Assembly (NCBI GenBank): GCA_910587325.1
Contig: CAJUKB010000006.1
Span: 831-64,830, forward strand
Source of the DNA: an uncultured Bacilli bacterium
Lineage (GTDB): Bacteria > Bacillota_I > Bacilli_A > RF39 > UBA660
Direction: 5' to 3'
Length of the DNA: 64,000 bases
Shown here in pieces: positions 1 to 64,000 of this stretch. Both the position numbers and the translations under genes were made by a program. Below the pieces are notes generated by a model, which was not told the DNA's origin, did not search any database, and was given only the letters and a program-made list of their open reading frames with translations. How positions within the stretch are numbered: position 1 is the stretch's first letter; each line of letters begins with the position of its first letter.

Positions 1-438
1 TATTTCATTATATATATCTACAAGTTCATATATATATTTCTTTTCATTATAATATATATACGCAATATCTTTTAGCTGTAACTTATACAAATTTTTAAAA
101 TAAGAGATTTTACTACTTCCACTATGAGAGGCAAGAATTAAATTACTAAATTCTTCTTTAGGCATTACCGAAGTTTCAATAACTTGTATATTTTTATCTA
201 CATTATTCTTTTTAGATTCTAAAGAATAAAATCCTCTCTTTAAATTAAGTTTTGGTATTTCCAAAACGCCAAGATAATCTTCTTTTTTCTTCTTTTCTGC
301 AGAAAATGAAAGAAATTCTTCTACTTGCTCTTCTGCTTTCTTTTCATTATTTATATAAATAAAATGAGAAGCGACTAAAAAGGAGAAACCTAAAACTAAG
401 AGAAATATCCCTATTTTATTTACACTTTTCTTTACCAT
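1..438 (-). CDS. Sortase (N-terminal part; C-terminus runs off the window start)
   Basis: Minus-strand translation from ATG at 438: MVKKSVNKIGIF...LEIPKLNLKRGF...ILASHSGSSKISYFKNL... It parallels the N-terminus of the 37898..38518 sortase (LKIPKINLERG...ILAGHSG). Its start overlaps the stop of the upstream adhesin gene by ~23 nt. Confidence 0.6.
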   Translation of the reverse strand, partial: MVKKSVNKIGIFLLVLGFSFLVASHFIYINNEKKAEEQVEEFLSFSAEKKKKEDYLGVLEIPKLNLKRGFYSLESKKNNVDKNIQVIETSVMPKEEFSNLILASHSGSSKISYFKNLYKLQLKDIAYIYYNEKKYIYELVDIYNEI

Positions 439-2527
439 AAAACATAAATCCTATTCCCAAAATCATAAGAACAAAAGCGTACATAATATCTCCATTTAAT
501 GACTTGCCTGTATTAGGTACTTTTACAATTTTCTCATTTTCCATCGATACCCGCACTATTTCTTTATCTTTGTTTATTTCGAAATAAAGTGGTTTTTGAT
601 ATAACTGGTACCCTTTTAATGCTTTTACTTCTTTAATGTAATATTTCCCATATGCTAAGTTATCCACAACAATTTTACCATTTTCGTCTGTCATACCTTT
701 ATAAATTAACTTGTTTTCCTCATTATAAATTTCAATTAAAACATTAGGTAAAAACTTACCGGTTTTCGCATCTACTTTATAAAATTCTAAAGTACCTCTA
801 TAGGGTTTATTTAACAGAGTCATATATGTCCTTCTATTTGTATTTTCATCTACAATTAAAGAAATATCCTTCACATAATGATATCCTTCTTTTCCATTTA
901 CTTGTTTCATTATATATTCTCCATAAGGAAGAACTACGCTAGAAAATCCATTTTCTTCTATTTTGATTGTTGCAACTTTTTGTAAGTTTGATTTATAAAA
1001 GACATCAAATATTGCACCCACCTCCGGTTTTATATCTAAATAATACAAATAGTTTTTATTAAGTATTAATTCTGTTTTATAAATTTCATCCCATAACTTA
1101 ATCGAAATAACACTATCTGCATTTTCTTTGGTTACTTGAAAATAATGTTTTTTTGTATCTAATTTATATCCTTTTGGAGCTTTTATTTCTTGAATATAAT
1201 ACTCTCCTAGTAAAAGATTACGAATGGATTTTGCCCTACAATCATCACCTATTACAAGGTTTTGCAACAATTCGCCTTCTTTGGAATATATTCCGTAAAC
1301 CGCTCCTTTTAATGAAGCATAAATACTAGTTGTTTTACAACTTTTCGTATCTTTATCGTACTTCAAAATTTCTACTTGTCCTAAAAAGATTTTATCATAT
1401 ACAACTAAATTCTTAGTTGGTGCCTCTATACTTAATTCAAAATAATATTGATTTAAATCAAGTTCATAGTTTAAACCTGCTTCTACTTCTTTTATATAAT
1501 AAGTACCCAATTCTAAATCTTCTATGGCAGCACTACAATTCTCATCAATTTCCAAATCACTTACAAATGTTCCATCTTCTTTATATAATTTATATATACT
1601 TCCTTTTAAAGAACCACCCTCACCAGGTTTACAAGTTTTATTATCTTGATCATATTTCTTTAAATTTAATGTTCCACTTACAACTTCAAAGCGAACACTA
1701 GCATTTAAGGAAGGAATATTTCCAGGGACTAAAACATTTTGTCCTCTATTTGAAGCATAGACAATAAAGGACATCTCCCAGGCATTTGCCGTTTTCACTA
1801 ACCCAATACTTCCATTTGCTTTGGAGTTTGGTGTAACAATAAGCCCATTTTGTTCTATCCGATACGTACAATTTTCACAATTTGTAACAGAAAAACCATT
1901 TAGACTCCCAAAATTGTAAGAACCGCGATAAGGAATTTTAACAGAACTTGTTACACTAGGCATGGCTAAATACTGACTCACCAACTCTCGAATCTCCTCT
2001 ATATGGGCTTGTATCTCACTTGGAGTATCTATCACATACTTATAAGGGTCATCTGGATTATAACGACTTGTAAACTGAAATGTTCTTCCTGTTTCATTCC
2101 AAATTAATGCTTGCGTTGCAACAATCCAATCTACTCCTGTATGCCCATTATATCCATAGCCAAAATAAGCATACAAAGAAACTTTATTTAATTGCTCTTC
2201 TGTTAAAGAGACTTTACTAGCAAGTTCTGCCATAGACAAATCATAATAACCATTATAAGTACCATTTCCTAAAGATACTCCAGGTTCTATACAATAAGTT
2301 GTTTTTCCATCACTTATTCTCGTAAAATGTTCAAAATTTCCATAATGTCCTTTTGAATCCACAAAACTATATGTACTAATAAAAGTACCTTTAAATGAAT
2401 CTGTTGTTGTACCTGCATTTACAAAGCAAGGCACAATACACAATAGGAAAATGACTACTATTACTACTTTTTTACTTCTAATAAACATTACTACACTTCT
2501 CCTTTCATTCTTATATATACAGTGCAA
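416..2527 (-). CDS. Surface adhesin: signal peptide, thioester domain (Cys in YCIEPG, TQALIW motif), Cna-B/SpaA-type repeats, C-terminal sorting signal VPNTG + hydrophobic stretch + KEKCK
   Basis: TQxxIW thioester-domain signature with the upstream Cys. Repeated G(A/S)xYxxYxx(E/D)G...GxYYxxEx(K)AP(K/E)GY(x)LD units. LPxTG-like VPNTG motif, TM helix and basic tail. Sortase gene immediately downstream. Confidence 0.7.
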   Translation of the reverse strand: MHCIYKNERRSVVMFIRSKKVVIVVIFLLCIVPCFVNAGTTTDSFKGTFISTYSFVDSKGHYGNFEHFTRISDGKTTYCIEPGVSLGNGTYNGYYDLSMAELASKVSLTEEQLNKVSLYAYFGYGYNGHTGVDWIVATQALIWNETGRTFQFTSRYNPDDPYKYVIDTPSEIQAHIEEIRELVSQYLAMPSVTSSVKIPYRGSYNFGSLNGFSVTNCENCTYRIEQNGLIVTPNSKANGSIGLVKTANAWEMSFIVYASNRGQNVLVPGNIPSLNASVRFEVVSGTLNLKKYDQDNKTCKPGEGGSLKGSIYKLYKEDGTFVSDLEIDENCSAAIEDLELGTYYIKEVEAGLNYELDLNQYYFELSIEAPTKNLVVYDKIFLGQVEILKYDKDTKSCKTTSIYASLKGAVYGIYSKEGELLQNLVIGDDCRAKSIRNLLLGEYYIQEIKAPKGYKLDTKKHYFQVTKENADSVISIKLWDEIYKTELILNKNYLYYLDIKPEVGAIFDVFYKSNLQKVATIKIEENGFSSVVLPYGEYIMKQVNGKEGYHYVKDISLIVDENTNRRTYMTLLNKPYRGTLEFYKVDAKTGKFLPNVLIEIYNEENKLIYKGMTDENGKIVVDNLAYGKYYIKEVKALKGYQLYQKPLYFEINKDKEIVRVSMENEKIVKVPNTGKSLNGDIMYAFVLMILGIGFMFYGKEKCK

Positions 2528-2592
2528 ATTGGGAATTTCCTTTTTTTTAAGTGAAATTTTTACAAAAAAAATAATTTACTCTTAAAAGTAAA

Positions 2593-3279
2593 CTATTCTC
2601 CCTTTAAAATGGGATACTTATTGTACATGAATTCATCGTTGTATTTTTTATCGTAATACTCTCCAATAAAAGTCTTAGGTGGCTTTTCTTTATGACGTGC
2701 GACCATCCGTCCAAACACACTATAGGAAAAAAGCATATCAAAGGTTAAAAAGAGAAGTAAAAAAATGCTAATTGTCTTTCCAACTTTATAAGGAATTTTT
2801 TCAATCCACTTAGAAACTACTGGATACACAATTTTTAAAAGAACTACTCCCATAATGCCCCATACAATCATAATAGGAATTGTGGTTTTCCCCTCTATAT
2901 TTAAAAACATTCTTGAATAATCCCAAAATTGTATATTAAAAATTTTTTCTGCTAAAACGCCTGCAATGTATTCGAAGACTCCTCCTAGTAAAAAAGCATA
3001 GATAAATGTTTTAATAAAACCCCTTCTTCCATTGTGTGGGCCTAAAATAGCTAAAAATAAAATCAAACCAAAGCCATACAATGTGCTAAAGGGGCCAATT
3101 AATAAATCATGACGGCTTGTCCATACACCATGTTGAACAAACCACTGTATCTCTTCAAAAAAACTACCAAAAATACTACCAAGCACAAAAAAAAGAAAAA
3201 TCTTATCAAAACATAAACCTTGTGCAAATACTTTTTTGTTCTGCTTCATAATAATCACACTCTTAAAATTAGTGTGCAT
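2593..3279 (-). CDS. Polytopic membrane protein of unknown function
   Basis: 228 aa with ~6 hydrophobic helices. No catalytic motifs recognised. Confidence 0.4.
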   Translation of the reverse strand: MHTNFKSVIIMKQNKKVFAQGLCFDKIFLFFVLGSIFGSFFEEIQWFVQHGVWTSRHDLLIGPFSTLYGFGLILFLAILGPHNGRRGFIKTFIYAFLLGGVFEYIAGVLAEKIFNIQFWDYSRMFLNIEGKTTIPIMIVWGIMGVVLLKIVYPVVSKWIEKIPYKVGKTISIFLLLFLTFDMLFSYSVFGRMVARHKEKPPKTFIGEYYDKKYNDEFMYNKYPILKGE

Positions 3280-3377
3280 TATTTAAGAAAAAAATATTCT
3301 TTTGCCTTGCTATTTTACGATTATCGTAAAAAATATATTGATTTTTAATAAATAAGTTGTTATGCTGTTAGCAAGAG

Positions 3378-3839
3378 GTGAAGAAAATGCAAAAAAGTAC
3401 AATTGCAAGAATCATAACGATATTATTAGATATTATTTTTATAGGAGGAGTAATCGTAACATATTTTATACCAACCCTTTATGATATTTTTAAAGTTCCA
3501 AATATCAGTTCTTTCCAAAATCACACTTTTTTATATAAACTTGCTTTTTATCTTTGTTATTTCACATTTTTAGGAATTATTTTTTTCTTAACCAAAGTAT
3601 TCCATTTAGTCTATAATGGAAGTCCTTTCAAAAAAGAACTTGTTTTATTTCTTAAAGGTATTGCTGTATTATTTATGCTTTTAACCATTATTAACTTTAT
3701 TAAATTTATATTTATACCTAGTATTTTATCTATTGTTGTTATCGTGATTACGTTTATTGCAAGTTTAAGTTTTTATGTTTTAAGTCAAGTATTCAAAACG
3801 GCGATTGCTTATAAACATGAAATAGATTTCACAATTTAG
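3378..3839 (+). CDS. Small multi-pass membrane protein (DUF2975-like partner of a YozG-type regulator)
   Basis: 153 aa with 4 predicted TM helices. Sits immediately upstream of a 74-aa HTH gene; this pair is a conserved two-gene arrangement. Confidence 0.5.
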   Translation: MKKMQKSTIARIITILLDIIFIGGVIVTYFIPTLYDIFKVPNISSFQNHTFLYKLAFYLCYFTFLGIIFFLTKVFHLVYNGSPFKKELVLFLKGIAVLFMLLTIINFIKFIFIPSILSIVVIVITFIASLSFYVLSQVFKTAIAYKHEIDFTI

Positions 3840-3848
3840 GAGGTTATC

Positions 3849-4073
3849 ATGATTATTGTAAATTTAGATGTAATGATGGCAAAAAGAAAAATGTCTTTGA
3901 ATGAACTAAGTTTAAAAACCGGCATTACGACTACAAATCTTTCCATATTAAAAACAAACAAAGCAAAAGCTATTCGCTTTTCTACACTAGAAGCAATTTG
4001 CAAAGCCTTACATTGCCAACCACAAGATATTTTAGAATATGAGGAGAATCAAAATGAAAACAAGGAAAAATGA
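3849..4073 (+). CDS. HTH transcriptional regulator, Cro/C1 (XRE) family, YozG-like
   Basis: 74 aa. MSLNELSLKTGITTTNLSILKTNKAKAIRFSTLEAICKALHCQPQDIL is a classic short XRE helix-turn-helix. Confidence 0.7.
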   Translation: MIIVNLDVMMAKRKMSLNELSLKTGITTTNLSILKTNKAKAIRFSTLEAICKALHCQPQDILEYEENQNENKEK

Positions 4074-5289
4074 AATTTTAACAACAGCTATTTGTAGTTT
4101 TATACTTGCAAGTATAATCACAGTTTTGAAGTTATGGATAAAAGATTTTTATTTAAAAACCTATACTCTTCCCTTTACCCTTTTACTAGTAGGATTTTTA
4201 TTTTTAACCTTTTACTTGAAAGCAGAAAAGAACAAAAAAGCACTAATCCTTCTTATACCTATTCTTTTAATATTAGGAAGTTATTTTATTCCAATTGCCT
4301 TAAGTAACAAAGTAATTAATGTATTTATCTTTCCATTAGTAATAAGCATATTTTTCCTAAGTTATTTAAATAAAAAATATGAGCTTAATCGTCACTTTTG
4401 GAAATGTATTTTTAAACTTTTTCCAAACAAATTATTAGAAAATCTAAAAGAGCTCTCTATTTTCAAGAAGAAGAAGGAAAGAAAAATAAATACTTCCAAA
4501 ATTGCTAACATTTGTATAGGGTGTATAATTGGAATTCCCATCGCTTTTATTATTTTATCTCTATTAACAAGTGCAGACCAATATTTTAATTCTTTTATTG
4601 ATACTTTGTTAGCATTCCTACACAATAGTGAAAAATGGGATACTATTTTAAACAATTTACTAAAAATACTTTTCTATTTTATTATCATTTTTAATATTTA
4701 CAGAAATGCGAGCAAAAGCAAAAAAGAGAAACAAAATAACGAAATAAAAACCAAAGATGTGAATGAGACTATAATCAAAACCATTCTTCTCATTATAAAT
4801 ATGGTATTTATCCTATTTCTTATTTCAGAAATTTCAAAATTAACAATCAATTTTTTAGAATTACCAACAGAATATACATATGCAAGCTATGCAAGGGAGG
4901 GATTTTTCCAATTACTTTTTGTAACAGTAATTAATTTTGTTATCATTACTTATGTACTTTATTATACAAACACTCTTGATAAAAGTAAAAATATCAAAAG
5001 ACATTTACTTGTTTTAATAATATTTTCAATTATCCTTATCTTTAATGCTTACTATCGCATGTTTTTATATATGTATGAGTATGGATTTACTATATTACGA
5101 CTACAAGTCATATTATTTTTACTTATGGAATTCATTCTATTCTGTATTTGTATAAAAAAAATCTGCTTCCATTTAAAAATGAAAGACAGCTTATTATTTA
5201 TGAGTGTCATATTAACTACTTACATCGTTAATTTATATTTATGTATAGAACCTTTTATCAATTTCTTAAATAAAATATTTTTAAAGTAA
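4054..5289 (+). CDS. Large polytopic membrane protein, unknown function
   Basis: ~410 aa with >10 hydrophobic segments. Start moved to the ATG at 4054 (MKTRKNEIL), which is preceded by AGGAGA. Confidence 0.4.
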   Translation: MKTRKNEILTTAICSFILASIITVLKLWIKDFYLKTYTLPFTLLLVGFLFLTFYLKAEKNKKALILLIPILLILGSYFIPIALSNKVINVFIFPLVISIFFLSYLNKKYELNRHFWKCIFKLFPNKLLENLKELSIFKKKKERKINTSKIANICIGCIIGIPIAFIILSLLTSADQYFNSFIDTLLAFLHNSEKWDTILNNLLKILFYFIIIFNIYRNASKSKKEKQNNEIKTKDVNETIIKTILLIINMVFILFLISEISKLTINFLELPTEYTYASYAREGFFQLLFVTVINFVIITYVLYYTNTLDKSKNIKRHLLVLIIFSIILIFNAYYRMFLYMYEYGFTILRLQVILFLLMEFILFCICIKKICFHLKMKDSLLFMSVILTTYIVNLYLCIEPFINFLNKIFLK

Positions 5290-5329
5290 ATGAACCAATG
5301 TTTTAGTTTATTTGCTTTTTTTATTTTAA

Positions 5330-5641
5330 CTATGAAATTAAACGAAATTCTTTTTCTAATTTTTTTCTTTGCAAAGTATAGTCTTTTCCGTAAAGATCTG
5401 CCATCATATGAAAATAGCCATCTAAAAACAAATATTTTTCTACGTCAGTTAATTCATAAGAAAGATATTGCAAATATAATTGATACAAATGAGTTCCTTC
5501 AAAATAGTCATTAGATAGTATATATTTTACAACAAAGTCTTTATTACTTAATAAATAAGACTTTAAAGCATTTGTTTCCTCCGCATCGATTACTAAACGA
5601 AAACGAAAACCAATATTATCTTCTATTTTTGAGTGAGACAT
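5330..5641 (-). CDS. Hypothetical protein
   Basis: 103-aa ORF downstream of fic, same strand. No recognisable motifs. Confidence 0.3.
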   Translation of the reverse strand: MSHSKIEDNIGFRFRLVIDAEETNALKSYLLSNKDFVVKYILSNDYFEGTHLYQLYLQYLSYELTDVEKYLFLDGYFHMMADLYGKDYTLQRKKLEKEFRLIS

Positions 5642-5832
5642 TACAAAACGATTTACAAATTCGTTTATCCTAGAAAATATTTAACAAAGTAAAAAGAATC
5701 TTTTAAAGAAGCACAGGCTTCATAATTTGTTAACCATAATAATGCTAACTTCATTGTTGAAAGCTTATATTTGTTAATAATACTATTTCTTACATTGTTA
5801 ATTTTCATTTCTATCACCTTTATTTCAATTTT

Positions 5833-6381
5833 TCAAAATTCGTCAGTTTCATAGTAATATGAAGTTTCTATACCTTTAAAAATTGTCTCTAAACTAAAAT
5901 CGTCTGTTAAACTATTTTCAATTAAAGTTTTAATTTCTAAAATGTTAATAGGACTTCGTTCCATTGCTTGCAAATACATCCTTTTATCTATTGCTTTCCA
6001 ATTCACTATACGATTTATATTCTTTTTAAGTAGCAAATCCAACCAAATACGCATACTTCTTCCATTACCTTCCAAAAAAGGATGAGCGATATTCATTTCT
6101 ACATATTTAGCAATAATTTCATTTAACGTTGTTTGAGGCATAAGTTCTATCTTTTTTAAAATATCTTCTAAATATAGAGAATTAGCAAATCTAAAATTCC
6201 CTTTTGAAATATTTTCTTTTCTTATCAAGCCCGCAAAACTATACAAATTATCAAACAAATACTTATGAATTTGTTGTAGTCCCTTTACTGTACCTATTTC
6301 AATGGTATCAATTTCATTACTTGTAAATAATCTTTTTGCATTTTCTAAACTTTTTTTATCAGTTTCATTCATACTTGTCAC
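5833..6381 (-). CDS. Fic/Doc-family protein (AMPylation-type Fido domain)
   Basis: Canonical Fic motif [12 protein letters not shown] (HPFx[DE]GNGR) within a 182-aa ORF. Confidence 0.8.
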
Positions 6382-6431
6382 CTTTTATCAAGTATAAAAA
6401 AAGCCTACCTTAGTGGGCTTCGATTTTCAAT

Positions 6432-6505
6432 TGGCAGGGGATGAGAGAATCGAACTCCCAACTAAAGTTTTGGAGACTCCTATTATACCATTTAACTAAT
6501 CCCCT
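6432..6505 (-). tRNA. trnW: tRNA-Trp (anticodon CCA)
   Basis: Minus-strand sequence AGGGGATTAGTTAAATGGTATAATAGGAGTCTCCAAAACTTTAGTTGGGAGTTCGATTCTCTCATCCCCTGCCA folds as a cloverleaf. 7-bp acceptor stem, GTTA/TAAT D stem, anticodon stem GGAGU/ACUUU with loop CUCCAAA, T arm GGGAG-TTCGATT-CTCTC, encoded CCA end. Very close to Bacillus tRNA-Trp. Confidence 0.85.
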
Positions 6506-6578
6506 AAAATTTTTTTCAACAAGGTTATTATAACACAACATTTAACCAATACGCAAATATTTTCATATATTATTCTAG

Positions 6579-7010
6579 GTGATATATATGCTTATTAATT
6601 ATACGACAAAAGAACTGGAATTATTAGCAAGAATTATGCGTGCAGAAGCACTTGCTGAAGGAAACCTTGGAATGCTGATGGTAGGAAATGTAGTCGTAAA
6701 TAGAAGTGTTGCAAATTGTTTAACCTTTAAAAACATTCGTAGCATTACTGATGCCATTTACCAAGCAAACCAATTTGCTGGAACCAATTCTTCTTTATTT
6801 CAAGCCTCTCCTACAACTCATGAAAAAAACTTAGCAGAAAGAGTATTACGTGGAGAATACTACTATCCTGCAACCCATGCTTTATGGTTCTATGCACCTG
6901 CCAAAAATACAAGTTGTCAATCTACTTGGTATGGACAAAAATTAGCTGGAAGTTATAGAAATCATTGTTTTTATAGACCAGATGCTGGAACTTGTGAAGA
7001 ATTGTATTAA
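6579..7010 (+). CDS. Cell-wall hydrolase, SleB/CwlJ (Hydrolase_2) family
   Basis: ELELLARIMRAEALAEGNLGMLMVGNVVVNRS...IYQANQFAG matches the conserved SleB-type catalytic domain. Confidence 0.75.
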   Translation: MIYMLINYTTKELELLARIMRAEALAEGNLGMLMVGNVVVNRSVANCLTFKNIRSITDAIYQANQFAGTNSSLFQASPTTHEKNLAERVLRGEYYYPATHALWFYAPAKNTSCQSTWYGQKLAGSYRNHCFYRPDAGTCEELY

Positions 7011-7024
7011 GCCATATGGCTTTT

Positions 7025-8257
7025 TTATTTTAAATATTCTTGTATAGTTTTAGCTGATTTGAAATTACAAAATATTTTTTCTTTATGATTTTTCATATAT
7101 TCATTTAATTCCTTTTCATTTTTAAAACACAATTTAACTATAAACATCTTTTTATTTAGATTTTCATTATCTAATAAAAGTTTATTATTGTTTTCAATAC
7201 TTTTTAAAACTGAATTATATACAATATTTATTGTAGGAAGTTTAATTTTTTTTGAAAATAAATTAAAATAACAATCCGTATTAAATTGTAGCAAAAAAGA
7301 TTTACCTATATTTTTATTAATAATTTCTAAGTCCTGACCTTCCCAATTTCCATTTAAACAATCTATATGTTCGTAAAACTTTATTGGTTTCTTTTTTATT
7401 AAATTTTGATATAATTCTTCTACTTCACATATTATATTAAATTCCACATCTTCTTTTGGAATATCAAATTTTATTCCCAATTCAGTTTCAATTTTTAAAA
7501 GTTTTTCCCAAAAAGCAGCACTATTTTCATCAAATTTCTTATTATTTTGCATTGTAGAAAATTCTTGTAATTTTACATTATCTACGTATCCATTTCCATC
7601 TATAATAGAATTATATATCATTACGCTTTCTACTATGTCTTTTGTTGATGAAGCAAATTGTAATTTTAAAGAGATATTAAAACTAATTTCCTTCGTTTTT
7701 CTATTAAAAGTACAATCTATTATCAAAGGTGAAGATGTATCTGATTGATATTTTAAAATGTATTTACTATTATTAGGAACTCGTGCAACAATTAACTCTC
7801 TACTATATTTCCTATTACCAATTTTAATGGAGAAAGGGTCTGGAAATTTTGAAGGAATCATGTGAAATTTACCATCAACTAGCTTAAAAGTTTCATAGGG
7901 AAGAAAAGACTTAACCATCAATTTTTCAAGAGCTACTTTTTTACCATTGAGGATTATAAATCCTTCTTCAATTGGTTCCAACTGCATAGTTTTTTGTGAA
8001 TTATAAAAATAATACATCAAATCATTAAAAGTATAATAACTCCCTAAATCTTTTTCTTGCTCTTTAGATAAAATTACTTTTATTCCATCTATTTTAAATT
8101 TTCCGGTTTTTCCAACTACAATATAATTCCCATTTTTGTCTTTTTTGTATTCCAAATCAGATGGTAAATCTTTTTTACCAAAAAAATCTATTAATTCATC
8201 AGGACATTTATATTGCGCTTTTCTATCTGGATTAAAAATCTTATTAAAATCGTACAT
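7025..8257 (-). CDS. Hypothetical protein; downstream member of a two-gene pair (possible AbiGii-like abortive-infection partner)
   Basis: 410 aa with no enzymatic motif. Start overlaps the stop of the upstream 281-aa gene (ATGA). Confidence 0.4.
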   Translation of the reverse strand: MYDFNKIFNPDRKAQYKCPDELIDFFGKKDLPSDLEYKKDKNGNYIVVGKTGKFKIDGIKVILSKEQEKDLGSYYTFNDLMYYFYNSQKTMQLEPIEEGFIILNGKKVALEKLMVKSFLPYETFKLVDGKFHMIPSKFPDPFSIKIGNRKYSRELIVARVPNNSKYILKYQSDTSSPLIIDCTFNRKTKEISFNISLKLQFASSTKDIVESVMIYNSIIDGNGYVDNVKLQEFSTMQNNKKFDENSAAFWEKLLKIETELGIKFDIPKEDVEFNIICEVEELYQNLIKKKPIKFYEHIDCLNGNWEGQDLEIINKNIGKSFLLQFNTDCYFNLFSKKIKLPTINIVYNSVLKSIENNNKLLLDNENLNKKMFIVKLCFKNEKELNEYMKNHKEKIFCNFKSAKTIQEYLK

Positions 8258-9102
8258 TAAAAATCTCCTCCATCGTTATCCCATATAATGATTTTAGAAA
8301 TAAGATCATAAAGTTCTTCTTTAGGTAATGCAAATTTCTCTATCTCCTTTACAATAAATCTAAAGTCCTCATCCGTTTTCACTATAATATATTTTAAATC
8401 AGAATATTCAAAAGTTAAAGAAATCTCTTTATTTTCAATCATGGAATCGCTAAGATCTTTTATATTCCCCAAATCAATAATAGTATCACCAAAATATATA
8501 GGGCTATAATCAGTTTTTGAAACATCTGGGATATATCGCCATTCACATTCATCTGTAAAACATTTTTCTAATGTTTTCTTTTGCAACCGATTTTCCATTT
8601 TTCCCGAATATGGTTTCATATATACTAATTGAGACAATAATTGACTTTTCAAATTTTTTTCTAAAATTGATTCTGGCAAATTTATTGTTTTCAATGCCAA
8701 ATTAAATGCTTTTGTAAAGTCTTTTCTAAAATTTGAAGATGGATTGATATAATGAATTGGTTGAATGTTATTTCGCATTGCCCATTCTTTAGTGAAGGCT
8801 AATCCATAAAATCCATACCAATTTAAATGTTCCCTTATTCTATGTAAATTTATATCGCAAAAACATTTCATAGGTATATATATTTTTTTAATTCTTTTTT
8901 TGTCTTCTTGAACTCTTAAATAACTTATATTTTCTTCACAATATCTTGGGGAAAGCATCTTATTTTTTAAAGGAAAAATAAGGTAAGAAATGTCAGTTGT
9001 AAAATTAAATAAAGTATCTGGATTGACTATAGAAGGAATATGGTTATTAGAAGATTCATAATCTTTAATATTTTTTAAAACTAGATTTGTTTCTGCCTTC
9101 AC
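8257..9102 (-). CDS. Hypothetical protein; upstream member of a two-gene pair (possible AbiGi-like)
   Basis: 281 aa, translationally coupled to the 410-aa ORF. The AbiG-like assignment rests only on sizes, order and neighbourhood (Fic, tRNA, ICE). Confidence 0.4.
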   Translation of the reverse strand: MKAETNLVLKNIKDYESSNNHIPSIVNPDTLFNFTTDISYLIFPLKNKMLSPRYCEENISYLRVQEDKKRIKKIYIPMKCFCDINLHRIREHLNWYGFYGLAFTKEWAMRNNIQPIHYINPSSNFRKDFTKAFNLALKTINLPESILEKNLKSQLLSQLVYMKPYSGKMENRLQKKTLEKCFTDECEWRYIPDVSKTDYSPIYFGDTIIDLGNIKDLSDSMIENKEISLTFEYSDLKYIIVKTDEDFRFIVKEIEKFALPKEELYDLISKIIIWDNDGGDF

Positions 9103-9257
9103 TTAATACAACCTTCTTTACCTATTATTTTTTTAACTGCATTTCATTTTTTGTACTTTATGTTAACTCTAAATTACAGAAAAAGCAACTTATATTCCAT
9201 AAAAAAATACCAAATTTAATTACATTAATTAAATTAGTATTTTTTCATATTTTTACT

Positions 9258-10187
9258 TTATGGTATTAATAATTTTTGGCCAATAGACAATGCACTCGTT
9301 GCTAAATTATTTAAGTTTTGAATAGCCGTTACAGTTGTATTAAAGTTTCTTGCAATGCTATACAAAGTATCCCCACTTTTTACGGTATAAGTTTGATAAC
9401 TTTCCATGTTTGGAATACGTAATCTTTGACCAATACTTAATAGGTTGCTTGTAAGATTATTCATACGTTTTAATTCATCTACTGTTGTTCCAAATTGATT
9501 GGCAATTTTATACAAGCTATCTCCTGATTTTACAACGTAGTATTCTTCACTTTCACTAGGTGTTGTACTTCCACTTACTTTAAGCACTTGGCCAATAGAC
9601 AAAGTATTACTGGTTAAGTTATTCATACGTTTTAATTCATCCACTGTAAGGCCATATCGATTGGCTATTCCATATAAAGTATCCCCACTTTTTACTATGT
9701 AGGTATCTTCACTAGGTGTAGTAGTACCCTCTTTTAATTTCAATACTTGACCAATAGATAAAGCATTGCTTGTTAAATTATTTAATTTTTTTAATTCATC
9801 CACTGTAAGGCCATTATTTCTAGCAATACTCCACAAAGTGTCTCCATTTTTCACAATGTATGTATTTTCAGTAGATACAGGAGTATAAGGTACACCAATA
9901 TATTCAGCAAGAGATTTTACAACCGCTTCTGCTAAACCTTCCCAATTGTTCTTTAGCTGACTTACATCATCCCCAGTACTATCTGCAAAACCATATTCCA
10001 CAATAATTGATTCGTTATTTGGAGTATTTCTTAAAATGTAATAATAATCTTGGTTTGGATTACTTGGTAATCTCCTTTGGTAATACTTGCGAACATTCTG
10101 CCCTGCTTTCGTAAAATTATCACTAATAATACTTGATAAACGATCACTATTACGTAAGGAGTAGATTACTTCCGCACCATCGCCACC
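9258..10187 (-). pseudogene. 3' fragment of a split cell-wall amidase gene (Amidase_3 C-terminal half + 4 LysM repeats), interrupted by the ICE
   Basis: Four LysM repeats (YxVKxGDTLxxIAxxxxxTVxxLxxxNNLTSN). Upstream of the GTG at 10001 the frame stays open to a TGA at 10188-10190 and reads GGDGAEVIYSLRNSD...ESIIVEYGFADSTGDD, the C-terminal half of an Amidase_3 fold. Confidence 0.7.
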
Positions 10188-10209
10188 TCAGGAGTGCCCT
10201 TATGTATAG
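10184..10209. repeat. Left ICE junction (attL-like): CACCTC crossover repeat, 8-nt spacer, 12-bp arm CCTTATGTATAG
   Basis: CACCTC at 10184-10189 recurs at 44025-44030. CCTTATGTATAG (10198-10209) is the exact reverse complement of 44005-44016. The recombinase stop codon is 4 nt away. Confidence 0.6.
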
Positions 10210-10213
10210 TAAT

Positions 10214-11896
10214 TTATCCTTTCTTCTTTTTTCGTGGTTTTACTTCTTTTCTACGAGAGAACGGTGGTTTCTCATATACAAATTCAGTCTTAGGAATAAC
10301 ATTAAATTTATATGTTATTTCTATTTTTCTATCATTATCTATGACTATTTTTTCTATTAACATATCATATATTTCTTTATTTGATTTTTTTAAATCTAAT
10401 AGTTCCTTTATCTTTTTTGTGTAATCTGGAATAACATTTGGTTTATTTTTAATTTGATATTTTTCTATCTGCTTTTGTTGAATAAGTTCATTAATTTTTT
10501 TTAGTTTTTCATCACATTCTTTTGAAAGTTCTTTATACATTTCAGCAGATATAATATCGTTGCATCTATCTTCATAGAGAATGGATAATTTTTTTGTTAT
10601 CTTGTTTTTTTCTGTTTCATATTGAGTTATTACTTTATCAATTTCATTAGTATTTTTATTGATTCTTTTAGCTACTTCATCATTTAATTCCTTAATATTT
10701 AATTTTTTTATATAAACATTAATATCATTATTTATTTTTTCAATCAGTTGTTTTTCTAAATGCTCATAAGGGAAATAATGAGTTCCGCATCTTTGTCTAA
10801 CAGGATCTCTAGAATATCTATTGCAATTAACACTCCAAACATCCGTTTTTTTATGATATTGAACAGATAATCTATTACCACATTCTTTACAAAAAAGCAT
10901 TCCTTCAAACATTCTTATTTCTCTATCTAATTTAGCTTTACATATTCTTGTATGACTTTTTTTAATATTTATACAATATTCAAAAGTTTCTTTATCTACT
11001 AATGCCTCATGTGTATCCTCAACAACTAACCAAAGTCTTTTATCTAGTGTTACTTTTTTCTTGGACTTATAATTAACCTTTGCTTGGGTATGCTGTATCA
11101 TATCTCCTGTATAAATCCTATTATCTAATATTTTCCTTACAGTAGATATATTCCACTTAGTTGCATCAATTAATCTTGATGAATATGCTGTTCCTTTATA
11201 TGCACTAGGTGTTGGCACTCCTTCATCATTTAATCTAGTTGCTATTTCAGAAGGACCGATTCCATCAACTCTCCATTTAAATATTTTTTTTACTATTGGA
11301 GCTGTTTCAGGATTAGGAATGAGATGTCCTTTATCATTAGGATCTCTCATATATCCATAACTTGGTAAACTACCAACAAATTTTCCCTTTTGCCTTTTTT
11401 CATTTAAAACATTTCTTATTTTTATTGAATTTTGTTTACTATAATAATCATTACATGCAATTATGAAAGTTGATGAATCATTACTTGCCTGATTTTTAAA
11501 GCTGTCATAAGATTCTAATATTGAAATAAATCTAATTTGATTTTCAGGAAAAAATGTTTCAATATAATATCCTGTCATAACATGGTCTCTACCTAATCTA
11601 GATAAGTCTTTTACAACAACACAATTTATTTTTTTGTTTTTTATATCTTCCATCATTTTTTGAAAACCAGGTCTGTCAAAATCAGTTCCAGAAAAACCAT
11701 CATCAACATATTCATTTACCAAATTAAAATTATGATTTTTAACATAATCTCTTAATAATTCTTTTTGATTAGCAACACTTTCACTATCAGATTCATATTT
11801 TTTGTCTTTGTCTCTATCTTCCTGAGATAATCTTATATATATCCCTACATTAAATTCAACATCAGTTAAGTAATTATTATTCATCTTTACCTCCAT
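10214..11896 (-). CDS. Large serine recombinase (resolvase catalytic domain + recombinase domain + zinc ribbon + coiled coil)
   Basis: N-terminal VGIYIRLSQEDRD (catalytic Ser) followed by VVVKDLSRLGRD. Central recombinase domain. Cys cluster CKECGNRL...CNRYSRD...CGTHYF. Sits at the element end. Confidence 0.9.
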   Translation of the reverse strand: MEVKMNNNYLTDVEFNVGIYIRLSQEDRDKDKKYESDSESVANQKELLRDYVKNHNFNLVNEYVDDGFSGTDFDRPGFQKMMEDIKNKKINCVVVKDLSRLGRDHVMTGYYIETFFPENQIRFISILESYDSFKNQASNDSSTFIIACNDYYSKQNSIKIRNVLNEKRQKGKFVGSLPSYGYMRDPNDKGHLIPNPETAPIVKKIFKWRVDGIGPSEIATRLNDEGVPTPSAYKGTAYSSRLIDATKWNISTVRKILDNRIYTGDMIQHTQAKVNYKSKKKVTLDKRLWLVVEDTHEALVDKETFEYCINIKKSHTRICKAKLDREIRMFEGMLFCKECGNRLSVQYHKKTDVWSVNCNRYSRDPVRQRCGTHYFPYEHLEKQLIEKINNDINVYIKKLNIKELNDEVAKRINKNTNEIDKVITQYETEKNKITKKLSILYEDRCNDIISAEMYKELSKECDEKLKKINELIQQKQIEKYQIKNKPNVIPDYTKKIKELLDLKKSNKEIYDMLIEKIVIDNDRKIEITYKFNVIPKTEFVYEKPPFSRRKEVKPRKKKKG

Positions 11897-12560
11897 TCCT
11901 AATTACTTGACCAATAATTAAGACAAGTGAATAATAACACTATATTAGAATTTAAACAAAACTGCGACAAAACTTTAACTGGTATTTTTATCACCTAATA
12001 TTTTTTCTATAAGATATCTCAAAATTAAATCTTCAAAAGATATTTTTTTATCATCATTCATATCTTTCACCATTATAAGATTATGCTACAAATACAATAT
12101 TATTTATAGAATATCTATCCTTTCATTAAGTGTTTCTAATCTATTTTTCTAAAGTTGAATCATTCATTTCATCAGACCACGATGCAACTTTGCAACAACA
12201 AAAAAGAAATAACATTACAAATGCTATTCCCAAAATTATTAATACAGATAACATTAATTCACCTTCTCTTCTTTTTTAGATTCGTAATCCATTATTTCTA
12301 ATTTAATATCAAAATCTCCATCTTTAAATAAGGATGATAAACCAGTATGTTTCTCCAATTCAATCATTAATGCATCTTTAATAATAGTTCTGACTCTTTT
12401 ATCTACATCAAATTTATTAGTTCCAGATTGTAAACCTGTACCCTCCAATATTAATTTATATTTTATTTTATATTCCCTCATAATTTAACCACAAAAAAAC
12501 ACATGTGTCCTATGTGTTTGATTTCCTTTCATAATATAAATTTGACTTTTTCCAATTTCA

Positions 12561-13019
12561 TCATATATCTTCTTTAAGGATGGCCATATTAAGTGCTAAA
12601 GCAAATTTAATAATACAACTTTTCTTAATATGTTTTAAAGTCTTATCTGCACATTGAAGTTGTTCTTCCATTATAAGTTCTGTATTTCCCATAAAGAAGA
12701 TTCCCTTAAAAAAGTGTTGTTCTTCCATAGTTAGATTATCTAGAACACTTAGTATTATATTTAAATATTCTAGAAAATCTTCTTCTTTTTCTATCTTCTT
12801 TAAAACATATCTCTCTACTGGTGAAGAGGTAAATCCTGATGATTGTACTTTAATCTCACTAAGATGAGATGTAATACTAGGTGGAAGTACACTAATATAT
12901 CTGAAATAATTTTCTTCAAATACTTCCATAAATTCATTTACCTTCGATCTTGTTTTTTGATAATCATATTTTTTAATTACTTCATTGCTCAATAATTTCA
13001 TAATGCCCTCCATAATCAA
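12561..13019 (-). CDS. Putative small transcriptional regulator (ArpU / sigma-70 region-4-like)
   Basis: 152 aa. Size, position in the ICE regulatory region and helical character are the only support; the family assignment is weak. Confidence 0.3.
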   Translation of the reverse strand: MIMEGIMKLLSNEVIKKYDYQKTRSKVNEFMEVFEENYFRYISVLPPSITSHLSEIKVQSSGFTSSPVERYVLKKIEKEEDFLEYLNIILSVLDNLTMEEQHFFKGIFFMGNTELIMEEQLQCADKTLKHIKKSCIIKFALALNMAILKEDI

Positions 13020-13353
13020 AAAAGAAGAGAATAAAAGCTATTTACTGCAATTACTTCTCTTCTTATAGTTATTTAGATTTAGGGGTGCTTTATCCTTATG
13101 AACATATTCATCCAAAAACATAATGATATGTTTGTTGAAAACAATTTGCACCATAATAATCATCCCCAAACCTCTAAACAAAACCATTAAATTGTTATTT
13201 ATTATATATTTTTTTTGGAAAAAGTCAATAACATTTAATGCAAAATAAAACAATCAGCAGTTCTCTTTTGCTAATTGTTTCATTTTACTATATTTTATCA
13301 TCTTGACTTTATTATTCAAGGGTATTTTTTGGGGTAAATTTGGGGGTACTTTT

Positions 13354-13668
13354 TTAAATTATACTTTTACATCTATTTACTATATTTTCAGGAGTATTAT
13401 TTTTAATAAAATCTACTAACTCTTCATAGTAATTAGTAGCATCTATAACATTTTTATATTTTTCTAATAGTAGTGGACTTGCAATCAAATCTTTATCTTT
13501 TATATATAAATAAACCTCGTAATCATTAGAATCAGTACACTCATTAAGCATTACACCAATGAAACCTTCCATGAAAGTATTTTGTGATGTCTTAAATATC
13601 GTTTTATCTTCTTTGATATTACTAATACAATATTTTTGTAAGTCTTGGATTATTTCTGATATATTCAT
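13354..13668 (-). CDS. Hypothetical protein
   Basis: 104-aa acidic ORF with no recognisable motifs. Confidence 0.3.
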   Translation of the reverse strand: MNISEIIQDLQKYCISNIKEDKTIFKTSQNTFMEGFIGVMLNECTDSNDYEVYLYIKDKDLIASPLLLEKYKNVIDATNYYEELVDFIKNNTPENIVNRCKSII

Positions 13669-13786
13669 TTGAACCTCCCATTAACTAAGTAAATAGTATT
13701 ATAACAAAATAACAATTTTAATCAATCCCAAATACCTAATTATTTCTTCATAATTATATTATAGCTTTTTTTCAAAATTATGTATA

Positions 13787-14494
13787 TTATTTTACATATT
13801 TTAATATACCTTTATTTTTATAATATGAATCTATTAATATTTCATAATGTATTTTCATTTCATTTATTACAAGGTAATATACTTCTAAAGGATTTTTATC
13901 TTTATTTTTTCTTTGAAATTTTTTAAGATTTAAATGAAAATTTTGAAATAAATATAAAGTAGAAAAATTATTAATGTTAGTCCATAAAAGACTTTTTAAA
14001 AATTTCATTACAGATTCTAAATCATCATTATTATCAAGATCTATGCTTTGTAAATTTTTTATAAATGGTCTAAATAAGGTCTTATCATCTATAAAGAGAA
14101 TTGTTTCATAAAAATTATTAACTATTGCTTTGTCCATACTATTAATAAAATATTGCATATTATTATTATCTCCCCAATATTTTTTACATAACAGAAATTC
14201 TGGAATTTGATTTTCAAGAATGAATTCTAGCATTAAATCTTTATGACATATTGTAGGAAATTTTGAATCAAAATAATAAATAAAATTATTTAGCATATCA
14301 ATAAATTGTTCATTTCCTGTTAGGTAACCTTTTTTGACTAAAGAAGTTACAATGGTGGGTGTTCTTTCATCCGTAATTAGATCTATTGCTTTATCCAATA
14401 TATTTTTATTAATTAGTTGATATATTCTTCCACCATTATCTGATTTTTTTAAAGCCAATTTTTTTAATTGATTCTTCCTTACTCTATTTTTCAT
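13787..14494 (-). CDS. Hypothetical protein, divergent from the XRE regulator gene
   Basis: 235 aa. No HExxH or other catalytic motif. Divergent promoter region shared with 14537..15022. Confidence 0.4.
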   Translation of the reverse strand: MKNRVRKNQLKKLALKKSDNGGRIYQLINKNILDKAIDLITDERTPTIVTSLVKKGYLTGNEQFIDMLNNFIYYFDSKFPTICHKDLMLEFILENQIPEFLLCKKYWGDNNNMQYFINSMDKAIVNNFYETILFIDDKTLFRPFIKNLQSIDLDNNDDLESVMKFLKSLLWTNINNFSTLYLFQNFHLNLKKFQRKNKDKNPLEVYYLVINEMKIHYEILIDSYYKNKGILKYVK

Positions 14495-14536
14495 TTAAAT
14501 CACCTGTTGAATATCATTATAGCATAATTTTACCAA

Positions 14537-15022
14537 ATGACCCATAGTTTTGCGAATATTATTCATTTTAATGGGAAAATTATACTGGTGAAAGATATGA
14601 ATGACAACAATTTAAAATTTTGTAGAGAAGAACTAGAAATGACACAATCAGAACTTGGTCTTGTCTTTGGAGTTACTGGATCGACGGTTGCTGGTTGGGA
14701 AAATGCACATGATACTATGCCACTTCCTAAATTAGTAAAGTTCTCTAATTTATACCATTATTCACTTGATTATGTAACAGGACTATCTAGAGATAATAAT
14801 TATTCCAAGATTGATAAAATAGATAAAAAGAAAATAGGTTGTAAATTAAGAAAAATTAGAAATGATTTAGGATTAACTCAACAGGAGATTGCTGATGAAT
14901 GCAAGATATCTCAAACAACATATAGTAATTATGAAACAGGACAATATCTAGTTACTTCATTAGTTCTATATACAATATGTAAAAAGCATAAGTTATCAAT
15001 GGATAAAATATTAACAGATTAA
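14537..15022 (+). CDS. XRE-family transcriptional regulator with two tandem HTH domains
   Basis: Two HTH_XRE units: MTQSELGLVFGVTGSTVAGWENAH and LGLTQQEIADECKISQTTYSNYETGQ. Confidence 0.75.
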   Translation: MTHSFANIIHFNGKIILVKDMNDNNLKFCREELEMTQSELGLVFGVTGSTVAGWENAHDTMPLPKLVKFSNLYHYSLDYVTGLSRDNNYSKIDKIDKKKIGCKLRKIRNDLGLTQQEIADECKISQTTYSNYETGQYLVTSLVLYTICKKHKLSMDKILTD

Positions 15023-15047
15023 AAGAGTGATAAATTTCACTCTTTTT

Positions 15048-18000
15048 TTAATTAGCATATTTTTTGAAATTTTCTGCTTGAGCAAGTACCTCTTCATACA
15101 CAACATCATTTGTTACTGGAGGATATCCAAATTCATCAAGTAAAATAATCAGATCTTGTTGAAGTTCAGCTTTAATATTATCTTTTTTAGACCAATCAGT
15201 ATATTTTGATTTATCTGATACAATTTCTTTAATTTTTTTAGATAATTCAATCATTTTTTCTTGTGGATATTCAAATCCATATTTTACTGAAACAGCAAAT
15301 AAAATATCTAAAAAAGCTTTTTCCTCAAAATCAATTCCTAGTGCTTTAAAACTATTTTTATCTTCTTCAAGGTCTTTCATTAAATTAGTTAGTTCATCTG
15401 AAACTTCTTCTAAAACATTCATAGCAAATTTTTCATCAGCAGATCTGTCATTATAACTATCAATTAAAGTTTGAAGCCTATCCATAAACTCTACACCTTT
15501 TATTTTATTTACTTTCTTATATTCTTCAATAGCTGATTTTAATAATCTTTGCAAAATTTTAATTTTGGTATTTGGCATATTTAATTTATCTAATTTTTTT
15601 AAATAATCTGTACTAAAGATATCTACTTCTCTCACCGTAAATTCTTTTTCTTCTTCAAAAAGTTCTTCTACCCCATCACTAATTAGAGCTTCTTGAATTA
15701 GTTGTCTAACCTTTTGATTCATCAAATCAATATCTGGAGCATCTCCTTTAGTAAGTTTAAAAATTATAGATCTAACAGCACCATAGAAATACATTTTATC
15801 TCTTTCTTCATTAGTTATTTCTTCGTTAGTTCCACAAATATTAAATGCAGATTTGAGATTTTTAGCTCCATACATAAATCTTCTTTCATCTTCTTCATTT
15901 TGTTGAATATATTCTGAAGCTTGATTCAAACAATTTAATCTTTCTACAGGAGTCCCATTAAAGAATTTTGAATTATCAAAATTTCTAAACAATCTATCAA
16001 TAATATCCATCTGATCTCTAAAAACTTTTATTGCTTCTTCTAATCCCTCAAATACAGATGAGTCTTCAGAATTAAATTTCTTTAATGCTAATTGCATTCT
16101 ATTTTTAATACCAATATAATCAACAATTAATCCTTTATCTTTTCCTGGATATTTTCTATTAACTCTAGAAATTGTTTGAATTAGTGTATGGTCTTGTAAT
16201 GGTTTATCAATATACATAGTATCAAGACTTGGAACATCAAAACCTGTAACCCACATATCAACAACAATAGCAATTTTGAAGTTGGATTTTTCATTTTTAA
16301 ATTGTTTATCAAGTTTTTTTCTATATGCTTTATTACCTAATAATTCATGAAGTTCTGGAACATCATTACTGTCCTCGGTCATAACCATATTAATTTTCGG
16401 AATTTCAAACAATTCATCTTGTTCTTTTTTGCTTAATTCATCAAAATTTTCTGCTTTCTTTGGAGTAGCCCAATCTGGTCTTAATTCTATTATAATTTTA
16501 TATAAATCATAAGCAATAAATCTATTCATGCAAACAATCATTGCTTTTCCGTTTACAGTAGCATTTTCAAATACCCTTTTTTCATAATGATTTATTATGT
16601 CCTCAGCAACTCTATGTAATACATCATGATCACCAACAATAACACTTAAATGAGTTGAAGCTTTTTTACTTTCTTCTATTTGATATTCATTTGCTCCTTC
16701 TTCAACACATAAATTATAATATTTTTCTACTTCTTTAATCTTTTCATCATCAAGAAGAACTTTAGCTGATCTTCCTTCATAAGTTATATTTACAGTAATT
16801 TCGTCTTTAACTGAATCTTTCATCGTGTATGCATCAACTATTTCTCCAAACACTTCCATTGTTGCATCTATAGGAGTACCAGAAAATCCAACATAGGTTG
16901 CATTTGGTAAAGAATCATGAAGATACTTTGCAAAACCATATTTCACCTTTACATCAATATCTGTAATTTTATAATTCTTATCAATATTGGTTTGACTTCT
17001 ATGAGCTTCATCTGAGATACAAACAATATTATTTCTATCACTTAATAGGTTAAAGTCTTCAGAGAATTTTTGAATTGTTGTCAAATATACTCCTCCACTT
17101 TCAGTTTCAGACAATATTCTTTTTAGTTCATCTCTTGTTTCAACTTTTTTAATAGTATTATCACCAATAAAATTTTTTGCATTTTCAAAAGTCTTAGCTA
17201 ATTGATCATCAAGATCTGTTCTATCAGTAATTAATATGATTGTCGGATTTTTTAAATCAATATCTTTCATTAAAAGTCTAGATAGATATAACATGGTATA
17301 ACTTTTACCAGATCCAGTTGCACCAAAATATGTTCCACCTTTCCCAGTTCCAATAGGTTTCATATTACTCTTTATACTTTCCAATAGACTTGTAGATGCA
17401 TAATATTGAGGATATCTACATACTATTTTCTCTTCATTTTGGGAATTGTCAGGAAAATATATAAAATTTCTTATTACATTTAATAATCTTTCTTTATTAA
17501 ACAATCCTAGAACCAATGTATGTAACGAATCTATTCCATCAGTCTCTTTAGATTTTTCATTAATTCTTCTCCACGCATAAAAATATTCATAATCTGAAAA
17601 GATAGAACCAATTTTATTATTTACACCATCACTTATAACACAAAAAGCATTATACTTAAAGATTGTTGGTATATCTCTTTTATATCTAATTGTCAATTGT
17701 TCGTAAGCATCATGAATTGTAGTATTTTCTTTAACAGCACTTTTAAATTCAAAAATAACAAGAGGAAGACCATTAATATAGATTATTCCATCTGGTATTC
17801 TTAAATGGTTCTCTTCAAATTCTAATTGATTAACTACTTTAAAATTGTTTTTATCAATTTCATTTTTAGAATAATTAATTAAATTAATATGTATATCCTT
17901 ATCATTGGGATTTTCTCTTTTAAAATCAAATCCATCAGATAAAATTTTTATGAATTTTTTATTTGCTTCATATATTGGATATTTTTCTAATGATTTAATA

Positions 18001-18194
18001 TCTTTAATAATAAAATTTGCTTCATTCATTGAAATATTATAATTTAATAATAAAAATTTTTTTAAATCTTCCTCTAAGATAAATTCGTTTTTTTCTTTAT
18101 GAAGTTCATCACCAACAAAATGATTATAACCATTAGCAGTTAATAAATCCATTATTGCCGATTCAAGAGTGGCTTCACTAAAACTACTTTTCAT
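15048..18194 (-). CDS. hsdR: Type I restriction enzyme, R subunit
   Basis: 1048 aa. Walker A GATGSGKSYTM, DEAH-box ISDEAHRS, helicase C-terminal domain, N-terminal HSDR_N-type nuclease region. Downstream of hsdM-hsdS. Confidence 0.9.
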   Translation of the reverse strand: MKSSFSEATLESAIMDLLTANGYNHFVGDELHKEKNEFILEEDLKKFLLLNYNISMNEANFIIKDIKSLEKYPIYEANKKFIKILSDGFDFKRENPNDKDIHINLINYSKNEIDKNNFKVVNQLEFEENHLRIPDGIIYINGLPLVIFEFKSAVKENTTIHDAYEQLTIRYKRDIPTIFKYNAFCVISDGVNNKIGSIFSDYEYFYAWRRINEKSKETDGIDSLHTLVLGLFNKERLLNVIRNFIYFPDNSQNEEKIVCRYPQYYASTSLLESIKSNMKPIGTGKGGTYFGATGSGKSYTMLYLSRLLMKDIDLKNPTIILITDRTDLDDQLAKTFENAKNFIGDNTIKKVETRDELKRILSETESGGVYLTTIQKFSEDFNLLSDRNNIVCISDEAHRSQTNIDKNYKITDIDVKVKYGFAKYLHDSLPNATYVGFSGTPIDATMEVFGEIVDAYTMKDSVKDEITVNITYEGRSAKVLLDDEKIKEVEKYYNLCVEEGANEYQIEESKKASTHLSVIVGDHDVLHRVAEDIINHYEKRVFENATVNGKAMIVCMNRFIAYDLYKIIIELRPDWATPKKAENFDELSKKEQDELFEIPKINMVMTEDSNDVPELHELLGNKAYRKKLDKQFKNEKSNFKIAIVVDMWVTGFDVPSLDTMYIDKPLQDHTLIQTISRVNRKYPGKDKGLIVDYIGIKNRMQLALKKFNSEDSSVFEGLEEAIKVFRDQMDIIDRLFRNFDNSKFFNGTPVERLNCLNQASEYIQQNEEDERRFMYGAKNLKSAFNICGTNEEITNEERDKMYFYGAVRSIIFKLTKGDAPDIDLMNQKVRQLIQEALISDGVEELFEEEKEFTVREVDIFSTDYLKKLDKLNMPNTKIKILQRLLKSAIEEYKKVNKIKGVEFMDRLQTLIDSYNDRSADEKFAMNVLEEVSDELTNLMKDLEEDKNSFKALGIDFEEKAFLDILFAVSVKYGFEYPQEKMIELSKKIKEIVSDKSKYTDWSKKDNIKAELQQDLIILLDEFGYPPVTNDVVYEEVLAQAENFKKYAN

Positions 18195-19321
18195 TACATC
18201 ATCTCCTTAGTAATTTTTAACAAAAAAATTCTTTTTAGATTTTCCAATATCATATTTTCTCTTTCAAGACTAGAAATTAATTCAAAAAATGTTTCTATTT
18301 TATTATTAAACTTTTCCAAATCTTCTTGTGTAGGTATAAGAAATGGCATATTTTTAATTATCGTAGAATTATATGCCGTTGCTATTGAGGATGTACTACC
18401 AAGTTTATTAAAATCAAAGTATTTTAAATAGCAATATGTATAATATTTATATTCTTTATTAGATGTATTAAAATGTGCAATTGCTTCATTAGTAGCCATA
18501 TCAGTTTTTAATATTCCTACTCTACCTACTGATAGTTTAAAGCTCATTATTACCGTATCTTTAGATATCTTCTTTACCCTATAATTTTCTTGTGCATAAT
18601 TTGTTAATTTTTCCCTAGTATCATATAAATGTATTTTATCTTTCATATCAGCTATTGAAACCCATGGTAAATCTAATTCATTTTCAGAGAAAGCATTATA
18701 ATCTTCACGATCTGGTGTACCACCAATACTTATATCAAATATATTCTTAACTTTATCCACAGTTCCATTTTTACCAAACAATGGTACAAATTTCAAAAAA
18801 ATATTTTTTATTTGTTCTGAAATATTATTAATCATTCTAACATTACTTTCAATCACACTTAGTATTTGTGTATATTGCTCTACTGTTTTATTTTGAATTT
18901 CAATTGAAGGGGGATTAAATTCTATATTACATAAGTCTTCCCATCCTATGCTACCTCTAACACTACTATCCGTCTTGAACCATAAATAATGATCCAAATC
19001 TTTTCTTCTGAACCAAAGCATTAAATAATTTGGATTAAGATGTTGTTCACTTTTTACCTTAAATAACATATATGCAGGTGAAATTATTGATGGTTCATCA
19101 TCTTGGTATAAACAAATCGGTAAAACTTTATCTCTTCCAACATGCATTGGATTACATGCAAAATAATTTTTTCTTAATAGCTTATACTTGCTTAAATCCG
19201 TTCCAACTATATTAGCCACTGATGATATAAATTCTTTATACTTATTTATTCCCAATAGATTAGAATATAAATTGTCTGTATTTTTTTCAGAAACTTTTTC
19301 TATAAAATTACCTAATTTCAT
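18194..19321 (-). CDS. hsdS: Type I R-M specificity subunit, two target-recognition domains
   Basis: 375 aa between hsdM and hsdR with overlapping start and stop. Bipartite repeat organisation typical of HsdS. Confidence 0.8.
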   Translation of the reverse strand: MKLGNFIEKVSEKNTDNLYSNLLGINKYKEFISSVANIVGTDLSKYKLLRKNYFACNPMHVGRDKVLPICLYQDDEPSIISPAYMLFKVKSEQHLNPNYLMLWFRRKDLDHYLWFKTDSSVRGSIGWEDLCNIEFNPPSIEIQNKTVEQYTQILSVIESNVRMINNISEQIKNIFLKFVPLFGKNGTVDKVKNIFDISIGGTPDREDYNAFSENELDLPWVSIADMKDKIHLYDTREKLTNYAQENYRVKKISKDTVIMSFKLSVGRVGILKTDMATNEAIAHFNTSNKEYKYYTYCYLKYFDFNKLGSTSSIATAYNSTIIKNMPFLIPTQEDLEKFNNKIETFFELISSLERENMILENLKRIFLLKITKEMM

Positions 19322-20885
19322 TTTCTATATCCTCTATAATACTTTGAAGTTTATTTTTTAAATCAGTATTTATATTCCATTCCTTTTGCAATTCGTCATT
19401 AATAGTTAATATCTCTTTATCAATCTCAACCTCAATTTCTGGATTTTTATATTTAATGTATGTACTAGGAACAAGTAAATAATTATTTTTTACTATCTCA
19501 TCAGAACTAGCAGAATAGCATAATTCATCAATATTACTATAGTTTTCTTTATTAGTTAACCAAGTATGATAAATAGATGATATTTCATTAATATCTTTTT
19601 TAGTAAATTCTAAATATTTTTTTTCATAAGGTGAGCCATAATTTCTTAAATCCATAAATAAAGTTTCTTTTTCATGATTTCTTACTTTGACTTCTTGACC
19701 ATTTATTTCTTTAATTCTTTCCCTTTTGCTATTTGTTACAATCCATAAACATACACTAATATCTGTTGTATAAAACAGATTCATAGGTAATATACAAATG
19801 GCTTCTACTAGATCGTTTTCTATAAGTTTTTTTCTAATACTATATTCTACTCCATCTCCAGATAAGGAACCATTAGATAATAAGAATCCTGCTGTCCCAT
19901 TACTACTCAATTTTGAAATTATATTTAATATCCAACCATAATTTGCATTTCCAGTAGGAGGAGTATCATATCCACTCCATCTTTCATCATCGGTTAACTC
20001 ATCTTCTTTCCTCCATTTTTTTTGATTAAATGGAGGATTAGCCATTACAAAATCAGCTTTTAAATCTTTATGTTGATCTTTAAAAAATGTATCTGCTTCA
20101 GATTCTCCTAAATCAGCTGAAATACCTCTTATTGCTAAATTCATCTTTGCTAATTTATATGTAGTACGGATGTTTTCTTGCCCATAAATTGATATATCAT
20201 TTCTATTACCATTATGACTTTCAACAAATTTAACAGATTGAACAAACATACCACCAGAACCACATGCAGGATCATAAATTTTTCCTTTATATGGTTGAAT
20301 CATTTCTGCAATTAAATTTACAACACTTTTTGGAGTATAAAATTCTCCTTTACCTTTACCTTCAGCTAATGCAAATTTTTTTAAAAAGAATTCGTAAACT
20401 CTACCTATGATATCATTTTCTTTATCTTTTAAAGTATTTATTTTATTTATTTCATCCAATAATGAAGCAAGTTTGGCTTTATCTAAATTCAATCTAGAAT
20501 AATAGTTATCAGGTAATGCTCCTTTTAATGATTTGTTGTTTTTCTCTATTTCGGATAATGCAGTATCAATTTTAATAGCAATGTCATCTTGCTTAGCATT
20601 TTCCATTATATAACTCCATCTGGATTTCTTTGGTAAATAAAATACATTTTTGCTCATATAAAATGATGGTTGATCCACAAATTTCTCATGTCCTTCTTCT
20701 ATAATTTCCTTTCTTCTTTCTTCAAATTTATCACCAACAAATTTCAAAAAAATTAAAGATAAAACAACATGCTTATATTCAGCTGGTTCAACAGAACCTC
20801 TTAACTCATCACAACTATCCCATAATGTATCTTCAAAACTTTTTTCTTTTTTTGCCATAATAACCCACTCCAATCGTAAAGACAT
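19308..20885 (-). CDS. hsdM: Type I R-M N6-adenine DNA methyltransferase
   Basis: HsdM N-terminal domain. SAM motif DPACGSGGMF. Catalytic motif IV VMANPPFN. Confidence 0.9.
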   Translation of the reverse strand: MSLRLEWVIMAKKEKSFEDTLWDSCDELRGSVEPAEYKHVVLSLIFLKFVGDKFEERRKEIIEEGHEKFVDQPSFYMSKNVFYLPKKSRWSYIMENAKQDDIAIKIDTALSEIEKNNKSLKGALPDNYYSRLNLDKAKLASLLDEINKINTLKDKENDIIGRVYEFFLKKFALAEGKGKGEFYTPKSVVNLIAEMIQPYKGKIYDPACGSGGMFVQSVKFVESHNGNRNDISIYGQENIRTTYKLAKMNLAIRGISADLGESEADTFFKDQHKDLKADFVMANPPFNQKKWRKEDELTDDERWSGYDTPPTGNANYGWILNIISKLSSNGTAGFLLSNGSLSGDGVEYSIRKKLIENDLVEAICILPMNLFYTTDISVCLWIVTNSKRERIKEINGQEVKVRNHEKETLFMDLRNYGSPYEKKYLEFTKKDINEISSIYHTWLTNKENYSNIDELCYSASSDEIVKNNYLLVPSTYIKYKNPEIEVEIDKEILTINDELQKEWNINTDLKNKLQSIIEDIENEIR

Positions 20886-21143
20886 ATTTCTAAGTAATTA
20901 TAGCATAAATTGTCAATTTACACTATATCTACATTGAAATTTCAATATAAAAAGAGTATTTTTTAAATACCCTTCTTAAAGTTTTAATTCCATCCAAATT
21001 TATAAATAAGATATCCAACTATCAAACCACTTGCTACTGCAACCAGCACCTCTAAAAATATTTTCAATTTTTTATTTTCTTCTTGCTTTTGAGTATTATT
21101 GTTACCTATTGTTGAATTCTTTATTTTATTATTATTCCCTATA

Positions 21144-21818
21144 TTAACACCCATTATTATCACCTACAGTACTATTTTTGATTTCACTATTATCTCCGAT
21201 GTTAACAGAATTATCATTATAAACTATAGTTTCTATTTTTTCTATCACTTTTGCCTTCTTATCATCATCAGAAAAATCTATATATAATTCATCAAGGTTT
21301 CCATAATTTTCTTCTAATACTTTAAAAATATTCAATATTTTATCTTTTATAGTAGATAATATTGTATTATATGAATATATGCTTAATTCTCTTCTGGCTC
21401 TTATAACCGAACCATTTGTTTGCTGATATTTATTCACTAACACTGTATTTGCATCTAAACATAAGGAATGTTCAGATGATTCAGTTTCTGCTTCTGCTAA
21501 TTTCATGATTGTGGAAAGCGGATCATTTATATCAGCCTTTGAGAAGAATTCAAATGCTTCTTTATCAATGAAAGGAATATTAACATTTTTGTATATTGCA
21601 TATCCAACTTGGATATCTCCAACCAACATAGTACTAACCTTTCTATATTCTGGTATTTTATCATCTTTTTTATAACCATTTATTTCATTATTAACCCAAT
21701 CTTTTATTTCTGTATCATTAATATCTTCTAACATAAAATCTAAACTTTGCATAGCTTGAAGAACATTAATTTTATTCATAATTAAATCTTTTATAATTTT
21801 ACTTCTTTGTTTTGGCAT
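21144..21818 (-). CDS. Hypothetical protein between the coupling protein and hsdM
   Basis: 224-aa ORF, acidic, with an N/D/S-rich C-terminus. No motifs recognised. Confidence 0.4.
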   Translation of the reverse strand: MPKQRSKIIKDLIMNKINVLQAMQSLDFMLEDINDTEIKDWVNNEINGYKKDDKIPEYRKVSTMLVGDIQVGYAIYKNVNIPFIDKEAFEFFSKADINDPLSTIMKLAEAETESSEHSLCLDANTVLVNKYQQTNGSVIRARRELSIYSYNTILSTIKDKILNIFKVLEENYGNLDELYIDFSDDDKKAKVIEKIETIVYNDNSVNIGDNSEIKNSTVGDNNGC

Positions 21819-21880
21819 AAATACACTTCCTTAATTTTATATTATAGCATAAAAAAAGAAGCTAGTCATTGCAACTAGCT

Positions 21881-23992
21881 CTATTTCATTCCTAAACTTA
21901 AATTAGGATTTTCATTATAAATATTTATTATTGTTTTATCTTCATATTCTTTTATTTCAGTGTGATAAAATTCTGACTTTATTTTAGTATTAAGCAAAGA
22001 TTTTTCTTTTTGAATTAGTCGTCTGTCAACATCAACTTTCATATAAACTCTATGATTTACTGTAATGTTATATTTAATATCAAAGTCACTTTTGAATATC
22101 TTCTCAATTATGATTTCAACTGGTTTTAGATTTTCTTTGTCAGCAAGTTCTAAGGCATCATAATATTCTTTAGAAACTTTATTATCCCTTGATCTCTTAT
22201 TTTTTACCTCATGCTTTATATCTTCAACTGTAAAATATGTATTAGATAGGCTTTTCAATGGATTGGATGTTCTTTCAACTGTACCTGATTCATAGCAATT
22301 AAACTTGCTATATAAAATAGTATCTCTAAATATAGGAAATCCTATGATTGGAAAAATAATTGTCTTGTAGTGTAACTGCTTTACTTCCTCTGGTGTCATT
22401 AAATCTCTACCAATTAAATTGGTGGATTTATCACCATTATAATTCATCAAAGACATAGATTGTCTTACACTATTAGATTCAATAGTTTTCTTACCTAGTC
22501 TTTTTGAAATTGCTTCTGCTGTTTCTTGGGTATTAGTTTTAAGATATACCAATCCACAGTTATCAAGAATTATTTGTGCAACATCTTTACCATATACATT
22601 ATCTAACTGAGAAAAAGATTGAATAAAAAAATGAAAGTGCATTCCTCGTGATCTTGCAACAGATACTATTGCTTCTATATCAGCAAGTTGAGGACAGTTA
22701 GCAAATTCATCAAGAATAAATTCTATTTCCAAAGGCAATTTCTTTTTCTCACTGCTATTAGCAAGTTTTACTAAATCCCTGTATAGTAACCCTACTATAA
22801 TAGTTACAAGTGTGAAATATGTTTTATCTTCATCTGGGACAATTACATATAATGCAACTGGTTCTTTACCTAGAACATTAAATTCAAAATCACTTGTACT
22901 AGTAACATTTGCAACATTAATGTCATCAAATATATTCATTTTTTGACCAAACACTGCTGTAATAGATTTATATGTATTATCACTAGCACTTAATATGCTC
23001 ACTAATGCATCTTTAGATTTACTACCATACTCTTTAGTATTGATATAATCTTTAAACTTTTTAAAGTTATTTTCTTCCATAGAACTATTTTGAAATTTTC
23101 TAATACTTGTCATAGTAATCTTATCTCTAGTAATATTTCCTTCTTTATACTCTTCTAAAAAAAATCCAATTAGTCCTTCTAATAGATTCTTTGCAGAGTT
23201 ATTCCAAAAAGGATCTTTTTGCTCTACTTTTTCTTGCATCACCATCGTTGATAAAGAAGATATAAGTCTATTTGTTTCGGCATAATGTGACATAGATTCA
23301 TTATTCATTGATATTTTCTCATTTTTCAACTTTTCTATTATCTCTTTATTGTTTTTAATTTTATTATTAATTCTGGAAATATTGATAACACTTAATTTAA
23401 GTTTTTTTAGCTTATCATTCAACATATCATTTTGTTCAATATATGGATTTATAGTATTTTGAATTTCAATAGATTTATTTTCAAATTTAATATATTCTTC
23501 ATATTCTTTGATAATCGGATCTAATATATTTATCTTATTTGATAATTCTGGATTTCTAAAATCTATAGTTAATATTTTATAACCTTGATTTTGAAACATC
23601 TTTGATGTGGTTTGATAAATTTCTCCTTTTGGATCAGTGATAAAAACGCTTCGTTTCTTTTTTGCTTTTGAAATAAAAGTACAAGTCGGAATTACTGCTG
23701 TTACACTTTTACCACTACCTGTAGATCCTAAATAAACATAATGAGGTGTTTCCCTGTCAAAATAAACATATTTTAAGTCTTTGCTAAACGAAACAGGAAA
23801 CCCTGCTTCAATAATATGATTAACCTTTTCCTTTTTAAAATTACTTTTTATTTCAGCATCTGTACTAAATCTTGCTGATCCATATTCATTATCATTTTTT
23901 ACTTTATGCTTCATTAGTAATGGTTCAAGATAAATAAAGCCCAACAAAAAAACTATTAAAATCACAAGTAGGATAATTAAAGTGGTATTCAT
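21881..23992 (-). CDS. Type IV secretion coupling protein (VirD4/TraG family ATPase)
   Basis: N-terminal TM helix. Walker A YLGSTGSGKSVTAVIPT. Walker B-like LEIEFILDEFAN. 703 aa. Confidence 0.75.
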   Translation of the reverse strand: MNTTLIILLVILIVFLLGFIYLEPLLMKHKVKNDNEYGSARFSTDAEIKSNFKKEKVNHIIEAGFPVSFSKDLKYVYFDRETPHYVYLGSTGSGKSVTAVIPTCTFISKAKKKRSVFITDPKGEIYQTTSKMFQNQGYKILTIDFRNPELSNKINILDPIIKEYEEYIKFENKSIEIQNTINPYIEQNDMLNDKLKKLKLSVINISRINNKIKNNKEIIEKLKNEKISMNNESMSHYAETNRLISSLSTMVMQEKVEQKDPFWNNSAKNLLEGLIGFFLEEYKEGNITRDKITMTSIRKFQNSSMEENNFKKFKDYINTKEYGSKSKDALVSILSASDNTYKSITAVFGQKMNIFDDINVANVTSTSDFEFNVLGKEPVALYVIVPDEDKTYFTLVTIIVGLLYRDLVKLANSSEKKKLPLEIEFILDEFANCPQLADIEAIVSVARSRGMHFHFFIQSFSQLDNVYGKDVAQIILDNCGLVYLKTNTQETAEAISKRLGKKTIESNSVRQSMSLMNYNGDKSTNLIGRDLMTPEEVKQLHYKTIIFPIIGFPIFRDTILYSKFNCYESGTVERTSNPLKSLSNTYFTVEDIKHEVKNKRSRDNKVSKEYYDALELADKENLKPVEIIIEKIFKSDFDIKYNITVNHRVYMKVDVDRRLIQKEKSLLNTKIKSEFYHTEIKEYEDKTIINIYNENPNLSLGMK

Positions 23993-24438
23993 ACTATATC
24001 ATATCCTTTATCTAATTCTCTACAGTAATCTATAATTTTATCTAGTGTATCATTTGAATCTAAAGAACAAAGATACCTTTCTAAATCATCTTCTTGATCT
24101 TCAGTAATTTTAATATCATTATCATTTAAATAGGAATATGCAAAGTACTTCATAATATCATCTTTATATTCATATAGTTCTTGCTCAAAAGCATAATACT
24201 GTCCCTGTTGAATCTGCTTTATTATGTCATTAGGATTACCAAATTCTTTAGTTGCTTCATCAATATACCATAAATTATTCTTTCCCCATTCAAATAAATC
24301 TGATGTATATATAGCCACATTGCTATTAGCAATTTCGGAAAACACATCACCAATATAACCAGAATCATAATTTGCAATATCTGAACCATAACAAAATTTT
24401 AGTTCTAATTTTAAATTATTTATTATATCATCATACAT
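23989..24438 (-). CDS. Highly acidic small protein (candidate anti-restriction / DNA-mimic)
   Basis: 149 aa, strongly acidic (D/E/Y-rich). First of three consecutive acidic ORFs. Confidence 0.4.
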   Translation of the reverse strand: MYDDIINNLKLELKFCYGSDIANYDSGYIGDVFSEIANSNVAIYTSDLFEWGKNNLWYIDEATKEFGNPNDIIKQIQQGQYYAFEQELYEYKDDIMKYFAYSYLNDNDIKITEDQEDDLERYLCSLDSNDTLDKIIDYCRELDKGYDIV

Positions 24439-24462
24439 ACTTTTCCTCCCATAATAAAAGAA

Positions 24463-25053
24463 CTATTCAAGTTCTATGTTATCTTTTTTCTTTTGCTCTA
24501 AATAATCACTATATTCCAAATCCTGACTTAACCATTTATCTGCATATTCATAGTCCTCTAATGGAAACTCTTCAATCCAATAATTTTCTGGTGGACAGGC
24601 TGTAGCATCTATACAAACAATCTGATTATGTTCATCAAAATAATAAAATGAAACTTCATTGCTTTTAATTATATAATCGTTGTATAAATCTTTTATATCT
24701 TCATATCTATCAAGTGTACTTTTATATATTTTATTATTCTTTTCAGCTAAATACTTATCAGCTTTAAATCTTAACAAATCTATTTTATCTATATCAAAAT
24801 ATTCTATAAGTTGTTTTTCTTCTTCATGGCTAACATCTTCTGGATCAATTGATGATCCATATATATGATTTGTTCCATCAGTAAAACATATTTGATTATC
24901 ATTCAAATGCTCTTTTACCCCAAAATAAATATTAGTATATCTATCTCTTTCCGACCCTTCAGAACTGTAAATACAATCTTCAAAAAAAGCCATCACTTCA
25001 CTTTTTGATTCAAATTTCATTAAATCTCCACCACAATTAACATATATATTCAT
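24463..25053 (-). CDS. Highly acidic hypothetical protein
   Basis: 196 aa, D/E-rich, no catalytic motifs. Confidence 0.4.
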   Translation of the reverse strand: MNIYVNCGGDLMKFESKSEVMAFFEDCIYSSEGSERDRYTNIYFGVKEHLNDNQICFTDGTNHIYGSSIDPEDVSHEEEKQLIEYFDIDKIDLLRFKADKYLAEKNNKIYKSTLDRYEDIKDLYNDYIIKSNEVSFYYFDEHNQIVCIDATACPPENYWIEEFPLEDYEYADKWLSQDLEYSDYLEQKKKDNIELE

Positions 25054-25487
25054 ATTTTAAAGTCCTTCTTATCGTATTGGTTCATATTATCTTTAACCCA
25101 TTCATCATCAAACTCTCTTATCATACTAGGATATTCTAAATCCTGTTCCTCCTCATTCTGACTTTCATAGGATAATTCATCATAATCATCATAATATTCG
25201 CCTATTCTTGCATATCTATAAGACATATCTTTTTCTTCTAAATGCTTTAGTCCTTCCATGATTGCTGTTACATCTTCATAATCTTCACAATAGTCATACC
25301 ATTTAATTGAATCCCAACCAAAATATTTTGACCATTTATTTTCACTTATTATTTTGCAGTCATCTAAAAGATTACCATAGGTATAATTATTTTGTTTTAA
25401 ATAATTATTAGTAAATTTTTTTAGTTCATCAAAACCTTTTTTTGATGTAATTATTCTTACATCTGATCTATAGCCCATACATTTCAT
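25050..25487 (-). CDS. Highly acidic hypothetical protein
   Basis: 145 aa, D/E/Y-rich C-terminal half. Overlapping start/stop with its neighbours. Confidence 0.4.
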   Translation of the reverse strand: MKCMGYRSDVRIITSKKGFDELKKFTNNYLKQNNYTYGNLLDDCKIISENKWSKYFGWDSIKWYDYCEDYEDVTAIMEGLKHLEEKDMSYRYARIGEYYDDYDELSYESQNEEEQDLEYPSMIREFDDEWVKDNMNQYDKKDFKI

Positions 25488-25552
25488 CTCCTCTCTTTCT
25501 AATAAGACACAAAAAAACAGATCAATTTACGATCTGTCCCTTTTTATATTTA

Positions 25553-26719
25553 TTAAAATATTTCTTTAAATGCTATCACCATTTCATCTATACTTTTATA
25601 TCTTTCAGAAATATTACCAGATATTCCTTTACTAACAAACTTTTTGATTTTCTCATTTGTAATTTTTTCAAGATTTGTTTTTCCAGTCATAACAAACAGT
25701 ATTAATCTTGTCAGTGCATAAGTTTCATATTCTATTGAGTAATTTTTAAAACCTATAACTGCCAAGTTACTATCATTTAATGAGCCTTTTATATCAGAAT
25801 CTGTAGAGGTTAAATTACTATCTTTTTCTTTAACTAATCCAAAGTCAGATATTTTTATTATATCAGAATTATCATAATGTTTTATCAAAATATTTGTTAA
25901 GCTGATATCTCTATGAAGCAATCCTTTACTATGTATATATGAAAATGCTTTAAAAATTTGATATACCAAATTTTTTCTCTTTTCCAAAGATATTTTACTA
26001 TTATTTTTTATTATATAATTATACAAAGTTTCATCAATAAATTCAGCATAATATTCGTTATTATTTTCATCATATCTATATACTTTTAAAACATATAGTG
26101 AATTTAACTTTTGCATTGTTATAAATTCCTTTTTAAATCTTTCTAACTCCTTTTCTGTTAAATTTTTTTTTGCCTTTTTTATTATTACTGGGACATTATA
26201 AAATTCATCAAAATATTTAAACACATGTGCATAAGATCCTTCACCAACTAGAGTTAATTTATATCTTTTTTCAATGTTATTCTGATTTAACTTAACCGTT
26301 TTTGTAAAAAAGAATATAGGCTCATAGTCTACTATTCTTATATGGGTTAAGTCATCTGGTATAGTACTTCCACCACTTGGTACTAAGAACTTTTTACATT
26401 CATCAAAAAAATCTTTATATTCCTTATTAATATCAAAAGCAAAAGTTGAGTCCTTTAAAACATACCTAATATTTTCATACAAATCAATATAATGAATTAA
26501 CTCTCTACTTTCATTAGCATTAAAATGTCCATTGGTTTTATGATACATAAAATCAATTAGGCTATTTATTTCTTGATGCAAAGTAGCAAAAATTAGTTTT
26601 ATATATTTATTATCAATATCATCATACAGTTCTTCTGTTTTAATTGCTCTATCAATTTGAATTTCACTATATTTTTGTTTTAAAAAATATTCTATATTAA
26701 TTGCCATTTTACACCTCAC
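25553..26719 (-). CDS. Eukaryotic-like Ser/Thr protein kinase with an N-terminal ~140-aa domain of unknown function
   Basis: Kinase subdomains are present. Gly loop LVGEGSYAHVF. VAIK-like VIIKKAK. Catalytic loop HRDISLTNILI. DFG motif ISDFGL. Confidence 0.75.
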   Translation of the reverse strand: MRCKMAINIEYFLKQKYSEIQIDRAIKTEELYDDIDNKYIKLIFATLHQEINSLIDFMYHKTNGHFNANESRELIHYIDLYENIRYVLKDSTFAFDINKEYKDFFDECKKFLVPSGGSTIPDDLTHIRIVDYEPIFFFTKTVKLNQNNIEKRYKLTLVGEGSYAHVFKYFDEFYNVPVIIKKAKKNLTEKELERFKKEFITMQKLNSLYVLKVYRYDENNNEYYAEFIDETLYNYIIKNNSKISLEKRKNLVYQIFKAFSYIHSKGLLHRDISLTNILIKHYDNSDIIKISDFGLVKEKDSNLTSTDSDIKGSLNDSNLAVIGFKNYSIEYETYALTRLILFVMTGKTNLEKITNEKIKKFVSKGISGNISERYKSIDEMVIAFKEIF

Positions 26720-26747
26720 ATAGTTAAAACTAATACCATTATATCAC

Positions 26748-28031
26748 TTATTTATCATATTCTTTATCCATTTTAAATAACTTATCAAAATCTCTTTCTG
26801 CTTCTTCCAATTCATCATTTATACTTTTTACTGCTTGTCTAATTTGGTATTTATTTTTAAATTTATTACTACTTGGATTGGATGACAAATAGTTTAACAA
26901 AATGGTATATTTTGACTGTTTATTATTTCTTTTGTATTGCTTATAAACAATTTCTTGAATTAAATCATTTTCCGTAATTTTTGTTTTATTATGGTGATAA
27001 TAAGCATGATTGATTATGGCATTTAAAACATAATTATCTAAATACTTTTGTTTTTCTTTTATTAATGAATTATCTACTATATTTGAATTATTACTTTTAG
27101 CAATCTTGATAAAATAATCATTAATACTTACTAAATTTTTTTTAAATTGCATATATTCATCTTTAAAATTAGAATCTTTTGAAAAGATATATTTTTTTAT
27201 TTCTTTTGTTAGAGCCTTTATCTCTTTATCCTTAATAGAATTAAATTTTATTCTTGTATTTGAAGATTCTCTTTTTTCAGATATTAAATTGCCTAACTTA
27301 ACAATTTTATCTTCTAATAAAATATCTTCTTTATCACGAAGTAAAAAATTTTTTTCTTTTGGATTAAAATATCTTTTTAAAGATTCAATCTCTTGATTAG
27401 TTTCTTTTAGTAAAGGTGTAAATACTTTTTCTTTTTCAATATAATGTTCTATCTCATTTTTTAAAAATCCTAACTCTTTTTGTGATAACTTACCAGCATG
27501 TCTATATTTTAATTCTTTTCCATAAGATTTATAATTGGGTTTCTTTTCAGCAAATGATAAATGAAAATGAAGATTATCTTGATCAGTATGAAGTGAAAAC
27601 TGATAACTTATATTTTTAATATCAGCATAGCCACACTTTTTTAGAAACATTGGAATAATATGTTTAGCCATTGCCTTTTCAAATTGAGGGATATTCACAC
27701 TTTTTTCTAAATATCCTTCAGGAAAAGAAATGACTAATTTGTTAATATTAGAATTTTCAATATATCTTGCATATTGCTTTTTCCTTTTTTCAATTTCATC
27801 TTTGGTAGCATATTCACCATTTTCAAACATAATATTCATTTCTTCATTTTTACCAAATTTACCACTAAAATAATCTAGCATAAAAAATGCTTTTTTCTTA
27901 TTATCAGAATAATAATCAAACATATTCATTGTGGAATCATATACTGATTGTTGAGTTTTATATTTATTATTAAGACTTTTGTAGCTAGGAGTAAACATAT
28001 TCATAACAACTACTTTAGGGGTGTTAGTCAT
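26748..28031 (-). CDS. Conjugative relaxase, MOBP-type (relaxase/mobilisation nuclease domain)
   Basis: Three-His metal motif HTDQDNLHFHLSF (HxDxDxxHxH). Start set to MTNTPK at 28031 because the ORF-track start overlaps the upstream RHH gene. Confidence 0.7.
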   Translation of the reverse strand: MTNTPKVVVMNMFTPSYKSLNNKYKTQQSVYDSTMNMFDYYSDNKKKAFFMLDYFSGKFGKNEEMNIMFENGEYATKDEIEKRKKQYARYIENSNINKLVISFPEGYLEKSVNIPQFEKAMAKHIIPMFLKKCGYADIKNISYQFSLHTDQDNLHFHLSFAEKKPNYKSYGKELKYRHAGKLSQKELGFLKNEIEHYIEKEKVFTPLLKETNQEIESLKRYFNPKEKNFLLRDKEDILLEDKIVKLGNLISEKRESSNTRIKFNSIKDKEIKALTKEIKKYIFSKDSNFKDEYMQFKKNLVSINDYFIKIAKSNNSNIVDNSLIKEKQKYLDNYVLNAIINHAYYHHNKTKITENDLIQEIVYKQYKRNNKQSKYTILLNYLSSNPSSNKFKNKYQIRQAVKSINDELEEAERDFDKLFKMDKEYDK

Positions 28032-28347
28032 TATATTTATCCTTATATCGTTCAGACTTGAATTTTTGTAAAGCTTTATTATTATTTGGATTAAAAACTT
28101 TTTCAATTTCCATATCTGCATAAAATTGTTCTAATAAATCTTTTATATAAATCTGCCTAGAGTATATCTTTTCCATCAAAGAATTATTTAAATCTAACTT
28201 TTTATTGGTATCAATATTATTTAAACCTTGTTCAATTAATTTTCTAACAGCTTGAGAATATTTCAAATCATTAGCAGTACTATAATCTCTTATTCTCTTA
28301 TCTAATTCATTAGTTAATGAAATATGGGGACTTATCATAATATTCAC
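28024..28347 (-). CDS. Ribbon-helix-helix relaxosome accessory protein (MobC/CopG-like)
   Basis: 107 aa. Beta-strand ISLTNELDKRI then helix YSQAVRKLIEQGL. Its stop overlaps the relaxase start by 8 nt. Confidence 0.45.
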   Translation of the reverse strand: MNIMISPHISLTNELDKRIRDYSTANDLKYSQAVRKLIEQGLNNIDTNKKLDLNNSLMEKIYSRQIYIKDLLEQFYADMEIEKVFNPNNNKALQKFKSERYKDKYND

Positions 28348-28788
28348 CTATATATCTCTTCCCATATATTTAGCATTTTCTTTTAAATGGTTTTGAATCA
28401 AATTTTCATATTCATCTGAATTTTCAATATCATAAGAAATTTGCCATACTTCTTCTATTTCATAATCCACACCATTAGATTGACCGAGTTCATAAATTTT
28501 TTTCTCAAGTTTAGACATTAATCCATCAAAGTAAAATACCATATCAAATTCTTGTCTTTCTTCATCATAATCTAATTGAGCAACATTCTCATTTGAATGA
28601 ACATCATTAATAATTTCTTTAATATGTGATTTTACATAATTTCTAGTATCATCATCATAATCATCTAAAAAGTCATTTAAACTAACAATATAATTAAAAC
28701 TAGATGTTGTATCCATGCCATAGTTTACTATATCATTTGCTATTAGTTTGCTTATACTTAATTTTTCCATACTTTTCCTCCTTCTCAT
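28348..28788 (-). CDS. Hypothetical acidic protein
   Basis: 146-aa ORF in the relaxase operon. Confidence 0.4.
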   Translation of the reverse strand: MRRRKSMEKLSISKLIANDIVNYGMDTTSSFNYIVSLNDFLDDYDDDTRNYVKSHIKEIINDVHSNENVAQLDYDEERQEFDMVFYFDGLMSKLEKKIYELGQSNGVDYEIEEVWQISYDIENSDEYENLIQNHLKENAKYMGRDI

Positions 28789-28915
28789 AAATAGTTAATA
28801 ATCCTACTTCGATTATTTCAATTAACATATCATTAATACTTATTCCTCTAGAATCAGCTTCTACTTTAACTCTTTTAAATAATATATCTTTTATTCTTAA
28901 TAAAAATCTGTGCAT
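28733..28915 (-). CDS. Small RHH-like putative regulator
   Basis: 60 aa. RVKVEADSRGISINDMLIEIIEVGL resembles a CopG-type strand-helix. First ORF after the repeat-rich intergenic region. Confidence 0.3.
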   Translation of the reverse strand: MHRFLLRIKDILFKRVKVEADSRGISINDMLIEIIEVGLLTIYEKEEKYGKIKYKQTNSK

Positions 28916-28937
28916 TTTATCACCTTTCTTTTTGGTT

Positions 28938-29155
28938 TTAATTGGTTTAGTTTAGACCATAGTTTTCAAAATTATTATTACTAATAATTTAAGAGCATAA
29001 GAAGTTGATATCAACACTTTAAATAAAGACTTATAAAATAAGACTTTAGTGTGATATCAAACATATTTTGCACTTGCAAAATGAATCCATTACTATGGTC
29101 TAAACTAATAAATAATCCCTTATATAATAAGGATTTTTTATGGTCTAAACTATGG
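28938..29155. promoter_or_regulatory. Candidate oriT / control region upstream of the relaxase operon: three copies of GGTCTAAACTA plus palindromes
   Basis: TAGTTTAGACCATAGTT (28938-54) is the reverse complement of ACTATGGTCTAAACTA (29091-106). A third, direct copy lies at 29139-55. A hairpin AATCCCTTATATAATAAGGATT lies between. The palindrome GTTGATATCAAC and TGATATCA lie upstream. Confidence 0.4.
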
Positions 29156-30088
29156 TTTGTTTTTGTTGTTTATATTAAAATCTAAATATTGATTATGGTC
29201 TAATCCATTATTAAAGTCTGGTTTATATAAGGGTGTTTTTTCTGAAAAATCTATCAAACTCATCCCATCTACATTGTTTCCATCCAATTGTACTTGATAA
29301 TGTAAATGAGGTCCAGTCGAATAACCAGTTGTCCCAACTCCTGCAAGCTCATCACCTGCTTTTACCTGATCTCCCTCTTTTACTTTTGATGAACCTGGAT
29401 ACAAATGTGCATACCATACTGTATAAGTTACTTCATCATCTATTTCACATTTAATTTTAATTTGATTGCCTCCACCTGCTGATGTGTTCGTAACATTTTC
29501 ATTTTGTGTAAAACTTACTTGAGTTACTATTCCATCACATGTAGCATAAACTGGTGTCTGATTACCTGCTGCTAAGTCCCATGCTGTATGTACATCTGAT
29601 TCTCCAAAAACAATTCTTTCTTCCATAAAAAAAGATGTAATTGTTGCTTTAGAAAAATCAATTGGTGAATTAAAAGGTTTGTTTTGCGCTTCATCAATCT
29701 GATTACTAGAATCTAAATTCCTACATACATCATAATTCTTATATTTTTGTAACTCACATACTTCACTTATGGTCATCATTTTATTAGTATCTGTATCTAT
29801 ATTATCCATATAAATATCATAAAATGATAGCTGGTCATTCTCTAAATAAAAGTATAGAATTCTATTTAATGGAACATATCCATATCCATTTTTTAAAGCC
29901 TTATTTAAAGTAGATTTATACTGATCTGCATAATCCATATTATTCTCAACATAATCATCAGTAATATTTGCTCCAAAAAAATCCAATATCATTAAGCAAG
30001 GAATAATTATTACAAGTGCCATAGTTACCATTCCTATACTACTTCCCATAACTAATTTCATTATTTTACTTTTTTTGTTTTTCTTCAC
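29150..30088 (-). CDS. Membrane-anchored M23 family peptidoglycan endopeptidase (conjugation-associated cell-wall hydrolase)
   Basis: N-terminal TM/signal. M23 motifs HTAWDLAAG ... GPHLHYQV in the C-terminal part. Confidence 0.8.
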   Translation of the reverse strand: MKKNKKSKIMKLVMGSSIGMVTMALVIIIPCLMILDFFGANITDDYVENNMDYADQYKSTLNKALKNGYGYVPLNRILYFYLENDQLSFYDIYMDNIDTDTNKMMTISEVCELQKYKNYDVCRNLDSSNQIDEAQNKPFNSPIDFSKATITSFFMEERIVFGESDVHTAWDLAAGNQTPVYATCDGIVTQVSFTQNENVTNTSAGGGNQIKIKCEIDDEVTYTVWYAHLYPGSSKVKEGDQVKAGDELAGVGTTGYSTGPHLHYQVQLDGNNVDGMSLIDFSEKTPLYKPDFNNGLDHNQYLDFNINNKNKP

Positions 30089-30124
30089 TTATCTACCTCC
30101 ATAAAAAAAGATAGATTCCTCTAT

Positions 30125-30904
30125 CTATTTACTTGATATATCATTTGATATAATTTTCTCAACAATCTTATTATTATCAATATCTATAATAATAAGATCA
30201 ATTATCTGAATTAGATATTTTTGTACAGTATTAAAATCTTTTACAATTCTGTATACAGAATCAGGCATTACTCGTAAAAAAGTGTTTTCTGATAAAGATG
30301 TTATTGCAATAGAGTATCGATGTGTCATTTGATTTCTTAATTCACAAATATAATCATGGACACCTTTATTTATGTCTGAATCTGTAATATCAAACTTTTC
30401 ACTGATATAAGATAATATTTCTTGAAAGTTCATTTCATTGCAACCTTTATTTGATAGCTCTGTAATAATATTTTTATAACTAACCTTTTTAACATCCTTG
30501 CCTAAATTATAATATAAATTTAATAATTGGGCCAAAGAATCCCATAATATAATTTCTCTAAATAAAGCATTTTCAAAATAATAACAAGCATTATTCTCAT
30601 TTTCACTTAAGATGTTATTCATTGGATTAAATGTATTATAATTAACTTTTTGATATTCATCTATACATTTTTCAATAGAGATTCTTGTTTTATTAGACAG
30701 ATCATTTATTGATTCTATAAAATGATTGTACTTAAAAAATTTCTTAATATCACTATCCACTGTATTTCCAATTATTCCTGCAATATATTTACCATTTTCA
30801 AAGTTTATATGCAAATTTTTCAAATTTATTTTATATTCGTTTAATAAAACTAAGAGTTCTTTTTTATCTTTTTCATTTATCAACGGTTTAAAATCTTTCT
30901 TCAT
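30125..30904 (-). CDS. Hypothetical protein with possible HEPN-type Rx4H motif (Abi-like)
   Basis: 259 aa, mostly helical. ELRNQMTHRYS fits the HEPN Rx4-6H motif. No other motifs. Confidence 0.4.
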   Translation of the reverse strand: MKKDFKPLINEKDKKELLVLLNEYKINLKNLHINFENGKYIAGIIGNTVDSDIKKFFKYNHFIESINDLSNKTRISIEKCIDEYQKVNYNTFNPMNNILSENENNACYYFENALFREIILWDSLAQLLNLYYNLGKDVKKVSYKNIITELSNKGCNEMNFQEILSYISEKFDITDSDINKGVHDYICELRNQMTHRYSIAITSLSENTFLRVMPDSVYRIVKDFNTVQKYLIQIIDLIIIDIDNNKIVEKIISNDISSK

Positions 30905-30979
30905 CTCTTCAATCCTTTCTATTTTAATGGGATTTAATTGCCAATTATAATTTTACCACAAATCTATTGCTAATATCTA

Positions 30980-33442
30980 TTATTTCGTATCTACTTCACC
31001 CATCATTTCTCTTTCAAGTTCAGTTGCTCTAATCCAAATTCTAAGTCTATTTTTAGAATCTATGTTAAGTAAAAACTCTCCTCTTCTTGCCGACATTAAA
31101 AAGTTCTTTTGAGTATCTGTAAGAGGATTTTGCTTAAATAACTCTAGATATGCAAGTAAATCATCTTCTTTAAGCATACCTATCATCTGATATTGACAGT
31201 TATTAAAAATAGCTGTTGCATGTCTTAAAATTGATTGACTTCCCACAAAATCTTTTACTGATTGAGTTGCAACTACGAGTGAGCCAGAATATTTTCTAAT
31301 TCTTCTTGCTAGTTGACCGAAGTTCCTTAAAACTTCAAAATTGTTTTCATCTATAAACAAATGAAATTCATCAGCAATTATCATTACATGTTTTCTATCT
31401 TCTACTTTTGCTTTATCATTTAATATCTTATTTGAAACAATACTATTATTTAAATATGTAAGAAGATTTAATGTTTGTGTGTTAATAAGTCTTTGATTTC
31501 CACTATACAATAATTCTTGTAGATTAAATGCAATTAAATCATTTTCTAAGTTAATTGTTGTATGTCCATCAAAAAGATATGAATCTGTTCCAGTCAAAAA
31601 TCTAGAAAGTAATATATCTAATTGTTCAATTATCTTTTCTTTTTCTTTACTCTTAATATCTTTCTTGTACTCTGGTAAGAATTCATATAACTCACTAAAT
31701 ATAGGATAATCTTCAGGTTTCATATTTTGTAGTGTATTAATAGATGTATTCTTAAAAATACCTTTTTTGTTATATAGACTTTCAACTATTGCAAGTAACA
31801 TAACTAATTCTTTTTCATTTATACTTTCAAATGCTGTCTTAAAGAATGCCTCTAGAAATCCTAGATGTTTTGCAAGTGGACAATCAGTTTCTTTAGTATC
31901 ATGATTTTCATCATCTGATGGAATAAATCTTATTTGTAATGGATTAATTATTCCTCCAGTTTTAGAATAAAGATCTATATATTCTCCATGATTTGCTTCT
32001 ACAATTCTCTTATACTCATTTTCGGCATCAAAAATAAATATTTTAGTACCTCTTCCATATTCATTTACAATCATCTTTTTCATGGTATAAGACTTTCCTC
32101 CACCTGTAGAAGAAATAATTGCCATATTGTGTGAAGTACGAGAGTTAGTTAAGATAAATGGATCGTAAAATATAGGTAAAGATGTATGAATATCTACACC
32201 AAACATGTATCCATTTGAATCATTAAAATATGTTTTAGTAAATGGAAAACCAGCACTTAATGTAAGTGTAGGAAGATAAAAACTATAGTCTTCAAAAGTC
32301 TTAGTTGATATATCATAACTTTGCCATGCTTCCATTTGTCTTAATCTTGGAACATCGAGTTTAATTTGATATGAATCAGCTATTCTTTTTAAATCTCTTA
32401 TTACTTCTTCTCTGTGTTTTCTATCTCCTTCAACAATTAATATTAAAGAGATTTCTTTAATCTTCTCATCACCATTTTTAATATCTTGCATTAAAGCTTG
32501 AAAGTTTTCTTTTTGAGTATCAAGTTCTGTAGCATCACTTAATTTCTTTGTAGTATTTCTATCAGTTAATAAAAACTGATATTGTGAGTTTACCCATCTT
32601 ATCAATTCTTCCTGTGTTATGCATTCTTGAATACTGATAGATGCTCTAACATCTGGATAGTTAAATATATCCTCAAAAAACAATTCTGATACAAATGGTG
32701 GAACATTTTTAACGGTTAATAACTGTAACTCTTTTTCATCGAATTTTAATTTATCCACTTTTTCGGATATATTCATAGGACATACTAAGCTAGGCAAATC
32801 GCTCCATACTAATTCATCTAAGGAATTAGATGTTAGATAAAGGTTTGATAAAAATTTGTAAATTTCCAATTTATTGGTAATACCTTCAATATATATTCTA
32901 GGAACAATATTTAAAGTAATATCCTCAAGTTCATCTAATTGTTTATTAAGTAATGCCGTATCTTTAGCAATTATTACCCAATAATAAATGCTTGAAACAG
33001 TAAAATTTTTTTCTTCCAAATCATCAATCAATTTTCTTGATTCTTCCAATAAGATTCTTTTATTTTCATCATTTGAATATTTTTCAATCTTTTTCTCTAA
33101 ATTAACTTTATTTACATTCAAGTTTAATTTTTCATTTAATTTATAACACTTCATATTCAAATTAGGTATTTGATATAAAGATTTTAGCATTGAAAAAAAT
33201 AAATTTTTTTCGTGATTACTTGTTAATGATAAGTCTATTGCTTTAACTTCAATTAAAGTAGCCACTTCACCAGATTTTAAATAAATTAATCCATCTTCTC
33301 CTATTTCTTTAATATTTGTTATAACTTTAGAATTTTTAATTCTTTTTTTCATTTGACCTTTGGATGAAAACTTTCTATTATTTTTAGTATCTAGTTTTTT
33401 AATTTTCTTTAGAACCTTTTCATCTTTAGTTTGTCTTTCCAA
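30980..33442 (-). CDS. Conjugal transfer ATPase, VirB4 family
   Basis: 820 aa. Walker A ISSTGGGKSYTMKKM. Walker B VMIIADEFHLF. Preceded by a small VirB3-like membrane protein gene. Confidence 0.8.
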   Translation of the reverse strand: MERQTKDEKVLKKIKKLDTKNNRKFSSKGQMKKRIKNSKVITNIKEIGEDGLIYLKSGEVATLIEVKAIDLSLTSNHEKNLFFSMLKSLYQIPNLNMKCYKLNEKLNLNVNKVNLEKKIEKYSNDENKRILLEESRKLIDDLEEKNFTVSSIYYWVIIAKDTALLNKQLDELEDITLNIVPRIYIEGITNKLEIYKFLSNLYLTSNSLDELVWSDLPSLVCPMNISEKVDKLKFDEKELQLLTVKNVPPFVSELFFEDIFNYPDVRASISIQECITQEELIRWVNSQYQFLLTDRNTTKKLSDATELDTQKENFQALMQDIKNGDEKIKEISLILIVEGDRKHREEVIRDLKRIADSYQIKLDVPRLRQMEAWQSYDISTKTFEDYSFYLPTLTLSAGFPFTKTYFNDSNGYMFGVDIHTSLPIFYDPFILTNSRTSHNMAIISSTGGGKSYTMKKMIVNEYGRGTKIFIFDAENEYKRIVEANHGEYIDLYSKTGGIINPLQIRFIPSDDENHDTKETDCPLAKHLGFLEAFFKTAFESINEKELVMLLAIVESLYNKKGIFKNTSINTLQNMKPEDYPIFSELYEFLPEYKKDIKSKEKEKIIEQLDILLSRFLTGTDSYLFDGHTTINLENDLIAFNLQELLYSGNQRLINTQTLNLLTYLNNSIVSNKILNDKAKVEDRKHVMIIADEFHLFIDENNFEVLRNFGQLARRIRKYSGSLVVATQSVKDFVGSQSILRHATAIFNNCQYQMIGMLKEDDLLAYLELFKQNPLTDTQKNFLMSARRGEFLLNIDSKNRLRIWIRATELEREMMGEVDTK

Positions 33443-33720
33443 TCAACATCATCTCCAATCTTTGAGTAGGAATATTCCCTACATCTAAATAAATATCGAA
33501 ACAATAAAGCTACTACTTTATACATTCGATTCTTTTTTGAAACCTTAACTGGTAACATTAAAAAGACACATATTGTCAGATATACTAACGATTGTAGCTT
33601 TAAGTTAGTAAATGAAAATATAAGTAGAAAAGAAAACAACATAGGTAATCCTATGTATAAATCATTCATTTCAACATATTTTCCTAATGTTTTTTTAATA
33701 CTTGAAACCGTAATATACAT
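33409..33720 (-). CDS. Small membrane protein (VirB3/TcpE-like)
   Basis: 103 aa, two hydrophobic helices. Overlaps the virB4 start. Confidence 0.4.
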   Translation of the reverse strand: MYITVSSIKKTLGKYVEMNDLYIGLPMLFSFLLIFSFTNLKLQSLVYLTICVFLMLPVKVSKKNRMYKVVALLFRYLFRCREYSYSKIGDDVDWKDKLKMKRF

Positions 33721-35126
33721 TATTCATCTCTCCCTCTATATCTTCTTCTATACATACTTCTTGTTGGTATTACACTGTTAACTGCTTGAGCCATTGAATT
33801 AGCACCTGCATTCATCATTCCAGATCCAAATCTAGAGAGTTTACTAGAAGTTGGTTTTCCATCTTTACCCATTGGATGATTTCTGACACAAGATGATGCT
33901 TGAAGATAATCTCCAACCATTTTAAGATTACTTCCAATTCCTCCACTTTCATAATTACCACCCATTTTAGATCCAAAAGATGATACAGCTTGTCCTACTT
34001 TTCCTAATGCAGAATTTCCAACACTACCAGCTTTTGATGTTCCTTTGGCAATTGCTCCAGCTCCCATTAATCCTGCTCCTACAGTTGCAAGACCTCCTGT
34101 TGTTGCTACAGCACCCATGCTGTGTCCAAATCCCATCATAGCCATAAGTTGCTCTCTACCAGAGTTAGCTGATACATTTCCACCTATGAATCTATTTACA
34201 ACTTGTGATCCAGTAAGTAAGAATGAGCCACAGCCAATATACATAATAGATTTAATAATTATATCCTTAAACGAATTAGTAAAGAATGTTGTTTCATTTA
34301 TTTGACCCATTACTATTGCTGTAAGAGATATAATAAGCATTATTACTGCACCTTGTAACATTAGTGATACTAATTGTTGTACCACTGCACTTCTTCTTTC
34401 TTTATTTCCTACTGATGTAGCAAAAATAATAGGACTAATCACAAATAAGAATAAAAATTCAATTTGCCTTCTAGCCAACATCATTCCACAAAAGAACAGT
34501 GAGTATAAAAAGAAACCACCTACAATAACAGCTAGAATCCAATCAATCTCATATTTATAATCTTTTTCATCTGGTAAAATCCATCTAGAAGATGTTACAT
34601 ATTTATCATTGTACATTTTCTTCCCATTAAAATTACCATTAGATATATTTTTAGGAATATCTTCTTTTTTAAATTCATCAGAATCTTTATAACCATCTGA
34701 ATAATCAATAAACATAGTAAGCATAGAGTCAGATAATGTTACATTATTACTTGTAAAAATATTAGAAGTAAATCCTGCAAGTTTTATAGAAAAGGTCGAT
34801 GCTTGAACAAATAAAAATGTACTCATAATAATAAGTACACCACACTTTGCTATTTCTTTTACTATACCTTCAGAGCTTAACCCTTCATCTGGATCAATAA
34901 TCTTTTTTACAAATCGAGTTATTGCAAATAAGCCTAATAAAGTAACAGCTATGGCAATTACTCCAGTTTGAAATTTACTAAAATTGTTATCTCCAGATAC
35001 TGAATTAATAATATCAAAAGCATTTAATCCTTTTAAAATATCAAATAAAGAATCAATCAGTGAAAATATAAAGTGAACTAAACTCCAACCTAATGTTCTT
35101 AACAAATCTAATGCTTTTAATAACAT
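33720..35126 (-). CDS. Polytopic membrane protein, VirB6/TrbL-like, with a Gly/Ser-rich C-terminal tail
   Basis: 468 aa, ~6 TM helices, C-terminal low-complexity G/A/S region. Position within the T4SS operon. Confidence 0.5.
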   Translation of the reverse strand: MLLKALDLLRTLGWSLVHFIFSLIDSLFDILKGLNAFDIINSVSGDNNFSKFQTGVIAIAVTLLGLFAITRFVKKIIDPDEGLSSEGIVKEIAKCGVLIIMSTFLFVQASTFSIKLAGFTSNIFTSNNVTLSDSMLTMFIDYSDGYKDSDEFKKEDIPKNISNGNFNGKKMYNDKYVTSSRWILPDEKDYKYEIDWILAVIVGGFFLYSLFFCGMMLARRQIEFLFLFVISPIIFATSVGNKERRSAVVQQLVSLMLQGAVIMLIISLTAIVMGQINETTFFTNSFKDIIIKSIMYIGCGSFLLTGSQVVNRFIGGNVSANSGREQLMAMMGFGHSMGAVATTGGLATVGAGLMGAGAIAKGTSKAGSVGNSALGKVGQAVSSFGSKMGGNYESGGIGSNLKMVGDYLQASSCVRNHPMGKDGKPTSSKLSRFGSGMMNAGANSMAQAVNSVIPTRSMYRRRYRGRDE

Positions 35127-35137
35127 TTAACCACCTC

Positions 35138-35416
35138 CTAGAACAAATCTATGATTAGATTGACTATTGAAATTGCAAGAATAATACCAACAATACCAAA
35201 CATAGTTTGAATTATTCTTTGTTTTACTCTAGGTTTTTGATCCACATCTACTACTGCATATAAAATAAAGCCAATAATTAATGATACACCTGCTGCTGCA
35301 ATTCCAATTCTTAAAGCCCATGTAGAAAATGTTTGTATAGCTTTGATAATTGAATCAACATTATATCCGCCACCTTCAAGATGTTCTATTTTTAATAAAT
35401 TAACCAATTTATTCAT
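35138..35416 (-). CDS. Small membrane protein (putative VirB2-like pilin/TcpD-like)
   Basis: 92 aa, two hydrophobic helices (IGIAAAGVSLIIGFILYAVV / FGIVGIILAISIVNLII). Confidence 0.35.
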   Translation of the reverse strand: MNKLVNLLKIEHLEGGGYNVDSIIKAIQTFSTWALRIGIAAAGVSLIIGFILYAVVDVDQKPRVKQRIIQTMFGIVGIILAISIVNLIIDLF

Positions 35417-35530
35417 TCTATCTCCTCCTTAAAAAAATAAATGAAAAAGAACAAAGAAGGTGTGTTAAAATAACTATATGAGTTATTTGCTGACAGGCAT
35501 TAACTCTTTTTCTTTGCTCTTTTCTCATAA

Positions 35531-35899
35531 TTACATATCTAAATCATCATCTGATTTTTCATTATCAGAATCTTTTTCTTTAGCTGTTGATAAAAAAGTC
35601 ACTTTTTCAGCTACAATTTGAGTTGATTTTTTCTTTTCACCATCAGCATTTTCATAAATATTAGTTTCAACTTTGCCTTTTACTCCAACTAAATCACCTT
35701 TTTTACAGTATTCTGCTGTATTAGAAGCAACTCCACCCCAAAGGACACAATCAACAAAATCTGTTTCATATTCTCCTTCAGCATTCTTGTAGCTTCTTGG
35801 AACTGCTAAAGTAACAAAAGCTCTTTCTTTACCTGATTCTGTTTTTTCAACAGTAGGTTCTTGAACTAATCTTCCGACAATAACAACTTGATTCAACAT
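35531..35899 (-). CDS. ssb: Single-stranded DNA-binding protein
   Basis: OB-fold N-terminus MLNQVVIVGRLVQEPTV...RAFVTLAV. Acidic C-terminal tail ...SDDDLDM. Confidence 0.8.
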   Translation of the reverse strand: MLNQVVIVGRLVQEPTVEKTESGKERAFVTLAVPRSYKNAEGEYETDFVDCVLWGGVASNTAEYCKKGDLVGVKGKVETNIYENADGEKKKSTQIVAEKVTFLSTAKEKDSDNEKSDDDLDM

Positions 35900-35986
35900 T
35901 ATTTCACCTCCTTGTCTTTTTGAATTTTAATATTTTATCTTTGTATACCTATAAAACCACCACCTTTCATGTGAAAAAAATAAGGC

Positions 35987-36208
35987 TCATTTGCCTCTTT
36001 CATCTGCATCACATAGTTGCACAATTGAATCCTCTATTTTTTCCCATAAAGTATCTAGATAGTCATAACACTTTTGAAAATTTTTAAATTCTTTAGAATC
36101 TAAATATTCCTTGAATGAATCCATATCAGATAAAACTAATCCAATATGTTCTTGAAATTCACTCATTGCCTCGACTTCTAACATTTTTAATTCTTCAAGC
36201 TTCTTCAC
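35987..36208 (-). CDS. Hypothetical protein
   Basis: 73-aa acidic ORF. Confidence 0.3.
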   Translation of the reverse strand: MKKLEELKMLEVEAMSEFQEHIGLVLSDMDSFKEYLDSKEFKNFQKCYDYLDTLWEKIEDSIVQLCDADERGK

Positions 36209-36966
36209 AAATCAATCTCCTCCATTTCATAATCATCTAACCAATCAAATTTATCATCAGAGTAAAGATCTTCTGAATAATTTTTAAATTTATTAATATT
36301 AGAAATAATTGAACTTTTAAAATAACCATATTTATTTTTAATTTCATTATCATTCTCATCAATAAAATTTCTTTCCTTTACTCTTTTGATAATATAATGT
36401 GTTATAGTTAATAAATCTTTATAAGTATTACCTTCATCAATAAGTTTTTCAAACAAATCATCAAATAAAAAAGAACTAGAATCATCTTCATTAATATAAT
36501 TAAGATTTATTAGCTCTTTAGTTAAAATATTGTGTTCAATTTTTGTTTTATCTATTTTATCTTTTTTATTATTGATATTTATTTGTGTGCAGTTATCGGT
36601 GTTCCGATCATCGGTATGCCAATTATTGATATCTGGATAATTTCTTGTTTTTAGCCATTCTGAATAAGGTAAATAATAAACCATATATTTATATTTAAAA
36701 TATCCTTTTTCATCTCTATACTGCTTTATTTGAACATATTCTGCCTTTTTTAATTCATTTAAAGTTGTCCTAATAGCATATTTACCTTCTTGTGATATTT
36801 TTTCAAGTCCACTTATAGAGTAATCCCAATCTTTAGACATAGATAACATCATAGAAAGCAAACCTTTAGCTTTAAATGATAAATTAGAATCCCTTAAATG
36901 ATAGTTTGACATAACAGTATATCCAGTAATACCAAAAACCTCAAAATCTCTTGTACTATCATTCAT
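36205..36966 (-). CDS. Possible RepA_N-like replication initiator / DNA-binding protein
   Basis: The N-terminal 90 aa (YHLRDSNLSFKAKGLLSMMLSMSKDWDYSISGLEKISQEGKYAIRTTLNELKKAEYV) resemble the winged-helix RepA_N domain pattern. The rest is low complexity. Confidence 0.35.
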   Translation of the reverse strand: MNDSTRDFEVFGITGYTVMSNYHLRDSNLSFKAKGLLSMMLSMSKDWDYSISGLEKISQEGKYAIRTTLNELKKAEYVQIKQYRDEKGYFKYKYMVYYLPYSEWLKTRNYPDINNWHTDDRNTDNCTQININNKKDKIDKTKIEHNILTKELINLNYINEDDSSSFLFDDLFEKLIDEGNTYKDLLTITHYIIKRVKERNFIDENDNEIKNKYGYFKSSIISNINKFKNYSEDLYSDDKFDWLDDYEMEEIDL

Positions 36967-36992
36967 ATTTCATTCCTCCAAAATAAAAAGAG

Positions 36993-37484
36993 CTATTGCT
37001 CTTCATCTTCATAATCAACTTCTACATAATACTTTATATCTTCATAATCACGATGGCTACCATCAGATGGATGGATTATTTCATCTAATCTGAAATATAT
37101 TTCCTTAATAATATCAGTAAGAACATCTTTATTAGACCAATAATTATACTCATGTAATAACATAGCATATGAATATAAATGCATATCATTATTCCAAACT
37201 TGTTTAATTAGTCTATTCCGATCAATGTATTCTAATGGCTTTAAATTATAATCATTTTTAGATACATCTAAAGTAGACTCATGATATGGTACTCCTTCTG
37301 AAAAACAAAATAACCAATCAATAAGTTCATTTACTTCTTTACTTGTACTATCAAATTCTTGCATAAGATAAGACATTCTATTAATAAATATAATTCTTTT
37401 TTTATTTGTTTTATCTACTTTTCCTTTAGAATAATCAAAACACCTTTCCATAATCCACCTCTTACATTTAATTATATCAGTCAT
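36993..37484 (-). CDS. Hypothetical protein
   Basis: 163-aa ORF, no motifs. Confidence 0.35.
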   Translation of the reverse strand: MTDIIKCKRWIMERCFDYSKGKVDKTNKKRIIFINRMSYLMQEFDSTSKEVNELIDWLFCFSEGVPYHESTLDVSKNDYNLKPLEYIDRNRLIKQVWNNDMHLYSYAMLLHEYNYWSNKDVLTDIIKEIYFRLDEIIHPSDGSHRDYEDIKYYVEVDYEDEEQ

Positions 37485-37513
37485 ATTGTATAAAGTTAAC
37501 TTTGTGAAAAATA

Positions 37514-37834
37514 TTACTGTTTTATAATATCTTCAATTTTTAGTGGTGATTCACTCGTTATCTTTAACTCGTATGTTTCTTCTAATATCTTCTTTACTAA
37601 TTCAAAATCACAGTCAGCATTTGTAAATTGTGATAAATCATCTATAGCTGTACTTACTTGATTAGAAAACGATTGTTGCCACATTGCATTACCTCTAAAA
37701 TATACTGCTATATGAAAAGCAATATATTGATTAAAAAAACTGTCTTTAACATAATTAGTTACCATTTCTTCACAAGGAGCAACAACTCTGAAAAATTCCT
37801 CATCTGATACTTCATCCATATCCGTCCTAATCAT
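37514..37834 (-). CDS. Hypothetical protein
   Basis: 106-aa ORF, no motifs. Confidence 0.35.
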   Translation of the reverse strand: MIRTDMDEVSDEEFFRVVAPCEEMVTNYVKDSFFNQYIAFHIAVYFRGNAMWQQSFSNQVSTAIDDLSQFTNADCDFELVKKILEETYELKITSESPLKIEDIIKQ

Positions 37835-37897
37835 ATTGCACCTCCATGATTTTAATTATAAAAAATATTATTTTAAAAGAAAAAGGTGCTACAAACT

Positions 37898-38518
37898 TTA
37901 AGACTCTAATTCACAAATTATTACTATTTGCTTTTTAGTATTATGTCTACAAGTAATTAATGTAAGTGTGCTTTTGTTTTTATCTCTAATTATTTCTGCT
38001 TTACCAGTTTTCTCTATATCATAGATATCAGTTACTTTATATGAATATACTTTATTATTATAATTAATATAAACCATGTCTTCTAAAGTTAACTTATCTA
38101 GGTTTCTAAAATAAGATATTCTTGCACTACCAGAATGTCCAGCCAAAATGACATTTCCATTTTTTTGATCAGGCATCGAAGATCCTTTTACGATTTCTAC
38201 ATTGTAATTAATATTGTTTAAATAACTATTTGGATTTACTAGACCTCTTTCTAAATTAATTTTAGGGATTTTAAGTACAGCAATATATTCTATTTTTGTT
38301 TGCTCTTTCACTTCTTCTTTTTCTTGAGTATCTTCAGTAAAATTTTCAATATTGACCACTGTTTCATTTTTGTAAAAATCATTTAAAGCATTATCCTCTA
38401 TATCTTTAATGTTTTTATTAGATAAGTAATCGTAACTAATTAAAGAGACTCCTATTAAAAATAGGAAAGAGCCGATTACTATAAACCAGCTCTTATTTTT
38501 TATTTTTCTTTTTACCAT
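37898..38518 (-). CDS. Sortase (cysteine transpeptidase)
   Basis: N-terminal TM anchor. His motif ILAGHSG. Catalytic TLxTC motif (STLTLITCRHN). Its start overlaps the adhesin stop by 26 nt. Confidence 0.8.
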   Translation of the reverse strand: MVKRKIKNKSWFIVIGSFLFLIGVSLISYDYLSNKNIKDIEDNALNDFYKNETVVNIENFTEDTQEKEEVKEQTKIEYIAVLKIPKINLERGLVNPNSYLNNINYNVEIVKGSSMPDQKNGNVILAGHSGSARISYFRNLDKLTLEDMVYINYNNKVYSYKVTDIYDIEKTGKAEIIRDKNKSTLTLITCRHNTKKQIVIICELES

Positions 38519-41207
38519 ATATAATAATACCTGTTCCTAAAGCAATCAAACCAATTCCACTAATTAAAAGTTCTTTATAATCAGATGCATCGGTATTTGG
38601 TACTTCTACAATTTGATGGTCTTTCATAACAGATTTAACTATTTCTCCATCTTCTTTAATTTCAAAATACATTTTTTCTGGATTTATCTCATAGCCTTCT
38701 GGTGCTTCTTTTTCTAAAATATAATACTTACCATACTTTAATTCTTTAATAGTAATCTTTCCATTTTCATCAGTTCTTCCACTAAATACAAGTTCATCGT
38801 TTTCGTTATAGATTTCTATTAGTGTATTTGGTAATGGATTATCATTTGAAAAATCTAATTTTGAAAATTCTAATGTCCCAGTAATGTCCTCATCTTTCAT
38901 AGTTGATTTAACTATTTCTCCATTTTCTTTAATTTCAAAGTACATTTTTTCTTCATTAATTTTATAACCCTCTGGTGCTTCTTTTTCCAAAATATAGTAT
39001 TTTCCTACAGGTAATTCATCAATAACTATTTTTCCTTCAATATCTGTTTTACCAGAGAATATTAGCTCATCAGTTTCAGTATAAATCTCAATTAAAGTGT
39101 TAGGTAATGCCTTTGATTCTGATAAATCAGTCTTAGTAAATTCTAATTTACCCTTCTTTAAATAATTAACTTTGCTTAATGTTTCATATACTATTGGAGT
39201 TTTATTATCTTTTTCAGTTAATTTAAACTCATGTCTAGTTATATCTAATACATAATTATCTTTAGTTTTCACTTCAATCATATAGTAAGATCCTAAAGGT
39301 AATTTTTTACTTATAGCATAACCATCTTTATTTGTAGTAATAGTATCTACTAATTGATCTTTTTTATAATATAAAGTATTGCCATCAGATGATAATATAT
39401 CTTCTTTAGCATAGATATTAAATGTTACTTTATCTAAAGGAATAAATTCATATTCAATTGTATTATCTACAATAACTACCTTCTCACCTTTTTTATTAAC
39501 TTCAATTTGTCCTTTTATTGGAGTATCTTTAAATGTTACCTCAACAATTGCTCCATAAGTAGTATAAGTATAATGAGTATCATTGCCTAAAGTGAATTCT
39601 ACTCCATCAGCATTTATTAGATATCCTTTTGGTGATGTAATTTCTACAATTTTATAATGTCCTGCTTCTAATTTTAAGAAAGTCATGGATTTACCTGTTT
39701 CATCAGTTACAAATTTATCATATACTTTTCCACCTACATATTGAGATACATATTGATTAGTATCTGTATTTAATATTCTAAATGTGGTATTAGGTAATGC
39801 AATAGATTTACCTGTCTCAGAATCTACCTTTTTTATTTGAACATAAGCAGATAATTTATTATTAAGAATATTATAATAGTGTTCTTTTGGGCTATCGTAA
39901 TTTACTGTTATATAGAAATCATGAATTTTTTCAAATCCAACAGTTGTATTTACTTGATGAAATTTCCAAGTACCATACGCTAAATCAAAAGAAGCATAGC
40001 CACTTTTATCAGTAGTAACAGTTTTTAGTACTCTTCCATCTGGATAAGATATTTCAAATTTGATTCCCTGTTCAGCATTTAAGAAAGTAGTATTTCCATC
40101 TACATACTCATATTGTTTTAAGATGCTTATATGATTTTCAACTACATCTTCAGTAACATTCATTGAAACTTCTGCTCTACCTTTAATATCAAAATTATAT
40201 TTAGTTGTATCTAAATAATAACCTTCTGATGGACTTATCTCTTGTAAGTAATAAGATCCATAACTCAATACATTGTTACTTTTAGCATAACCATTTTCAT
40301 CAGTAGTAATTCTAGTTACTTCAGTACCATCAGTTCTATATACACCATATACAGCTCCCTTTAAAGTTGCTTGTCCTTGTGCTTTCTCAGTAATACTATC
40401 TGCTTTTACCATATCTACACTTCCTAAATAAGCCTTTACTTTAAAACTTGCTACAACTGGATCTACAGTACCTGGTACAATCATATTTTGAATTTCATTT
40501 CCAGAATAAATTTTATATTCACTATCGTATGGCATTATTTTAGTAAGTCTAACATTTATATCACCATTTATTGTTGGAGTAATATTTAATTTATTACCTT
40601 CTACAGAATAATTTGCTCCTGTAACTGAAACATTATAATTACTTAATACATTATTTGTATCAGTAAGAGTAAATGTTTCTCCAACTTGATATGTATAATT
40701 TCCACCATTAAATGATGGTTTAACATAATGATTAGCAATTAATCTTTCTATCTCTCTTTCTTCATTAGAAACATCAAATCTAGTTCCAGCTCCCCATCTT
40801 TCTGTAGAAAAATCTGTATGACCATTATGTCCTACAATCGTACTCCATAAAAGACCTTGTGTAGCTGCTCTATATTTTAATGTATTATGTCCTGGATATG
40901 TATAACCATAATATGCTAGTAAAAGAACCCTTTCTTTAATATCATTTGGTAGTCCTGTGGCTTCATAACTTGTTTGAGGATAAGTTGTACCTTCAGGAAC
41001 ATTTGGTTCAATACAGTAAGCTATTTTCCCATCCATAGTATACAATTGCCAGTACCATGAAGAATTATTACCAACATCATTAAATCTATTATAATAATAT
41101 CCAGATTTTTCTTTTACTAAAGTTGCAGCATGTACATTAGTTGTAGTAAATCCACAAGCTAACAATAATGCTACAGCAAATAAAATTCTCTTAATGTTTT
41201 TTTGCAT
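38493..41207 (-). CDS. ICE-encoded surface adhesin: signal peptide, thioester domain (YCIEP...TQGLLW), multiple Cna-B repeats, VPNTD sorting-like signal + TM + KKKNKK
   Basis: 904 aa. Paralogous to the 416..2527 protein, with clear C-terminal identity (LPN(T/V)LIEIYNE...TDENGKI). Thioester Cys/Gln signature. Probable substrate of the adjacent sortase. Confidence 0.75.
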   Translation of the reverse strand: MQKNIKRILFAVALLLACGFTTTNVHAATLVKEKSGYYYNRFNDVGNNSSWYWQLYTMDGKIAYCIEPNVPEGTTYPQTSYEATGLPNDIKERVLLLAYYGYTYPGHNTLKYRAATQGLLWSTIVGHNGHTDFSTERWGAGTRFDVSNEEREIERLIANHYVKPSFNGGNYTYQVGETFTLTDTNNVLSNYNVSVTGANYSVEGNKLNITPTINGDINVRLTKIMPYDSEYKIYSGNEIQNMIVPGTVDPVVASFKVKAYLGSVDMVKADSITEKAQGQATLKGAVYGVYRTDGTEVTRITTDENGYAKSNNVLSYGSYYLQEISPSEGYYLDTTKYNFDIKGRAEVSMNVTEDVVENHISILKQYEYVDGNTTFLNAEQGIKFEISYPDGRVLKTVTTDKSGYASFDLAYGTWKFHQVNTTVGFEKIHDFYITVNYDSPKEHYYNILNNKLSAYVQIKKVDSETGKSIALPNTTFRILNTDTNQYVSQYVGGKVYDKFVTDETGKSMTFLKLEAGHYKIVEITSPKGYLINADGVEFTLGNDTHYTYTTYGAIVEVTFKDTPIKGQIEVNKKGEKVVIVDNTIEYEFIPLDKVTFNIYAKEDILSSDGNTLYYKKDQLVDTITTNKDGYAISKKLPLGSYYMIEVKTKDNYVLDITRHEFKLTEKDNKTPIVYETLSKVNYLKKGKLEFTKTDLSESKALPNTLIEIYTETDELIFSGKTDIEGKIVIDELPVGKYYILEKEAPEGYKINEEKMYFEIKENGEIVKSTMKDEDITGTLEFSKLDFSNDNPLPNTLIEIYNENDELVFSGRTDENGKITIKELKYGKYYILEKEAPEGYEINPEKMYFEIKEDGEIVKSVMKDHQIVEVPNTDASDYKELLISGIGLIALGTGIIIYGKKKNKK

Positions 41208-41259
41208 TTTTTCCTCCTATATTAATTCATAAAAAAACACCATTTAAGGTGCTAAAAAA

Positions 41260-41913
41260 CTATTTGTATTTTTTAAAATCAATTTGTGTTTTATATCTAT
41301 TGCAATTATCTGAATTACAAAAAATATTTAAATAATACCCTAGGACCTTTCCAGTTGTTGAAGTTACTTCATAGCATCTATAGTAATTGATATCTACTGT
41401 ATTTAAAAATGCTATTTCTTCTCCAGCTGATAAGCACTTATCTTGGGATGATGTATCTATATTCCCATTATGAATTGAATAAAAGAAACTATTAGTATCT
41501 ACTATATCATCTCTTACTTCTTCAACCTTAATTTTAGGTTGTTCTGTTATTTTAATTTCCTGGTTACTTGTTTTCTTATCTTCAACTACTTTGGGAACTT
41601 CTATGACATTAGTGTTACTAACATTATCATTCTCCATATTGTTTTTATTAGGAACACTATCATTAGAATCATTATTCTGAATAATGACATGATCTCCCTT
41701 AGTATCTTCAATAATATTTTCTTTATTAAGCTCACCTGATTCAACTTCTTTCTTTTCTTCTTTTTCTTTACCAACATCTACAATCGCACTATTATCCTTT
41801 TCTAGTTCTATCGAACTTTTTTTATAATAATGTGTTGTAAAAAGAAAAGATATTGTAAAGAATATTACGAAAGTAAAAAACAGTTTTTTCATCCTTTTCA
41901 CCTCATAAAACAT
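41260..41913 (-). CDS. Membrane-anchored hypothetical protein
   Basis: 217 aa. N-terminal TM, then a low-complexity N/D/E/K-rich region. Confidence 0.4.
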   Translation of the reverse strand: MFYEVKRMKKLFFTFVIFFTISFLFTTHYYKKSSIELEKDNSAIVDVGKEKEEKKEVESGELNKENIIEDTKGDHVIIQNNDSNDSVPNKNNMENDNVSNTNVIEVPKVVEDKKTSNQEIKITEQPKIKVEEVRDDIVDTNSFFYSIHNGNIDTSSQDKCLSAGEEIAFLNTVDINYYRCYEVTSTTGKVLGYYLNIFCNSDNCNRYKTQIDFKKYK

Positions 41914-41945
41914 TATATATTGAAGTTATAAGTAATTCTAAGGTG

Positions 41946-42878
41946 CTACATATCTAAATCATAGGCATCACCCCTTTCAAGTTTTTTATCTTTAGAATAA
42001 TTAATTAAAGCATTTATAATGTACTGTTCTATATACCTTTTATCCTTTTTTAATAATTCAGAAGGGAGTACATCTTCTATTCTTTTCTTATTAAATGAAA
42101 TTTGTTCTTTTTGATTTCCTTTTTCTTCACTTAATATTTCATCTAAAATTTCTTCATTTAATTTATTTTGTTCTTCTAACTTTCTAATTTCAATAGCTTG
42201 AGCATGAGAAGGAGTTGCTTGATTGTAATCAATGGCATCTGCTACTAACTGTTGATTAGCTGTTGATAAAAAAGATAATTCTACAGCTGGTTTTATACCT
42301 ATTGTTAATGGTTCATTTCTATTAAGAACAGTTTTATCTACATACTCTAATAACTCTGGAATCAAATAAGTAAGTCTAATATATCTTTTTATATTCGTAG
42401 CACTTTCTCCAAATTCTAAGCCTATTTTTTCTACAGAATTTAACTTTAGTTCCTGAGGGTCCAAAGTATCAATTTTTTTGCCTTGATGTTTCATTGCCTC
42501 TAATTTCATCTTGTAAGCAAATGCTTTTTCACTTGGTAAAACTAATTCTCTTTGCAAATTAGAATCTACCATTTCAATAATAGCTTGATCATTAGTTAAT
42601 TCCTTTACTACAGCAGGTATTGTTTTTTCATTATTTTGTTTCATAGCTAACAATCGTCTATGCCCAGAAATCATTTCATATCTACCATCTTCTTTTTTTC
42701 TTAAAACTACTGGATTTAATAATCCATTATTTTTAATACTTTGCCTTAATTCAAAAAAACTTAAATCCTCATTTACTTTAAATGGATGATTTTTAAAACT
42801 GTCTATTAAAGATATATCTATATCTTTTATTTGATTTTGACCCTTTGCCATAAGTTCCTCCTTCCTATTTTTGTCCAC
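41946..42878 (-). CDS. ParB/Srx-like nuclease-domain protein (ICE partition or transfer accessory)
   Basis: N-terminal ParB box LLNPVVLRKKEDGRYEMISGHRRLLA (GHRR arginine finger region). Helical C-terminal part. Confidence 0.7.
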   Translation of the reverse strand: MDKNRKEELMAKGQNQIKDIDISLIDSFKNHPFKVNEDLSFFELRQSIKNNGLLNPVVLRKKEDGRYEMISGHRRLLAMKQNNEKTIPAVVKELTNDQAIIEMVDSNLQRELVLPSEKAFAYKMKLEAMKHQGKKIDTLDPQELKLNSVEKIGLEFGESATNIKRYIRLTYLIPELLEYVDKTVLNRNEPLTIGIKPAVELSFLSTANQQLVADAIDYNQATPSHAQAIEIRKLEEQNKLNEEILDEILSEEKGNQKEQISFNKKRIEDVLPSELLKKDKRYIEQYIINALINYSKDKKLERGDAYDLDM

Positions 42879-42909
42879 AAAAAAACACCAATTAAGGTGC
42901 TAACATTTT

Positions 42910-43512
42910 TTATTTTGTTTCAATTTGTCTTTTTATAGCATTATATCTATTGTGCCACCATGTTGCATTATCATTTGCCTCATCTATTTCTGCTTGTAAA
43001 TTTAAAATATAATCTAAAAATTCATAGCATTCACTATGCTCTAAATAAAAATCACAATCTTCCTTAACACTTCTTTTTAATTCTTCTAAAATCTCTAATT
43101 GCCTCTTTGCATATAAGTCAATTTCATCAATATCAGATTCTGTTGTTCTTTCATTCTCATATAATTCATAATAATTAAATTTACATTTTTTCCAAATATC
43201 TTCGATTTCATATTCTATTTCATCTAAATCCATACATTCTATTGCATATATTTTAGTTTTAACCCAAAATTTATCTTTTTGTGTTACTAAAATAAATTCA
43301 TAATTATAACTATCATTTAGTTCATATTCATATACATCAATATAATATTTGACTCCTTTATTATCTTTGATTTTCTTTTGAAAAAATCTATTTGCATATT
43401 GTTCTGTTTTTGGAACATCTGATTCCTTATATCCTGCATTTATCAATACTTTATCTGTCATAAATATCTTCCTCCTATTTATTGTTTTTATAAACAATGT
43501 CTGAAAATTCAA
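42910..43512 (-). CDS. Hypothetical protein
   Basis: 200-aa ORF, acidic, no motifs. Confidence 0.35.
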   Translation of the reverse strand: MNFQTLFIKTINRRKIFMTDKVLINAGYKESDVPKTEQYANRFFQKKIKDNKGVKYYIDVYEYELNDSYNYEFILVTQKDKFWVKTKIYAIECMDLDEIEYEIEDIWKKCKFNYYELYENERTTESDIDEIDLYAKRQLEILEELKRSVKEDCDFYLEHSECYEFLDYILNLQAEIDEANDNATWWHNRYNAIKRQIETK

Positions 43513-43894
43513 AAATTCTTTTGCAACTATGACAAGCTATTGCAGTTATATCACATCCAATTATTGATTCTCCATCTCCTTTTATTAGAGATATACTAAG
43601 TGACTTACAAATTGGACATTTTATACTATTTTGAGATAGCACCTCACTTTGCTTTAAATTACTTTTTATGATCTCAAAGTCTTCCATTGTAATTTTGGCT
43701 AATTTTCTTATATAAGATAATTCAATATAATCATTAGGATTTCCAATTCTTTTCATATATTCAGTTCCACCATCTACAGCTACCGATTTACAACTACAAT
43801 ATTTTAAATCATTAACATCAGTGGATTCTATAATATCCTCACATTTTTTACATTTAATTTTATTATGTTTAATTTTAAATACTATTTCCTGCAT
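43475..43894 (-). CDS. Zinc-ribbon hypothetical protein
   Basis: 139 aa with four CxxC pairs (CKKCED, CSCKS, CPICKS, CHSCKR). Confidence 0.4.
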   Translation of the reverse strand: MQEIVFKIKHNKIKCKKCEDIIESTDVNDLKYCSCKSVAVDGGTEYMKRIGNPNDYIELSYIRKLAKITMEDFEIIKSNLKQSEVLSQNSIKCPICKSLSISLIKGDGESIIGCDITAIACHSCKRIFEFSDIVYKNNK

Positions 43895-44004
43895 AATTTC
43901 TCTCCATACATTGCATTATACATAATTTATAAATTACTTAAAAAGGTGCAAAATAAAAACTAGCTACATTAAATATAACTAGCATATCCTAATATTGGTC
44001 AAAA

Positions 44005-44030
44005 CTATACATAAGGAAACCTTTCACCTC
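44005..44030. repeat. Right ICE junction (attR-like): 12-bp arm CTATACATAAGG, 8-nt spacer, CACCTC crossover repeat
   Basis: Mirror image of the left junction. The arm is the exact reverse complement of 10198-10209. Confidence 0.6.
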
Positions 44031-44334
44031 CTGCATTTATATGATTAGACACAAGAATCACATCATTACCCTTTCCATAAAAACTCTGTGCTCTACCTGG
44101 TCTAACATCAGGAGATAAAGTTTCATCTGTAGTTCTTGTCATACTATTTTCGATTCCTAAATCATCCAAACGATTATGAATATATTCACTTATCTTTAAT
44201 GTATATTCTTTTTCTGTTATTCCATTTGCAATAGTCCCAGGATCAGTACCACCATGACCAGAATCTATTACCACTTTTTTTGTAGCTCTTATTGACATGT
44301 TTTTCACCTCTACTATAAAATATGTTAAAAGCAC
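44005..44334 (-). pseudogene. 5' fragment of the split cell-wall amidase gene (Amidase_3 N-terminal half)
   Basis: VIDSGHGGTDPG...ILVSNHINAGG is the N-terminal Amidase_3 signature. The ORF stops at a TAG inside the ICE arm directly after NAGG. Its continuation (GDGAEVIY...) lies at 10187 on the other side of the element. Confidence 0.75.
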
Positions 44335-44635
44335 ATTTTTGGTTAAAAGTAATAATAAATCCTAATAATAGTCTTTTCTTTCTTGATGTGAATTATCTAT
44401 TTTTAATTTCTCTTCAAATTTAATTTATTTATGTCACATAATTCAAGATAAAATACAACATAAGTTTGTCAAAAACTTTTTAATACCAGAATACAATATG
44501 GACAAAATAATGGAATTTTGGTATTCTAAAAATGAAAAAGAGATTGAGAAATATAAATATTTAATTATGTTAGACTTAGGTTTAGAAGATCTAGAGAAAT
44601 TAAGTAAAAAAGATAAAGTAGTGGAGGAACACAAA

Positions 44636-44888
44636 ATGGATGTAGAAATCATTAATCGAGATGTAAGATTTAGAGAATATATGATTGAAGAGGAAAACAA
44701 GAGAAAATGTTATAATTCTGATATTTCCATTGCGAAAGAAGAAGGATTACAAAAGGGTATGAAAGAACAAGCATAAAAATCGCTAAGAATTTACTACAAC
44801 TAGAAATAAATACTCTTGAAAAAATTGCAAAAGCAACAGAATTATTTTTAGAAGAAGTACAAAATTTACAAAAGATTGAACTAGAATA
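44636..44888 (+). pseudogene. Frameshifted remnant of the C-terminus of an Rpn/YhgA-like (PD-(D/E)XK transposase_31 family) nuclease gene
   Basis: ...RFREYMIEEENKRKCYNSDISIAKEEGLQKGMKEQA, then in the next frame IAKNLLQLEINTLEKIAKATELFLEEVQNL. This matches the characteristic repetitive C-terminal tail of that family. No N-terminal nuclease domain is present. Confidence 0.4.
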
Positions 44889-44969
44889 AAAGCAAAAAAT
44901 TCTAGTTTTTATTTACTATAAAGCATAAAAATTTATTCTTCTTATCATACTAAAAAAAGGTGAATTTCT

Positions 44970-46907
44970 ATGCGTAAGATTCGTTTTTTATTTAAATTTA
45001 GTATTTTTATGTTTGTAGCTTTTTTAATTGTAATGGTTGGTTTATATACCTATGCTTATTTTAGTCCTAAATTAGAACTTACAAGCATTGGACAAATGTA
45101 TATTTATGACAAAGATTCACAACTTGTTTATCAAGGAAGTGGTAGTAGTGAATGGGTAAACCTAGAGGATATCTCTCCTTATTTAATTGATGCCGTTATT
45201 AATGTTGAAGATAAAAATTTTTATAAACACCAAGGATTTGATTATTTACGTATTGCAAAAGCTATGCTATTAAATATAAAAAATAAAAGTATTGTACAAG
45301 GAGCTAGTACGATAAGCCAACAATATATTAAAAATATGTATTTGGATTTTGATCAAACATGGCGAAGAAAAATAGAAGAAGCATTCTTAACTTTAGAACT
45401 AGAAGTACATTACGATAAAGATGAAATATTGGAAGGGTACTTGAATACTATTAATTTTGGTGCAGGAAATTATGGTGTTCTAAATGCAAGCAAGTATTAC
45501 TTTAATAAAGATGCAAATGAACTTTCTCTAGAAGAAGCCATAATGCTTGCAGGTATTCCAAAAAATCCTAGTAACTATAATCCTGTCAACCATTATGATA
45601 AATGTATTGAGAGAGCAAAAATAGTTGCTTTATCTATGTATAATAATAATGTACTTGATGCAGAAACATATAACAATTTATTTAAAGAACCAATTGAAAT
45701 ATATGGAAAGCGAGAAACAAATAATTTGCAGATGTTAATGTATTATCAAGATGCGGTATTAAAAGAATTAGAAACATTACCTGGAATTCCTACTTCCTTA
45801 CTTGATTCGGGAAGTTTAAAAATCTATACAAGTTTGGATATGCTTGCCCAAACGAAATTAGAAAGTGAAATACTTGAAAATGTTACCGATGAAAATTTAC
45901 AAATAGCAAGTATTTTAGTTGACCCAGAAAGTGGGGCAGTAAGAGCATTAACAGGGGGAAAGAATTATGCAGAAAGTCAATTTAATCGTGCTTTACAAGC
46001 CAAAAGACAAGTAGGATCTACGATGAAACCATTTTTGTATTATGCAGCTTTAGAAAATGGAATGACGTCTTCTACCACTTTTGCAAGTGAACCTACCAAT
46101 TTTGTTTTTTCTAATAACCAAGTGTATAGTCCTAATAATTTTAATAATATTTATGCCAATAAAGACATTACTATGGCGGCTGCTCTTGCCTATTCTGATA
46201 ATATTTATGCTGTAAAAACACATTTATTTTTAGGAGAAGAAACACTTGTAGAAACCGCAGAAAAGATGGGAATAACTGAAGAATTAACTCCTAATCCCTC
46301 TTTAGCCTTAGGGACAAGTGAAATGACAATGCTTAACTTTGCAAATGGTTATACGACACTCGCAAATGGAGGATATCTAACGGATAATTATTTTATAGAA
46401 AGAGTAGAGGACTTAAACGGACACGTATTGTATGAACATAAGAACAAGAAAAAAATGGTTTTAAATTCTAATTATGTTTATATATTAAATGAAATGTTAT
46501 CAAATACTAGTAATGCTAAATTTCAAAGTTATACTTCTCCAACTGCTTTATCGATTGCTTCTAAAATGAGTAAAAAATACGCCTTAAAAACAGGGACTAC
46601 CAAAACAGACTATTGGACGGTTGGCTATAATAAAGATGCACTTTTAATGATATGGCTTGGATATGATGATGCAAGTGAAATTGAGAGTGTTGCAAGTAGA
46701 TGGGCTAAGAATATTTGGGTGAATACGATTGAAGATTATTTAAAAGAGAAAGAGGATAATTGGTATGAAACACCTAGTAATATTGTAGGAATACTACAAG
46801 ACCCTGTTACAGGTAAACCGGTAACAAATGGCAGCGCAAGTGTATTTTATTATGTGAAGGGTAGCGAAGGAAATTCTATAAGTCCTGATGTGAAGGCTAC
46901 GGAATAA
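44970..46907 (+). CDS. Class A penicillin-binding protein (glycosyltransferase GT51 + transpeptidase)
   Basis: N-terminal TM. GT51 motifs EDKNFYKHQG and GASTISQQYIKN. Transpeptidase motifs STMKP (SxxK), SDN (SxN) and KTGT. Confidence 0.85.
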   Translation: MRKIRFLFKFSIFMFVAFLIVMVGLYTYAYFSPKLELTSIGQMYIYDKDSQLVYQGSGSSEWVNLEDISPYLIDAVINVEDKNFYKHQGFDYLRIAKAMLLNIKNKSIVQGASTISQQYIKNMYLDFDQTWRRKIEEAFLTLELEVHYDKDEILEGYLNTINFGAGNYGVLNASKYYFNKDANELSLEEAIMLAGIPKNPSNYNPVNHYDKCIERAKIVALSMYNNNVLDAETYNNLFKEPIEIYGKRETNNLQMLMYYQDAVLKELETLPGIPTSLLDSGSLKIYTSLDMLAQTKLESEILENVTDENLQIASILVDPESGAVRALTGGKNYAESQFNRALQAKRQVGSTMKPFLYYAALENGMTSSTTFASEPTNFVFSNNQVYSPNNFNNIYANKDITMAAALAYSDNIYAVKTHLFLGEETLVETAEKMGITEELTPNPSLALGTSEMTMLNFANGYTTLANGGYLTDNYFIERVEDLNGHVLYEHKNKKKMVLNSNYVYILNEMLSNTSNAKFQSYTSPTALSIASKMSKKYALKTGTTKTDYWTVGYNKDALLMIWLGYDDASEIESVASRWAKNIWVNTIEDYLKEKEDNWYETPSNIVGILQDPVTGKPVTNGSASVFYYVKGSEGNSISPDVKATE

Positions 46908-46914
46908 AAAGACT

Positions 46915-47298
46915 CTAACATTTTTGTGTGCTAGAGTTTTTTACTAAATTTCTTTTGGGATTATTATCTATAGTTTGTCCTAATTTTTCGTTTATTATTT
47001 TTTCAAAATATAAATATTCTTCTGTTTGATTCATATTACTACCTGATTCTTTTATTGCTTCACATCTTCTTTTTATAAATTCTAAATAATCATCAAAGTC
47101 TCCAAATTTATTATATTTACAATCTATAATATCATCTAAGATTTCGTAATTATAATAGGCAAAAAAGGCACACATTCTTAAATTATCCCTTGTACTTTGA
47201 TCTTTATTGCCAAATTCAATAGCCCAAAAAATTTGGTTATCTATTTCTTTTAAAATTTGTCTTCTATTTTGTGATTGGCTTTTACTAAAACTTTCCAT
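46915..47298 (-). CDS. Hypothetical protein
   Basis: 127-aa ORF, no motifs. Confidence 0.4.
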   Translation of the reverse strand: MESFSKSQSQNRRQILKEIDNQIFWAIEFGNKDQSTRDNLRMCAFFAYYNYEILDDIIDCKYNKFGDFDDYLEFIKRRCEAIKESGSNMNQTEEYLYFEKIINEKLGQTIDNNPKRNLVKNSSTQKC

Positions 47299-47419
47299 AC
47301 CAGTTTCCTCTTTTCAAATTTAATTTATTTTAAAATAGATTTTTTTATTTTTCAACTTCTTTTTTCACATTTACCATATATTTTAAATATTTATCCATTA
47401 TTTATAAGCGAAAAGAAAT

Positions 47420-48220
47420 TTATTTTTTCAATTTCTTTATATATTCAATTGCAGGCATACTATGTTGAAAAAAGGGAAGTCCATATTGACTACATAATAT
47501 TTGTATTTTTTCTAACTCTCTAGTTACATCAACATATTGAACAGATAAATCATTTTCTAAACATTCCATCAATGGAGCTCGTTGATATTCATAAGTAGTG
47601 GGAAAAGTTTTTAATCTTTTTAATATAGAGTTATCCACAATAATGCCACTCGATAAAACTAAGGTTGTATAATCTTTGCATCTCTTTATAATTTCTAATG
47701 GTTCTTCAATTGAAATAAATTCATTTGGACATAGTGGTTTTATTGTTAAAAAAGTAATAATGTTTTTTAGGTAAACTTCCGATAAAAATTCCATTCTTTG
47801 ATAAGGTGTAGGTATTAAGGGATTATTTTCTAATTTTTGATAGGATTTCAAAGCAGGAATAGAAATACAAAAGAATAAATATTTTCCTTCTTCTTTCATT
47901 CTAGAATTAAGTTCAGCTAAACGATTTAATTCCTCTTGATTAAATATATTTCGAGTTGTCATTAATATATTACAATGATAAGCTTCAAAAATTTTTTCAG
48001 CTAATTCTAAGCCTTGGTTTGGTTCAAAAAAGTTTTCTTTATGTCCTGAAATATAAATAACATTAGGATTTTTTTCTTGTAAACTACTAACTATTTTTGG
48101 TATAGAATCTTCTCCTTTTATTTGGTAATTTGGATTAAACGTATAACAATGTAAGCAAGCATATGGGCACGTGCCTGAAAAGGAGGCAAACTCTCTTTTA
48201 TAAAGATTTTCTTTATTCAT
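47420..48220 (-). CDS. Radical SAM domain protein
   Basis: CxxxCxxC cluster CPYACLHC near the N-terminus. 266 aa. Confidence 0.55.
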   Translation of the reverse strand: MNKENLYKREFASFSGTCPYACLHCYTFNPNYQIKGEDSIPKIVSSLQEKNPNVIYISGHKENFFEPNQGLELAEKIFEAYHCNILMTTRNIFNQEELNRLAELNSRMKEEGKYLFFCISIPALKSYQKLENNPLIPTPYQRMEFLSEVYLKNIITFLTIKPLCPNEFISIEEPLEIIKRCKDYTTLVLSSGIIVDNSILKRLKTFPTTYEYQRAPLMECLENDLSVQYVDVTRELEKIQILCSQYGLPFFQHSMPAIEYIKKLKK

Positions 48221-48244
48221 ACCAAAACCCTTTCTTTATATTTT

Positions 48245-49252
48245 TTATTTGTTAACTATACCTTTACAAGGTTCATTATTAAATATTTGTATTAAATTTT
48301 CAATACACATTTTTTCAACTCTTTTTGTACCTTCTAATGCATTATGTCCAGTGTGAGGTGTTAAAATAAATTTTCCTGTTGGTAAAGTTAAAAGTTTTGC
48401 TTCTTCGGTTGTTAAATCAACAGGCTCTTGATAAAAGCCATCGAAAGCACATCCTGCAATTTGATTAGTTTTTAAACAATTATATAGAGCATTAGCATCT
48501 ACAATTTCCGCTCTTGCCGTATTAATAAAATAAGCACTTTTTTTCATTAAAGATAATTCATTTTCTCCAATTAAATTTTTGGTTTCAATATTTAAAGGTA
48601 AATGAAGAGATACAATATCAGAATTTCTAAATATTTCTTCTAAAGAAACTTTCCTCGCATTGTATTTGTTTGCGATTTCGGATTTGTCTTCTTTATCATA
48701 ATATAAAATTTCTGCATGAAAAGCATTATACATAATTTCAGCAAAATATGTTCCAATATGTCCTAGTCCAATTATTCCAATAACTTTATCTTTTAAGTCA
48801 AAAAATTTTTTTTCTTCCCATTTTCCATTTTTAGTTTCTTCATGATGTTGTAATAACTTTTGATTAAGAGTAAATATAAGTCCTAGAGTGAATTCTGCTA
48901 CAGAGTAAGAATTTACTTTTGGAGTATTTGCAACTATTTTCTCATATTTTTGAGCAACTTCAGTATCTATACATTTTGCATAGCCTATTCCAAAAAATTG
49001 AATTACTTTTAATTTTTCACATTTACTTAAAACTTCTTCCGTATATTTTTCTTCTCCATTTACAATAACGGCATCACAATCTTGCAATACTTCTATTAAT
49101 TTTTCTTGTGTAAGATTTGGAGAAGTTGGTATGATTTCTAAATTTTTTTCTTTTAATTTTTCTATTTTTTCTTCATTAAACGTACAGCCTGTAAATAAAA
49201 CTTTTATCATTCCTTTGCCTTCTTTCTTATTCATTTTAACATATATTTTCAA
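48245..49252 (-). CDS. D-isomer-specific 2-hydroxyacid dehydrogenase family (NAD-binding)
   Basis: Rossmann motif VIGIIGLGHIGTYFA. Conserved catalytic region ...TPHTGHNALE. Confidence 0.8.
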   Translation of the reverse strand: MKIYVKMNKKEGKGMIKVLFTGCTFNEEKIEKLKEKNLEIIPTSPNLTQEKLIEVLQDCDAVIVNGEEKYTEEVLSKCEKLKVIQFFGIGYAKCIDTEVAQKYEKIVANTPKVNSYSVAEFTLGLIFTLNQKLLQHHEETKNGKWEEKKFFDLKDKVIGIIGLGHIGTYFAEIMYNAFHAEILYYDKEDKSEIANKYNARKVSLEEIFRNSDIVSLHLPLNIETKNLIGENELSLMKKSAYFINTARAEIVDANALYNCLKTNQIAGCAFDGFYQEPVDLTTEEAKLLTLPTGKFILTPHTGHNALEGTKRVEKMCIENLIQIFNNEPCKGIVNK

Positions 49253-49267
49253 TACTTATCCACTTAT

Positions 49268-49420
49268 TTTGACATGTTTTGTCGAATTGCTTGTAATCTA
49301 TTTTTTTTACATTATAATAGCAACTCGTGTTACCGAATTAATATTGCTTACTTTCATTTCAAGTAGTACAGGGGGTATGAAAACAATGAAGGTTATGAAC
49401 AAAGAGTAATCTTTAAGTAA
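49268..49420 (+). repeat. Copy A of a ~150-bp promoter-leader-small-ORF unit (TTGACA-17-TGTAAT, leader, SD, truncated 10-codon ORF)
   Basis: Shares ATGTTTTGTCGAA(T/A)TG..., TATAATAGCAACTCGTGTTACC, and ...GGGG(G)T..TTATGAACAAAGA blocks with 50060-50245. Confidence 0.5.
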
Positions 49421-49483
49421 TAATAATTGTATTTGGTTGATTCAAAAAAAAGCATTATCTAATTTGATAACACTTTTTTTGTT

Positions 49484-49996
49484 TTATAAATTTAAACTTC
49501 TTTGTTGATTTTTAGTTTTATTTAATTTATTTTGAACATCAGTTAATTCATTTACTATATTTACTAAAATATCCAATTCACTTTGATTTAATTTAGTTAT
49601 AAAGATTTTTTCTATATTAGAATACTTATCAATAATATAATTTAACCAATTTCTAAATTTTTCTTCCATTTGGTTATCTAAATCTTGTTCTATTTCTTCT
49701 TCAGAGCTTTCTAAATATTCTAATAAACCCTCTGTTGTAGGAGTAGGTTCTCCATCAATTTCACAATTATGTAAATATCTTAAATAGGGGTCACTCAGTG
49801 TAATAAAAGCTTTTGTAGTAATTTCTAAGTCTTTTGGTTTATATTTCTTTTCTACTTTAATTAAAGATTGTTCTATTTTCATAAATTTGGAACAAAAAGC
49901 TATTTTTATTTTACTCATAGGTGAATTCATTGGTATTTCTAAATACTCCCAATAATTGATAAATTCTTGATTTTCATTATTTTTTTCCATATACAA
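49484..49996 (-). CDS. J-domain-like protein lacking the canonical HPD tripeptide
   Basis: N-terminus YWEYLEIP..NSP.SKIKIAF...KKYKPKD...AFITLSDPYLRYLH follows the DnaJ J-domain pattern (YYEILGV...IKKAY..KYHPD...LSDP.KR). HPD is replaced by KPKD. Acidic C-terminal half. Confidence 0.45.
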   Translation of the reverse strand: MYMEKNNENQEFINYWEYLEIPMNSPMSKIKIAFCSKFMKIEQSLIKVEKKYKPKDLEITTKAFITLSDPYLRYLHNCEIDGEPTPTTEGLLEYLESSEEEIEQDLDNQMEEKFRNWLNYIIDKYSNIEKIFITKLNQSELDILVNIVNELTDVQNKLNKTKNQQRSLNL

Positions 49997-50059
49997 AATC
50001 TCCTTAAGTTTGCTTTATATTACCTAATTAAGTTCAAAAAAGCAAGTACATTAATTTCT

Positions 50060-50245
50060 AATCATATTTTGGTATGTTTTGTCGAAATGATTGCAAATTA
50101 AATTTAAAACTATATAATAGCAACTCGTGTTACCAAAGAGTAGCGCCTTACTACTTTAAATTCTACAAGTACAAACATCAAGATTTTTTTAATCAGGGGG
50201 GTTTGGAAAGTAGGAGGTGAAGAAGTTATGAACAAAGAACATATG
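50060..50245 (+). repeat. Copy B of the promoter-leader unit, followed by a 28-codon hydrophobic ORF
   Basis: TTGGTA-17-TGCAAA promoter-like. Conserved leader blocks as in copy A. AGGAGGTG SD before ATG at 50228. Confidence 0.5.
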
Positions 50246-50313
50246 CAAAAAATTGTATACATTCTTTTAGTAATTATATTTATGTTAATTGTTGCATTGC
50301 TTCGACTAATATA
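50228..50313 (+). CDS. 28-aa hydrophobic peptide (MNKEHMQKIVYILLVIIFMLIVALLRLI); candidate small membrane toxin / leader peptide
   Basis: Strong SD. Single TM helix. Followed by CTTGGTAACAC (50397-50407), which can pair with CGTGTTACCAAG in the leader. Confidence 0.3.
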
Positions 50314-50451
50314 AAAAACAGACGATAACCAAACACCTAGATTATACTTGATATTCGGTATAGCGTCTATACAAACAAAATTGTAAGGCGTTATCTACTT
50401 GGTAACACTTACATTTATATTTTACTAAACATTAGCTTAATATACAATACA

Positions 50452-52338
50452 TTATTTATTATTTTTATCAATTTTAATAGTAATATGATAGATATCTTCT
50501 AAATCCGCTTCTTCGCATTCTACTACAAATCCACGTCTTTCTAAGTCAACTATTGTATCTCTTACTACATTAATTGCTGTTTTTAAATCACGTCCAGCTA
50601 GTTCTTCTTGTCTTTGTTGATAATCAGGTTCTAAAGTAACAATACTATCAAGAGGGTCTACTAAAGGTTCTTCGATAACAGGTTCTACTTCTTCTATAGT
50701 GTTGTTGATAATTGGAGTTTCAACAGGAGTACTTGCTTCTTCATCATCTTCATCACTATTAAAGAATATAGATTTAAAAGGTTTTAACTCTTCAGTTGTT
50801 GGTTCTTCCACAATTTGGTCGTTAGTTATTTCTACAATCGGTTCTTCTATAATAGAAGTATTTAAACTTTCTTCTTGTGGTGCTACTACTAGATTTGGTT
50901 CTGTAGCTTGTTCTTCAATAACAATAGGAGTTTCTGTAGAAATTGGTTCTATAATTGGGGATGTTACTTCTTGATTTTCTTCTATTACAGGAACATTATT
51001 CTCTTCTTTTTTTGGTTCTTCCATATAAATTGGTTCAATTAAAGATTCTAAAGAAATTTCTTCATTTACATTTTCAACTGGTGTAGTTTCTTCTATAGAA
51101 GTTGTTTTTTCATCTAGTGTACTTTCTTTTTCTGCTTCTACTTGCGGTTGTTCTAGAGTAGTTGGAATTACAGATTCTAAAATGGTAGAAGTTTTTTCTT
51201 GTGGTTCGACGATTTGTTCTGTTAAATTTGTTTCTTTTACTTCGGGATTCAATTCTTCTAGTAATTCTATAGTATCAAAATCATTGTTTGTTTCTTCTAC
51301 AATAGGTTTTACTTCTTCTATAATAGGAATTTCTGTCATGTTTTCTAAAGAAGGAGTAGTTGATTGTTCTTCTTTTTGGCTTTCCATTTCTTTTGATTCA
51401 TTTGTACTTTCTTCAATACTTGGTTCTAGAATAGGAGTAGAAGTGAAAGTATTTAAGATTTCCTCCGGCTCTATAACACTCATATTGGCTTGTTCATCTT
51501 CTAAAAAGTTAAAGAATTTATTAGGAGATTTTACAGGTTCTTTTGTTTCTTCTAGTGGTATTCCACCTTCAGGTATTAACATACTAGCAACATCATGAGG
51601 AGCACGTTCTACATGAATATCTTCTGCGTGTGTTACAATTTCATCTAAATTTGGATTGATGTTTACAAGAGGAATTCCTTCTTCTTCCTCTCCACCATTT
51701 TCTTGTAGTTTTTTAAGTTCTAAATCAAGTTGTCTTACGGTTAATCTTTCTTCCATAACACGTTTTAACCATTTCTTTTGGTCTTCATGAGATTCTAAAG
51801 TAAGAAGTGCTCTTGCATGTCTTTCACTAATTTTTTCGTTTAATAATGCTTCTTGTACTTCTTCATCTAAATTTAAAAGACGAAGTTTATTGGCAATAGA
51901 ACTTTGAGAAACTCCCATTTTATTTGCAAGTTGTTCTTGCGTTAAATAGCCTCTATCTAATAAATTTTTATAAGATTTTGCTTCTTCTATTGCGGTTAAA
52001 TTTCTTCTTTGAATATTTTCCACTAGAGCCACCTCTGCACTTTTATTATCATCAATATCGGAGATGATTACCGGCACTTTTGCAAGTCCTGCCATAGTAG
52101 ATGCTTTGTATCTTCTCTCACCTGCAATAATTTCGTATTTATCTCCTAATTGTCTTACTACAAGGGGTTGAATAATCCCATGTTGTTTAATTGATTCTGC
52201 AAGTTCATTGATTCCTTCTTCATTGAATGCAAGTCGTGGTTGAAAACGATTGGGAATAATATCCTCAATCGGTACTTCTAGAATATTTTTATCGATATTC
52301 ATACTAATCAGCCCCTTTAGCCTATTATTACTATACAT
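50452..52338 (-). CDS. ParB/Noc-family protein with a ~350-aa acidic Pro/Glu/Thr-rich disordered insertion
   Basis: N-terminal ParB domain (GERRYKA, HTH LTQEQLANKMGVSQSSIANKLRLL). Long repetitive EEP(I/V)VE region. Short C-terminal dimerisation-like segment. Directly downstream of rsmG with no parA between. Confidence 0.8.
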   Translation of the reverse strand: MYSNNRLKGLISMNIDKNILEVPIEDIIPNRFQPRLAFNEEGINELAESIKQHGIIQPLVVRQLGDKYEIIAGERRYKASTMAGLAKVPVIISDIDDNKSAEVALVENIQRRNLTAIEEAKSYKNLLDRGYLTQEQLANKMGVSQSSIANKLRLLNLDEEVQEALLNEKISERHARALLTLESHEDQKKWLKRVMEERLTVRQLDLELKKLQENGGEEEEGIPLVNINPNLDEIVTHAEDIHVERAPHDVASMLIPEGGIPLEETKEPVKSPNKFFNFLEDEQANMSVIEPEEILNTFTSTPILEPSIEESTNESKEMESQKEEQSTTPSLENMTEIPIIEEVKPIVEETNNDFDTIELLEELNPEVKETNLTEQIVEPQEKTSTILESVIPTTLEQPQVEAEKESTLDEKTTSIEETTPVENVNEEISLESLIEPIYMEEPKKEENNVPVIEENQEVTSPIIEPISTETPIVIEEQATEPNLVVAPQEESLNTSIIEEPIVEITNDQIVEEPTTEELKPFKSIFFNSDEDDEEASTPVETPIINNTIEEVEPVIEEPLVDPLDSIVTLEPDYQQRQEELAGRDLKTAINVVRDTIVDLERRGFVVECEEADLEDIYHITIKIDKNNK

Positions 52339-53060
52339 TATTTGTTTTCATTTTTCAATGGTTTCTTACAAATTTTGTCATAACTTCGTGGATAAATTTC
52401 ACTCGTTGTAGCAAAATGTTCTACTTCTAAAATTGTTCTTTTGCTGTTTTCTATTGGTAAACAAAATGCAATCGTTTTTATGAGTTTTCCATTTAATACT
52501 TGGAGAGCTTCTAAAAATAAAGGCATCTCTTCTTGAACGTTTGCTTTTAAAGGGATAAACTTTCCACCAATTTTTAAAGCAGGTAGAGACATTTCTGCTA
52601 AAATCCTTAACTCTGCAACAGCACGTGAAGTAACAATATCAAATTCTTCTTTATGAATACGCACATATTCTTCTGCTCGAGCATGGATAATTTCTATGTT
52701 ATTTAAATTTAATTTTTCTTTTAAAAACTTTAAAAAAGTGGTTTTTTTATTATTCGAGTCGAGTAAAGTAAAATAACTATCCTTATTTAGTATGGCAAGA
52801 ACCATGCCAGGAAATCCTGCTCCTGTTCCAATATCTAAAACTTTCATATTCTTATTTATATATTGATTCATTGTTAGCGAATCATAAAAGTGTTTTAAAT
52901 AGATACCACTTTCTTCTTTGATTGACGTAAGGTTTGTATGGGTATTGTATTCTATTAAAAATTCTTTATAGATTTCTAATTGGTTTATTTGTTCTTCTGT
53001 GAGTGTAATATTTATTTTTGCTAACTCACTTATAAATTGTTCTTTATTCATTTTTTCCAT
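52338..53060 (-). CDS. rsmG: 16S rRNA (guanine527-N7)-methyltransferase
   Basis: SAM motif VLDIGTGAGFPGMVLAI. GidB family size and position next to mnmG. Confidence 0.9.
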   Translation of the reverse strand: MEKMNKEQFISELAKINITLTEEQINQLEIYKEFLIEYNTHTNLTSIKEESGIYLKHFYDSLTMNQYINKNMKVLDIGTGAGFPGMVLAILNKDSYFTLLDSNNKKTTFLKFLKEKLNLNNIEIIHARAEEYVRIHKEEFDIVTSRAVAELRILAEMSLPALKIGGKFIPLKANVQEEMPLFLEALQVLNGKLIKTIAFCLPIENSKRTILEVEHFATTSEIYPRSYDKICKKPLKNENK

Positions 53061-54909
53061 ATTCCTTTTTTAAGTAAATCGCAAGTATGGAAATATCTGC
53101 AGGATTTACACCACTAATTCTTGATGCTTGTCCAATAGATAGAGGGCGAATGGTTTCTAATTTTTGTCTTGCTTCACTTGCTAAGTTTTTTACATTTTTA
53201 TAATCGATGTCTTTTGGAATTTGTTTTTCTTCTAGTTTTAACATTCTTTCAATTTCTTTTTCGGTCTTTTTAATATATCCTTCATATTTAATATCAATAC
53301 TGACTATTTCTTTTATATCCAATGAAAAGGGGATAAGGATAAATTCATTTAAAAAATCTAAGGTGATTTCCGGTCTTTTCAATAATTCGAGAAAATAGGT
53401 TTTGTTAATTGGTAAAGAGAAGTTATTTTCTTCAAAAATAGTTTTCACTTCTTCTGTTACTTCTAATTTAGTATTTTTTAAGAAATTTTTTAATTCTTCT
53501 ATTTCTTTTAAACGATTTTGATAATTTTTATACATCTCTTCAGTGATAGTCCCTAATTTATGTCCATATTCACGAAGACGAATATCGGCGTTGTCATGAC
53601 GTAGAAGAAGCCTGTATTCAGCACGAGAAGTTAACATACGATAGGGCTCATTTGTACCTTTTGTTACTAAATCATCAATTAATACTCCTAAGTAAGATTC
53701 ATTTCTTTTTAAGATAAATGGCTCTTTTTCTTCTAATTTTAGCACTGCATTGATTCCAGCGATTAATCCTTGCCCTGCGGCTTCTTCATAGCCACTTGTG
53801 CCATTAATTTGTCCTGCGGTGAATAAATTTTCTATTACTTTCGTTTCAAGAGATGGTTTTAGTTGGAGTGGATCTATTGCATCATATTCGATTGCATAGG
53901 CATATTTTGTAATAATAGCCTTTTCAAGTCCTTTTAAACTATGCACCATTTGTTCTTGAACGTCCTCAGGCATTGAAGTAGAAAAACCTTGGATATACCA
54001 CTCATCATAAAACATACTTTCTGGTTCTAAGAAAAGTTGATGTCTTTCCTTATCTTTAAAACGAACAATCTTGTCTTCAATAGAAGGGCAGTATCTTGGA
54101 CCTACACCTGTAACATATCCACCATACATACTTGATTTATCTAAATTTTCCATAATAATTTGGTGGGTTTTCTCATTTGTGTAGATAAGATAACATTTTT
54201 GTTGTTCTTCTATTTTATATTTTGGTTTATCGTCATGGGAGAAGGTATAGAAAACATTGTCACCATATTCAGGGGAACATACGGAAAAATCAATGGATTC
54301 TGCTTTTATCCTTGGAGGTGTTCCTGTTTTAAGTCTTTGAATAGTAAATCCTAGTTTTTTTAGATTATCACTTAAAAAGTTGCTTCTTGCTTCTCCATGT
54401 GGACCACCTTCGGTACTTATTGCACCTCTTAAAATATTGCTTTTTAAATAGGTTCCTGTTGTTAGAATAAGTGCATCACATAAAATTTCTTCGTTATTGG
54501 AAGTAACAATTCCTTTTATTTTATTATTCTCTACTAAGATATTTTCTATAGTTGCTTCCATAAAGTTTAAGTTTTCTGTCTCTTCTAAACGCTTTAACAT
54601 ATTTTTAGGGTAAGTTGTTTTATCTGCTTGGCAACGAAGAGAACGAACAGCAGGACCTTTTTTACTGTTTAACATCTTGATTTGAAAATGACTTTCATCT
54701 GCTACTTTTCCCATCAACCCACCTAATGCGTCAATATCACGAACAATGACACCTTTTGCCGTTCCACCAATGGAAGGATTACAAGGCATATCGGCGATAT
54801 TTTTTTTATTCATGGTAATTAATAGTGTTTTTTTACCCATAAAGGCCGTTATATGTGCGGCTTCACAACCGGCATGGCCTCCGCCAACAACTATACAATC
54901 ATATTTCAT
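53044..54909 (-). CDS. mnmG: tRNA uridine 5-carboxymethylaminomethyl modification enzyme MnmG (GidA)
   Basis: FAD motif YDCIVVGGGHAGCEAA. 621 aa. Conserved throughout. Confidence 0.95.
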   Translation of the reverse strand: MKYDCIVVGGGHAGCEAAHITAFMGKKTLLITMNKKNIADMPCNPSIGGTAKGVIVRDIDALGGLMGKVADESHFQIKMLNSKKGPAVRSLRCQADKTTYPKNMLKRLEETENLNFMEATIENILVENNKIKGIVTSNNEEILCDALILTTGTYLKSNILRGAISTEGGPHGEARSNFLSDNLKKLGFTIQRLKTGTPPRIKAESIDFSVCSPEYGDNVFYTFSHDDKPKYKIEEQQKCYLIYTNEKTHQIIMENLDKSSMYGGYVTGVGPRYCPSIEDKIVRFKDKERHQLFLEPESMFYDEWYIQGFSTSMPEDVQEQMVHSLKGLEKAIITKYAYAIEYDAIDPLQLKPSLETKVIENLFTAGQINGTSGYEEAAGQGLIAGINAVLKLEEKEPFILKRNESYLGVLIDDLVTKGTNEPYRMLTSRAEYRLLLRHDNADIRLREYGHKLGTITEEMYKNYQNRLKEIEELKNFLKNTKLEVTEEVKTIFEENNFSLPINKTYFLELLKRPEITLDFLNEFILIPFSLDIKEIVSIDIKYEGYIKKTEKEIERMLKLEEKQIPKDIDYKNVKNLASEARQKLETIRPLSIGQASRISGVNPADISILAIYLKKEYGKNE

Positions 54910-54955
54910 TTTTAACCTCCTTATATTTTTTCTTCTATTTTGTATTAAATCTATG

Positions 54956-55612
54956 TTATCTTTTAAATTCTTTTATTTCGATATCATCACAAGGTGGAAA
55001 TATAATTTTACTTAACAATAAATTATCATTTGCTTCTATTTCTTTTTCTGTTCGTTTATCAATTTTTATGTTTAACATTTCCTCAAAATTATTTTCTAAA
55101 AAGTAAGAAGCAATATCTTTTGTCCACATTCCTGATTTTTGTAGTTTTTCTACTAATTCTATATATTTTCTAAATTCTTCCTTTTCATTTGCTCTTTCTT
55201 CTCCTTCCACAGGATTCATAGAAATATTTACTATATACTGTGGTAAAAATTCTTCTGTAGGAATTGCATATTCTGGAAGAGGAAGGCCCTTTCCTTTATA
55301 CGTATAAAATCCAAAACCAATATATTTTTCTAAAATTTCTTCTGGGATATTTGCAATCATATATAACATATAATTATCATTTTCTTTTTCATAACTACCA
55401 TCTTTTCCTAAATGAAAATAATATCTAGCAAATTCAGCATATCTAAAAAAATGAATGTAATCCTTATCTTCTTGATATTTATGTGTATTTATTCTATTAT
55501 TACTTAATTTTTCATTTTTTTGATTTGTAAATTTATTAATTACTTCTTGCAGTTTAATACAACGATATACTCTCACTTGGAAAACCTCCATTTCTCCTAT
55601 TTTCCTAAACAA
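54956..55612 (-). CDS. Hypothetical protein inserted between mnmE and mnmG
   Basis: 218-aa ORF. Overlaps the mnmE stop. No motifs. Confidence 0.5.
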   Translation of the reverse strand: MFRKIGEMEVFQVRVYRCIKLQEVINKFTNQKNEKLSNNRINTHKYQEDKDYIHFFRYAEFARYYFHLGKDGSYEKENDNYMLYMIANIPEEILEKYIGFGFYTYKGKGLPLPEYAIPTEEFLPQYIVNISMNPVEGEERANEKEEFRKYIELVEKLQKSGMWTKDIASYFLENNFEEMLNIKIDKRTEKEIEANDNLLLSKIIFPPCDDIEIKEFKR

Positions 55613-56946
55613 AAATTCTTAAACAATTTATCAATTAGTTCGTCTTCATATGTTTCTCCAATTAGAATACCAAGTTTATCAAAGACATTTCTTAAATGAA
55701 TTTCTAACATATCTACAGGGATATCACTTTCAATATCTTTTAGTACTTGTTTTATACTATTTAAAGATTCTGTTACTAGAGTGATTTGTCTCACATTAGA
55801 AAGATACGTTAAATCTTTGTCTTCTATTTTATCTAACTCATACATTTCTATTATTTTTTGTTTTAGTTCTTCAAGGCCATTTAAATCTTTAGTATTTCCT
55901 TTAACTATGTTTAAATTGTCTGGTAGTTTTATTTTTTGTTCTAAATCTGTTTTGTTAAGAAAAATTAAATTTGTTTTATTTTTTATTTGTTCTAAAAGTT
56001 CTAAGTCATCATTTGTTAATTCTTCATTGTTATTTAATACAAGGATAACTAAATCTGCTTTGTCTATAATTTTTTTGCTTTTATCTACACCAATTTTTTC
56101 TACTACATCTTCAGTTTCTCTTATTCCTGCTGTGTCAATTAAGTTTATTTCAATACCATTTAAGTTCATTTTAGCTTCAATTATATCTCTTGTTGTTCCC
56201 GAAATATCGGTGACAATAGCTTTATCTTCATTCAGTAATGCATTTAAAATACTACTTTTTCCTACATTTGGTCTTCCGACTAATGCAACATCAATTCCTG
56301 ATTTAATGATACGTCCAACTTTAGAATTTGAAAGTAATAGTTCTAAGTCTTGTTTCATACTATTTACTTTTTCTTTTAAAAATTCGTGTGTTACTTCGAT
56401 TGCATCGTCGTATTCTGGATAGTCAATGTTGACTTCAATGTTGGCAATCACATCTAAAATTTTATCTCGAATGTTTCTTACTAGTTCCGTTAGTCTGCCA
56501 TTCACTCCATTTAGTGCCATTTTTCTTTGGGTTTCACTTTTGGATTCAATTAAATCACTAACACTTTCTGCTTCAAGTAAACTAATACGTCCATTTAAGA
56601 AAGCGCGTTTGGTAAATTCTCCGGGTTCAGCAAGACGTGCTCCACTACTTATTAACAATTCTAAAATACGATTTGTAGTTGCAATACTTCCATGGCAGTT
56701 AATTTCTACAATATCTTCTGTCGTAAATGTTTTTGGAGATAACATCACCATTACTAAAACTTCGTCGATTTCTTCATTTCCATCGATGATATAACCATAA
56801 TGTATCGTATGAGAATTTACTTGGGTTAAATCTTTTCCTTTAAAGATATTGTTTACTAAATTAAGTGCATCTTTTCCACTTACTCTTATAATAGAGATTG
56901 CTCCTTTACCTAAAGATGTTGATATTGCCACAATTGTATCTTCCAT
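55597..56946 (-). CDS. mnmE: tRNA modification GTPase MnmE (TrmE)
   Basis: G1 GRPNVGKSSILNAL. G3 DTAGIRE. G4 NKTD. C-terminal CLGK. Confidence 0.95.
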   Translation of the reverse strand: MEDTIVAISTSLGKGAISIIRVSGKDALNLVNNIFKGKDLTQVNSHTIHYGYIIDGNEEIDEVLVMVMLSPKTFTTEDIVEINCHGSIATTNRILELLISSGARLAEPGEFTKRAFLNGRISLLEAESVSDLIESKSETQRKMALNGVNGRLTELVRNIRDKILDVIANIEVNIDYPEYDDAIEVTHEFLKEKVNSMKQDLELLLSNSKVGRIIKSGIDVALVGRPNVGKSSILNALLNEDKAIVTDISGTTRDIIEAKMNLNGIEINLIDTAGIRETEDVVEKIGVDKSKKIIDKADLVILVLNNNEELTNDDLELLEQIKNKTNLIFLNKTDLEQKIKLPDNLNIVKGNTKDLNGLEELKQKIIEMYELDKIEDKDLTYLSNVRQITLVTESLNSIKQVLKDIESDIPVDMLEIHLRNVFDKLGILIGETYEDELIDKLFKNFCLGK

Positions 56947-57026
56947 AAATACCCTTCCAATCGACTTGTATTATAGCATAATTTCCTAAATTCTTGTATA
57001 GAATTAGTCTTTATTTCTTTTATAGG

Positions 57027-57908
57027 TTATTTTAAATACATTCCTAAATATCGTCTTTGGCTTTCTTCTTTTGTTTTATAATAATTGTAAACTTCTTCAA
57101 AGGCTGTACAATTTTGATTAAACTGATAAAATTCACATATCTCTTCCCAAGTTGTACTCATCTTTGTTTCTAATAAAGAAGATAAAAAGTTTGCAAAATA
57201 AGAATATTGTTTTATTAAAGTTTTTATATTTCTATCGGTAATTCTTAAGATAACACCTTGTAACTCCAAACCACTTTTTTCCTCTATTTTAGGAATACAA
57301 TTAGAAAAATCATAAAGAGGTGCCAAATCGATATATTTTGTTGTTTCTCTTTCTTCAAATTGTAAATTAGCACTTTTTCTATCTTTTTGTAACATATAAA
57401 CATCTAATGCTAACATTTCCAAAATATGTTTTGTTAAAATTTTTCTATTTTCATCACTAACACATAATAATTTTAAATTTTCAATATTTTCTACACGAAA
57501 TGGAGCATAACTTAGATTCGTATAATTCTCATAAATGTCATAATACTGTTTGCCAAAATAATAATGAAAACCACTTTGCTTAAAATTTTTAGAAGCAAGG
57601 CCAATTTTTTTATTTTTAACTCTTGCTAAAAAATAAGAGACCACTTTCATATTCATTTTATGCGCTAAAAAACTACCCATTAATTCGTCCATCAAATAAA
57701 ATGGGTATCCTAAATTCTCCTCTTCTTCCTTAAAATAATACCAACTATTATTCATGAAATACATCATTTTCATATAGTCGTCTTGTTTTTCTAAATCCAC
57801 ATTATTAGTTCCTAAAATTTCTTTTTTCTCTTCTTTTGAAACAGAATAATCATTGGAAAGTTTTATTATAGGTGTATTTTCGGTAATTAAATTTTTTAAA
57901 TATAACAT
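57027..57908 (-). CDS. Hypothetical protein (inserted between jag and mnmE)
   Basis: 293-aa ORF, no motifs. Divergent from 58239..59261. Confidence 0.5.
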   Translation of the reverse strand: MLYLKNLITENTPIIKLSNDYSVSKEEKKEILGTNNVDLEKQDDYMKMMYFMNNSWYYFKEEEENLGYPFYLMDELMGSFLAHKMNMKVVSYFLARVKNKKIGLASKNFKQSGFHYYFGKQYYDIYENYTNLSYAPFRVENIENLKLLCVSDENRKILTKHILEMLALDVYMLQKDRKSANLQFEERETTKYIDLAPLYDFSNCIPKIEEKSGLELQGVILRITDRNIKTLIKQYSYFANFLSSLLETKMSTTWEEICEFYQFNQNCTAFEEVYNYYKTKEESQRRYLGMYLK

Positions 57909-58238
57909 ACTAGTCCTTCCCCTTTGATTGCATTTATTATATAGAATCTTTTTAAAATAGCAAGAAAAATTTGCAATTATTTAAAATAATTTATACCTTA
58001 TCGGTTATATTCAGATATTTAATATTTATATTTTACACCTTATAAGGTATATTCAACCTTATTTTTGTTTTCATTTTACCCGAAAGATGTAATATGAAAA
58101 CAATTGAAATTTATATTTAAGTACAAAAATATAAACAAAAAGAGGCTTTAGAAAAACTTATTAAAGGAAGAATAAATGTATTAAAATAAATTACTTTATG
58201 GTATACTTAAGCTATAATGAAGGAGGGTTTTAGTTGTA

Positions 58239-59261
58239 ATGAAGTACATAAGACCATGTGAAATAATACATAATAAAGAATTTTTAAGGGAACCAGTGCA
58301 TGATACATTTAAAGAAATAAAACGTCTTTCTTCTTCTAAAATTATTTTAAGAGGAGAAGGAACAGGAAGAAGTACACTTTTAAATTATATGGAATCTAAA
58401 AAAGCAAATACAAAACAACCTTTTATTCGTTTAAGTTTTGATTCTGCAGGACTTGGTATTGAAGAGAATGAAATATTTACAAAAGAATTCTTTGAACATT
58501 ATTGGGAACTAAAATTTTCAAGAAACTTGCTTGGGTATATCAAAGATTACTATGAAATGACTTATTATAGCGATTTTATAAAATATAGTGATTTTGTATA
58601 TAACCATCTTAAACAAACAATTAAATTTATTAATGAATCTTTATATAAAGAAGAACAATATTCTTCTAAAATTTTTAGTAAGAAAGAAATTACAGGAGAA
58701 GTTTTAGATAAATTTAAAAAAAGTATGAATATTGAATCAGTAGAGCTTGGAATCGATTCTTTTGACTATATCAACAATAGTGACGAGTTAACACAAAAAA
58801 TAGTAAGTACTTATTTTGATTTATTTGATAGAACAATTATTGGAGCGGATGATGAGAGTTTACCACAAGTATGGTATAAAACTTATTTTAAAGAGGATAG
58901 TGAACTATATACTTTTCAACCCTTTTCTATTGAATATGGTAAAAATATAGAAGTAATTTATAATATTATAGTGAAGAGAATTGAAGAATATAATAATTCT
59001 TTATATGAAGAAAGCAAAAAGAATAATTGTTTTTATAAACCATTTCCATTAGATTGGTTAGATTACGATACTTTAAATTTATTAGTAACTAGTACAAATG
59101 GAAATATAAGATTGATTTTAGATATTGTAAATGAACTTAATCAATTGTGGGAATTAGATTATATGATAACACAAAGAATGATTGAAAGTTCTATTCAAAA
59201 TGTAACAAAAAAGCAAGTAACAAGAAAACTTCAATATCCACAACCTAAATTACATTTATAA
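58239..59261 (+). CDS. Hypothetical protein with a degenerate P-loop (GEGTGRST)
   Basis: 340 aa. ILRGEGTGRSTLLNY resembles Walker A with Arg in place of Lys. No Walker B identified. Confidence 0.5.
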   Translation: MKYIRPCEIIHNKEFLREPVHDTFKEIKRLSSSKIILRGEGTGRSTLLNYMESKKANTKQPFIRLSFDSAGLGIEENEIFTKEFFEHYWELKFSRNLLGYIKDYYEMTYYSDFIKYSDFVYNHLKQTIKFINESLYKEEQYSSKIFSKKEITGEVLDKFKKSMNIESVELGIDSFDYINNSDELTQKIVSTYFDLFDRTIIGADDESLPQVWYKTYFKEDSELYTFQPFSIEYGKNIEVIYNIIVKRIEEYNNSLYEESKKNNCFYKPFPLDWLDYDTLNLLVTSTNGNIRLILDIVNELNQLWELDYMITQRMIESSIQNVTKKQVTRKLQYPQPKLHL

Positions 59262-59284
59262 TTTGCATTTAAAAACCTACAGGC

Positions 59285-59899
59285 TTAATTATCTGTAGGC
59301 TTTATTATAACATGACGATTTGGTTCTTCGCCTTCGCTAATGGTTTTTACTCCTTTAAAATCTGTTAGTATGTTATGTACAACTCTTCTTTCAAAGGAAT
59401 TCATATTTTCTAAAGTGGCTTCGACTTTTGTACTTCTTACTTCTCTTGCAATCTTTTTGGCCATATATTCTAAATTTTTTATTTTCTTTTCTTTATAGTT
59501 TTCCACATCTAATGAAATACTTACATGCACTCCATAGTCATTTTGCACTTTTTGTTTCACTAATGTTTCTAAAGCTTTTAAAGTTTTTCCATCTTTTCCA
59601 ATTAAAATTGCGTTATTGTCGGCATACATAGAGATATTCATTTTACGTTCTCTAATAGAACTTTCAAATTGTACATCTAATCCAAGATTAATAATCACTT
59701 CTTTTAAAAATTCTTTCACTTGTTCTACTAAGTTAGTAAATGTTGTTGCTTTTATTTTATAAGTAGAGGATTTAAATAACTTTCCGGTAGTTTCTTCCTC
59801 TACATGATATACAATTTCATTTTCACTTGCATTTAGTTTTTCACATGCTAGTCTTACAGCTTCTTCTTTACTCTTTGCTTCTAATTCTACTTCAAACAT
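59285..59899 (-). CDS. khpB: RNA-binding protein Jag/KhpB (Jag_N + KH + R3H)
   Basis: R3H motif region SFERRVVHNILTDFKGVKTISEGEEPNRHVIIKP. Position downstream of yidC. Confidence 0.85.
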   Translation of the reverse strand: MFEVELEAKSKEEAVRLACEKLNASENEIVYHVEEETTGKLFKSSTYKIKATTFTNLVEQVKEFLKEVIINLGLDVQFESSIRERKMNISMYADNNAILIGKDGKTLKALETLVKQKVQNDYGVHVSISLDVENYKEKKIKNLEYMAKKIAREVRSTKVEATLENMNSFERRVVHNILTDFKGVKTISEGEEPNRHVIIKPTDN

Positions 59900-59901
59900 A
59901 A

Positions 59902-60858
59902 CTACTTTCCTCTTTTCTTATTTCCTTCATTTATCTTTTTAAAAATAAAGTTTTGAATAACAACAAATCCATTGGTTACAATCCAATATAAGGCAATGGC
60001 TGTTGGTAAACTAAAGGATGCAACCGAAATCATAATAATCATAAATTTTAAAGTAAATTGCATTTGGCGTTCCATTTCACTATTGGTATTTTGATTATGC
60101 ATTGCATTTTTAAAAGAGAAATACGTTGAGAATATAATAAGAACAATTAAAGCTATATAGATATATTTTCCTTGGCTTATTCCTACCCATGGTGTCATAC
60201 CTAACTTCATTCCAAATAGGCTATCTTCAAATATAGCAGGTACTCGGTTTATGGCTTGTAAGAAAGCAAAGAATAATGGAAGTTGTATAAAAGCAATTAG
60301 ACAACCAGATACTGGATTAATCTTATATTTTTTATAAACAAGCATGGTTTCTTGACTTTTCATCATCATCGAATCACTATCGGTTTTATTTGCGTATTTC
60401 TTTTCAATTTTTTTAATTTCCGGTTGGGCTTTTTTCATATTCTCTGATTGATTCATTGTCTTTTTAGAGAACGGAAGTAATATTAAACGTATTCCTAATC
60501 CTATTAACATTACAGATACTCCAAAATTTTGAATGGCAATACCTAGTTTTAAGATTAACCAAGCAAGTGGTTTTACAAAAATAGATTCCCATAAACTATG
60601 ATATTTGATATCGTTTGGTTTAAATTCTTTACAAGTAGGTAATTCTTCTAATTTAATATTTAATTGATCATTGTATTTTTCATAAACTTCATATAAGGCT
60701 TGTTCTTCTGGCTTACACAAAATATTATTTTGTAAACTCTGTCCTGTACTTTCAAAAGTTACAATTTGTTTTCCTTCTTTTAAATAGGTTTTATTTCCAC
60801 ATCCTGTTGTTAAAAATAAAACAGCTATTAATAATACTATTATTTTTTTTGTTTTCAT
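59902..60858 (-). CDS. yidC: Membrane protein insertase YidC/SpoIIIJ (lipoprotein-type)
   Basis: Lipobox LLIAVLFLTTGCG. Multiple TM helices. Conserved YidC/Oxa1 core. Start set to MKTKK (60858) to avoid overlap with rnpA. Confidence 0.85.
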   Translation of the reverse strand: MKTKKIIVLLIAVLFLTTGCGNKTYLKEGKQIVTFESTGQSLQNNILCKPEEQALYEVYEKYNDQLNIKLEELPTCKEFKPNDIKYHSLWESIFVKPLAWLILKLGIAIQNFGVSVMLIGLGIRLILLPFSKKTMNQSENMKKAQPEIKKIEKKYANKTDSDSMMMKSQETMLVYKKYKINPVSGCLIAFIQLPLFFAFLQAINRVPAIFEDSLFGMKLGMTPWVGISQGKYIYIALIVLIIFSTYFSFKNAMHNQNTNSEMERQMQFTLKFMIIMISVASFSLPTAIALYWIVTNGFVVIQNFIFKKINEGNKKRGK

Positions 60859-61181
60859 TTTATCTCCTTTATTAAGTCTTTTAACTCTTTTTTCATATTT
60901 ATAAATGGTAAATCTACACAACTTTTCTTTATCATTATAATATAATCATAGTAATTTGGAAAGTCTTCTTTTAATTCATCAATTATGGCTCTTACTTGAC
61001 GTTTTAATTTATTTCGTACTACTGCATTTCCAAGTTTTTTAGAAACTGCAATTCCAAACTTCTTATTTGTTTCTTCTTTTTTCCTTATATATAATACAAA
61101 ACTTTTATTTTTAAAAAAGGGACTATTCTTGATAATTGTATTAAAATCTATTTTTGATTTAACAACTTCTTGTTTTTTCAT
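60855..61181 (-). CDS. rnpA: Ribonuclease P protein component
   Basis: 108 aa, basic. KKLGNAVVRNKLKRQVRAII motif. Between rpmH and yidC. Confidence 0.85.
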   Translation of the reverse strand: MKKQEVVKSKIDFNTIIKNSPFFKNKSFVLYIRKKEETNKKFGIAVSKKLGNAVVRNKLKRQVRAIIDELKEDFPNYYDYIIMIKKSCVDLPFINMKKELKDLIKEIK

Positions 61182-61204
61182 ACTATCCCTTCCTTATATA
61201 ATAT

Positions 61205-61230
61205 AGCAAAAAAACCACAAGAATGTGGTT
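61205..61230 (-). terminator. Rho-independent terminator after rpmH
   Basis: Minus-strand AAACCACATTCTTGTGGTTTTTTTGC: 8-bp stem, 4-nt loop, U-tract. Confidence 0.6.
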
Positions 61231-61358
61231 TATTTCGTAATTAAGTTCTTACGACCTTTTTTTCTTCTATTTTTTAAAATTTTAGTTTCTTTACGTGCAA
61301 AAAATCCATGTTTTTTCGCTTTTTTTCTTTTATTTGGTTGATAAGTACCTATTTTCAT
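61230..61358 (-). CDS. rpmH: 50S ribosomal protein L34
   Basis: MKIGTYQPNKRKKAKKHGFFARKETKILKNRRKKGRKNLITK. Not in the ORF track because it is <60 aa. Confidence 0.85.
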   Translation of the reverse strand: MKIGTYQPNKRKKAKKHGFFARKETKILKNRRKKGRKNLITK

Positions 61359-61478
61359 AATCGTTTCCTCCTTTAAATCTAAAGCTCCCTTATTATAATA
61401 TTATTAAATTCATAATGTCAAGGAATAGATATTATTTTATTCAGTGTTTGGGTAAAAATATCATTTAAATTTTTGATA

Positions 61479-62087
61479 TTAATAAGCACGATGAACATCT
61501 GAACCATTCCATCTATTAAAATTAGAAAATAATGATAGTCTTCTTGCTCTATTTATTTTTCTTTCTTCATTTACAGGAATATTTCTTATATTATCTAAAG
61601 CAATTTCAAAATATTTAGTAGCCGTTTCATCATCGATATTAGGGTGGGCTTGTTTTATTTTAGAATAAATGGCTTTTGCTAAATCTAAATCACATGCTAT
61701 TTCAATTCCTTTTAGACTGCCAATAAAAGGGTTTTTTTGAAAATAATCATACATTATTTTTTTATCAGGTGATAAAAAATTACTATCGCAATCTAAATCT
61801 AAAGCTCTAGTATCTAATCCACATTTGATACAACCACAATCTTTATAAGCCCTTCCTTCCGTTCTATCATGTTCGATACTAGAATATACTAATATATGTT
61901 CACAAGATGCATATTCTTCTTTTTTCATATCTTCATACAAAAGAAGTTGTTTTTCATTTAAATTTTTATTTTCTTCTGTTAATTCTAAATAATCTTTAAT
62001 TATTGCACTTTCTTCAAATTCTTTAATTGCTTTTTCTACTTCTTCCTTTCGTTCTACTAATTTATTATATTCTTCTGATTCACTCAT
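61479..62087 (-). CDS. Hypothetical Cys-containing protein located between rpmH and dnaA
   Basis: 202-aa ORF with a CEH...CGCIKC...C cluster. No family recognised. Confidence 0.5.
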   Translation of the reverse strand: MSESEEYNKLVERKEEVEKAIKEFEESAIIKDYLELTEENKNLNEKQLLLYEDMKKEEYASCEHILVYSSIEHDRTEGRAYKDCGCIKCGLDTRALDLDCDSNFLSPDKKIMYDYFQKNPFIGSLKGIEIACDLDLAKAIYSKIKQAHPNIDDETATKYFEIALDNIRNIPVNEERKINRARRLSLFSNFNRWNGSDVHRAY

Positions 62088-62185
62088 ATAAACCTCCCTT
62101 TGCTATGAGAATTATAACATTTTTTGTTTTACTATTCACTAGTTTTTTATATATTTCTATTTAAAAAAATTATTGTCTATAAAAA

Positions 62186-62354
62186 TGTGGATACTTTTTT
62201 AACTTATTCCTTATTGAAATAGACATATCAACACTATGAACATAATGTTGATAAACTATATGAACAATGTTTATAATTTATAAACTAAAATTTGTGGATA
62301 ATGTTGATAAATTAAGAAAAGTCAGTTATTATAATGGCAAATTCATGTGGATAA
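62186..62354. promoter_or_regulatory. oriC DnaA-box cluster upstream of dnaA
   Basis: TGTGGATAC (62186-94), TGTGGATAA (62293-301), TGTGGATAA (62346-54). One-mismatch boxes TGTTGATAA / TGTGCATAA nearby. AT-rich. Confidence 0.7.
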
Positions 62355-62454
62355 CATGTGCATAACCATGTGTTTTATTTTTTTCACTTTTCAATAGTTG
62401 ATTATTGAGATACAATGAAATTACTTAAGGTAGCAGAGAGTGGGGTGAGGGAAT

Positions 62455-63807
62455 TTGCTAGTTGAAGAGTTGTGGAATACTTTTTTAGAAACAATTAAAA
62501 AAGAAATTAATTCCGCTTCATACAGTGCTTGGTTTCATGATTTAAAATTACTTAATGTGGAGAAGGATTCTTTAACTATTCAAGTTCCAATGGAAATCCA
62601 CAAAAAAATACTTGGAGATAATTATTATTCTCTTATGGAAGAAATTTTATTTAATCTATCAGGCATTACATATAATATAAAATTTGTTTTAGAAGAGGAA
62701 AAACAAGTAGAAAATAGTCTTTCTCCTCCTACTATAGAAAATACGAAAGTGGATGCATTATGGGAAAGCAATTTGGATAAGACTCTCAATTTTGATAATT
62801 ATATTGTGGGAAATACCAATCGTTTTGCAAAAGTAGCTGGTATGGCAGTAGCAGAACAACCAGGAAAAATTCACAATCCTTTATTTATATATGGAAAAAG
62901 TGGCCTTGGAAAAACACACTTAATGCATGCAATTGGAAATTTTATTACAGAAACAACCAATAAAAAAGTCTTATACACAACTAGTGATATGTTTATGAAC
63001 GAATATATTGGTATTGCAGGAATGGAAAAAGGAAAAAATGCGATTGATTATTCCAACAACTTTAAAAATAAATACCGAAATGTCGATGTATTAATTATCG
63101 ACGATATCCAATACTTAGTTGGAGCAGATAAAACACAAGAAGAATTCTTCTATACCTTTAATGCTCTTCATCAAGCCAATAAACAAATTATTATTAGTTC
63201 CGATAGAAGTCCGGATGACTTAAAAAAAATAGAAGAACGGCTTAGAAGTAGATTTATGTGGGGATTGCCTGTAAATATTGACCCTCCTGATTTTGATCTT
63301 CGAGTACGGATTATTAAACAAAAGTTAAAAGGAAAGAGTATTGAAGATAAGATTGATGAAGAAGTCATTGAATTTATCGCAAATAATTGCCAAAACGATG
63401 TCCGTTTCCTAGAAGGAACTTTAAATCGATTAATGGCCTATACCGCTATGATAGTTCCCAATAGAATTGATTTAGAATTTGCTAACGAAGCTTTAAAAGA
63501 TTATTTGAATGTAAATATATATTCCGATAACTCTATAGAAAATATTCAAAAAGCAGTATCGGATTTTTACAATATTACAATAGAAGATTTAAAAGGAAAA
63601 AAACGAAGTAATAAAATCGCATATCCTAGACAAATTGGGATGTATTTAGCTAGAATGCTAACAGAAGAAACGGTTTCAAGAATTGGACTAGAGTTTGGAG
63701 GACGAGACCATTCTACTGTTATTCACGCTTGTGATAAGATTACGGAAGATTTAAAAACTAATAAAAAATTAGAAAGTGAGTTGCAGATGATAAAAAGTAA
63801 ATTTTAA
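62455..63807 (+). CDS. dnaA: Chromosomal replication initiator DnaA
   Basis: Walker A GKSGLGKTHL. AAA+ sensor motifs. C-terminal DNA-binding domain. TTG start with LVEELW N-terminus. Confidence 0.95.
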   Translation: MLVEELWNTFLETIKKEINSASYSAWFHDLKLLNVEKDSLTIQVPMEIHKKILGDNYYSLMEEILFNLSGITYNIKFVLEEEKQVENSLSPPTIENTKVDALWESNLDKTLNFDNYIVGNTNRFAKVAGMAVAEQPGKIHNPLFIYGKSGLGKTHLMHAIGNFITETTNKKVLYTTSDMFMNEYIGIAGMEKGKNAIDYSNNFKNKYRNVDVLIIDDIQYLVGADKTQEEFFYTFNALHQANKQIIISSDRSPDDLKKIEERLRSRFMWGLPVNIDPPDFDLRVRIIKQKLKGKSIEDKIDEEVIEFIANNCQNDVRFLEGTLNRLMAYTAMIVPNRIDLEFANEALKDYLNVNIYSDNSIENIQKAVSDFYNITIEDLKGKKRSNKIAYPRQIGMYLARMLTEETVSRIGLEFGGRDHSTVIHACDKITEDLKTNKKLESELQMIKSKF

Positions 63808-63809
63808 AA

Positions 63810-63919
63810 TGTGGATAAATGTGCATAACTTTAAAATGTAAAAGAGTAGTTATTCACACCAAAAAATAGAAAAATGCTAGATAAATAAAGAGATAGAATA
63901 CTTATCCACGTTATCCACT
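63810..63919. promoter_or_regulatory. DnaA-box cluster downstream of dnaA (dnaA-dnaN intergenic DUE/oriC part)
   Basis: TGTGGATAA (63810-18). Tandem TTATCCACG / TTATCCACT (63902-19). Very AT-rich spacer before dnaN. Confidence 0.7.
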
Positions 63920-63971
63920 CTATAATAAAAAAAATAATTAAAATTAAAAAATAAGAAAGAAGGAATGAATT

Positions 63972-64000
63972 ATGAAATTTGCAATTGATAAAAACATTTT
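63972..64000 (+). CDS. dnaN: DNA polymerase III beta subunit (start only)
   Basis: ATG with MKFAIDKNI. Typical DnaN N-terminus and position after dnaA. Confidence 0.5.

Follow-up and report, generated by a model that had tools for sequence, protein, structure and literature searches.

Does the pair of overlapping genes beside an ICE in this uncultured gut bacterium encode a phage-resistance system, and if so, to which family does it belong, how is it carried and how might it work? The initial annotation of the window (the whole 64,000-nt stretch of DNA analysed here) had likened the size and order of the two genes to those of the lactococcal AbiGi/AbiGii pair. Our reading, to which we assign a probability of roughly 0.8, is that they form a bona fide two-gene AbiG anti-phage module on an integrase-less cassette, in which AbiGi would be an enzymatic effector and AbiGii a sensor. 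The features of the module are as follows.

8257..9102, reverse strand: abiGi, 281 aa, GTG start; predicted ADP-ribosyltransferase-like component
7025..8257, reverse strand: abiGii, 410 aa, ATG start; orphan fold, fast-evolving, putative sensor/regulator
8255..8271, reverse strand: predicted translational-coupling junction (GGAGGAG at 8271-8265, 7-nt spacer, TAATG)
9103..9257, reverse strand: upstream intergenic region of 155 nt (amidase terminator hairpin at 9203-9245, then the presumed abiG promoter region)
7009..7022, unstranded: hairpin AAGCCATATGGCTT, a terminator-like site between the convergent stops of the hydrolase gene and abiGii

Assignment to the AbiG family

The proposed likeness was borne out: Pfam, PADLOC and the lactococcal comparison place both genes in the AbiG family. 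Scores lay well over the curated Pfam cut-offs for abiGi against PF10899 (AbiGi; 9.3e-24, 84.9 bits, gathering score 22.4) and for abiGii against PF16873 (AbiGii; 4.1e-29, 102 bits, gathering score 25), and the PADLOC models gave full-length matches (AbiGi, 9.5e-86 and 285 bits; AbiGii, 2e-68 and 229 bits). A metabolic family, the competing assignment that the initial annotation had envisaged, was returned for neither gene by the profile searches. The lactococcal reference was NZ_CP094475.1 (locus L116), which stands for the AbiG of Lactococcus plasmid pCI750 and its relatives: abiGi is 32% identical to its AbiGI by BLASTP (E=1e-39), while abiGii was aligned to its AbiGII by hhalign with a probability of 97.2% over 288 columns, and this AbiGII is itself the PF16873 archetype (524 bits). 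At the NCBIfam equivalog level, abiGi scored 112 bits against NF042957 (AbiGI; cutoff 300) and AbiGii had no NCBIfam match, so that the pair is a divergent AbiG member rather than an equivalog. On these comparisons, membership in the AbiG family is close to certain, and the locus is an ordinary divergent addition to an already known family. That the pair acts as phage defence in this host is probable. No homologue of AbiGi was found in the phage genome collection.

Layout and expression signals

The 281-aa ORF (8257-9102, reverse strand) and the 410-aa ORF (7025-8257, reverse strand) run in the same direction and overlap, as originally described, but not through an ATGA stop/start: read directly, the junction is TAATG, a 1-nt overlap between the abiGi stop (TAA, 8259-8257) and the abiGii start (ATG, 8257-8255). 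The two genes are predicted to form a co-directional bicistronic operon with abiGi upstream, a layout with equivalents at L108, L113 and L116. The Shine-Dalgarno sequence of abiGii, GGAGGAG, lies inside abiGi, and that of abiGi is AGAAGG at 9117-9112. The same zero-gap, 1-nt-overlap arrangement is seen in the unrelated AbiG loci L108 and L113, and gene order, sizes and overlap together recur in these two and in five of six viral-contig loci.

Upstream of the pair, the amidase terminator hairpin corresponds to inverted repeat I22 (20-nt arms, 3-nt gap). No consensus sigma-70 site upstream of abiG passed the promoter scan, in which sites were no more numerous than expected from shuffled sequence, and we therefore speak only of a presumed abiG promoter. 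Downstream, T/A runs flank the hairpin AAGCCATATGGCTT on both sides, and it is probably a bidirectional terminator.

A cassette between conserved cell-wall hydrolase genes

The surroundings of the pair comprise the following features.

7011..9257, reverse strand: AbiG cassette (variable slot A), 2,247 bp from the stop codon of the conserved amidase gene to that of the conserved hydrolase gene
6579..7010, forward strand: CwlJ/SleB-type cell-wall hydrolase gene (Pfam PF07486, 2e-17), right border of slot A; context, outside the AbiG system
9258..10187, reverse strand: left border of slot A; codons 91-399 (3' portion) of an ICE-interrupted Amidase_3 + 4xLysM gene
6432..6505, reverse strand: tRNA-Trp(CCA) (ARAGORN; Rfam 60.9 bits), a context gene
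5290..6411, reverse strand: variable slot B, with a Fic gene (5833-6381), a 47-aa ORF (5665-5808) and a 103-aa ORF (5330-5641); separate from AbiG

AbiG is carried as a swappable, integrase-less cassette of 2.25 kb between conserved, convergent cell-wall-hydrolase genes. Homology to L028, the closest AbiG-less relative, stops at window position 9259 and restarts at 7009, and these breaks coincide exactly with the two stop codons. The right-hand neighbour (140-143 aa, Hydrolase_2 domain only) is a conserved core gene, present in 58 of 80 species loci at 62-96% identity. The left-hand amidase gene is interrupted by a 33.8-kb ICE: the intact 399-aa amidase of L007 matched by tblastn in two parts, each at 100% identity, with residues 1-91 encoded at 44298-44026 and residues 91-399 at 10187-9261. 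The ICE reported directly beside the region is present, but AbiG is not part of its cargo, since the GAGGTG cores at which the element stops are within the amidase gene, which leaves AbiG outside. In 17 of the 54 syntenic species loci slot A is empty (25-107 bp); the rest hold other cargo, which among species includes a C5-MTase with MTaX1, GmrSD, AbiEii, a HipA-like protein, an AAA_21 ATPase, a dUTPase and CmpB. A search for direct or inverted repeats flanking the cassette gave chance-level AT-rich matches only.

The tRNA-Trp, the Fic-domain gene and the SleB-type hydrolase that had been grouped with the pair into a single islet were all recovered (ARAGORN, Rfam, Pfam, NCBIfam). The grouping itself did not stand, as the lineage has tRNA-Trp and the hydrolase gene in its conserved core, with AbiG and Fic in two separate variable slots on either side. 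The tRNA is conserved together with the hydrolase, L028 and L031 included, and its 3' end adjoins slot B. It was rejected as an integration site for AbiG: the conserved hydrolase gene stands between the two, and the tRNA adjoins the Fic slot. The slot B block is missing from L028, the Fic gene adjoins the hydrolase in only five of the syntenic species loci, and strain variants carry an extra DUF2441 or a 158-aa ORF. The Fic gene (5833-6381, reverse strand) resembles NmFic-type class III Fic proteins in its equivalog score (NCBIfam NF046029, 271 bits, cutoff 230), in its intact active-site motif HxFx(D/E)GNGRxxR and in a C-terminal, inhibitory-helix-like SYYYE; it differs from them in having T rather than G/N after the inhibitory Glu of the class III [ST]xxxE[GN] pattern, in its position in a variable slot by a tRNA and in its match to the PADLOC defence candidate PDC-S04 (7e-84). 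Beyond proximity, we found nothing that links AbiG to Fic.

Distribution across species and strains

The related loci anchored on the flanks all come from MAGs of uncultured gut Bacilli/'Tenericutes' of low GC (25% here). A spore-forming, Clostridium-like host, to which this base composition might point, was rejected on that ground. AbiG was found at the corresponding locus in none of the 80 related species loci, so that the pair does not belong to the conserved core of the wider lineage and has the sporadic distribution that the initial annotation had singled out as informative. Within its own species the pair appears fixed: all 10 places with an identical hydrolase among the matches listed carry AbiG, nine with the complete pair and one ending at a contig end within abiGii. 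Synonymous diversity in these strains was 0-0.008 for AbiG versus 0.031-0.059 for the flanks (Fisher p 1e-6 to 6e-3), that is, 4-20 times lower or zero, which suggests that AbiG spread recently. With at most 6 substitutions per gene, dN/dS on the strain alleles was uninformative. Decay of AbiGii was considered for GCA_948667015.1 (L011/L022), where the gene is split, and rejected: CmpB, a sortase and a recombinase are split in that MAG too, which makes an assembly error more likely. Elsewhere, AbiG homologues reside on plasmids, in IS-rich islands and on viral contigs, with no cell-wall genes nearby, and AbiGi occurs without its partner on E. coli plasmids.

A candidate effector and its putative sensor

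The two proteins evolve differently: AbiGi is the better conserved partner, whereas AbiGii is fast-evolving and has few invariant polar residues (AbiGi/AbiGii identities in cognate pairs of 60/42, 55/37 and 32/about 20%). In an alignment of 42 AbiGi sequences, R53 is present in 41 and both C80-F-C82 and E185-x-E187 in all 42. Measured against the signature of ADP-ribosyltransferases (ARTs), which has the order R / S-T-S / [QE]-x-E, AbiGi has R53 and E185-x-E187 in order but C80-F-C82 instead of S-x-S as motif II; a CxS variant of this motif is known from a related family (PMC12522546). In the AF2 model (pLDDT 83), E187 would open a strand and the C-F-C would close one ahead of a helix, a placement consistent with ART topology. 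The top three Foldseek matches of this model in the PDB were all DarT, each weak and sub-threshold (E=0.06-0.17). A PDB sequence-profile search with AbiGi returned no matches, and DarT was not matched in scans with PADLOC and Pfam at permissive thresholds, where the only weak matches to recur were PDC-S59 (10 of 42 AbiGi sequences) and DUF2971, the most recurrent secondary Pfam match (4 of 42). Published work lists AbiGi (PF10899) among the known ART-like families, close to DUF2971 and DarT, and assigns it to the R-S-E clade, DarT being H-Y-E (PMC12522546). From the invariant ExE, the near-invariant R53, the weak DarT fold matches and this 2025 literature, we infer that AbiGi may be an ADP-ribosyltransferase-like effector.

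AbiGii is represented by 323 cluster representatives among 1.84 billion proteins. It had no credible fold match in the PDB or BFVD (a viral structure library), and a PDB sequence-profile search with it gave only matches of E>0.2. Its Foldseek matches to RNA polymerase beta are tempting given the effect of AbiG on transcription; an RNA polymerase beta-like AbiGii was nonetheless rejected, the matches (probability <=0.13, TM ~0.1, many entries of one protein) being noise. AbiGii is the putative phage sensor.

We propose that abiGi and then abiGii would be expressed as a translationally coupled two-gene module, in which the role of enzymatic effector would fall to AbiGi as a divergent R-S-E-clade ADP-ribosyltransferase (R53 / C80-F-C82 / E185-x-E187), and AbiGii would be the specificity and sensor subunit that would hold AbiGi silent until a late phage structural protein is met. 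In the lactococcal archetype the trigger is such a protein, the major tail protein of phage p2 (PMC12184496). Activated AbiGi would transfer ADP-ribose to the transcription machinery or to nucleic acid; phage RNA synthesis would be shut off and the infection aborted, in keeping with the reduced phage transcription reported for lactococcal AbiG (PMC13064643). The specific division of labour between a catalytic ART and an AbiGii sensor is put forward tentatively, at somewhat under even odds.

Alternative readings

AbiG could be a defence module in which AbiGi is a dead or non-ART scaffold and AbiGii does the killing, for instance by direct interference with RNA polymerase. The ART evidence for AbiGi is sub-threshold and its motif II non-canonical, the best Foldseek matches of AbiGii are lobe domains of the RNA polymerase beta subunit, and lactococcal AbiG lowers phage transcription (PMC13064643). 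We consider this division of roles unlikely, however, as the polymerase matches amount to noise, as fast evolution with few invariant polar residues sets AbiGii apart from AbiGi, and as the AbiGi motifs (ExE and C-F-C invariant, R near-invariant) persist across the alignment of 42 AbiGi sequences and also in lactococcal AbiGI (32% identity), a conservation that argues for a maintained active site.

The Pfam text for PF10899 and PF16873 describes AbiGii as toxin and AbiGi as antitoxin of a 'type IV TA'. A classic toxin-antitoxin or addiction module, mainly stabilising the islet or the nearby ICE rather than acting against phage, would agree with the bicistronic overlapping layout typical of such pairs and with the mobile, variable DNA in which the pair sits. 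Yet neither lactococcal abiGi nor abiGii inhibited growth when present singly in E. coli (Dy et al., PMC3985639), the supposed antitoxin is the more conserved partner and has enzyme-like invariant polar residues, its solo occurrence on E. coli plasmids is unexpected for an antitoxin, and the cassette lies outside the ICE; we regard this reading as very unlikely.

A role in the cell wall or sporulation together with the amidase and the CwlJ/SleB-type hydrolase is hardly credible: the pair does lie exactly between these two genes, in every strain-level place among the matches listed, but in 17 species the two stand next to each other with no AbiG between them, and in others they flank unrelated cargo, AbiG homologues occur far from cell-wall genes (plasmids, IS-rich islands, viral contigs), and the synonymous diversity of the cassette records a history different from that of its flanks.

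Implications

The anti-phage module favoured here adds an uncultured gut lineage with reduced genomes to the known range of the AbiG family and offers a clean natural case of a fixed chromosomal slot whose cassettes are swapped. The mechanism of AbiG, a 30-year-old question (since 1996), becomes a directly testable hypothesis, because ART-like motifs are kept from a gut bacterium to Lactococcus, because a conserved AbiGi contrasts with a fast-evolving AbiGii and because a tail-protein trigger has been published. On AbiG as an ART, there is at present no cross-reference between work on ARTs (PMC12522546) and work on Abi systems (PMC13064643, which states 'no similarity'). In a wider scheme, possible but doubtful, AbiG would be an ART-based immune module, with AbiGi a DarT-like effector that ADP-ribosylates nucleic acid or RNAP and AbiGii a new sensor of the tail-tube protein; its cassettes would be exchanged without an integrase in reduced-genome gut Bacilli, the conserved amidase and hydrolase genes serving as the sites of homologous recombination, and the junction would be a lineage-wide defence hotspot.

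Comparison with known systems

The pair shares with lactococcal AbiG the two Pfam families, gene order, direction, tight coupling and similar sizes (281/410 aa, against an annotated 293/397 aa in Lactococcus), as well as the R, CFCD and ExEWR motifs of AbiGi. AbiGii, however, is only about 19-23% identical and detectable by profile methods alone, the genes are separated by a 2-nt gap in Lactococcus and overlap by 1 nt here, and a conjugative dairy plasmid there contrasts with a chromosomal slot of a gut Bacilli/'Tenericutes' MAG lineage here.

DarTG, which pairs the DNA ADP-ribosyltransferase toxin DarT with the antitoxin DarG, halts phage nucleic-acid synthesis when activated. Akin to AbiG, it is a two-gene defence module, and DarT provided the only above-noise, though weak, structural matches of AbiGi, which also clusters near DarT and DUF2971 in published sequence clustering (PMC12522546). 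AbiG differs in that it has no macrodomain or DarG-like partner, AbiGii having matched no known antitoxin or hydrolase in our searches, in that DarT is H-Y-E and AbiGi of the R-S-E clade (PMC12522546), with no DarT match by HMMER or PADLOC, and in that lactococcal AbiGi is non-toxic alone (PMC3985639). By analogy, AbiG may work like DarTG, but it does not belong to that system.

In CmdTAC-type systems, an ART toxin is restrained until a phage structural protein, the capsid, is sensed. AbiG has two genes rather than three, with no recognisable chaperone or antitoxin, and the likeness is one of analogy only: in both, an ART-like effector would be joined to a partner that answers a late structural protein of the phage, the capsid for CmdTAC and the major tail protein for lactococcal AbiG (PMC12184496).

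The gene pair and its family

The two ORFs of 281 and 410 aa that the initial annotation had read as a possible AbiG-like pair were located on the reverse strand, together with the following features.

Features around the AbiG cassette (window positions)
5833-6381, -, Fic-domain ORF
6432-6505, -, tRNA-Trp(CCA)
6579-7010, +, Hydrolase_2 ORF, 140-143 aa
7009-7022, hairpin between the convergent abiGii and hydrolase stops
7025-8257, -, abiGii ORF, 410 aa, ATG start
8257-9102, -, abiGi ORF, 281 aa, GTG start with AGAAGG 5' of it
9203-9245, amidase terminator hairpin, upstream of abiGi
10187-9261, amidase codons 91-399
10214-11896, large serine recombinase of the ICE
44298-44026, amidase codons 1-91

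The junction of the pair reads GGAGGAGATTTTTAATGTAC: the abiGi stop (TAA, 8259-8257) and the abiGii ATG (8257-8255) have a single base in common, giving TAATG instead of the ATGA overlap claimed earlier, and a strong Shine-Dalgarno sequence (GGAGGAG) lies 7 nt 5' of the abiGii start.

Profile searches were clearly positive for both genes. The 281-aa protein matched Pfam AbiGi (PF10899) with 84.9 bits (gathering score 22.4) and PADLOC AbiGi over its full length (9.5e-86), and the 410-aa protein matched Pfam AbiGii_2 (PF16873) with 102 bits (gathering score 25) and PADLOC AbiGii, again at full length (2e-68). Homology was also found directly with our reference for comparison, an operon annotated as abiGI/abiGII on a conjugative plasmid from Lactococcus lactis: lactococcal AbiGI aligned with the window AbiGi at 32% identity over 288 columns (E=1e-39). 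Pairwise alignment hardly picked up lactococcal AbiGII, the archetype of PF16873 at 524 bits (23% identity over 79 aa), but a 27-sequence AbiGii profile matched it with 97.2% probability over 288 columns. The strict NCBIfam equivalog model for AbiGI scored the window AbiGi at 112 bits, below its cutoff of 300, and an NCBIfam search with the window AbiGii gave no match. These results support the AbiG reading and show the pair to be a divergent family member, not an ortholog-level copy. The defence family is already known and the pair is a new divergent member of it, from a lineage in which AbiG had no earlier description; nothing is categorically new, because specialist papers already treat AbiGi as ART-like.

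Relatives of AbiGi are numerous and well conserved (512 matches, many 50-60% identical). Searching 1.84 billion cluster representatives exhaustively with HMMER yielded only 323 AbiGii relatives, all of about 400-420 aa and none of them a fusion, with a top non-self match of 42% identity. Identities to the window AbiGi/AbiGii are 60/42% and 55/37% at two unrelated AbiG loci (L113 and L108, respectively) and 32/about 20% in Lactococcus. The zero-gap gene order recurs in IS-rich islands adjoining BrnT and PDDEXK genes, beside TnpV and in five of six IMG/VR contigs. AbiGi homologues are carried by 91 plasmids (Escherichia 45, Enterococcus 18, Klebsiella 9, Bacillus 8, Lactococcus 5) and by none of 50,697 phage records. 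On the E. coli plasmid NZ_CP083507.1 (L117) an AbiGi-family gene (3953-4774) stands between psiB/parB leading-region genes and Avs4, with no AbiGii within 4 kb, and at least 45 E. coli plasmids have such a homologue, which suggests that the AbiGi domain can work without AbiGii or with other partners. In a metagenome contig from an unrelated bacterium (L111; positions 157-2213 and 6182-8238), a ~6-kb cassette that comprises AbiGi-AbiGii together with HTH, PDDEXK_2 and BrnT genes is present in tandem duplicate.

A variable slot between two conserved genes

The 2,247 bp between the amidase stop and the convergent hydrolase stop consist of the AbiG pair, its own upstream region and terminators. 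Nucleotide homology to the closest AbiG-less relative (L028) ends at 9259 and restarts at 7009, exactly at both stop codons. Strain-level contigs were retrieved by exact protein identity of the flanking hydrolase, and AbiG was present at all 10 places listed for it (complete pair in nine, contig end within abiGii in one). Among 80 related species loci (L028-L107), each covering ~10 kb on both sides, tblastn (E<=1e-5) detected AbiGi or AbiGii in none. These loci were chosen as the top amidase matches, a choice that under-represents genomes with a split amidase, the representative of the window's own species probably being one of them. Among species, the distribution at this locus is sporadic.

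The convergent amidase-hydrolase arrangement is kept in 54 of the 80 loci. In 17 of these the slot is empty (25-107 bp); about two dozen have a gap of 0.5-1 kb, and the remainder one of 1-8 kb. A few of the largest gaps hold a truncated amidase ORF and a serine recombinase, so that part of these 'gaps' is an element within the amidase gene. Some occupants are defence or mobile genes: a C5 cytosine methylase with MTaX1 in L028 and, elsewhere, HipA-like (L029), GmrSD (L083), AbiEii (L047), AAA_21 ATPase (L045/L054), T4SS coupling protein, HerA and serine recombinase genes. Others are small genes of housekeeping type, namely dUTPase, a component of a CmpB-type transporter, ClpB-like (L071) and RelA/SpoT (L104) genes. 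Within the AbiG cassette no integrase was found, nor were repeats found flanking it.

A 43-nt direct repeat of 72% identity (5291-5333 and 6995-7037) has one copy just beyond the DUF4153 stop and the other across the hydrolase/abiGii terminator, with orf103, Fic, tRNA and hydrolase between them; it may be due to chance in AT-rich DNA. An Amidase_3-LysM gene and a CwlJ-sized Hydrolase_2 gene are conserved side by side in convergent orientation across at least 54 species of 'Tenericutes'/'Mycoplasma'-labelled MAGs (L028-L107); such hosts evidently make peptidoglycan and may possess lytic enzymes of the germination type. AbiGii, CmpB, sortase and serine recombinase are each in two ORFs in GCA_948667015.1 (L011/L022), most likely reflecting assembly indel errors and not real pseudogenes.

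Synonymous divergence from the window was compared between 7025-9102 and the flanking segments 6588-7010 and 9258-10187 in five strains (L001, L004, L010, L013, L018), using synonymous sites alone because the loci had been retrieved by protein identity. It was 0-0.008 for abiGi and abiGii and 0.031-0.059 for the amidase and hydrolase segments of the same strains, that is, zero or 4-20 times below the immediate flanks (Fisher p from 1e-6 to 6e-3; hydrolase alone, p from 0.001 to 0.1). This lower divergence indicates that the cassette has a history younger than, or separate from, that of its flanks. It is in keeping with a recently acquired cassette that has spread, putatively through homologous recombination within the conserved genes on either side.

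The Fic, tRNA-Trp and hydrolase genes grouped with the pair into one islet by the initial annotation are all present, but the hydrolase and tRNA-Trp are conserved throughout the lineage and are core genes outside any islet. The hydrolase has the Hydrolase_2 catalytic domain only and is therefore CwlJ-sized (SleB model 42 bits, cutoff 236). Fic is of the class III NmFic type (NCBIfam equivalog model 271 bits, cutoff 230), has its 12-residue motif intact and an inhibitory-helix-like SYYYE at the C-terminus, and is matched by PDC-S04, a defence candidate in PADLOC (7e-84). The Fic gene and two small ORFs, of 47 and 103 aa, make up a second variable block (about 5290-6411), in which no integrase is present and which starts less than 20 bp from the tRNA-Trp 3' end. 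The block is absent from L028, strain variants have an extra DUF2441 gene or have both small ORFs replaced by one of 158 aa, and Fic adjoins the hydrolase in only five species loci. No signs of joint Fic-AbiG action were found.

Possible mechanism of AbiG

In Lactococcus, AbiG lowers phage transcription and, with P335 phages, also delays replication; escape mutations are located in the major tail protein, and expression of phage p2 Mtp is toxic in AbiG+ cells only, its escape allele being non-toxic (PMC13064643, PMC12184496). Neither protein alone is toxic in E. coli (PMC3985639). A 2026 review stated that structural similarity could not be found for either protein (PMC13064643), and a 2025 survey placed AbiGi (PF10899) among known ART-like families, in an R-S-E clade neighbouring DUF2971, DarT and Tox-ART-HYD1 (PMC12522546).

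AF2 models made from family alignments were confident for AbiGi (pLDDT 83, pTM 0.78) and AbiGii (pLDDT 84, pTM 0.73). The top three PDB matches of the AbiGi model (Foldseek) were all Thermus DarT and, though weak (E=0.06-0.17, probability 0.44-0.60), stood apart from noise at probability 0.07 or less. The commonest recurring secondary Pfam match of AbiGi members was DUF2971 (4/42, best E=0.19, also weak). Candidate ART signature residues are R53 (41/42), C80-F-C82 (42/42) and E185-x-E187 (42/42), and lactococcal AbiGI has the R, C-F-C and E-x-E residues as well. In the model R53 lies at a strand start, C80-F-C82 at the end of a strand that leads into a helix, and E185-x-E187 at a strand start preceded by a loop, a predicted placement consistent with ART topology. 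AbiGii, modelled as a small N-terminal alpha/beta region, a beta-rich middle, three long helices and a C-terminal sheet of long hairpins, had no credible Foldseek match in PDB or BFVD and no recurrent secondary Pfam family; its predicted fold is an orphan. Most useful here are the proposed mechanism of AbiG, which is concrete enough to be tested, and the slot itself, a natural hotspot in which integrase-free cassette exchange can be studied. Separately, 10 of the 42 AbiGi relatives (alignment A3) weakly matched the PADLOC candidate PDC-S59 (best E=0.003), a candidate defence system that may contain an AbiGi-like domain.

Host lineage and the interrupted amidase gene

The best-scoring matches to the neighbouring amidase, 80 species-level loci, all come from MAGs of uncultured gut 'Bacilli', 'Tenericutes' or 'Mycoplasma sp. 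CAG', including Ca. Ventrenecus, CAG:460 and CAG:776, which rules out a clostridial origin of the window. Contig CATMXB010000007.1 (GCA_950079075.1) matches the window.

The 247-aa LysM ORF (9258-10001) is what remains of the 3' part of a 399-aa gene for Amidase_3 with four LysM domains, intact in a metagenome contig (L007) and interrupted here at codon 91 by an element of ~33.8 kb (about 10190-44024). Its junctions (near 10184-10189 and 44025-44030) share the 6-nt core GAGGTG and imperfect inverted repeats, and, from the junction sequences, precise excision would regenerate the L007 amidase sequence. The element encodes a T4SS coupling protein, a VirB4-like ATPase, a relaxase-like protein, an M23 peptidase, ParB, a thioester/SpaA adhesin, a Ser/Thr kinase and a type I R-M system. 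The recombinase, conjugation genes and core/repeat ends justify the label 'ICE' given initially, and the AbiG pair does lie just beyond the ICE border. The eukaryotic-type kinase gene (25553-26719) and the complete R-M system (HsdR, HsdS, HsdM; 15048-20885), which adjoins an HTH/MqsA-like regulator, may be defence cargo.

The Amidase_3-LysM gene is a repeated target of large-serine-recombinase elements (the window and strain contigs L001, L003, L004, L010, L013 and L018). Other strains have different elements in it, with type IIG R-M plus DUF6119, Mrr, AAA_15/21 ATPase and SLFN-like helicase as cargo. Several further species have a serine recombinase directly adjoining amidase codon ~13-17. 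These amidase-targeting elements resemble the gene-interrupting 'intervening elements' of spore formers.

Follow-up and report, generated by a model that had tools for sequence, protein, structure and literature searches.

A host gene split by a serine integrase is known from the Listeria phages A118 and phi10403S in comK ('active lysogeny'), where reversible excision restores the gene function with the element being kept, the regulated excision having been demonstrated experimentally. Tn5397 combines a Tn916-type transfer module with a GA crossover and a looser target choice, and the mycoplasma ICEs are integrated near-randomly by a DDE transposase. A further group—SPbeta with SprA in spsM, skin with SpoIVCA in sigK, vfbin, vrin and gin—covers prophages and their remnants in proven mother-cell sporulation genes, a sporulation-controlled directionality factor turning on their excision (Abe et al., PMC4191935, PMC5499854, PMC5595907).

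The window analysed here—the whole stretch of 64,000 nucleotides of DNA from an uncultured gut bacterium of the Bacilli—contains at positions 10188-44028 what is, with a probability of about 0.88, an ICE that its own large serine recombinase has placed within the coding region of a chromosomal peptidoglycan amidase gene (Amidase_3 and four LysM repeats). The interrupted locus has the following features:

9258-10187, minus strand: amidase 3' fragment, from GGDGAEV... to the stop codon (translation; Pfam on the fused ORF)
10156-10217, unstranded: left junction (attR in gene orientation), with the host B' half-site, the core at 10184-10189 and the element P arm CCTTATGTATAG at 10198-10209
43997-44058, unstranded: right junction (attL in gene orientation), with the element P' arm CTATACATAAGG at 44005-44016, the core at 44025-44030 and the host B half-site
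44026-44298, minus strand: amidase 5' fragment, MSIRATKK...NHINAGG, 91 codons, with the GHGG and HINA motifs inside
44245-44268, minus strand: second attachment site, codons DSGHGGTD, unoccupied here and used by another recombinase clade elsewhere
44299-44345, minus strand: amidase upstream region with AC-N17-CATATTTTA (sigmaK-like), its position conserved in the four closest orthologues; a lead only

The core CACCTC forms a direct repeat of exactly 6 bp, extended on neither side, with the two copies spaced by 33,841 bp. Each arm lies 8 nt inside the element, the right one being the exact reverse complement of the left one, and the calculated probability that inverted arms of 12 nt arise by chance in a single fixed register is ~6e-7 at 26.6% GC. 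The recombinase stop codon is 4 nt away from the att arm. An earlier note on this DNA, made from the letters alone, had given the core copies, their spacing, the arms and the distance of the recombinase stop correctly to the base; its view of the attachment sites as resolvable to the base pair, with the inverted arms as attP half-sites, also holds, the dyad centre coinciding with the middle of the 6-bp core. When the element and one core copy are removed in silico, a single open frame (...NHINAGGGDGAEV...) is obtained, in agreement with the in-frame fusion expected in that note, and Pfam recognizes in it Amidase_3 (E 8e-28) and the four LysM repeats (E 2e-71). The rebuilt ORF is contiguous with intact proteins: the fused protein aligns over the junction without gaps to intact orthologues and also to the solved Amidase_3 structures 5J72 and 7TJ4. 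That precise excision would restore an intact Amidase_3-LysM gene is thus supported at the level of sequence.

The empty site is found in a near-identical strain (L001), the flanks of which are 99.4% identical in nucleotides, its junction reading AATGCAGGAGGTGGCGATGGTGCG exactly as had been predicted for the empty attB. This strain aligns to positions 44256-44025 and 10189-6433 of the window, the overlap being exactly the 6-bp core, so that the uninterrupted locus breaks precisely there. The same junction is seen in L002 and L005, and the gene is uninterrupted at the element's site in these two as well as in L092 and L093.

Integration has broken the amidase into an inactive 5' piece and an inactive 3' piece. 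The 5' piece continues for six codons beyond the junction and ends within the right P' arm, where its truncated ORF has a stop codon at 44005-44007. Concerning its extent, previously given as 44005-44334, the location is right, but the start is probably not the GTG at 44334; the ATG at 44298 (MSIRATKK), with the ribosome-binding site GAGGTG upstream, is more probable. The 3' piece, which lacks a start codon, holds the C-terminal part of Amidase_3 with the catalytic EYGF glutamate, followed by the wall-binding LysM repeats, and shares 99.4% nucleotide identity with the uninterrupted gene of L001. An intact paralogue of the amidase occurs close by in some genomes.

The choice of the site is shared by many relatives. 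The recombinase has 267 relatives in species-representative genomes. Of 80 loci from uncultured gut Bacilli found with it (65-99% identity), 70, covering ~70 other species, have the same amidase (47-97% identical) interrupted at one and the same glycine codon, with the 3' fragment lying downstream on the same strand and starting at exactly that codon. It should be noted that no amidase fragment is present in the 6-kb downstream flanks of L027 and L047, and the use of the site is therefore not proven for every member of the clade. The GHGG codons of this gene are the target of another recombinase clade, unrelated to the first; the homology to those loci stops at 44256, and one genome contains both cuts.

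The related junctions also define the crossover position. At this position GG is invariant in 70 of 70 junctions and the two preceding bases vary; in the six elements that are complete (3.2-33.8 kb), the stretches common to attL and attR—GAGGTG, AGGTGGCGA, GGTG, AGGTG, GGTGG and GGT—share just GGT. In the window, the dyad symmetry of attP is maximal with GG in the centre (18/30 versus at most 11/30 at any other centre), and GG-centred symmetry reaches 19-22/30 in the other five elements. What is exchanged is most likely the central dinucleotide GG (plus strand: CC at 10186-10187 and 44027-44028) and not the whole hexamer, the remaining four identical core bases being incidental.

It may be asked whether the integrity of the gene is regulated. 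Adding to the insertion of an ICE rather than excluding it, such a reading takes the amidase for a late lysis-type enzyme of a terminal cell, e.g. a sporulating mother cell, like CwlC of B. subtilis, in which a developmentally expressed directionality factor would trigger excision and rebuild the gene, the forespore copy staying occupied (cf. skin/sigK and SPbeta/spsM); we consider it rather unlikely. CwlC consists of a catalytic domain followed by wall-binding repeats, without a signal peptide, and the same layout is read from the translation of the amidase, its catalytic domain beginning at residue 9. The four closest orthologues share a sigmaK-like AC-N17-CATAnnnTA at -44 to -46, although the upstream region of one is otherwise unalignable, and upstream sigma-70-like matches are at chance level and not conserved. 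The motif is the B. subtilis sigmaK consensus; however, it is short, was picked post hoc in AT-rich DNA, and occurs in 2.5% of ORF upstream regions as background, and the more distant orthologues L062 and L071, like the paralogues, lack it. A 140-aa CwlJ-like Hydrolase_2 gene always adjoins the amidase gene, and some uncultured Bacilli orders, probably those of the metagenome-assembled genomes concerned, have been predicted to include spore formers (PMC10868615). The amidase is interrupted very often, in two places and by recombinases of two clades, which suggests that it is dispensable in vegetative cells, although the nearby intact paralogue could explain this tolerance by plain redundancy. 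Moreover, the window is devoid of spo and sig genes, the element yielded neither a directionality factor nor a sporulation promoter, no small ORF beside the recombinase is conserved across the clade, and the amidase belongs to no NCBIfam sporulation amidase equivalog (CwlD 69 bits versus the cut-off of 222). An ICE, unlike a defective prophage, must also excise in surviving cells to be transferred. The CwlC-like architecture and the sigmaK-like motif are weak leads towards regulation of the skin/SPbeta type, the likeness to which is so far only an analogy.

Returning to the insertion of an ICE by its own recombinase, the gene content of the element is as follows:

10214-11896, minus strand: large serine recombinase, 560 aa (Pfam Resolvase, Recombinase and Zn_ribbon_recom)
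12254-15022, unstranded: accessory/regulatory module near the recombinase, including a 75-aa ORF and ORFs of 104 and 235 aa (Pfam and NCBIfam)
12561-13019: ArpU-like regulator, within this module (Pfam/NCBIfam)
14537-15022, plus strand: double-HTH Xre-type regulator, within this module (Pfam/NCBIfam)
15048-21818, minus strand: defence cargo, type I restriction-modification and AbiTii (Pfam)
15048-18194, minus strand: hsdR (Pfam)
18194-19321, minus strand: hsdS (Pfam)
19308-20885, minus strand: hsdM (Pfam)
21144-21818, minus strand: AbiTii (Pfam)
21881-23992, minus strand: type IV coupling protein of VirD4/TraG type, CD1115 family (Pfam T4SS-DNA_transf, E 1e-65; NCBIfam conju_CD1115, 304 bits, cut-off 250)
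25553-26719, minus strand: Ser/Thr protein kinase-domain protein, cargo (Pfam Pkinase, E 5e-28)
26748-28121, minus strand: putative relaxase, MobA/VirD2-like (Pfam Relaxase, 23.5 bits, below the cut-off of 24.6)
29150-30088, minus strand: M23 peptidoglycan hydrolase (Pfam)
30125-30904, minus strand: HEPN-domain protein (Pfam)
30980-35416, minus strand: mating-pore core, including a small membrane ORF (Pfam)
30980-33442, minus strand: VirB4-like ATPase (NCBIfam Mbov_0397 mycoplasma-ICE ATPase, 501 bits, cut-off 590)
33720-35126, minus strand: VirB6-like polytopic membrane protein (Pfam)
35138-35416, minus strand: T4SS pilin-like protein (Pfam)
35531-43894, minus strand: remaining ICE genes (Pfam)
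35531-35899, minus strand: SSB (Pfam)
36205-36966, minus strand: HTH_36 protein (Pfam)
37898-38518, minus strand: sortase (Pfam)
38493-41207, minus strand: thioester/SpaA surface adhesin (Pfam)
41946-42878, minus strand: ParB-like protein (Pfam)
43475-43894, minus strand: DUF7695 protein (Pfam)

The conjugation gene set recognized by Pfam and NCBIfam, as well as the three recombinase domains, agree with the earlier naming of the insert as an ICE with a large serine recombinase. The nearest solved structures to the latter are the catalytic domain of TnpX, as the best PDB match (E 2e-26), and SprA of SPbeta. The putative relaxase has no NCBIfam match, and LHTDQDNLHFHL in its translation matches the histidine motif HxDx5HxH. 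The mating-pore core also matches the MMCAP2_0566/Mbov_0396 membrane-protein families of NCBIfam below the cut-off.

That the element is a fixed, immobile remnant and the amidase a dead gene in this lineage is very improbable. The junction of the excised circle (attP) had no match in the JGI metagenome contigs, which hold few such organisms, and this, together with the missing directionality factor and the weak relaxase call, would fit a remnant; the conjugation and recombinase ORFs are, however, all open and intact, both att arms are perfect 12-mers, and both amidase fragments are 99-100% identical to intact alleles, exhibiting no decay. The site is, moreover, empty or otherwise filled in strains with >99% flank identity, three states being represented in the window's species, i.e. 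the window ICE, another element at the same site with a recombinase 50% identical to that of the window (L004), and the empty site (L001). Another species (L006) has a recombinase 99% identical and the adjacent module 94-99% identical, whereas its amidase is just 62% and the neighbouring hydrolase gene just 73% identical; across L006 and L009-L011, the accessory module is 93-99% identical. These comparisons point to recent mobility of the element, consistent with an ICE inserted by its own recombinase.

A prophage or phage-like, non-conjugative insert is hardly tenable: the ArpU-like regulator is typical of phages, the recombinase family is common among them, and the contig of one relative (L086) is filed in IMG/VR, but among ~40 ORFs the profile search hit no family of capsid, portal, terminase, tail or holin proteins, the type IV secretion components form a full set, the INPHARED phage recombinases are all <36% identical, and virion genes are missing from the visible part of L086, which contains genes of restriction-modification, HEPN and HerA-like type. 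A chimeric contig, produced by an error of assembly or binning, is practically out of the question, even with the relatives being metagenome-assembled genomes, which can be chimeric, since a single recombination event explains both junctions to the base and 70 independent assemblies, made in different studies and from different host animals, show the identical junction geometry.

Based on the ICE reading, the recombinase would pair attP of ~50 bp on the circle—an imperfect palindrome, CTATACATAAGG...GG...CCTTATGTATAG—with attB, represented by the codons of the conserved HINAGG|GDGAEV, and staggered cuts at the central GG would be followed by subunit rotation and rejoining. The same enzyme, presumably with a directionality factor, would excise the element, giving attP on the circle and a scar-free intact gene; the relaxase would then nick the circle for transfer via the element's own type IV secretion system. 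The attachment site has probably been selected for the protein constraint that freezes codon positions 1 and 2, and such constrained codons would offer a dependable landing site where the host amidases are only ~50% identical.

The element, with anti-phage defence genes aboard, adds a clean new case to a known kind of mobile elements and does not represent a new mechanism. With SPbeta, skin and their group it shares the large serine recombinase at the element end, the position within a coding sequence, the frame restored by precise excision, and the range of sizes, which includes minimal cassettes as well as elements of tens of kb (3.2-33.8 kb here, cf. gin versus SPbeta). Unlike them, it is a type IV secretion ICE in a predicted peptidoglycan amidase gene. 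The clostridial Tn5397 (TndX) and Tn4451 (TnpX) are likewise conjugative or mobilisable elements of low-GC Gram-positive bacteria with a large serine recombinase and a circular intermediate, which is proposed here; in contrast to Tn5397, the window element has a transfer module of another type, a GG crossover and one codon of one gene family as its target. DUF4368, the mark of the TndX-like multi-targeting clade (PMC10083194), is absent from the window recombinase in Pfam. One conserved coding attB is also characteristic of the large serine recombinase clusters of Durrant et al. 2022 (ComM/Mg-chelatase, prolyl isomerase; PMC10083194), in which, as here, divergent recombinases (65-99% identical, plus the 50% relative) share a site across diverged target proteins; Amidase_3 as a target is mentioned neither in the main text of the paper nor in the searchable part of the regulated-gene-integrity tables, and the present case is distinguished by a second, unrelated recombinase clade using another motif of that gene. 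The mycoplasma ICEs (Mbov_0397/Mbov_0396) provide the best NCBIfam matches of the VirB4-like and VirB6-like proteins, with scores below the family cut-offs (501 bits versus 590) and ~26% identity, the best plasmid matches being from Spiroplasma and the hosts being uncultured relatives of the Mycoplasmatales; the window element differs by its site-specific serine recombinase and by the wall-related M23 hydrolase, sortase and LPXTG-type adhesin, needless in wall-less hosts. Finally, the Listeria comK phages resemble it in the splitting of a host gene by a serine integrase, whereas the window element is an ICE, the excision of which is deduced from its sequence.

The 33.8-kb insert at window positions 10188-44028 is carried by a chromosomal amidase gene on the minus strand, encoding an Amidase_3 domain and four LysM repeats, and its boundaries are exact to the base. 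The two copies of the hexamer CACCTC (GAGGTG on the gene strand), described in the earlier note as lying at 10184-10189 and 44025-44030, were found there again when the coordinates were re-checked, and the same holds for the two 12-nt arms, CCTTATGTATAG (10198-10209) and, as its exact reverse complement, the arm at 44005-44016, each located 8 nt inside the insert. The direct repeat covers exactly 6 bp with no extension on either side, and the recombinase gene, a 560-aa ORF at 10214-11896 (minus strand), does stop 4 nt from the left arm. With the insert and one copy of the repeat taken out, the two fragments fuse, as had been predicted, into the single frame ...VSNHINAGGGDGAEVIYS..., i.e. a coding gene is interrupted here and its ORF would be restored by precise excision, in the manner of skin/SPbeta-type elements. 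The rebuilt amidase consists of 399 aa counted from ATG 44298, with Amidase_3 at residues 9-183 (E 8e-28) followed by the four LysM repeats (E 2e-71). Concerning the gene start, the GTG at 44334 proposed before is just a mechanical ORF start, the likely one being ATG 44298 with GAGGTG upstream; intact orthologues begin at the codon matching it.

The empty site exists in relatives, the related loci in other genomes being designated by L numbers. When the rebuilt amidase was used as the query, intact protein relatives at 76-99% identity were found that span the junction without a gap, and the catalytic domain is contiguous through the junction also when compared with the solved Amidase_3 structures of Cwp6 from C. 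difficile (5J72) and LytH from S. aureus (7TJ4), as expected for a correctly reconstructed ORF. L001, the contig of the 99% relative, matches the window at 99.4% in its flanks, with one alignment to 44256-44025 and another to 10189-6433 that have exactly six bases in common. Its junction reads AATGCAGGAGGTGGCGATGGTGCG, identical to the empty attB that had been predicted, and the same sequence is present in L002 and L005; at uninterrupted loci the break falls exactly at the CACCTC core. The amidase gene is uninterrupted in L092 and L093, too.

The enzyme was claimed to be a large serine recombinase, which was borne out by the detection of all three diagnostic domains—PF00239 (E 9e-24, residues 19-172), with GIYIRLSQED in the translation fitting YxRxS, and, forming the large C-terminal region, PF07508 (E 2e-23) and the zinc ribbon PF13408 (E 1e-9). 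It aligns full-length to SprA of SPbeta (residues 16-539), its closest solved structures are TnpX and the same SprA, and it shares less than 36% identity with any phage integrase in INPHARED. Among genomes sampled at one per species—the window's own genome being outside the species representatives—267 relatives were found, the best 80 of the 267 exhibiting 65-99% identity. All of these 80 originate from uncultured gut MAGs (Bacilli, Tenericutes, Mycoplasma sp. CAG and Firmicutes CAG) from humans, mice, rabbits and goats. The amidase 3' fragment follows downstream on the same strand, starting at the identical glycine codon, in 70 of the 80 loci, the amidases themselves being 47-97% identical; eight of the remaining ten loci have too little downstream sequence, and two (L027 and L047) contain no amidase fragment within the 6-kb flank. 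In the host half of the junction there is hardly any variation at codon positions 1 and 2, with position 3 free, so that the attachment site is kept constant by the protein motif NAGG-G(D/E)GAE. The arm sequences of the elements form groups that follow the recombinase subclades. Locus L022, whose amidase is the most similar (97%), has another recombinase allele (70%), and L006, which shares the recombinase (99%), belongs to a different species.

Each of the 70 junctions has GG as its first two host bases, preceded by two variable ones (CA 24, GA 25, GT 17, others 4). Both ends are available for six elements of 3.2 to 33.8 kb, i.e. that of the window and those of L068, L049, L031, L071 and L062, in which the stretches common to attL and attR (the right and left junctions of the window, respectively, in gene orientation) are only 3-9 bp long: GAGGTG, AGGTGGCGA, GGTG, AGGTG, GGTGG and GGT, with GGT as the sole stretch common to all six. 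The attP junction rebuilt from the window element reads ...CTATACATAAGGGCACTCCTGAGGTGAAAGGTTTCCTTATGTATAG... and has a symmetry of 18/30 with GG as the centre versus at most 11/30 with any shifted centre; the other five elements reach 19-22/30 in the same register. The attP is thus an imperfect palindrome around a central, non-palindromic dinucleotide, and the 12-nt inverted arms form its halves, as had been suggested, with the dyad centre at the GG in the core. The symmetry of attB is low (7-10/30), as is usual for serine-integrase sites. Taken together, the invariance of GG, the common GGT and the dyad of attP place the exchange, as far as sequence comparison can tell, at GG on the gene strand (CC at 10186-87 and 44027-28), which would correspond to codon Gly91. 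From the hexamer regarded originally as the att core, the GG part therefore stands, the other four bases being an incidental identity; all coordinates of the original observation were correct and its interpretation is supported, with the crossover refined to GG.

As to its gene content, the insert is an ICE, as proposed in the earlier note, possessing type IV secretion components, an integrase and defined att junctions in the chromosome. It encodes both a coupling protein of the VirD4/TraG type (T4SS-DNA_transf, E 1e-65; CD1115 family above the cut-off) and a VirB4-like ATPase (P-loop_TraG/DUF87 matches; 501 bits to Mbov_0397, cut-off 590), the mating-pore genes including also a VirB6-like polytopic membrane protein and a pilin-like protein. 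A relaxase-like protein scores 23.5 bits with PF03432 against a cut-off of 24.6, has no NCBIfam match and contains a histidine-triad-like LHTDQDNLHFHL motif. There are, in addition, an M23 wall hydrolase, an SSB, a ParB-like protein and a sortase with a thioester/SpaA adhesin, as well as a cargo of type I restriction-modification, AbiTii, a HEPN protein and a Ser/Thr kinase. Every ORF of the ICE is open, and both amidase fragments are without decay. A prophage was rejected because there are no virion or packaging genes, no element ORF having a Pfam match to terminase, portal, capsid or tail families.

The transfer ATPase and the membrane protein resemble the mycoplasma-ICE families, Spiroplasma plasmid matches being at ~26% identity. 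The best matches are the equivalogs Mbov_0397 and, for the membrane protein, Mbov_0396 (52 bits versus a cut-off of 70), yet both remain under the curated cut-offs, so that these equivalogs were not assigned. Low-specificity integration by a DDE transposase, as in mycoplasma ICE, was ruled out by the serine recombinase acting at one codon; no Pfam match to transposase families was seen in the element ORFs. Since the VirB4-like and VirB6-like proteins (window 30980-35126, best matched by Mbov_0397, Mbov_0396/MMCAP2_0566 and Spiroplasma plasmids) are mycoplasma-ICE-like and the coupling protein belongs to the CD1115 family of C. difficile, the transfer module is a mosaic; its hosts are related to Mycoplasmatales. 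It should also be mentioned that the ICE contains a 49-nt inverted repeat (76%; 12030-12078/14580-14628), covering the start regions of two genes, the Xre-type regulator and a small ORF located upstream of the recombinase, and a 41-nt direct repeat (85%; 41215-41255/42863-42903) with a hairpin after two ICE genes, which may represent common regulatory or terminator elements. The ICE adhesin (38493-41207) has a chromosomal thioester/SpaA paralogue at window 416-2527 (34% over the C-terminal 300 aa).

Indirect evidence, taken from sequence comparisons, suggests that the element is mobile now or was so recently. Among strains with flanks more than 99% identical, the site exhibits three states: occupied by this ICE, empty (L001) or filled with another element (L004), the 529-aa recombinase of which is only 50% identical to that of the window. 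In L006 the recombinase is 99% and the neighbouring module 94-99% identical, whereas the amidase and the flanking hydrolase gene show only 62% and 73% identity, respectively, so that the module has crossed species. In L009-L011 the ArpU-like/ORF104/ORF235 module (window 12254-14494) is 93-99% identical but the adjacent recombinase only 78%, which demonstrates module shuffling, i.e. a swap of the integration module by recombination. A search of JGI metagenome contigs for the circular form, as a pattern of both arms around the core, gave no match, but with so few of these organisms among the contigs this carries no information. Serine integrases require a separate recombination directionality factor for excision; the small ORFs beside the recombinase are kept only in the closest relatives, none of them across the clade, and those between recombinase and junction in the small elements have either no family or HEPN/DUF matches. 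The smallest element of the clade (L062 4700-7887; 3.2 kb), inserted at the same codon, comprises, apart from its recombinase gene, two ORFs (109 and 188 aa) with no family match, and recalls the minimal element gin of B. cereus. A contig classified as viral (L087 3469-7403; IMG/VR UViG_3300019378_002407) encodes, next to each other, a coupling protein 61% and a recombinase 54% identical to those of the ICE. No amidase fragment is present up to 8 kb away, and the contig is probably that of an ICE wrongly filed among viruses and directed at a different target.

The same gene bears a second landing pad. The closest relatives that look intact possess a foreign N-terminus, MGNSVSSHGG..., and on their contigs a recombinase of 532-533 aa from another, unrelated clade—34% identical to that of the window, with a weak DUF4368—ends just upstream. 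Homology to the window stops at 44256, inside the codons DSG/HGG, a site that is unoccupied in the window (44245-44268). Insertions at it were recorded in L001 (1-1062), L002 (4573-6206), L003, L031 (1-1335), L089 (4014-6000) and L091, and gene callers assign false starts to the genes cut there, either MGNSVSS... or MIIWTFPI.... This clade hits this one site in at least three species; enzymes with DUF4368 are usually multi-targeting (Durrant et al., PMC10083194). Of the ten closest protein clusters, three are intact, six have the foreign N-terminus marking a filled DSG/HGG site—the recombinase having been checked directly on the contigs for three of the six (P0001, P0004 and P0011)—and one is cut at the other site. 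In L031 (1-9300), both sites are filled by elements with unrelated recombinases, so the amidase is in three pieces. In Amidase_3 the zinc-binding histidines belong to the GHGG and HxNA motifs, so that both landing pads coincide with the part of the gene whose DNA is most constrained.

No second amidase copy was found in the window. Five other loci (L016, L063, L065, L073 and L084, minus strand) contain a further Amidase_3 gene that is intact, a paralogue with 45-54% identity that is convergent with the interrupted copy and lies ~2-3 kb downstream from it. The amidase is adjoined by a 140-aa CwlJ-like Hydrolase_2 gene in every locus examined; the idea that the amidase is a phage endolysin belonging to some other mobile element was rejected, because this pairing is kept across species (62-99% identity) and phage genes are absent nearby. 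Between the two genes there is a variable defence islet (window 7025-9102; L002 7507-11143), containing AbiGi/AbiGii in the window, L001 and L004, MTaX1 with a C5 methylase in L002 and a 355-aa ORF in L089, and being empty in L005, L092 and L093. The ICE lies ~18 kb from dnaA, the region at window 50452-63807 being that of the replication origin (dnaA, rnpA, yidC, jag, mnmE, mnmG, rsmG and parB); the ParB homologue there has 628 aa with a ~400-aa acidic low-complexity tail and no adjoining parA/soj.

It is tempting to ask whether the amidase, split by elements of the skin/SPbeta type, is a hitherto unrecognised locus of regulated gene integrity, which we consider unlikely. In its full form, to which a probability of roughly one in five may be given, the proposal is that a CwlC-like lysis amidase without a signal peptide, under a sigmaK-type promoter, would be split in the germ line by elements of two unrelated recombinase clades and rebuilt, upon their excision, only in a terminal cell of an uncultured, reduced-genome gut Bacilli host, that cell being perhaps the mother cell or a lysing subpopulation. 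The protein does lack a signal peptide and has the layout of CwlC, the catalytic domain at the extreme N-terminus being followed by wall-binding repeats, and its gene is always found beside the CwlJ-like one. Moreover, the motif AC-N17-CATAnnnTA, the sigmaK promoter consensus of B. subtilis, is located at -44 to -46 in the four closest orthologues, including L093, where the upstream region is otherwise unalignable, against a background occurrence in 2.5% of the regions upstream of ORFs in these genomes:

SigmaK-like motifs upstream of the amidase gene; spacer and surroundings differ
window 44299-44345, minus strand, sigmaK-like motif
L005 1286-1330, sigmaK-like motif
L092 5956-6000, sigmaK-like motif
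L093 2955-3000, sigmaK-like motif

A sigma-70 promoter was rejected, its matches upstream of the amidase being at chance level (10 found versus 7.3 expected) and not conserved in orthologues. Related uncultured orders are predicted to include spore formers, with mixed ability (Field et al., PMC10868615). The sigmaK-like motif is, however, short, was found post hoc, and is absent both from the paralogues and from the remoter orthologues; there are no sporulation regulators within the window, and NCBIfam places the amidase in no sporulation amidase family, neither the CwlC nor the CwlD equivalog. An intact paralogue is, in some genomes, nearby, and the spread of an ICE requires excision in cells that survive.

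Irrespective of that proposal, the clade offers ~70 natural attB/attP pairs with a mapped GG crossover and arms co-varying with the enzyme, useful for studies of serine-integrase site recognition and as new orthogonal integration tools. The finding also brings to light gene exchange by an apparently active route, along with a conjugation system akin to the one found in mycoplasma ICE, in uncultured Bacilli orders that are known only from metagenomes and stand between walled Firmicutes and Mycoplasmatales. In the searchable literature and the supplementary tables of a survey of regulated gene integrity, nothing relevant was found on Amidase_3, cwlC or an N-acetylmuramoyl-alanine amidase as the target of a serine recombinase. 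Among conjugative transposons, Tn5397 is known to use a serine recombinase. Gene-splitting serine-recombinase elements with the gene restored on excision are well known from skin, SPbeta, gin and A118 (PMC4191935, PMC5499854, PMC5595907), and many distant recombinases can use one conserved coding attB (Durrant et al., PMC10083194). The element is thus of a known type. Less usual are the two independent landing pads in a single host gene, which occupy the two catalytic motifs that are most conserved in it, the movement of loads as different in size as 3-kb cassettes and a 34-kb defence-loaded ICE by the same integration module, and the mycoplasma-ICE-like transfer system in walled relatives of mycoplasmas. 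If excision were regulated, the skin/SPbeta paradigm would come to include a further gene, another group of hosts and a conjugative element, with ICEs and the minimal 3-kb cassettes alike serving as developmental switches—the first outside Bacillus and Clostridium and the first on a conjugative element.

Follow-up and report, generated by a model that had tools for sequence, protein, structure and literature searches.

Stk2 of Staphylococcus epidermidis and S. aureus is an abortive-infection Ser/Thr kinase (Depardieu et al. 2016, cited in PMC6532042), with PacK as its trigger. Activation by a phage protein leads this kinase to phosphorylate core host proteins, and the cell dies as a result (PMC6532042). 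PD-T4-6 of E. coli is likewise a single-protein kinase defence candidate, and in its models (PDLC040xx) the kinase domain is N-terminal, at about profile positions 5-170 of 290-510, with other domains after it. The AbiJ-type abortive infection (Abi) proteins join an N-terminal input domain, which varies, to a C-terminal toxic effector, which is a HEPN RNase. The protein kinase of phage T7 (gp0.7), in which the kinase domain comes first and a shut-off domain forms the C-terminal part, works in the opposite direction, as an anti-defence protein, and weakens defence systems broadly through phosphorylation (PMC13645617).

The kinase described here is encoded in the window, that is, the whole stretch of 64,000 nucleotides analysed from an uncultured Bacilli bacterium. 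It resembles Stk2 in that both are single-gene, stand-alone, putatively cytoplasmic eukaryotic-like kinases on mobile DNA, in each of which additional, non-kinase sequence precedes the kinase domain, and by analogy its expected action would also be to sense infection and then to phosphorylate many proteins. A sequence-only reading of the window had suggested two roles for this gene, abortive infection of the Stk2 type and control of transfer, and the former is the better of the two. However, the likeness does not extend to membership of the Stk2 family, which we rejected since a full-length match to the profile was lacking. Only the kinase core aligns with the PADLOC Stk2 model (PDLC02375; E 1.8e-29, aa 149-387 on profile positions 123-354 of 500), so that about 122 N-terminal and 146 C-terminal profile positions are unmatched; the window protein stops at the end of its kinase domain, and the N-terminal domains of 42 diverse members of its family do not match this model either. 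Membership of PD-T4-6 was rejected as well: more than 20 of its models match (best E 1e-24), but only in the kinase part, and the domain order is reversed in the window protein, where the kinase is C-terminal behind a novel domain. The MADS kinase MAD6 (NCBIfam NF047741) was rejected at 56 bits against a cut-off of 460, and no MADS partner genes are adjacent within the window. The PknB/Stk1 PASTA kinase (NCBIfam NF033483) was rejected at 75.7 bits against a cut-off of 450, with the kinase core alone aligning and no PASTA match in Pfam. It has been reported that these PADLOC kinase models also label a housekeeping enzyme, the PASTA kinase of S. thermophilus (PMC11514479). We therefore do not count the PADLOC hits to mad6, Stk2 and PD-T4-6 as evidence of defence, because they reflect the generic kinase domain only. 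A literature search that covered lactococcal Abi reviews, Campylobacter pTet papers and keywords returned no functional study of this gene and no mention of it as a defence gene.

The kinase domain and its catalytic loop

The protein-kinase domain occupies positions 25556-26269 on the minus strand (aa 147-384; residue positions of motifs are given in the 384-aa numbering) and matches Pfam Pkinase (PF00069) at E 5.2e-28, with 98.6 bits against a cut-off of 31.7, which places it in the Hanks-type superfamily. The best Foldseek matches are the kinase domains of S. aureus PknB/Stk1 and ULK1, and the probability of 1.00 to the kinase domains of PknB, ULK1 and CDK agrees with a bilobal kinase fold. 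The description of the protein as a stand-alone kinase with an uncharacterised N-terminal domain is borne out. All the motifs quoted in the sequence-only reading are present, namely GEGSYAHV (aa 155-162), VIIKK (174-178, including K177), HRDISLTN (265-272) and DFG (288-290), and further key residues are E194, D267, S269, N272, the activation-loop T300/S304 and R369. In an alignment of 44 homologues G155/G157, K177, E194, H265-R266-D267, N272, D288-F289-G290 and R369 are invariant, and the same residues are at least 85% conserved in 46 distant homologues. The Gly-rich loop, beta3 Lys, alphaC Glu, HRD Asp, catalytic-loop Asn and DFG Asp are all present. As judged from these alignments, the kinase holds every residue that catalysis requires and is of the RD type, with a conserved Thr/Ser in the activation loop.

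Not all of these core motifs are canonical, however. The catalytic loop, HRD-I-S-L-T-N, has the form HRDxSxxN rather than the D-x-K-x-x-N of Ser/Thr-type Hanks kinases: the Lys is missing and a Ser stands in its place. This is so in all 120 close homologues and in 45 of the 50 distant representatives. The catalytic-loop Lys is a mark of Ser/Thr specificity, and Tyr kinases carry AAR or RAA at this location; a D-x-S/T-x-x-N loop resembles those of RIO and Bud32 kinases. The Ser at the Lys position means that the sequence does not settle the substrate specificity of the kinase. Pfam Pkinase and PK_Tyr_Ser-Thr also score alike on the domain, and the Ser/Thr label previously given to the protein should be taken as an assumption.

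Gene boundaries, host element and distribution

The ORF at 25553-26719 on the minus strand is intact and would encode 388 aa if counted from the GTG start in the ORF list. The start itself needed correction. Homologues are about 384-390 aa long and begin where an internal ATG falls (120 of 120 among the matches listed), and the GTG proposed by the ORF finder (26719-26717) shares two bases with a Shine-Dalgarno-like GAGGTG (26717-26712, minus strand), which lies 4 nt 5' of the ATG at 26707. Therefore, the real CDS is 25553-26707, encoding 384 aa plus stop; its translation was checked and comprises an N-terminal sensor-like domain, a linker and the protein-kinase domain. An extended -10 promoter-like element, TGaTATAAT (26738-26746, minus strand), can be read within the 40-nt gap past the relaxase stop codon. 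This element is absent from the output of a consensus promoter scan, which demands a -35, and its function as a promoter is presumptive. The terminator scan placed an intrinsic-terminator-like hairpin, GGGACAGATC...GATCTGT followed by a run of seven T (25511-25543, minus strand), 10 nt past the kinase stop codon; it has a 14-pair stem and a T-run, is one of six such sites in the region against 1.2 expected, and stands between the kinase gene and the genes for three acidic proteins. With a promoter-like site, a ribosome-binding site and a terminator of its own, the kinase gene is predicted to be an autonomous single-gene cargo cassette.

By its gene content, the carrier of this cassette is an integrated conjugative element, in agreement with the sequence-only reading: its genes include those for a large serine recombinase (10214-11896), a T4CP, a VirB4-like ATPase and an SSB as well as a relaxase-like gene, and beyond about 44.9 kb of the window the genes are chromosomal. 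The placement of the kinase gene, downstream of the relaxase and before the three acidic proteins, had also been described correctly. The gene starts 40 nt downstream of the relaxase-like gene, on the same strand and between it and the coupling protein gene; of the three acidic proteins (pI 4.0-4.5) encoded after the kinase, one weakly matches an Ocr-like anti-restriction PHROG (1.7e-6). This gene order is kept in the 98%-identical copies of the element. AbiTii, a HEPN protein and a type I restriction-modification (RM) system are further defence cargo of the element in the window. When 10 kb of the window were compared with plasmids by megablast, there was no match, and a search for an oriT upstream of the relaxosome genes revealed only short AT-rich inverted repeats.

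Some homologues of the kinase neighbour integrases or RM genes of the AlwI type or of type I, others are on non-conjugative plasmids, and one is in a phage. They are scattered over Bacillota, Campylobacterota, Akkermansia, Prevotella and Vampirovibrio. Copies occur on 62 Campylobacter pTet-type plasmids and in 21 Lactococcus plasmid records, mostly from dairy sources; only some pTet plasmids carry the gene (PMC6145009). The lactococcal homologue of p158A is WP_015081795.1, and Priestia and Bacillus have copies as well. No neighbour is conserved across 42 non-redundant homologue groups, and clustering of all neighbours in 63 loci likewise revealed no conserved partner gene. The commonest neighbours in the 42 groups are tyrosine integrases (7), serine recombinases (6), D12 methyltransferases (5), RhuM (5), AlwI endonuclease (4) and type I HsdR (4), so that recombinase and RM neighbours each occur in a minority of the groups; defence-gene neighbours are found in roughly 8 of 42 loci, and many loci show only recombinases or unrelated genes. 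At the loci P0104 and P0098 the kinase gene lies 32 nt past an AlwI-type RM system, and Mrr and Wadjet are in the vicinity. At P0092, a different conjugative element, it lies three genes upstream of ArdC among non-homologous neighbours, and no homologue of the 196-aa or 145-aa neighbours is found next to this copy. The gene is thus located on plasmids and integrated conjugative elements with no obligatory partner, a neighbourhood pattern that appears typical of defence cargo.

The N-terminal domain and its partners

The N-terminal domain (26300-26707, minus strand; aa 1-136) is composed of four main helices, a short one and short strands, and is separated from the kinase by a linker (26270-26299, minus strand; aa 137-146) that is predicted to be disordered, with pLDDT below 50 in the full-length model. 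The sequence-only reading had reported that the first 140 residues or so match nothing recognisable, that no PASTA or other sensor domain is present, and that structure prediction would be a suitable check. Indeed, the first 136 aa or so have no family match in Pfam, NCBIfam, PHROGs or PADLOC, and no model of these four collections matches the protein outside its kinase domain. Only negative or noise results came from 42 diverse N-domains searched against Pfam and PADLOC, from Foldseek of the domain against viral structures and from hhalign comparison with the AbiTii and HEPN proteins that this element encodes, and no relative was found in the PDB by sequence or by profile. Modelled alone, the domain gives a confident separate structure with a pLDDT of 91.9 and a pTM of 0.84. 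It is predicted to fold independently and to be tethered by a flexible linker. This model and the occurrence of the domain on non-kinase proteins exclude the possibility, earlier named as one that would count against a novel domain, that the N-terminus is a degenerate lobe of a kinase. The full-length model reaches a pTM of only 0.59 though both domains are confident, and its inter-domain geometry is therefore unreliable.

Several motifs are conserved in the domain, NGHFNAxESR (aa 59-68), SGGSxIP (111-117) and YEPIF (128-132), and the core residues Y28, S67, R68, Y97, G113, S114 and P117 are strongly so. Mean pairwise identity is 33.7% for the N-domain versus 42.7% for the kinase domain, and the N-domain is the lower of the two in 92% of pairs, as would be expected if it is a sensor that diverges faster than its effector. 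The conservation of its core, on the other hand, is explained no worse by a conserved ligand or an intramolecular role than by recognition of a phage protein that evolves fast.

A search of 1.84 billion representatives returned 278 relatives of the N-domain. Among the best 148 of them, 75 carry a kinase and 26 another C-terminus of at least 100 aa. In the latter, Pfam identifies CAP12-PCTIR_TIR, a TIR of the CAP12/Pycsar type (4.7e-41), Abi_C (3e-14 and 7e-18), TIR_2 (1.6e-6) and Hypoth_Ymh, a Ymh-type HEPN (9e-10); AbiJ_NTD3 (4e-16) is joined with the N-domain in one protein, and one kind of fusion shows a weak DUF559-like match. The Abi_C fusion is represented by at least 15 clusters. These non-kinase fusions sit on contigs of 1.5-2.3 kb, too short for gene context. 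Their N-domains are 35-56% identical to kinase-fused ones and are interleaved with them by similarity, and the effectors have therefore been swapped repeatedly. Since the domain is joined to a kinase, a HEPN RNase, a TIR and, weakly, a DUF559-like nuclease, it serves as a common input module with an interchangeable C-terminal output. This is the AbiJ-like design of one input domain with alternative toxic effectors, and the window protein shares its logic; it differs in that its effector is a kinase and in that its N-domain matches no AbiJ_NTD or AbiTii family of Pfam, even though the domain itself occurs fused to Abi_C and once with AbiJ_NTD3. That the N-domain is a module, as the array of its fusion partners indicates, is a new result of this study.

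Candidate function and competing explanations

We lean, with modest confidence, towards the reading that this protein is a candidate Abi-type single-protein sensor-kinase that works like Stk2, outside the Stk2, PD-T4-6, MAD6 and PASTA-kinase families. It would be a two-domain conflict protein with an N-terminal sensor or regulatory domain of an unlisted family and a C-terminal kinase effector. In the uninfected cell the kinase would be held off by the N-domain, an autoinhibition that we purely infer. A cue from a phage or another invading element may bind the N-domain, upon which the kinase would be released or oligomerised and would autophosphorylate. By analogy with Stk2, the active kinase might then phosphorylate many host proteins, phage proteins or both, leading to cell arrest or death, so that infection would be aborted and the clonal population and the carried element protected. 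A broader reading is more tentative and, on balance, somewhat doubtful: that the N-domain of about 136 aa is a new, widespread immunity sensor for a conserved infection cue, driving at least four to five unrelated effector chemistries, and that its kinase version is a new one-protein defence-kinase family spread across at least five phyla by integrated conjugative elements and plasmids. Such a cue, which might be a small molecule or else a host or phage factor that is conserved, is suggested by the near-invariant, polar, pocket-like motifs NAxESR and SGGSxIP. The chemistries would be those of a protein kinase, a HEPN RNase, TIR NADases of two kinds and, perhaps, a nuclease, and the spread of the kinase version would include dairy Lactococcus and Campylobacter pTet plasmids.

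One alternative, which we consider unlikely, is that the kinase is an anti-defence or establishment factor, expressed on entry to a new host to phosphorylate and disarm the defences of the recipient. The T7 kinase serves solely as a model here, and its likeness, as a mobile-element kinase with broad phosphorylation in host-parasite conflict, is one of description and not of sequence comparison. The acidic proteins beside the kinase, with the Ocr-like match, and the position of the P0092 homologue relative to ArdC would agree with such a factor, but a terminator lies between the kinase and the acidic-protein genes, many homologues have no transfer genes in their vicinity, being chromosomal beside RM genes or integrases or located on plasmids that are not mobilisable, and only one of 50,697 phage records holds a full-length homologue. 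HEPN and TIR, to which the N-domain is also fused, are self-harming defence effectors rather than anti-defence tools. Relaxase genes are typically found in the lagging region according to a paper that makes no mention of kinases (PMC11541004).

We give little credence to the view that the kinase is a toxin of addiction or stress, which would keep the mobile element stable by arresting growth upon element loss or stress and would have no dedicated anti-phage role. It is true that this is a single gene riding on plasmids, integrated conjugative elements and islands, that HEPN and TIR effectors are also known in toxin-antitoxin contexts, and that a Campylobacter copy lies near a HicB antitoxin gene. 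The 42 groups, however, show no conserved antitoxin, phosphatase or small upstream ORF, and to combine toxin and sensor domain in one protein is characteristic of Abi rather than of post-segregational killing. Equally improbable to us is a function in ordinary signalling, in which the N-terminal domain would be a private one for dimerisation or localisation and the gene a chance passenger with no role in conflict. RefSeq labels the homologues just 'protein kinase family protein', the best structural matches are housekeeping kinase domains, and many dimerisation modules are helical bundles, as is the N-domain. Against this, the protein falls far under the NCBIfam housekeeping cut-offs, as with the PknB_PASTA score given above, the gene is sporadic, mobile and outside the core genome, and the other partners of the N-domain are HEPN and TIR effectors.

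Self-regulation, in which the kinase would control transfer, excision or the relaxosome of the element, with the relaxase, the coupling protein or a regulator as its substrate, is very unlikely despite its conserved position between relaxase and coupling protein, because the gene has expression signals of its own and its homologues occur in varied settings, most of them outside conjugative elements altogether, with this relaxase adjacent in just one of the 42 groups, that of the element itself, and unrelated neighbours in the other conjugative element, so that the relaxase position carries no functional weight.

An anti-phage sensor-kinase is thus the most likely reading in preference to a regulator of DNA transfer; relaxase adjacency is no guide to function here, and the kinase gene is cargo rather than transfer machinery. 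If this reading is true, a readily testable one-gene family would join the short list of kinases in immunity, Stk2 and PD-T4-6, together with an unlisted sensor domain, whose trigger, once found, would serve for the kinase, HEPN and TIR effectors alike. It would also have a practical side, since close relatives of the kinase reside on dairy Lactococcus plasmids, where phage resistance of starter cultures is concerned, and on the pTet resistance plasmids of Campylobacter.

The kinase gene and its catalytic domain

The open reading frame at 25553-26719 on the minus strand is intact, as the sequence-only reading had it, but the GTG start from which 388 aa were counted has been corrected. Homologues are about 384-390 aa long and all 120 of those listed align from an internal methionine, and the GTG at 26719 shares two bases with a Shine-Dalgarno-like GAGGTG (26717-26712) that lies 4 nt upstream of an ATG at 26707. 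The kinase gene is therefore 25553-26707 (minus strand), encoding 384 aa. A relaxase-like gene ends 40 nt before it, and this gap contains an extended -10 element, TGaTATAAT (26746-26738, minus strand), along with the ribosome-binding site; a strong hairpin and T-run resembling a terminator (25543-25511, minus strand) follow the kinase stop codon. Because it has these three signals of its own, the gene looks like a self-contained cassette whose transcription would be separate from that of the three acidic-protein genes downstream.

The Pfam protein-kinase model (PF00069) matches residues 156-362 with a score of 98.6 bits, the cut-off being 31.7. All of the core Hanks motifs read earlier are present, GEGSYAHV at residues 155-162, VIIKK at 174-178, HRDISLTN at 265-272 and DFG at 288-290, but the catalytic loop is not fully canonical, its lysine being replaced by serine. 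Across 44 aligned full-length homologues (53-98% identity), G155, G157, K177, E194, H265, D267, N272, D288, F289 and R369 are invariant. Judged from this alignment, all residues required for catalysis are kept and the protein is a catalytically competent kinase rather than a pseudokinase. Ser/Thr kinases of the Hanks consensus carry lysine at the loop position where HRD-x-S-x-x-N has serine in all 120 close homologues and in 45 of the 50 distant ones, a loop that resembles that of RIO and Bud32 kinases. Since the loop departs from the consensus, and since the Pfam Ser/Thr and Tyr/Ser-Thr models give similar scores, the Ser/Thr label is an assumption.

The kinase is akin in concept to the defence kinases Stk2 and PD-T4-6 but is a member of neither, as it aligns only to positions 123-354 of the 500-position Stk2 profile, and its kinase domain is C-terminal whereas that of the PD-T4-6 models is N-terminal. 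Against MAD6, the kinase of the MADS system, it scores 56 bits where the cut-off is 460. PADLOC kinase matches were rejected as evidence of defence because they are generic, the same models also labelling a housekeeping kinase of S. thermophilus (PMC11514479). The closest design is that of AbiJ-type proteins, in which a variable N-terminal domain precedes a C-terminal effector, the window protein having a kinase instead of HEPN.

An N-terminal domain joined to different effectors

The first 140 or so residues had been said to match nothing recognisable, and the searches bear this out: residues 1 to about 136 have no match in Pfam, NCBIfam, PHROGs or PADLOC and none by sequence in the PDB, where the best profile match (E 0.006) is not credible. 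Neither did a Pfam and PADLOC scan of 42 diverse copies of this N-domain give a consistent family, and we found no description of the kinase family or its N-domain in the open-access literature. In the predicted full-length structure (pTM 0.59) both domains are confident and residues 137-146 are disordered. A flexible linker seems to connect the domains, whose relative arrangement the model does not predict. The predicted N-domain folds independently, which excludes a degenerate kinase lobe. The positions most conserved in distant members (Y28, H44, A64, S67, R68, Y97, G113, S114, P117, I131 and F132) fall within the motifs NAxESR, SGGSxIP and PIF. Mean pairwise identity is 33.7% for the N-domain versus 42.7% for the kinase domain, and this faster divergence fits a sensor role, although the invariant polar core could equally point to a conserved small ligand.

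With only the N-domain as query, a search of 1.84 billion representative proteins gave 278 relatives (E <= 1e-3), the best 148 of which were sorted by HMMs built from our own alignment. A kinase domain is present in 75 of these 148 (50 complete, 25 on truncated contigs), 26 have some other C-terminal stretch of 100 aa or more, and 47 are too short for classification. The largest group of alternative C-termini, with 15-16 representative clusters, carries Abi_C, a HEPN RNase domain (Pfam E 3e-14 and 7e-18); the others, also assigned by Pfam, are the TIR of CAP12/Pycsar effectors (4.7e-41), TIR_2 (1.6e-6), Hypoth_Ymh, a further HEPN family (9e-10), AbiJ_NTD3 with a HEPN-like motif after it (4e-16), a weakly matched DUF559-like nuclease (0.026) and a P-loop fragment. 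N-domains of non-kinase fusions are 35-56% identical to kinase-fused N-domains, which share 34% identity on average among themselves, and for about ten of the former the closest relative is kinase-fused. These cross-class identities and nearest relatives show that the effector has been repeatedly exchanged on one common input domain. HEPN and TIR are standard self-harming effectors in abortive-infection systems, which assigns the kinase an equivalent functional role. Three N-domain fusions of about 260 aa, each from its own representative cluster (P0158, P0180 and P0224), end in a region of about 115 aa with a conserved TQCFRH(A/G)(S/A)K and no Pfam family match, which may be another unlisted effector.

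The host element and the genomic habit of the family

The element around the kinase gene is an integrated conjugative element, with a large serine recombinase (10214-11896), a coupling protein, an M23 peptidase, a VirB4-like ATPase, SSB, a sortase, an adhesin and a ParB-like gene; past 44.9 kb there is a chromosomal penicillin-binding protein. The relaxase-like gene (26748-28121, minus strand) falls just below the Pfam Relaxase threshold (23.5 versus 24.6 bits, E 7e-5), and its translation shows a histidine-triad-like HTDQDNLHFH (H-x-D-x-D-N-x-H-x-H). Counted from the listed start, 28121, it would overlap the open reading frame before it by 98 nt; in the 98%-identical element the product is called as 427 aa, so that the true start is probably a methionine at about 28031. 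The kinase gene does lie, as first described, between this gene and three small acidic proteins, which lie at 23989-25487 (minus strand), past the kinase terminator and ahead of the coupling-protein gene. These have 145, 196 and 149 aa, pI of about 4.5, 4.3 and 4.1, and 22-23% Asp plus Glu. The last, of 149 aa, is weakly matched in PHROGs by Ocr-like anti-restriction proteins (1.7e-6) and the other two match nothing; all three may be DNA mimics with which the element counters restriction.

Several other features of the window were observed. Defence cargo lies at one end of the element, directly 3' of the coupling protein (15048-21818, minus strand), and consists of AbiTii (21144-21818; Pfam 4.4e-26) and a complete type I RM system made up of HsdR (15048-18194), HsdS (18194-19321) and HsdM (19308-20885), all on the minus strand. 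An AbiGi/AbiGii pair (7025-9102, minus strand; Pfam 9e-24 and 4e-29) is found just past the serine recombinase, near a tRNA-Trp gene (6432-6505). A Cthe_2314-like HEPN protein (30125-30904, minus strand; Pfam 7e-10) sits within the T4SS operon, with the VirB4-like ATPase on one side and the M23 peptidase on the other, an unusual site for a putative RNase toxin; elements with 98% identity have it too. The intergenic region 28915-29150, 5' of small relaxosome-accessory-like genes, has short inverted repeats, such as TTGATATCA/TGATATCAA at 29005-29060, and is a candidate oriT region.

Kinase copies with 98% identity sit in the same element, and more distant homologues occur in other contexts, at island edges adjoining tyrosine integrases or directly 3' of secA. 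Two kinase lineages (homologues P0104 and P0098) have the gene 32 nt 3' of an AlwI-type RM system, with Mrr next and Wadjet nearby. Their loci (L006-L008 and L020-L022; gene at 8001-9173 or 7001-8173) hold two D12 methyltransferases and RE_AlwI, with a large UvrD-like helicase upstream, and could be a recurrent RM-plus-kinase defence island. Other homologues adjoin an AlwI RM system and a RepA_N replicon; lie in an unrelated conjugative element, flanked by a TrbL-like gene and ArdC; or are carried on 62 Campylobacter pTet-type plasmids (the gene being noted in the literature for just some plasmids of this kind, PMC6145009), on 21 Lactococcus plasmid records, dairy-derived for most (42% identity across 358 residues; one copy adjoins a resolvase), and on a non-mobilisable 11.5-kb Sarcina plasmid. 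Among 50,697 phage records a single Bacillus phage bears a full-length homologue, moron-like and in opposite orientation. Species-representative genomes show patchy occurrence in Clostridia, Bacilli, Erysipelotrichaceae, Arcobacter-like Campylobacterota, Akkermansia, Prevotella and Vampirovibrio.

Clustering of every neighbouring open reading frame in 63 loci, representing 42 non-redundant kinase groups, revealed no conserved partner, no neighbour family exceeding 7 of the 42. Tyrosine integrases reach 7 groups, serine recombinases 6, D12 methyltransferases and RhuM 5 each, and AlwI endonuclease and type I HsdR 4 each. Typing the 149 nearest neighbours with Pfam and PADLOC gave a picture in agreement with this. 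In the two conjugative elements that carry a copy, the neighbouring genes show no homology to each other, and the window relaxase is a neighbour only in the kinase's own group (1 of 42), so that the adjacency noted earlier is incidental.

A probable sensor-kinase carried as defence cargo

Effector swapping, autonomy of the cassette and a mobile, partner-less genomic habit are shown, as are the independent fold of the N-domain and the catalytic competence of the kinase. The best-supported reading, which we hold to be somewhat better than an even chance, is that the gene is defence cargo and encodes an Abi-type sensor-kinase, a single protein without an obligatory partner; our confidence goes no higher in part because defence-gene neighbours occur in just a minority of loci. 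The N-domain would serve as input and the kinase as output: the N-domain would autoinhibit the kinase, an infection cue would activate it, and broad phosphorylation would lead to growth arrest, by analogy with Stk2, which is activated by a phage protein and kills by phosphorylation of core proteins (PMC6532042).

It is unlikely that the protein is instead an anti-defence kinase working in the recipient, like the T7 kinase (PMC13645617). Such a role would fit the Ocr-like, acidic neighbours and the ArdC close to the homologue in the other conjugative element, but the N-domain is elsewhere joined to HEPN and TIR, many homologues are in non-conjugative contexts, the family is nearly absent from phages, a terminator parts the kinase gene from the acidic genes, and relaxase genes usually lie in the lagging region (PMC11541004). 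An addiction toxin would call for a conserved antitoxin, which the neighbourhoods do not show, and we consider this quite improbable. We give an equally low probability to an ordinary signalling kinase, whose housekeeping-family cut-offs are far above the observed scores (75.7 bits versus 450 for PknB-PASTA) and whose habit would not be so sporadic and mobile. Regulation of transfer is very improbable, its sole support being a local relaxase adjacency that is not conserved. Thus, where the sequence-only reading offered Stk2-type abortive infection or transfer control, the former stands as the best reading and the latter becomes unlikely; its description of the gene was of something real and largely correct, apart from the start codon, the catalytic loop and the meaning of the relaxase adjacency.

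The kinase gene is, in our view, a candidate for single-protein kinase defence, and the main value of the finding lies in a newly recognised modular sensor domain.
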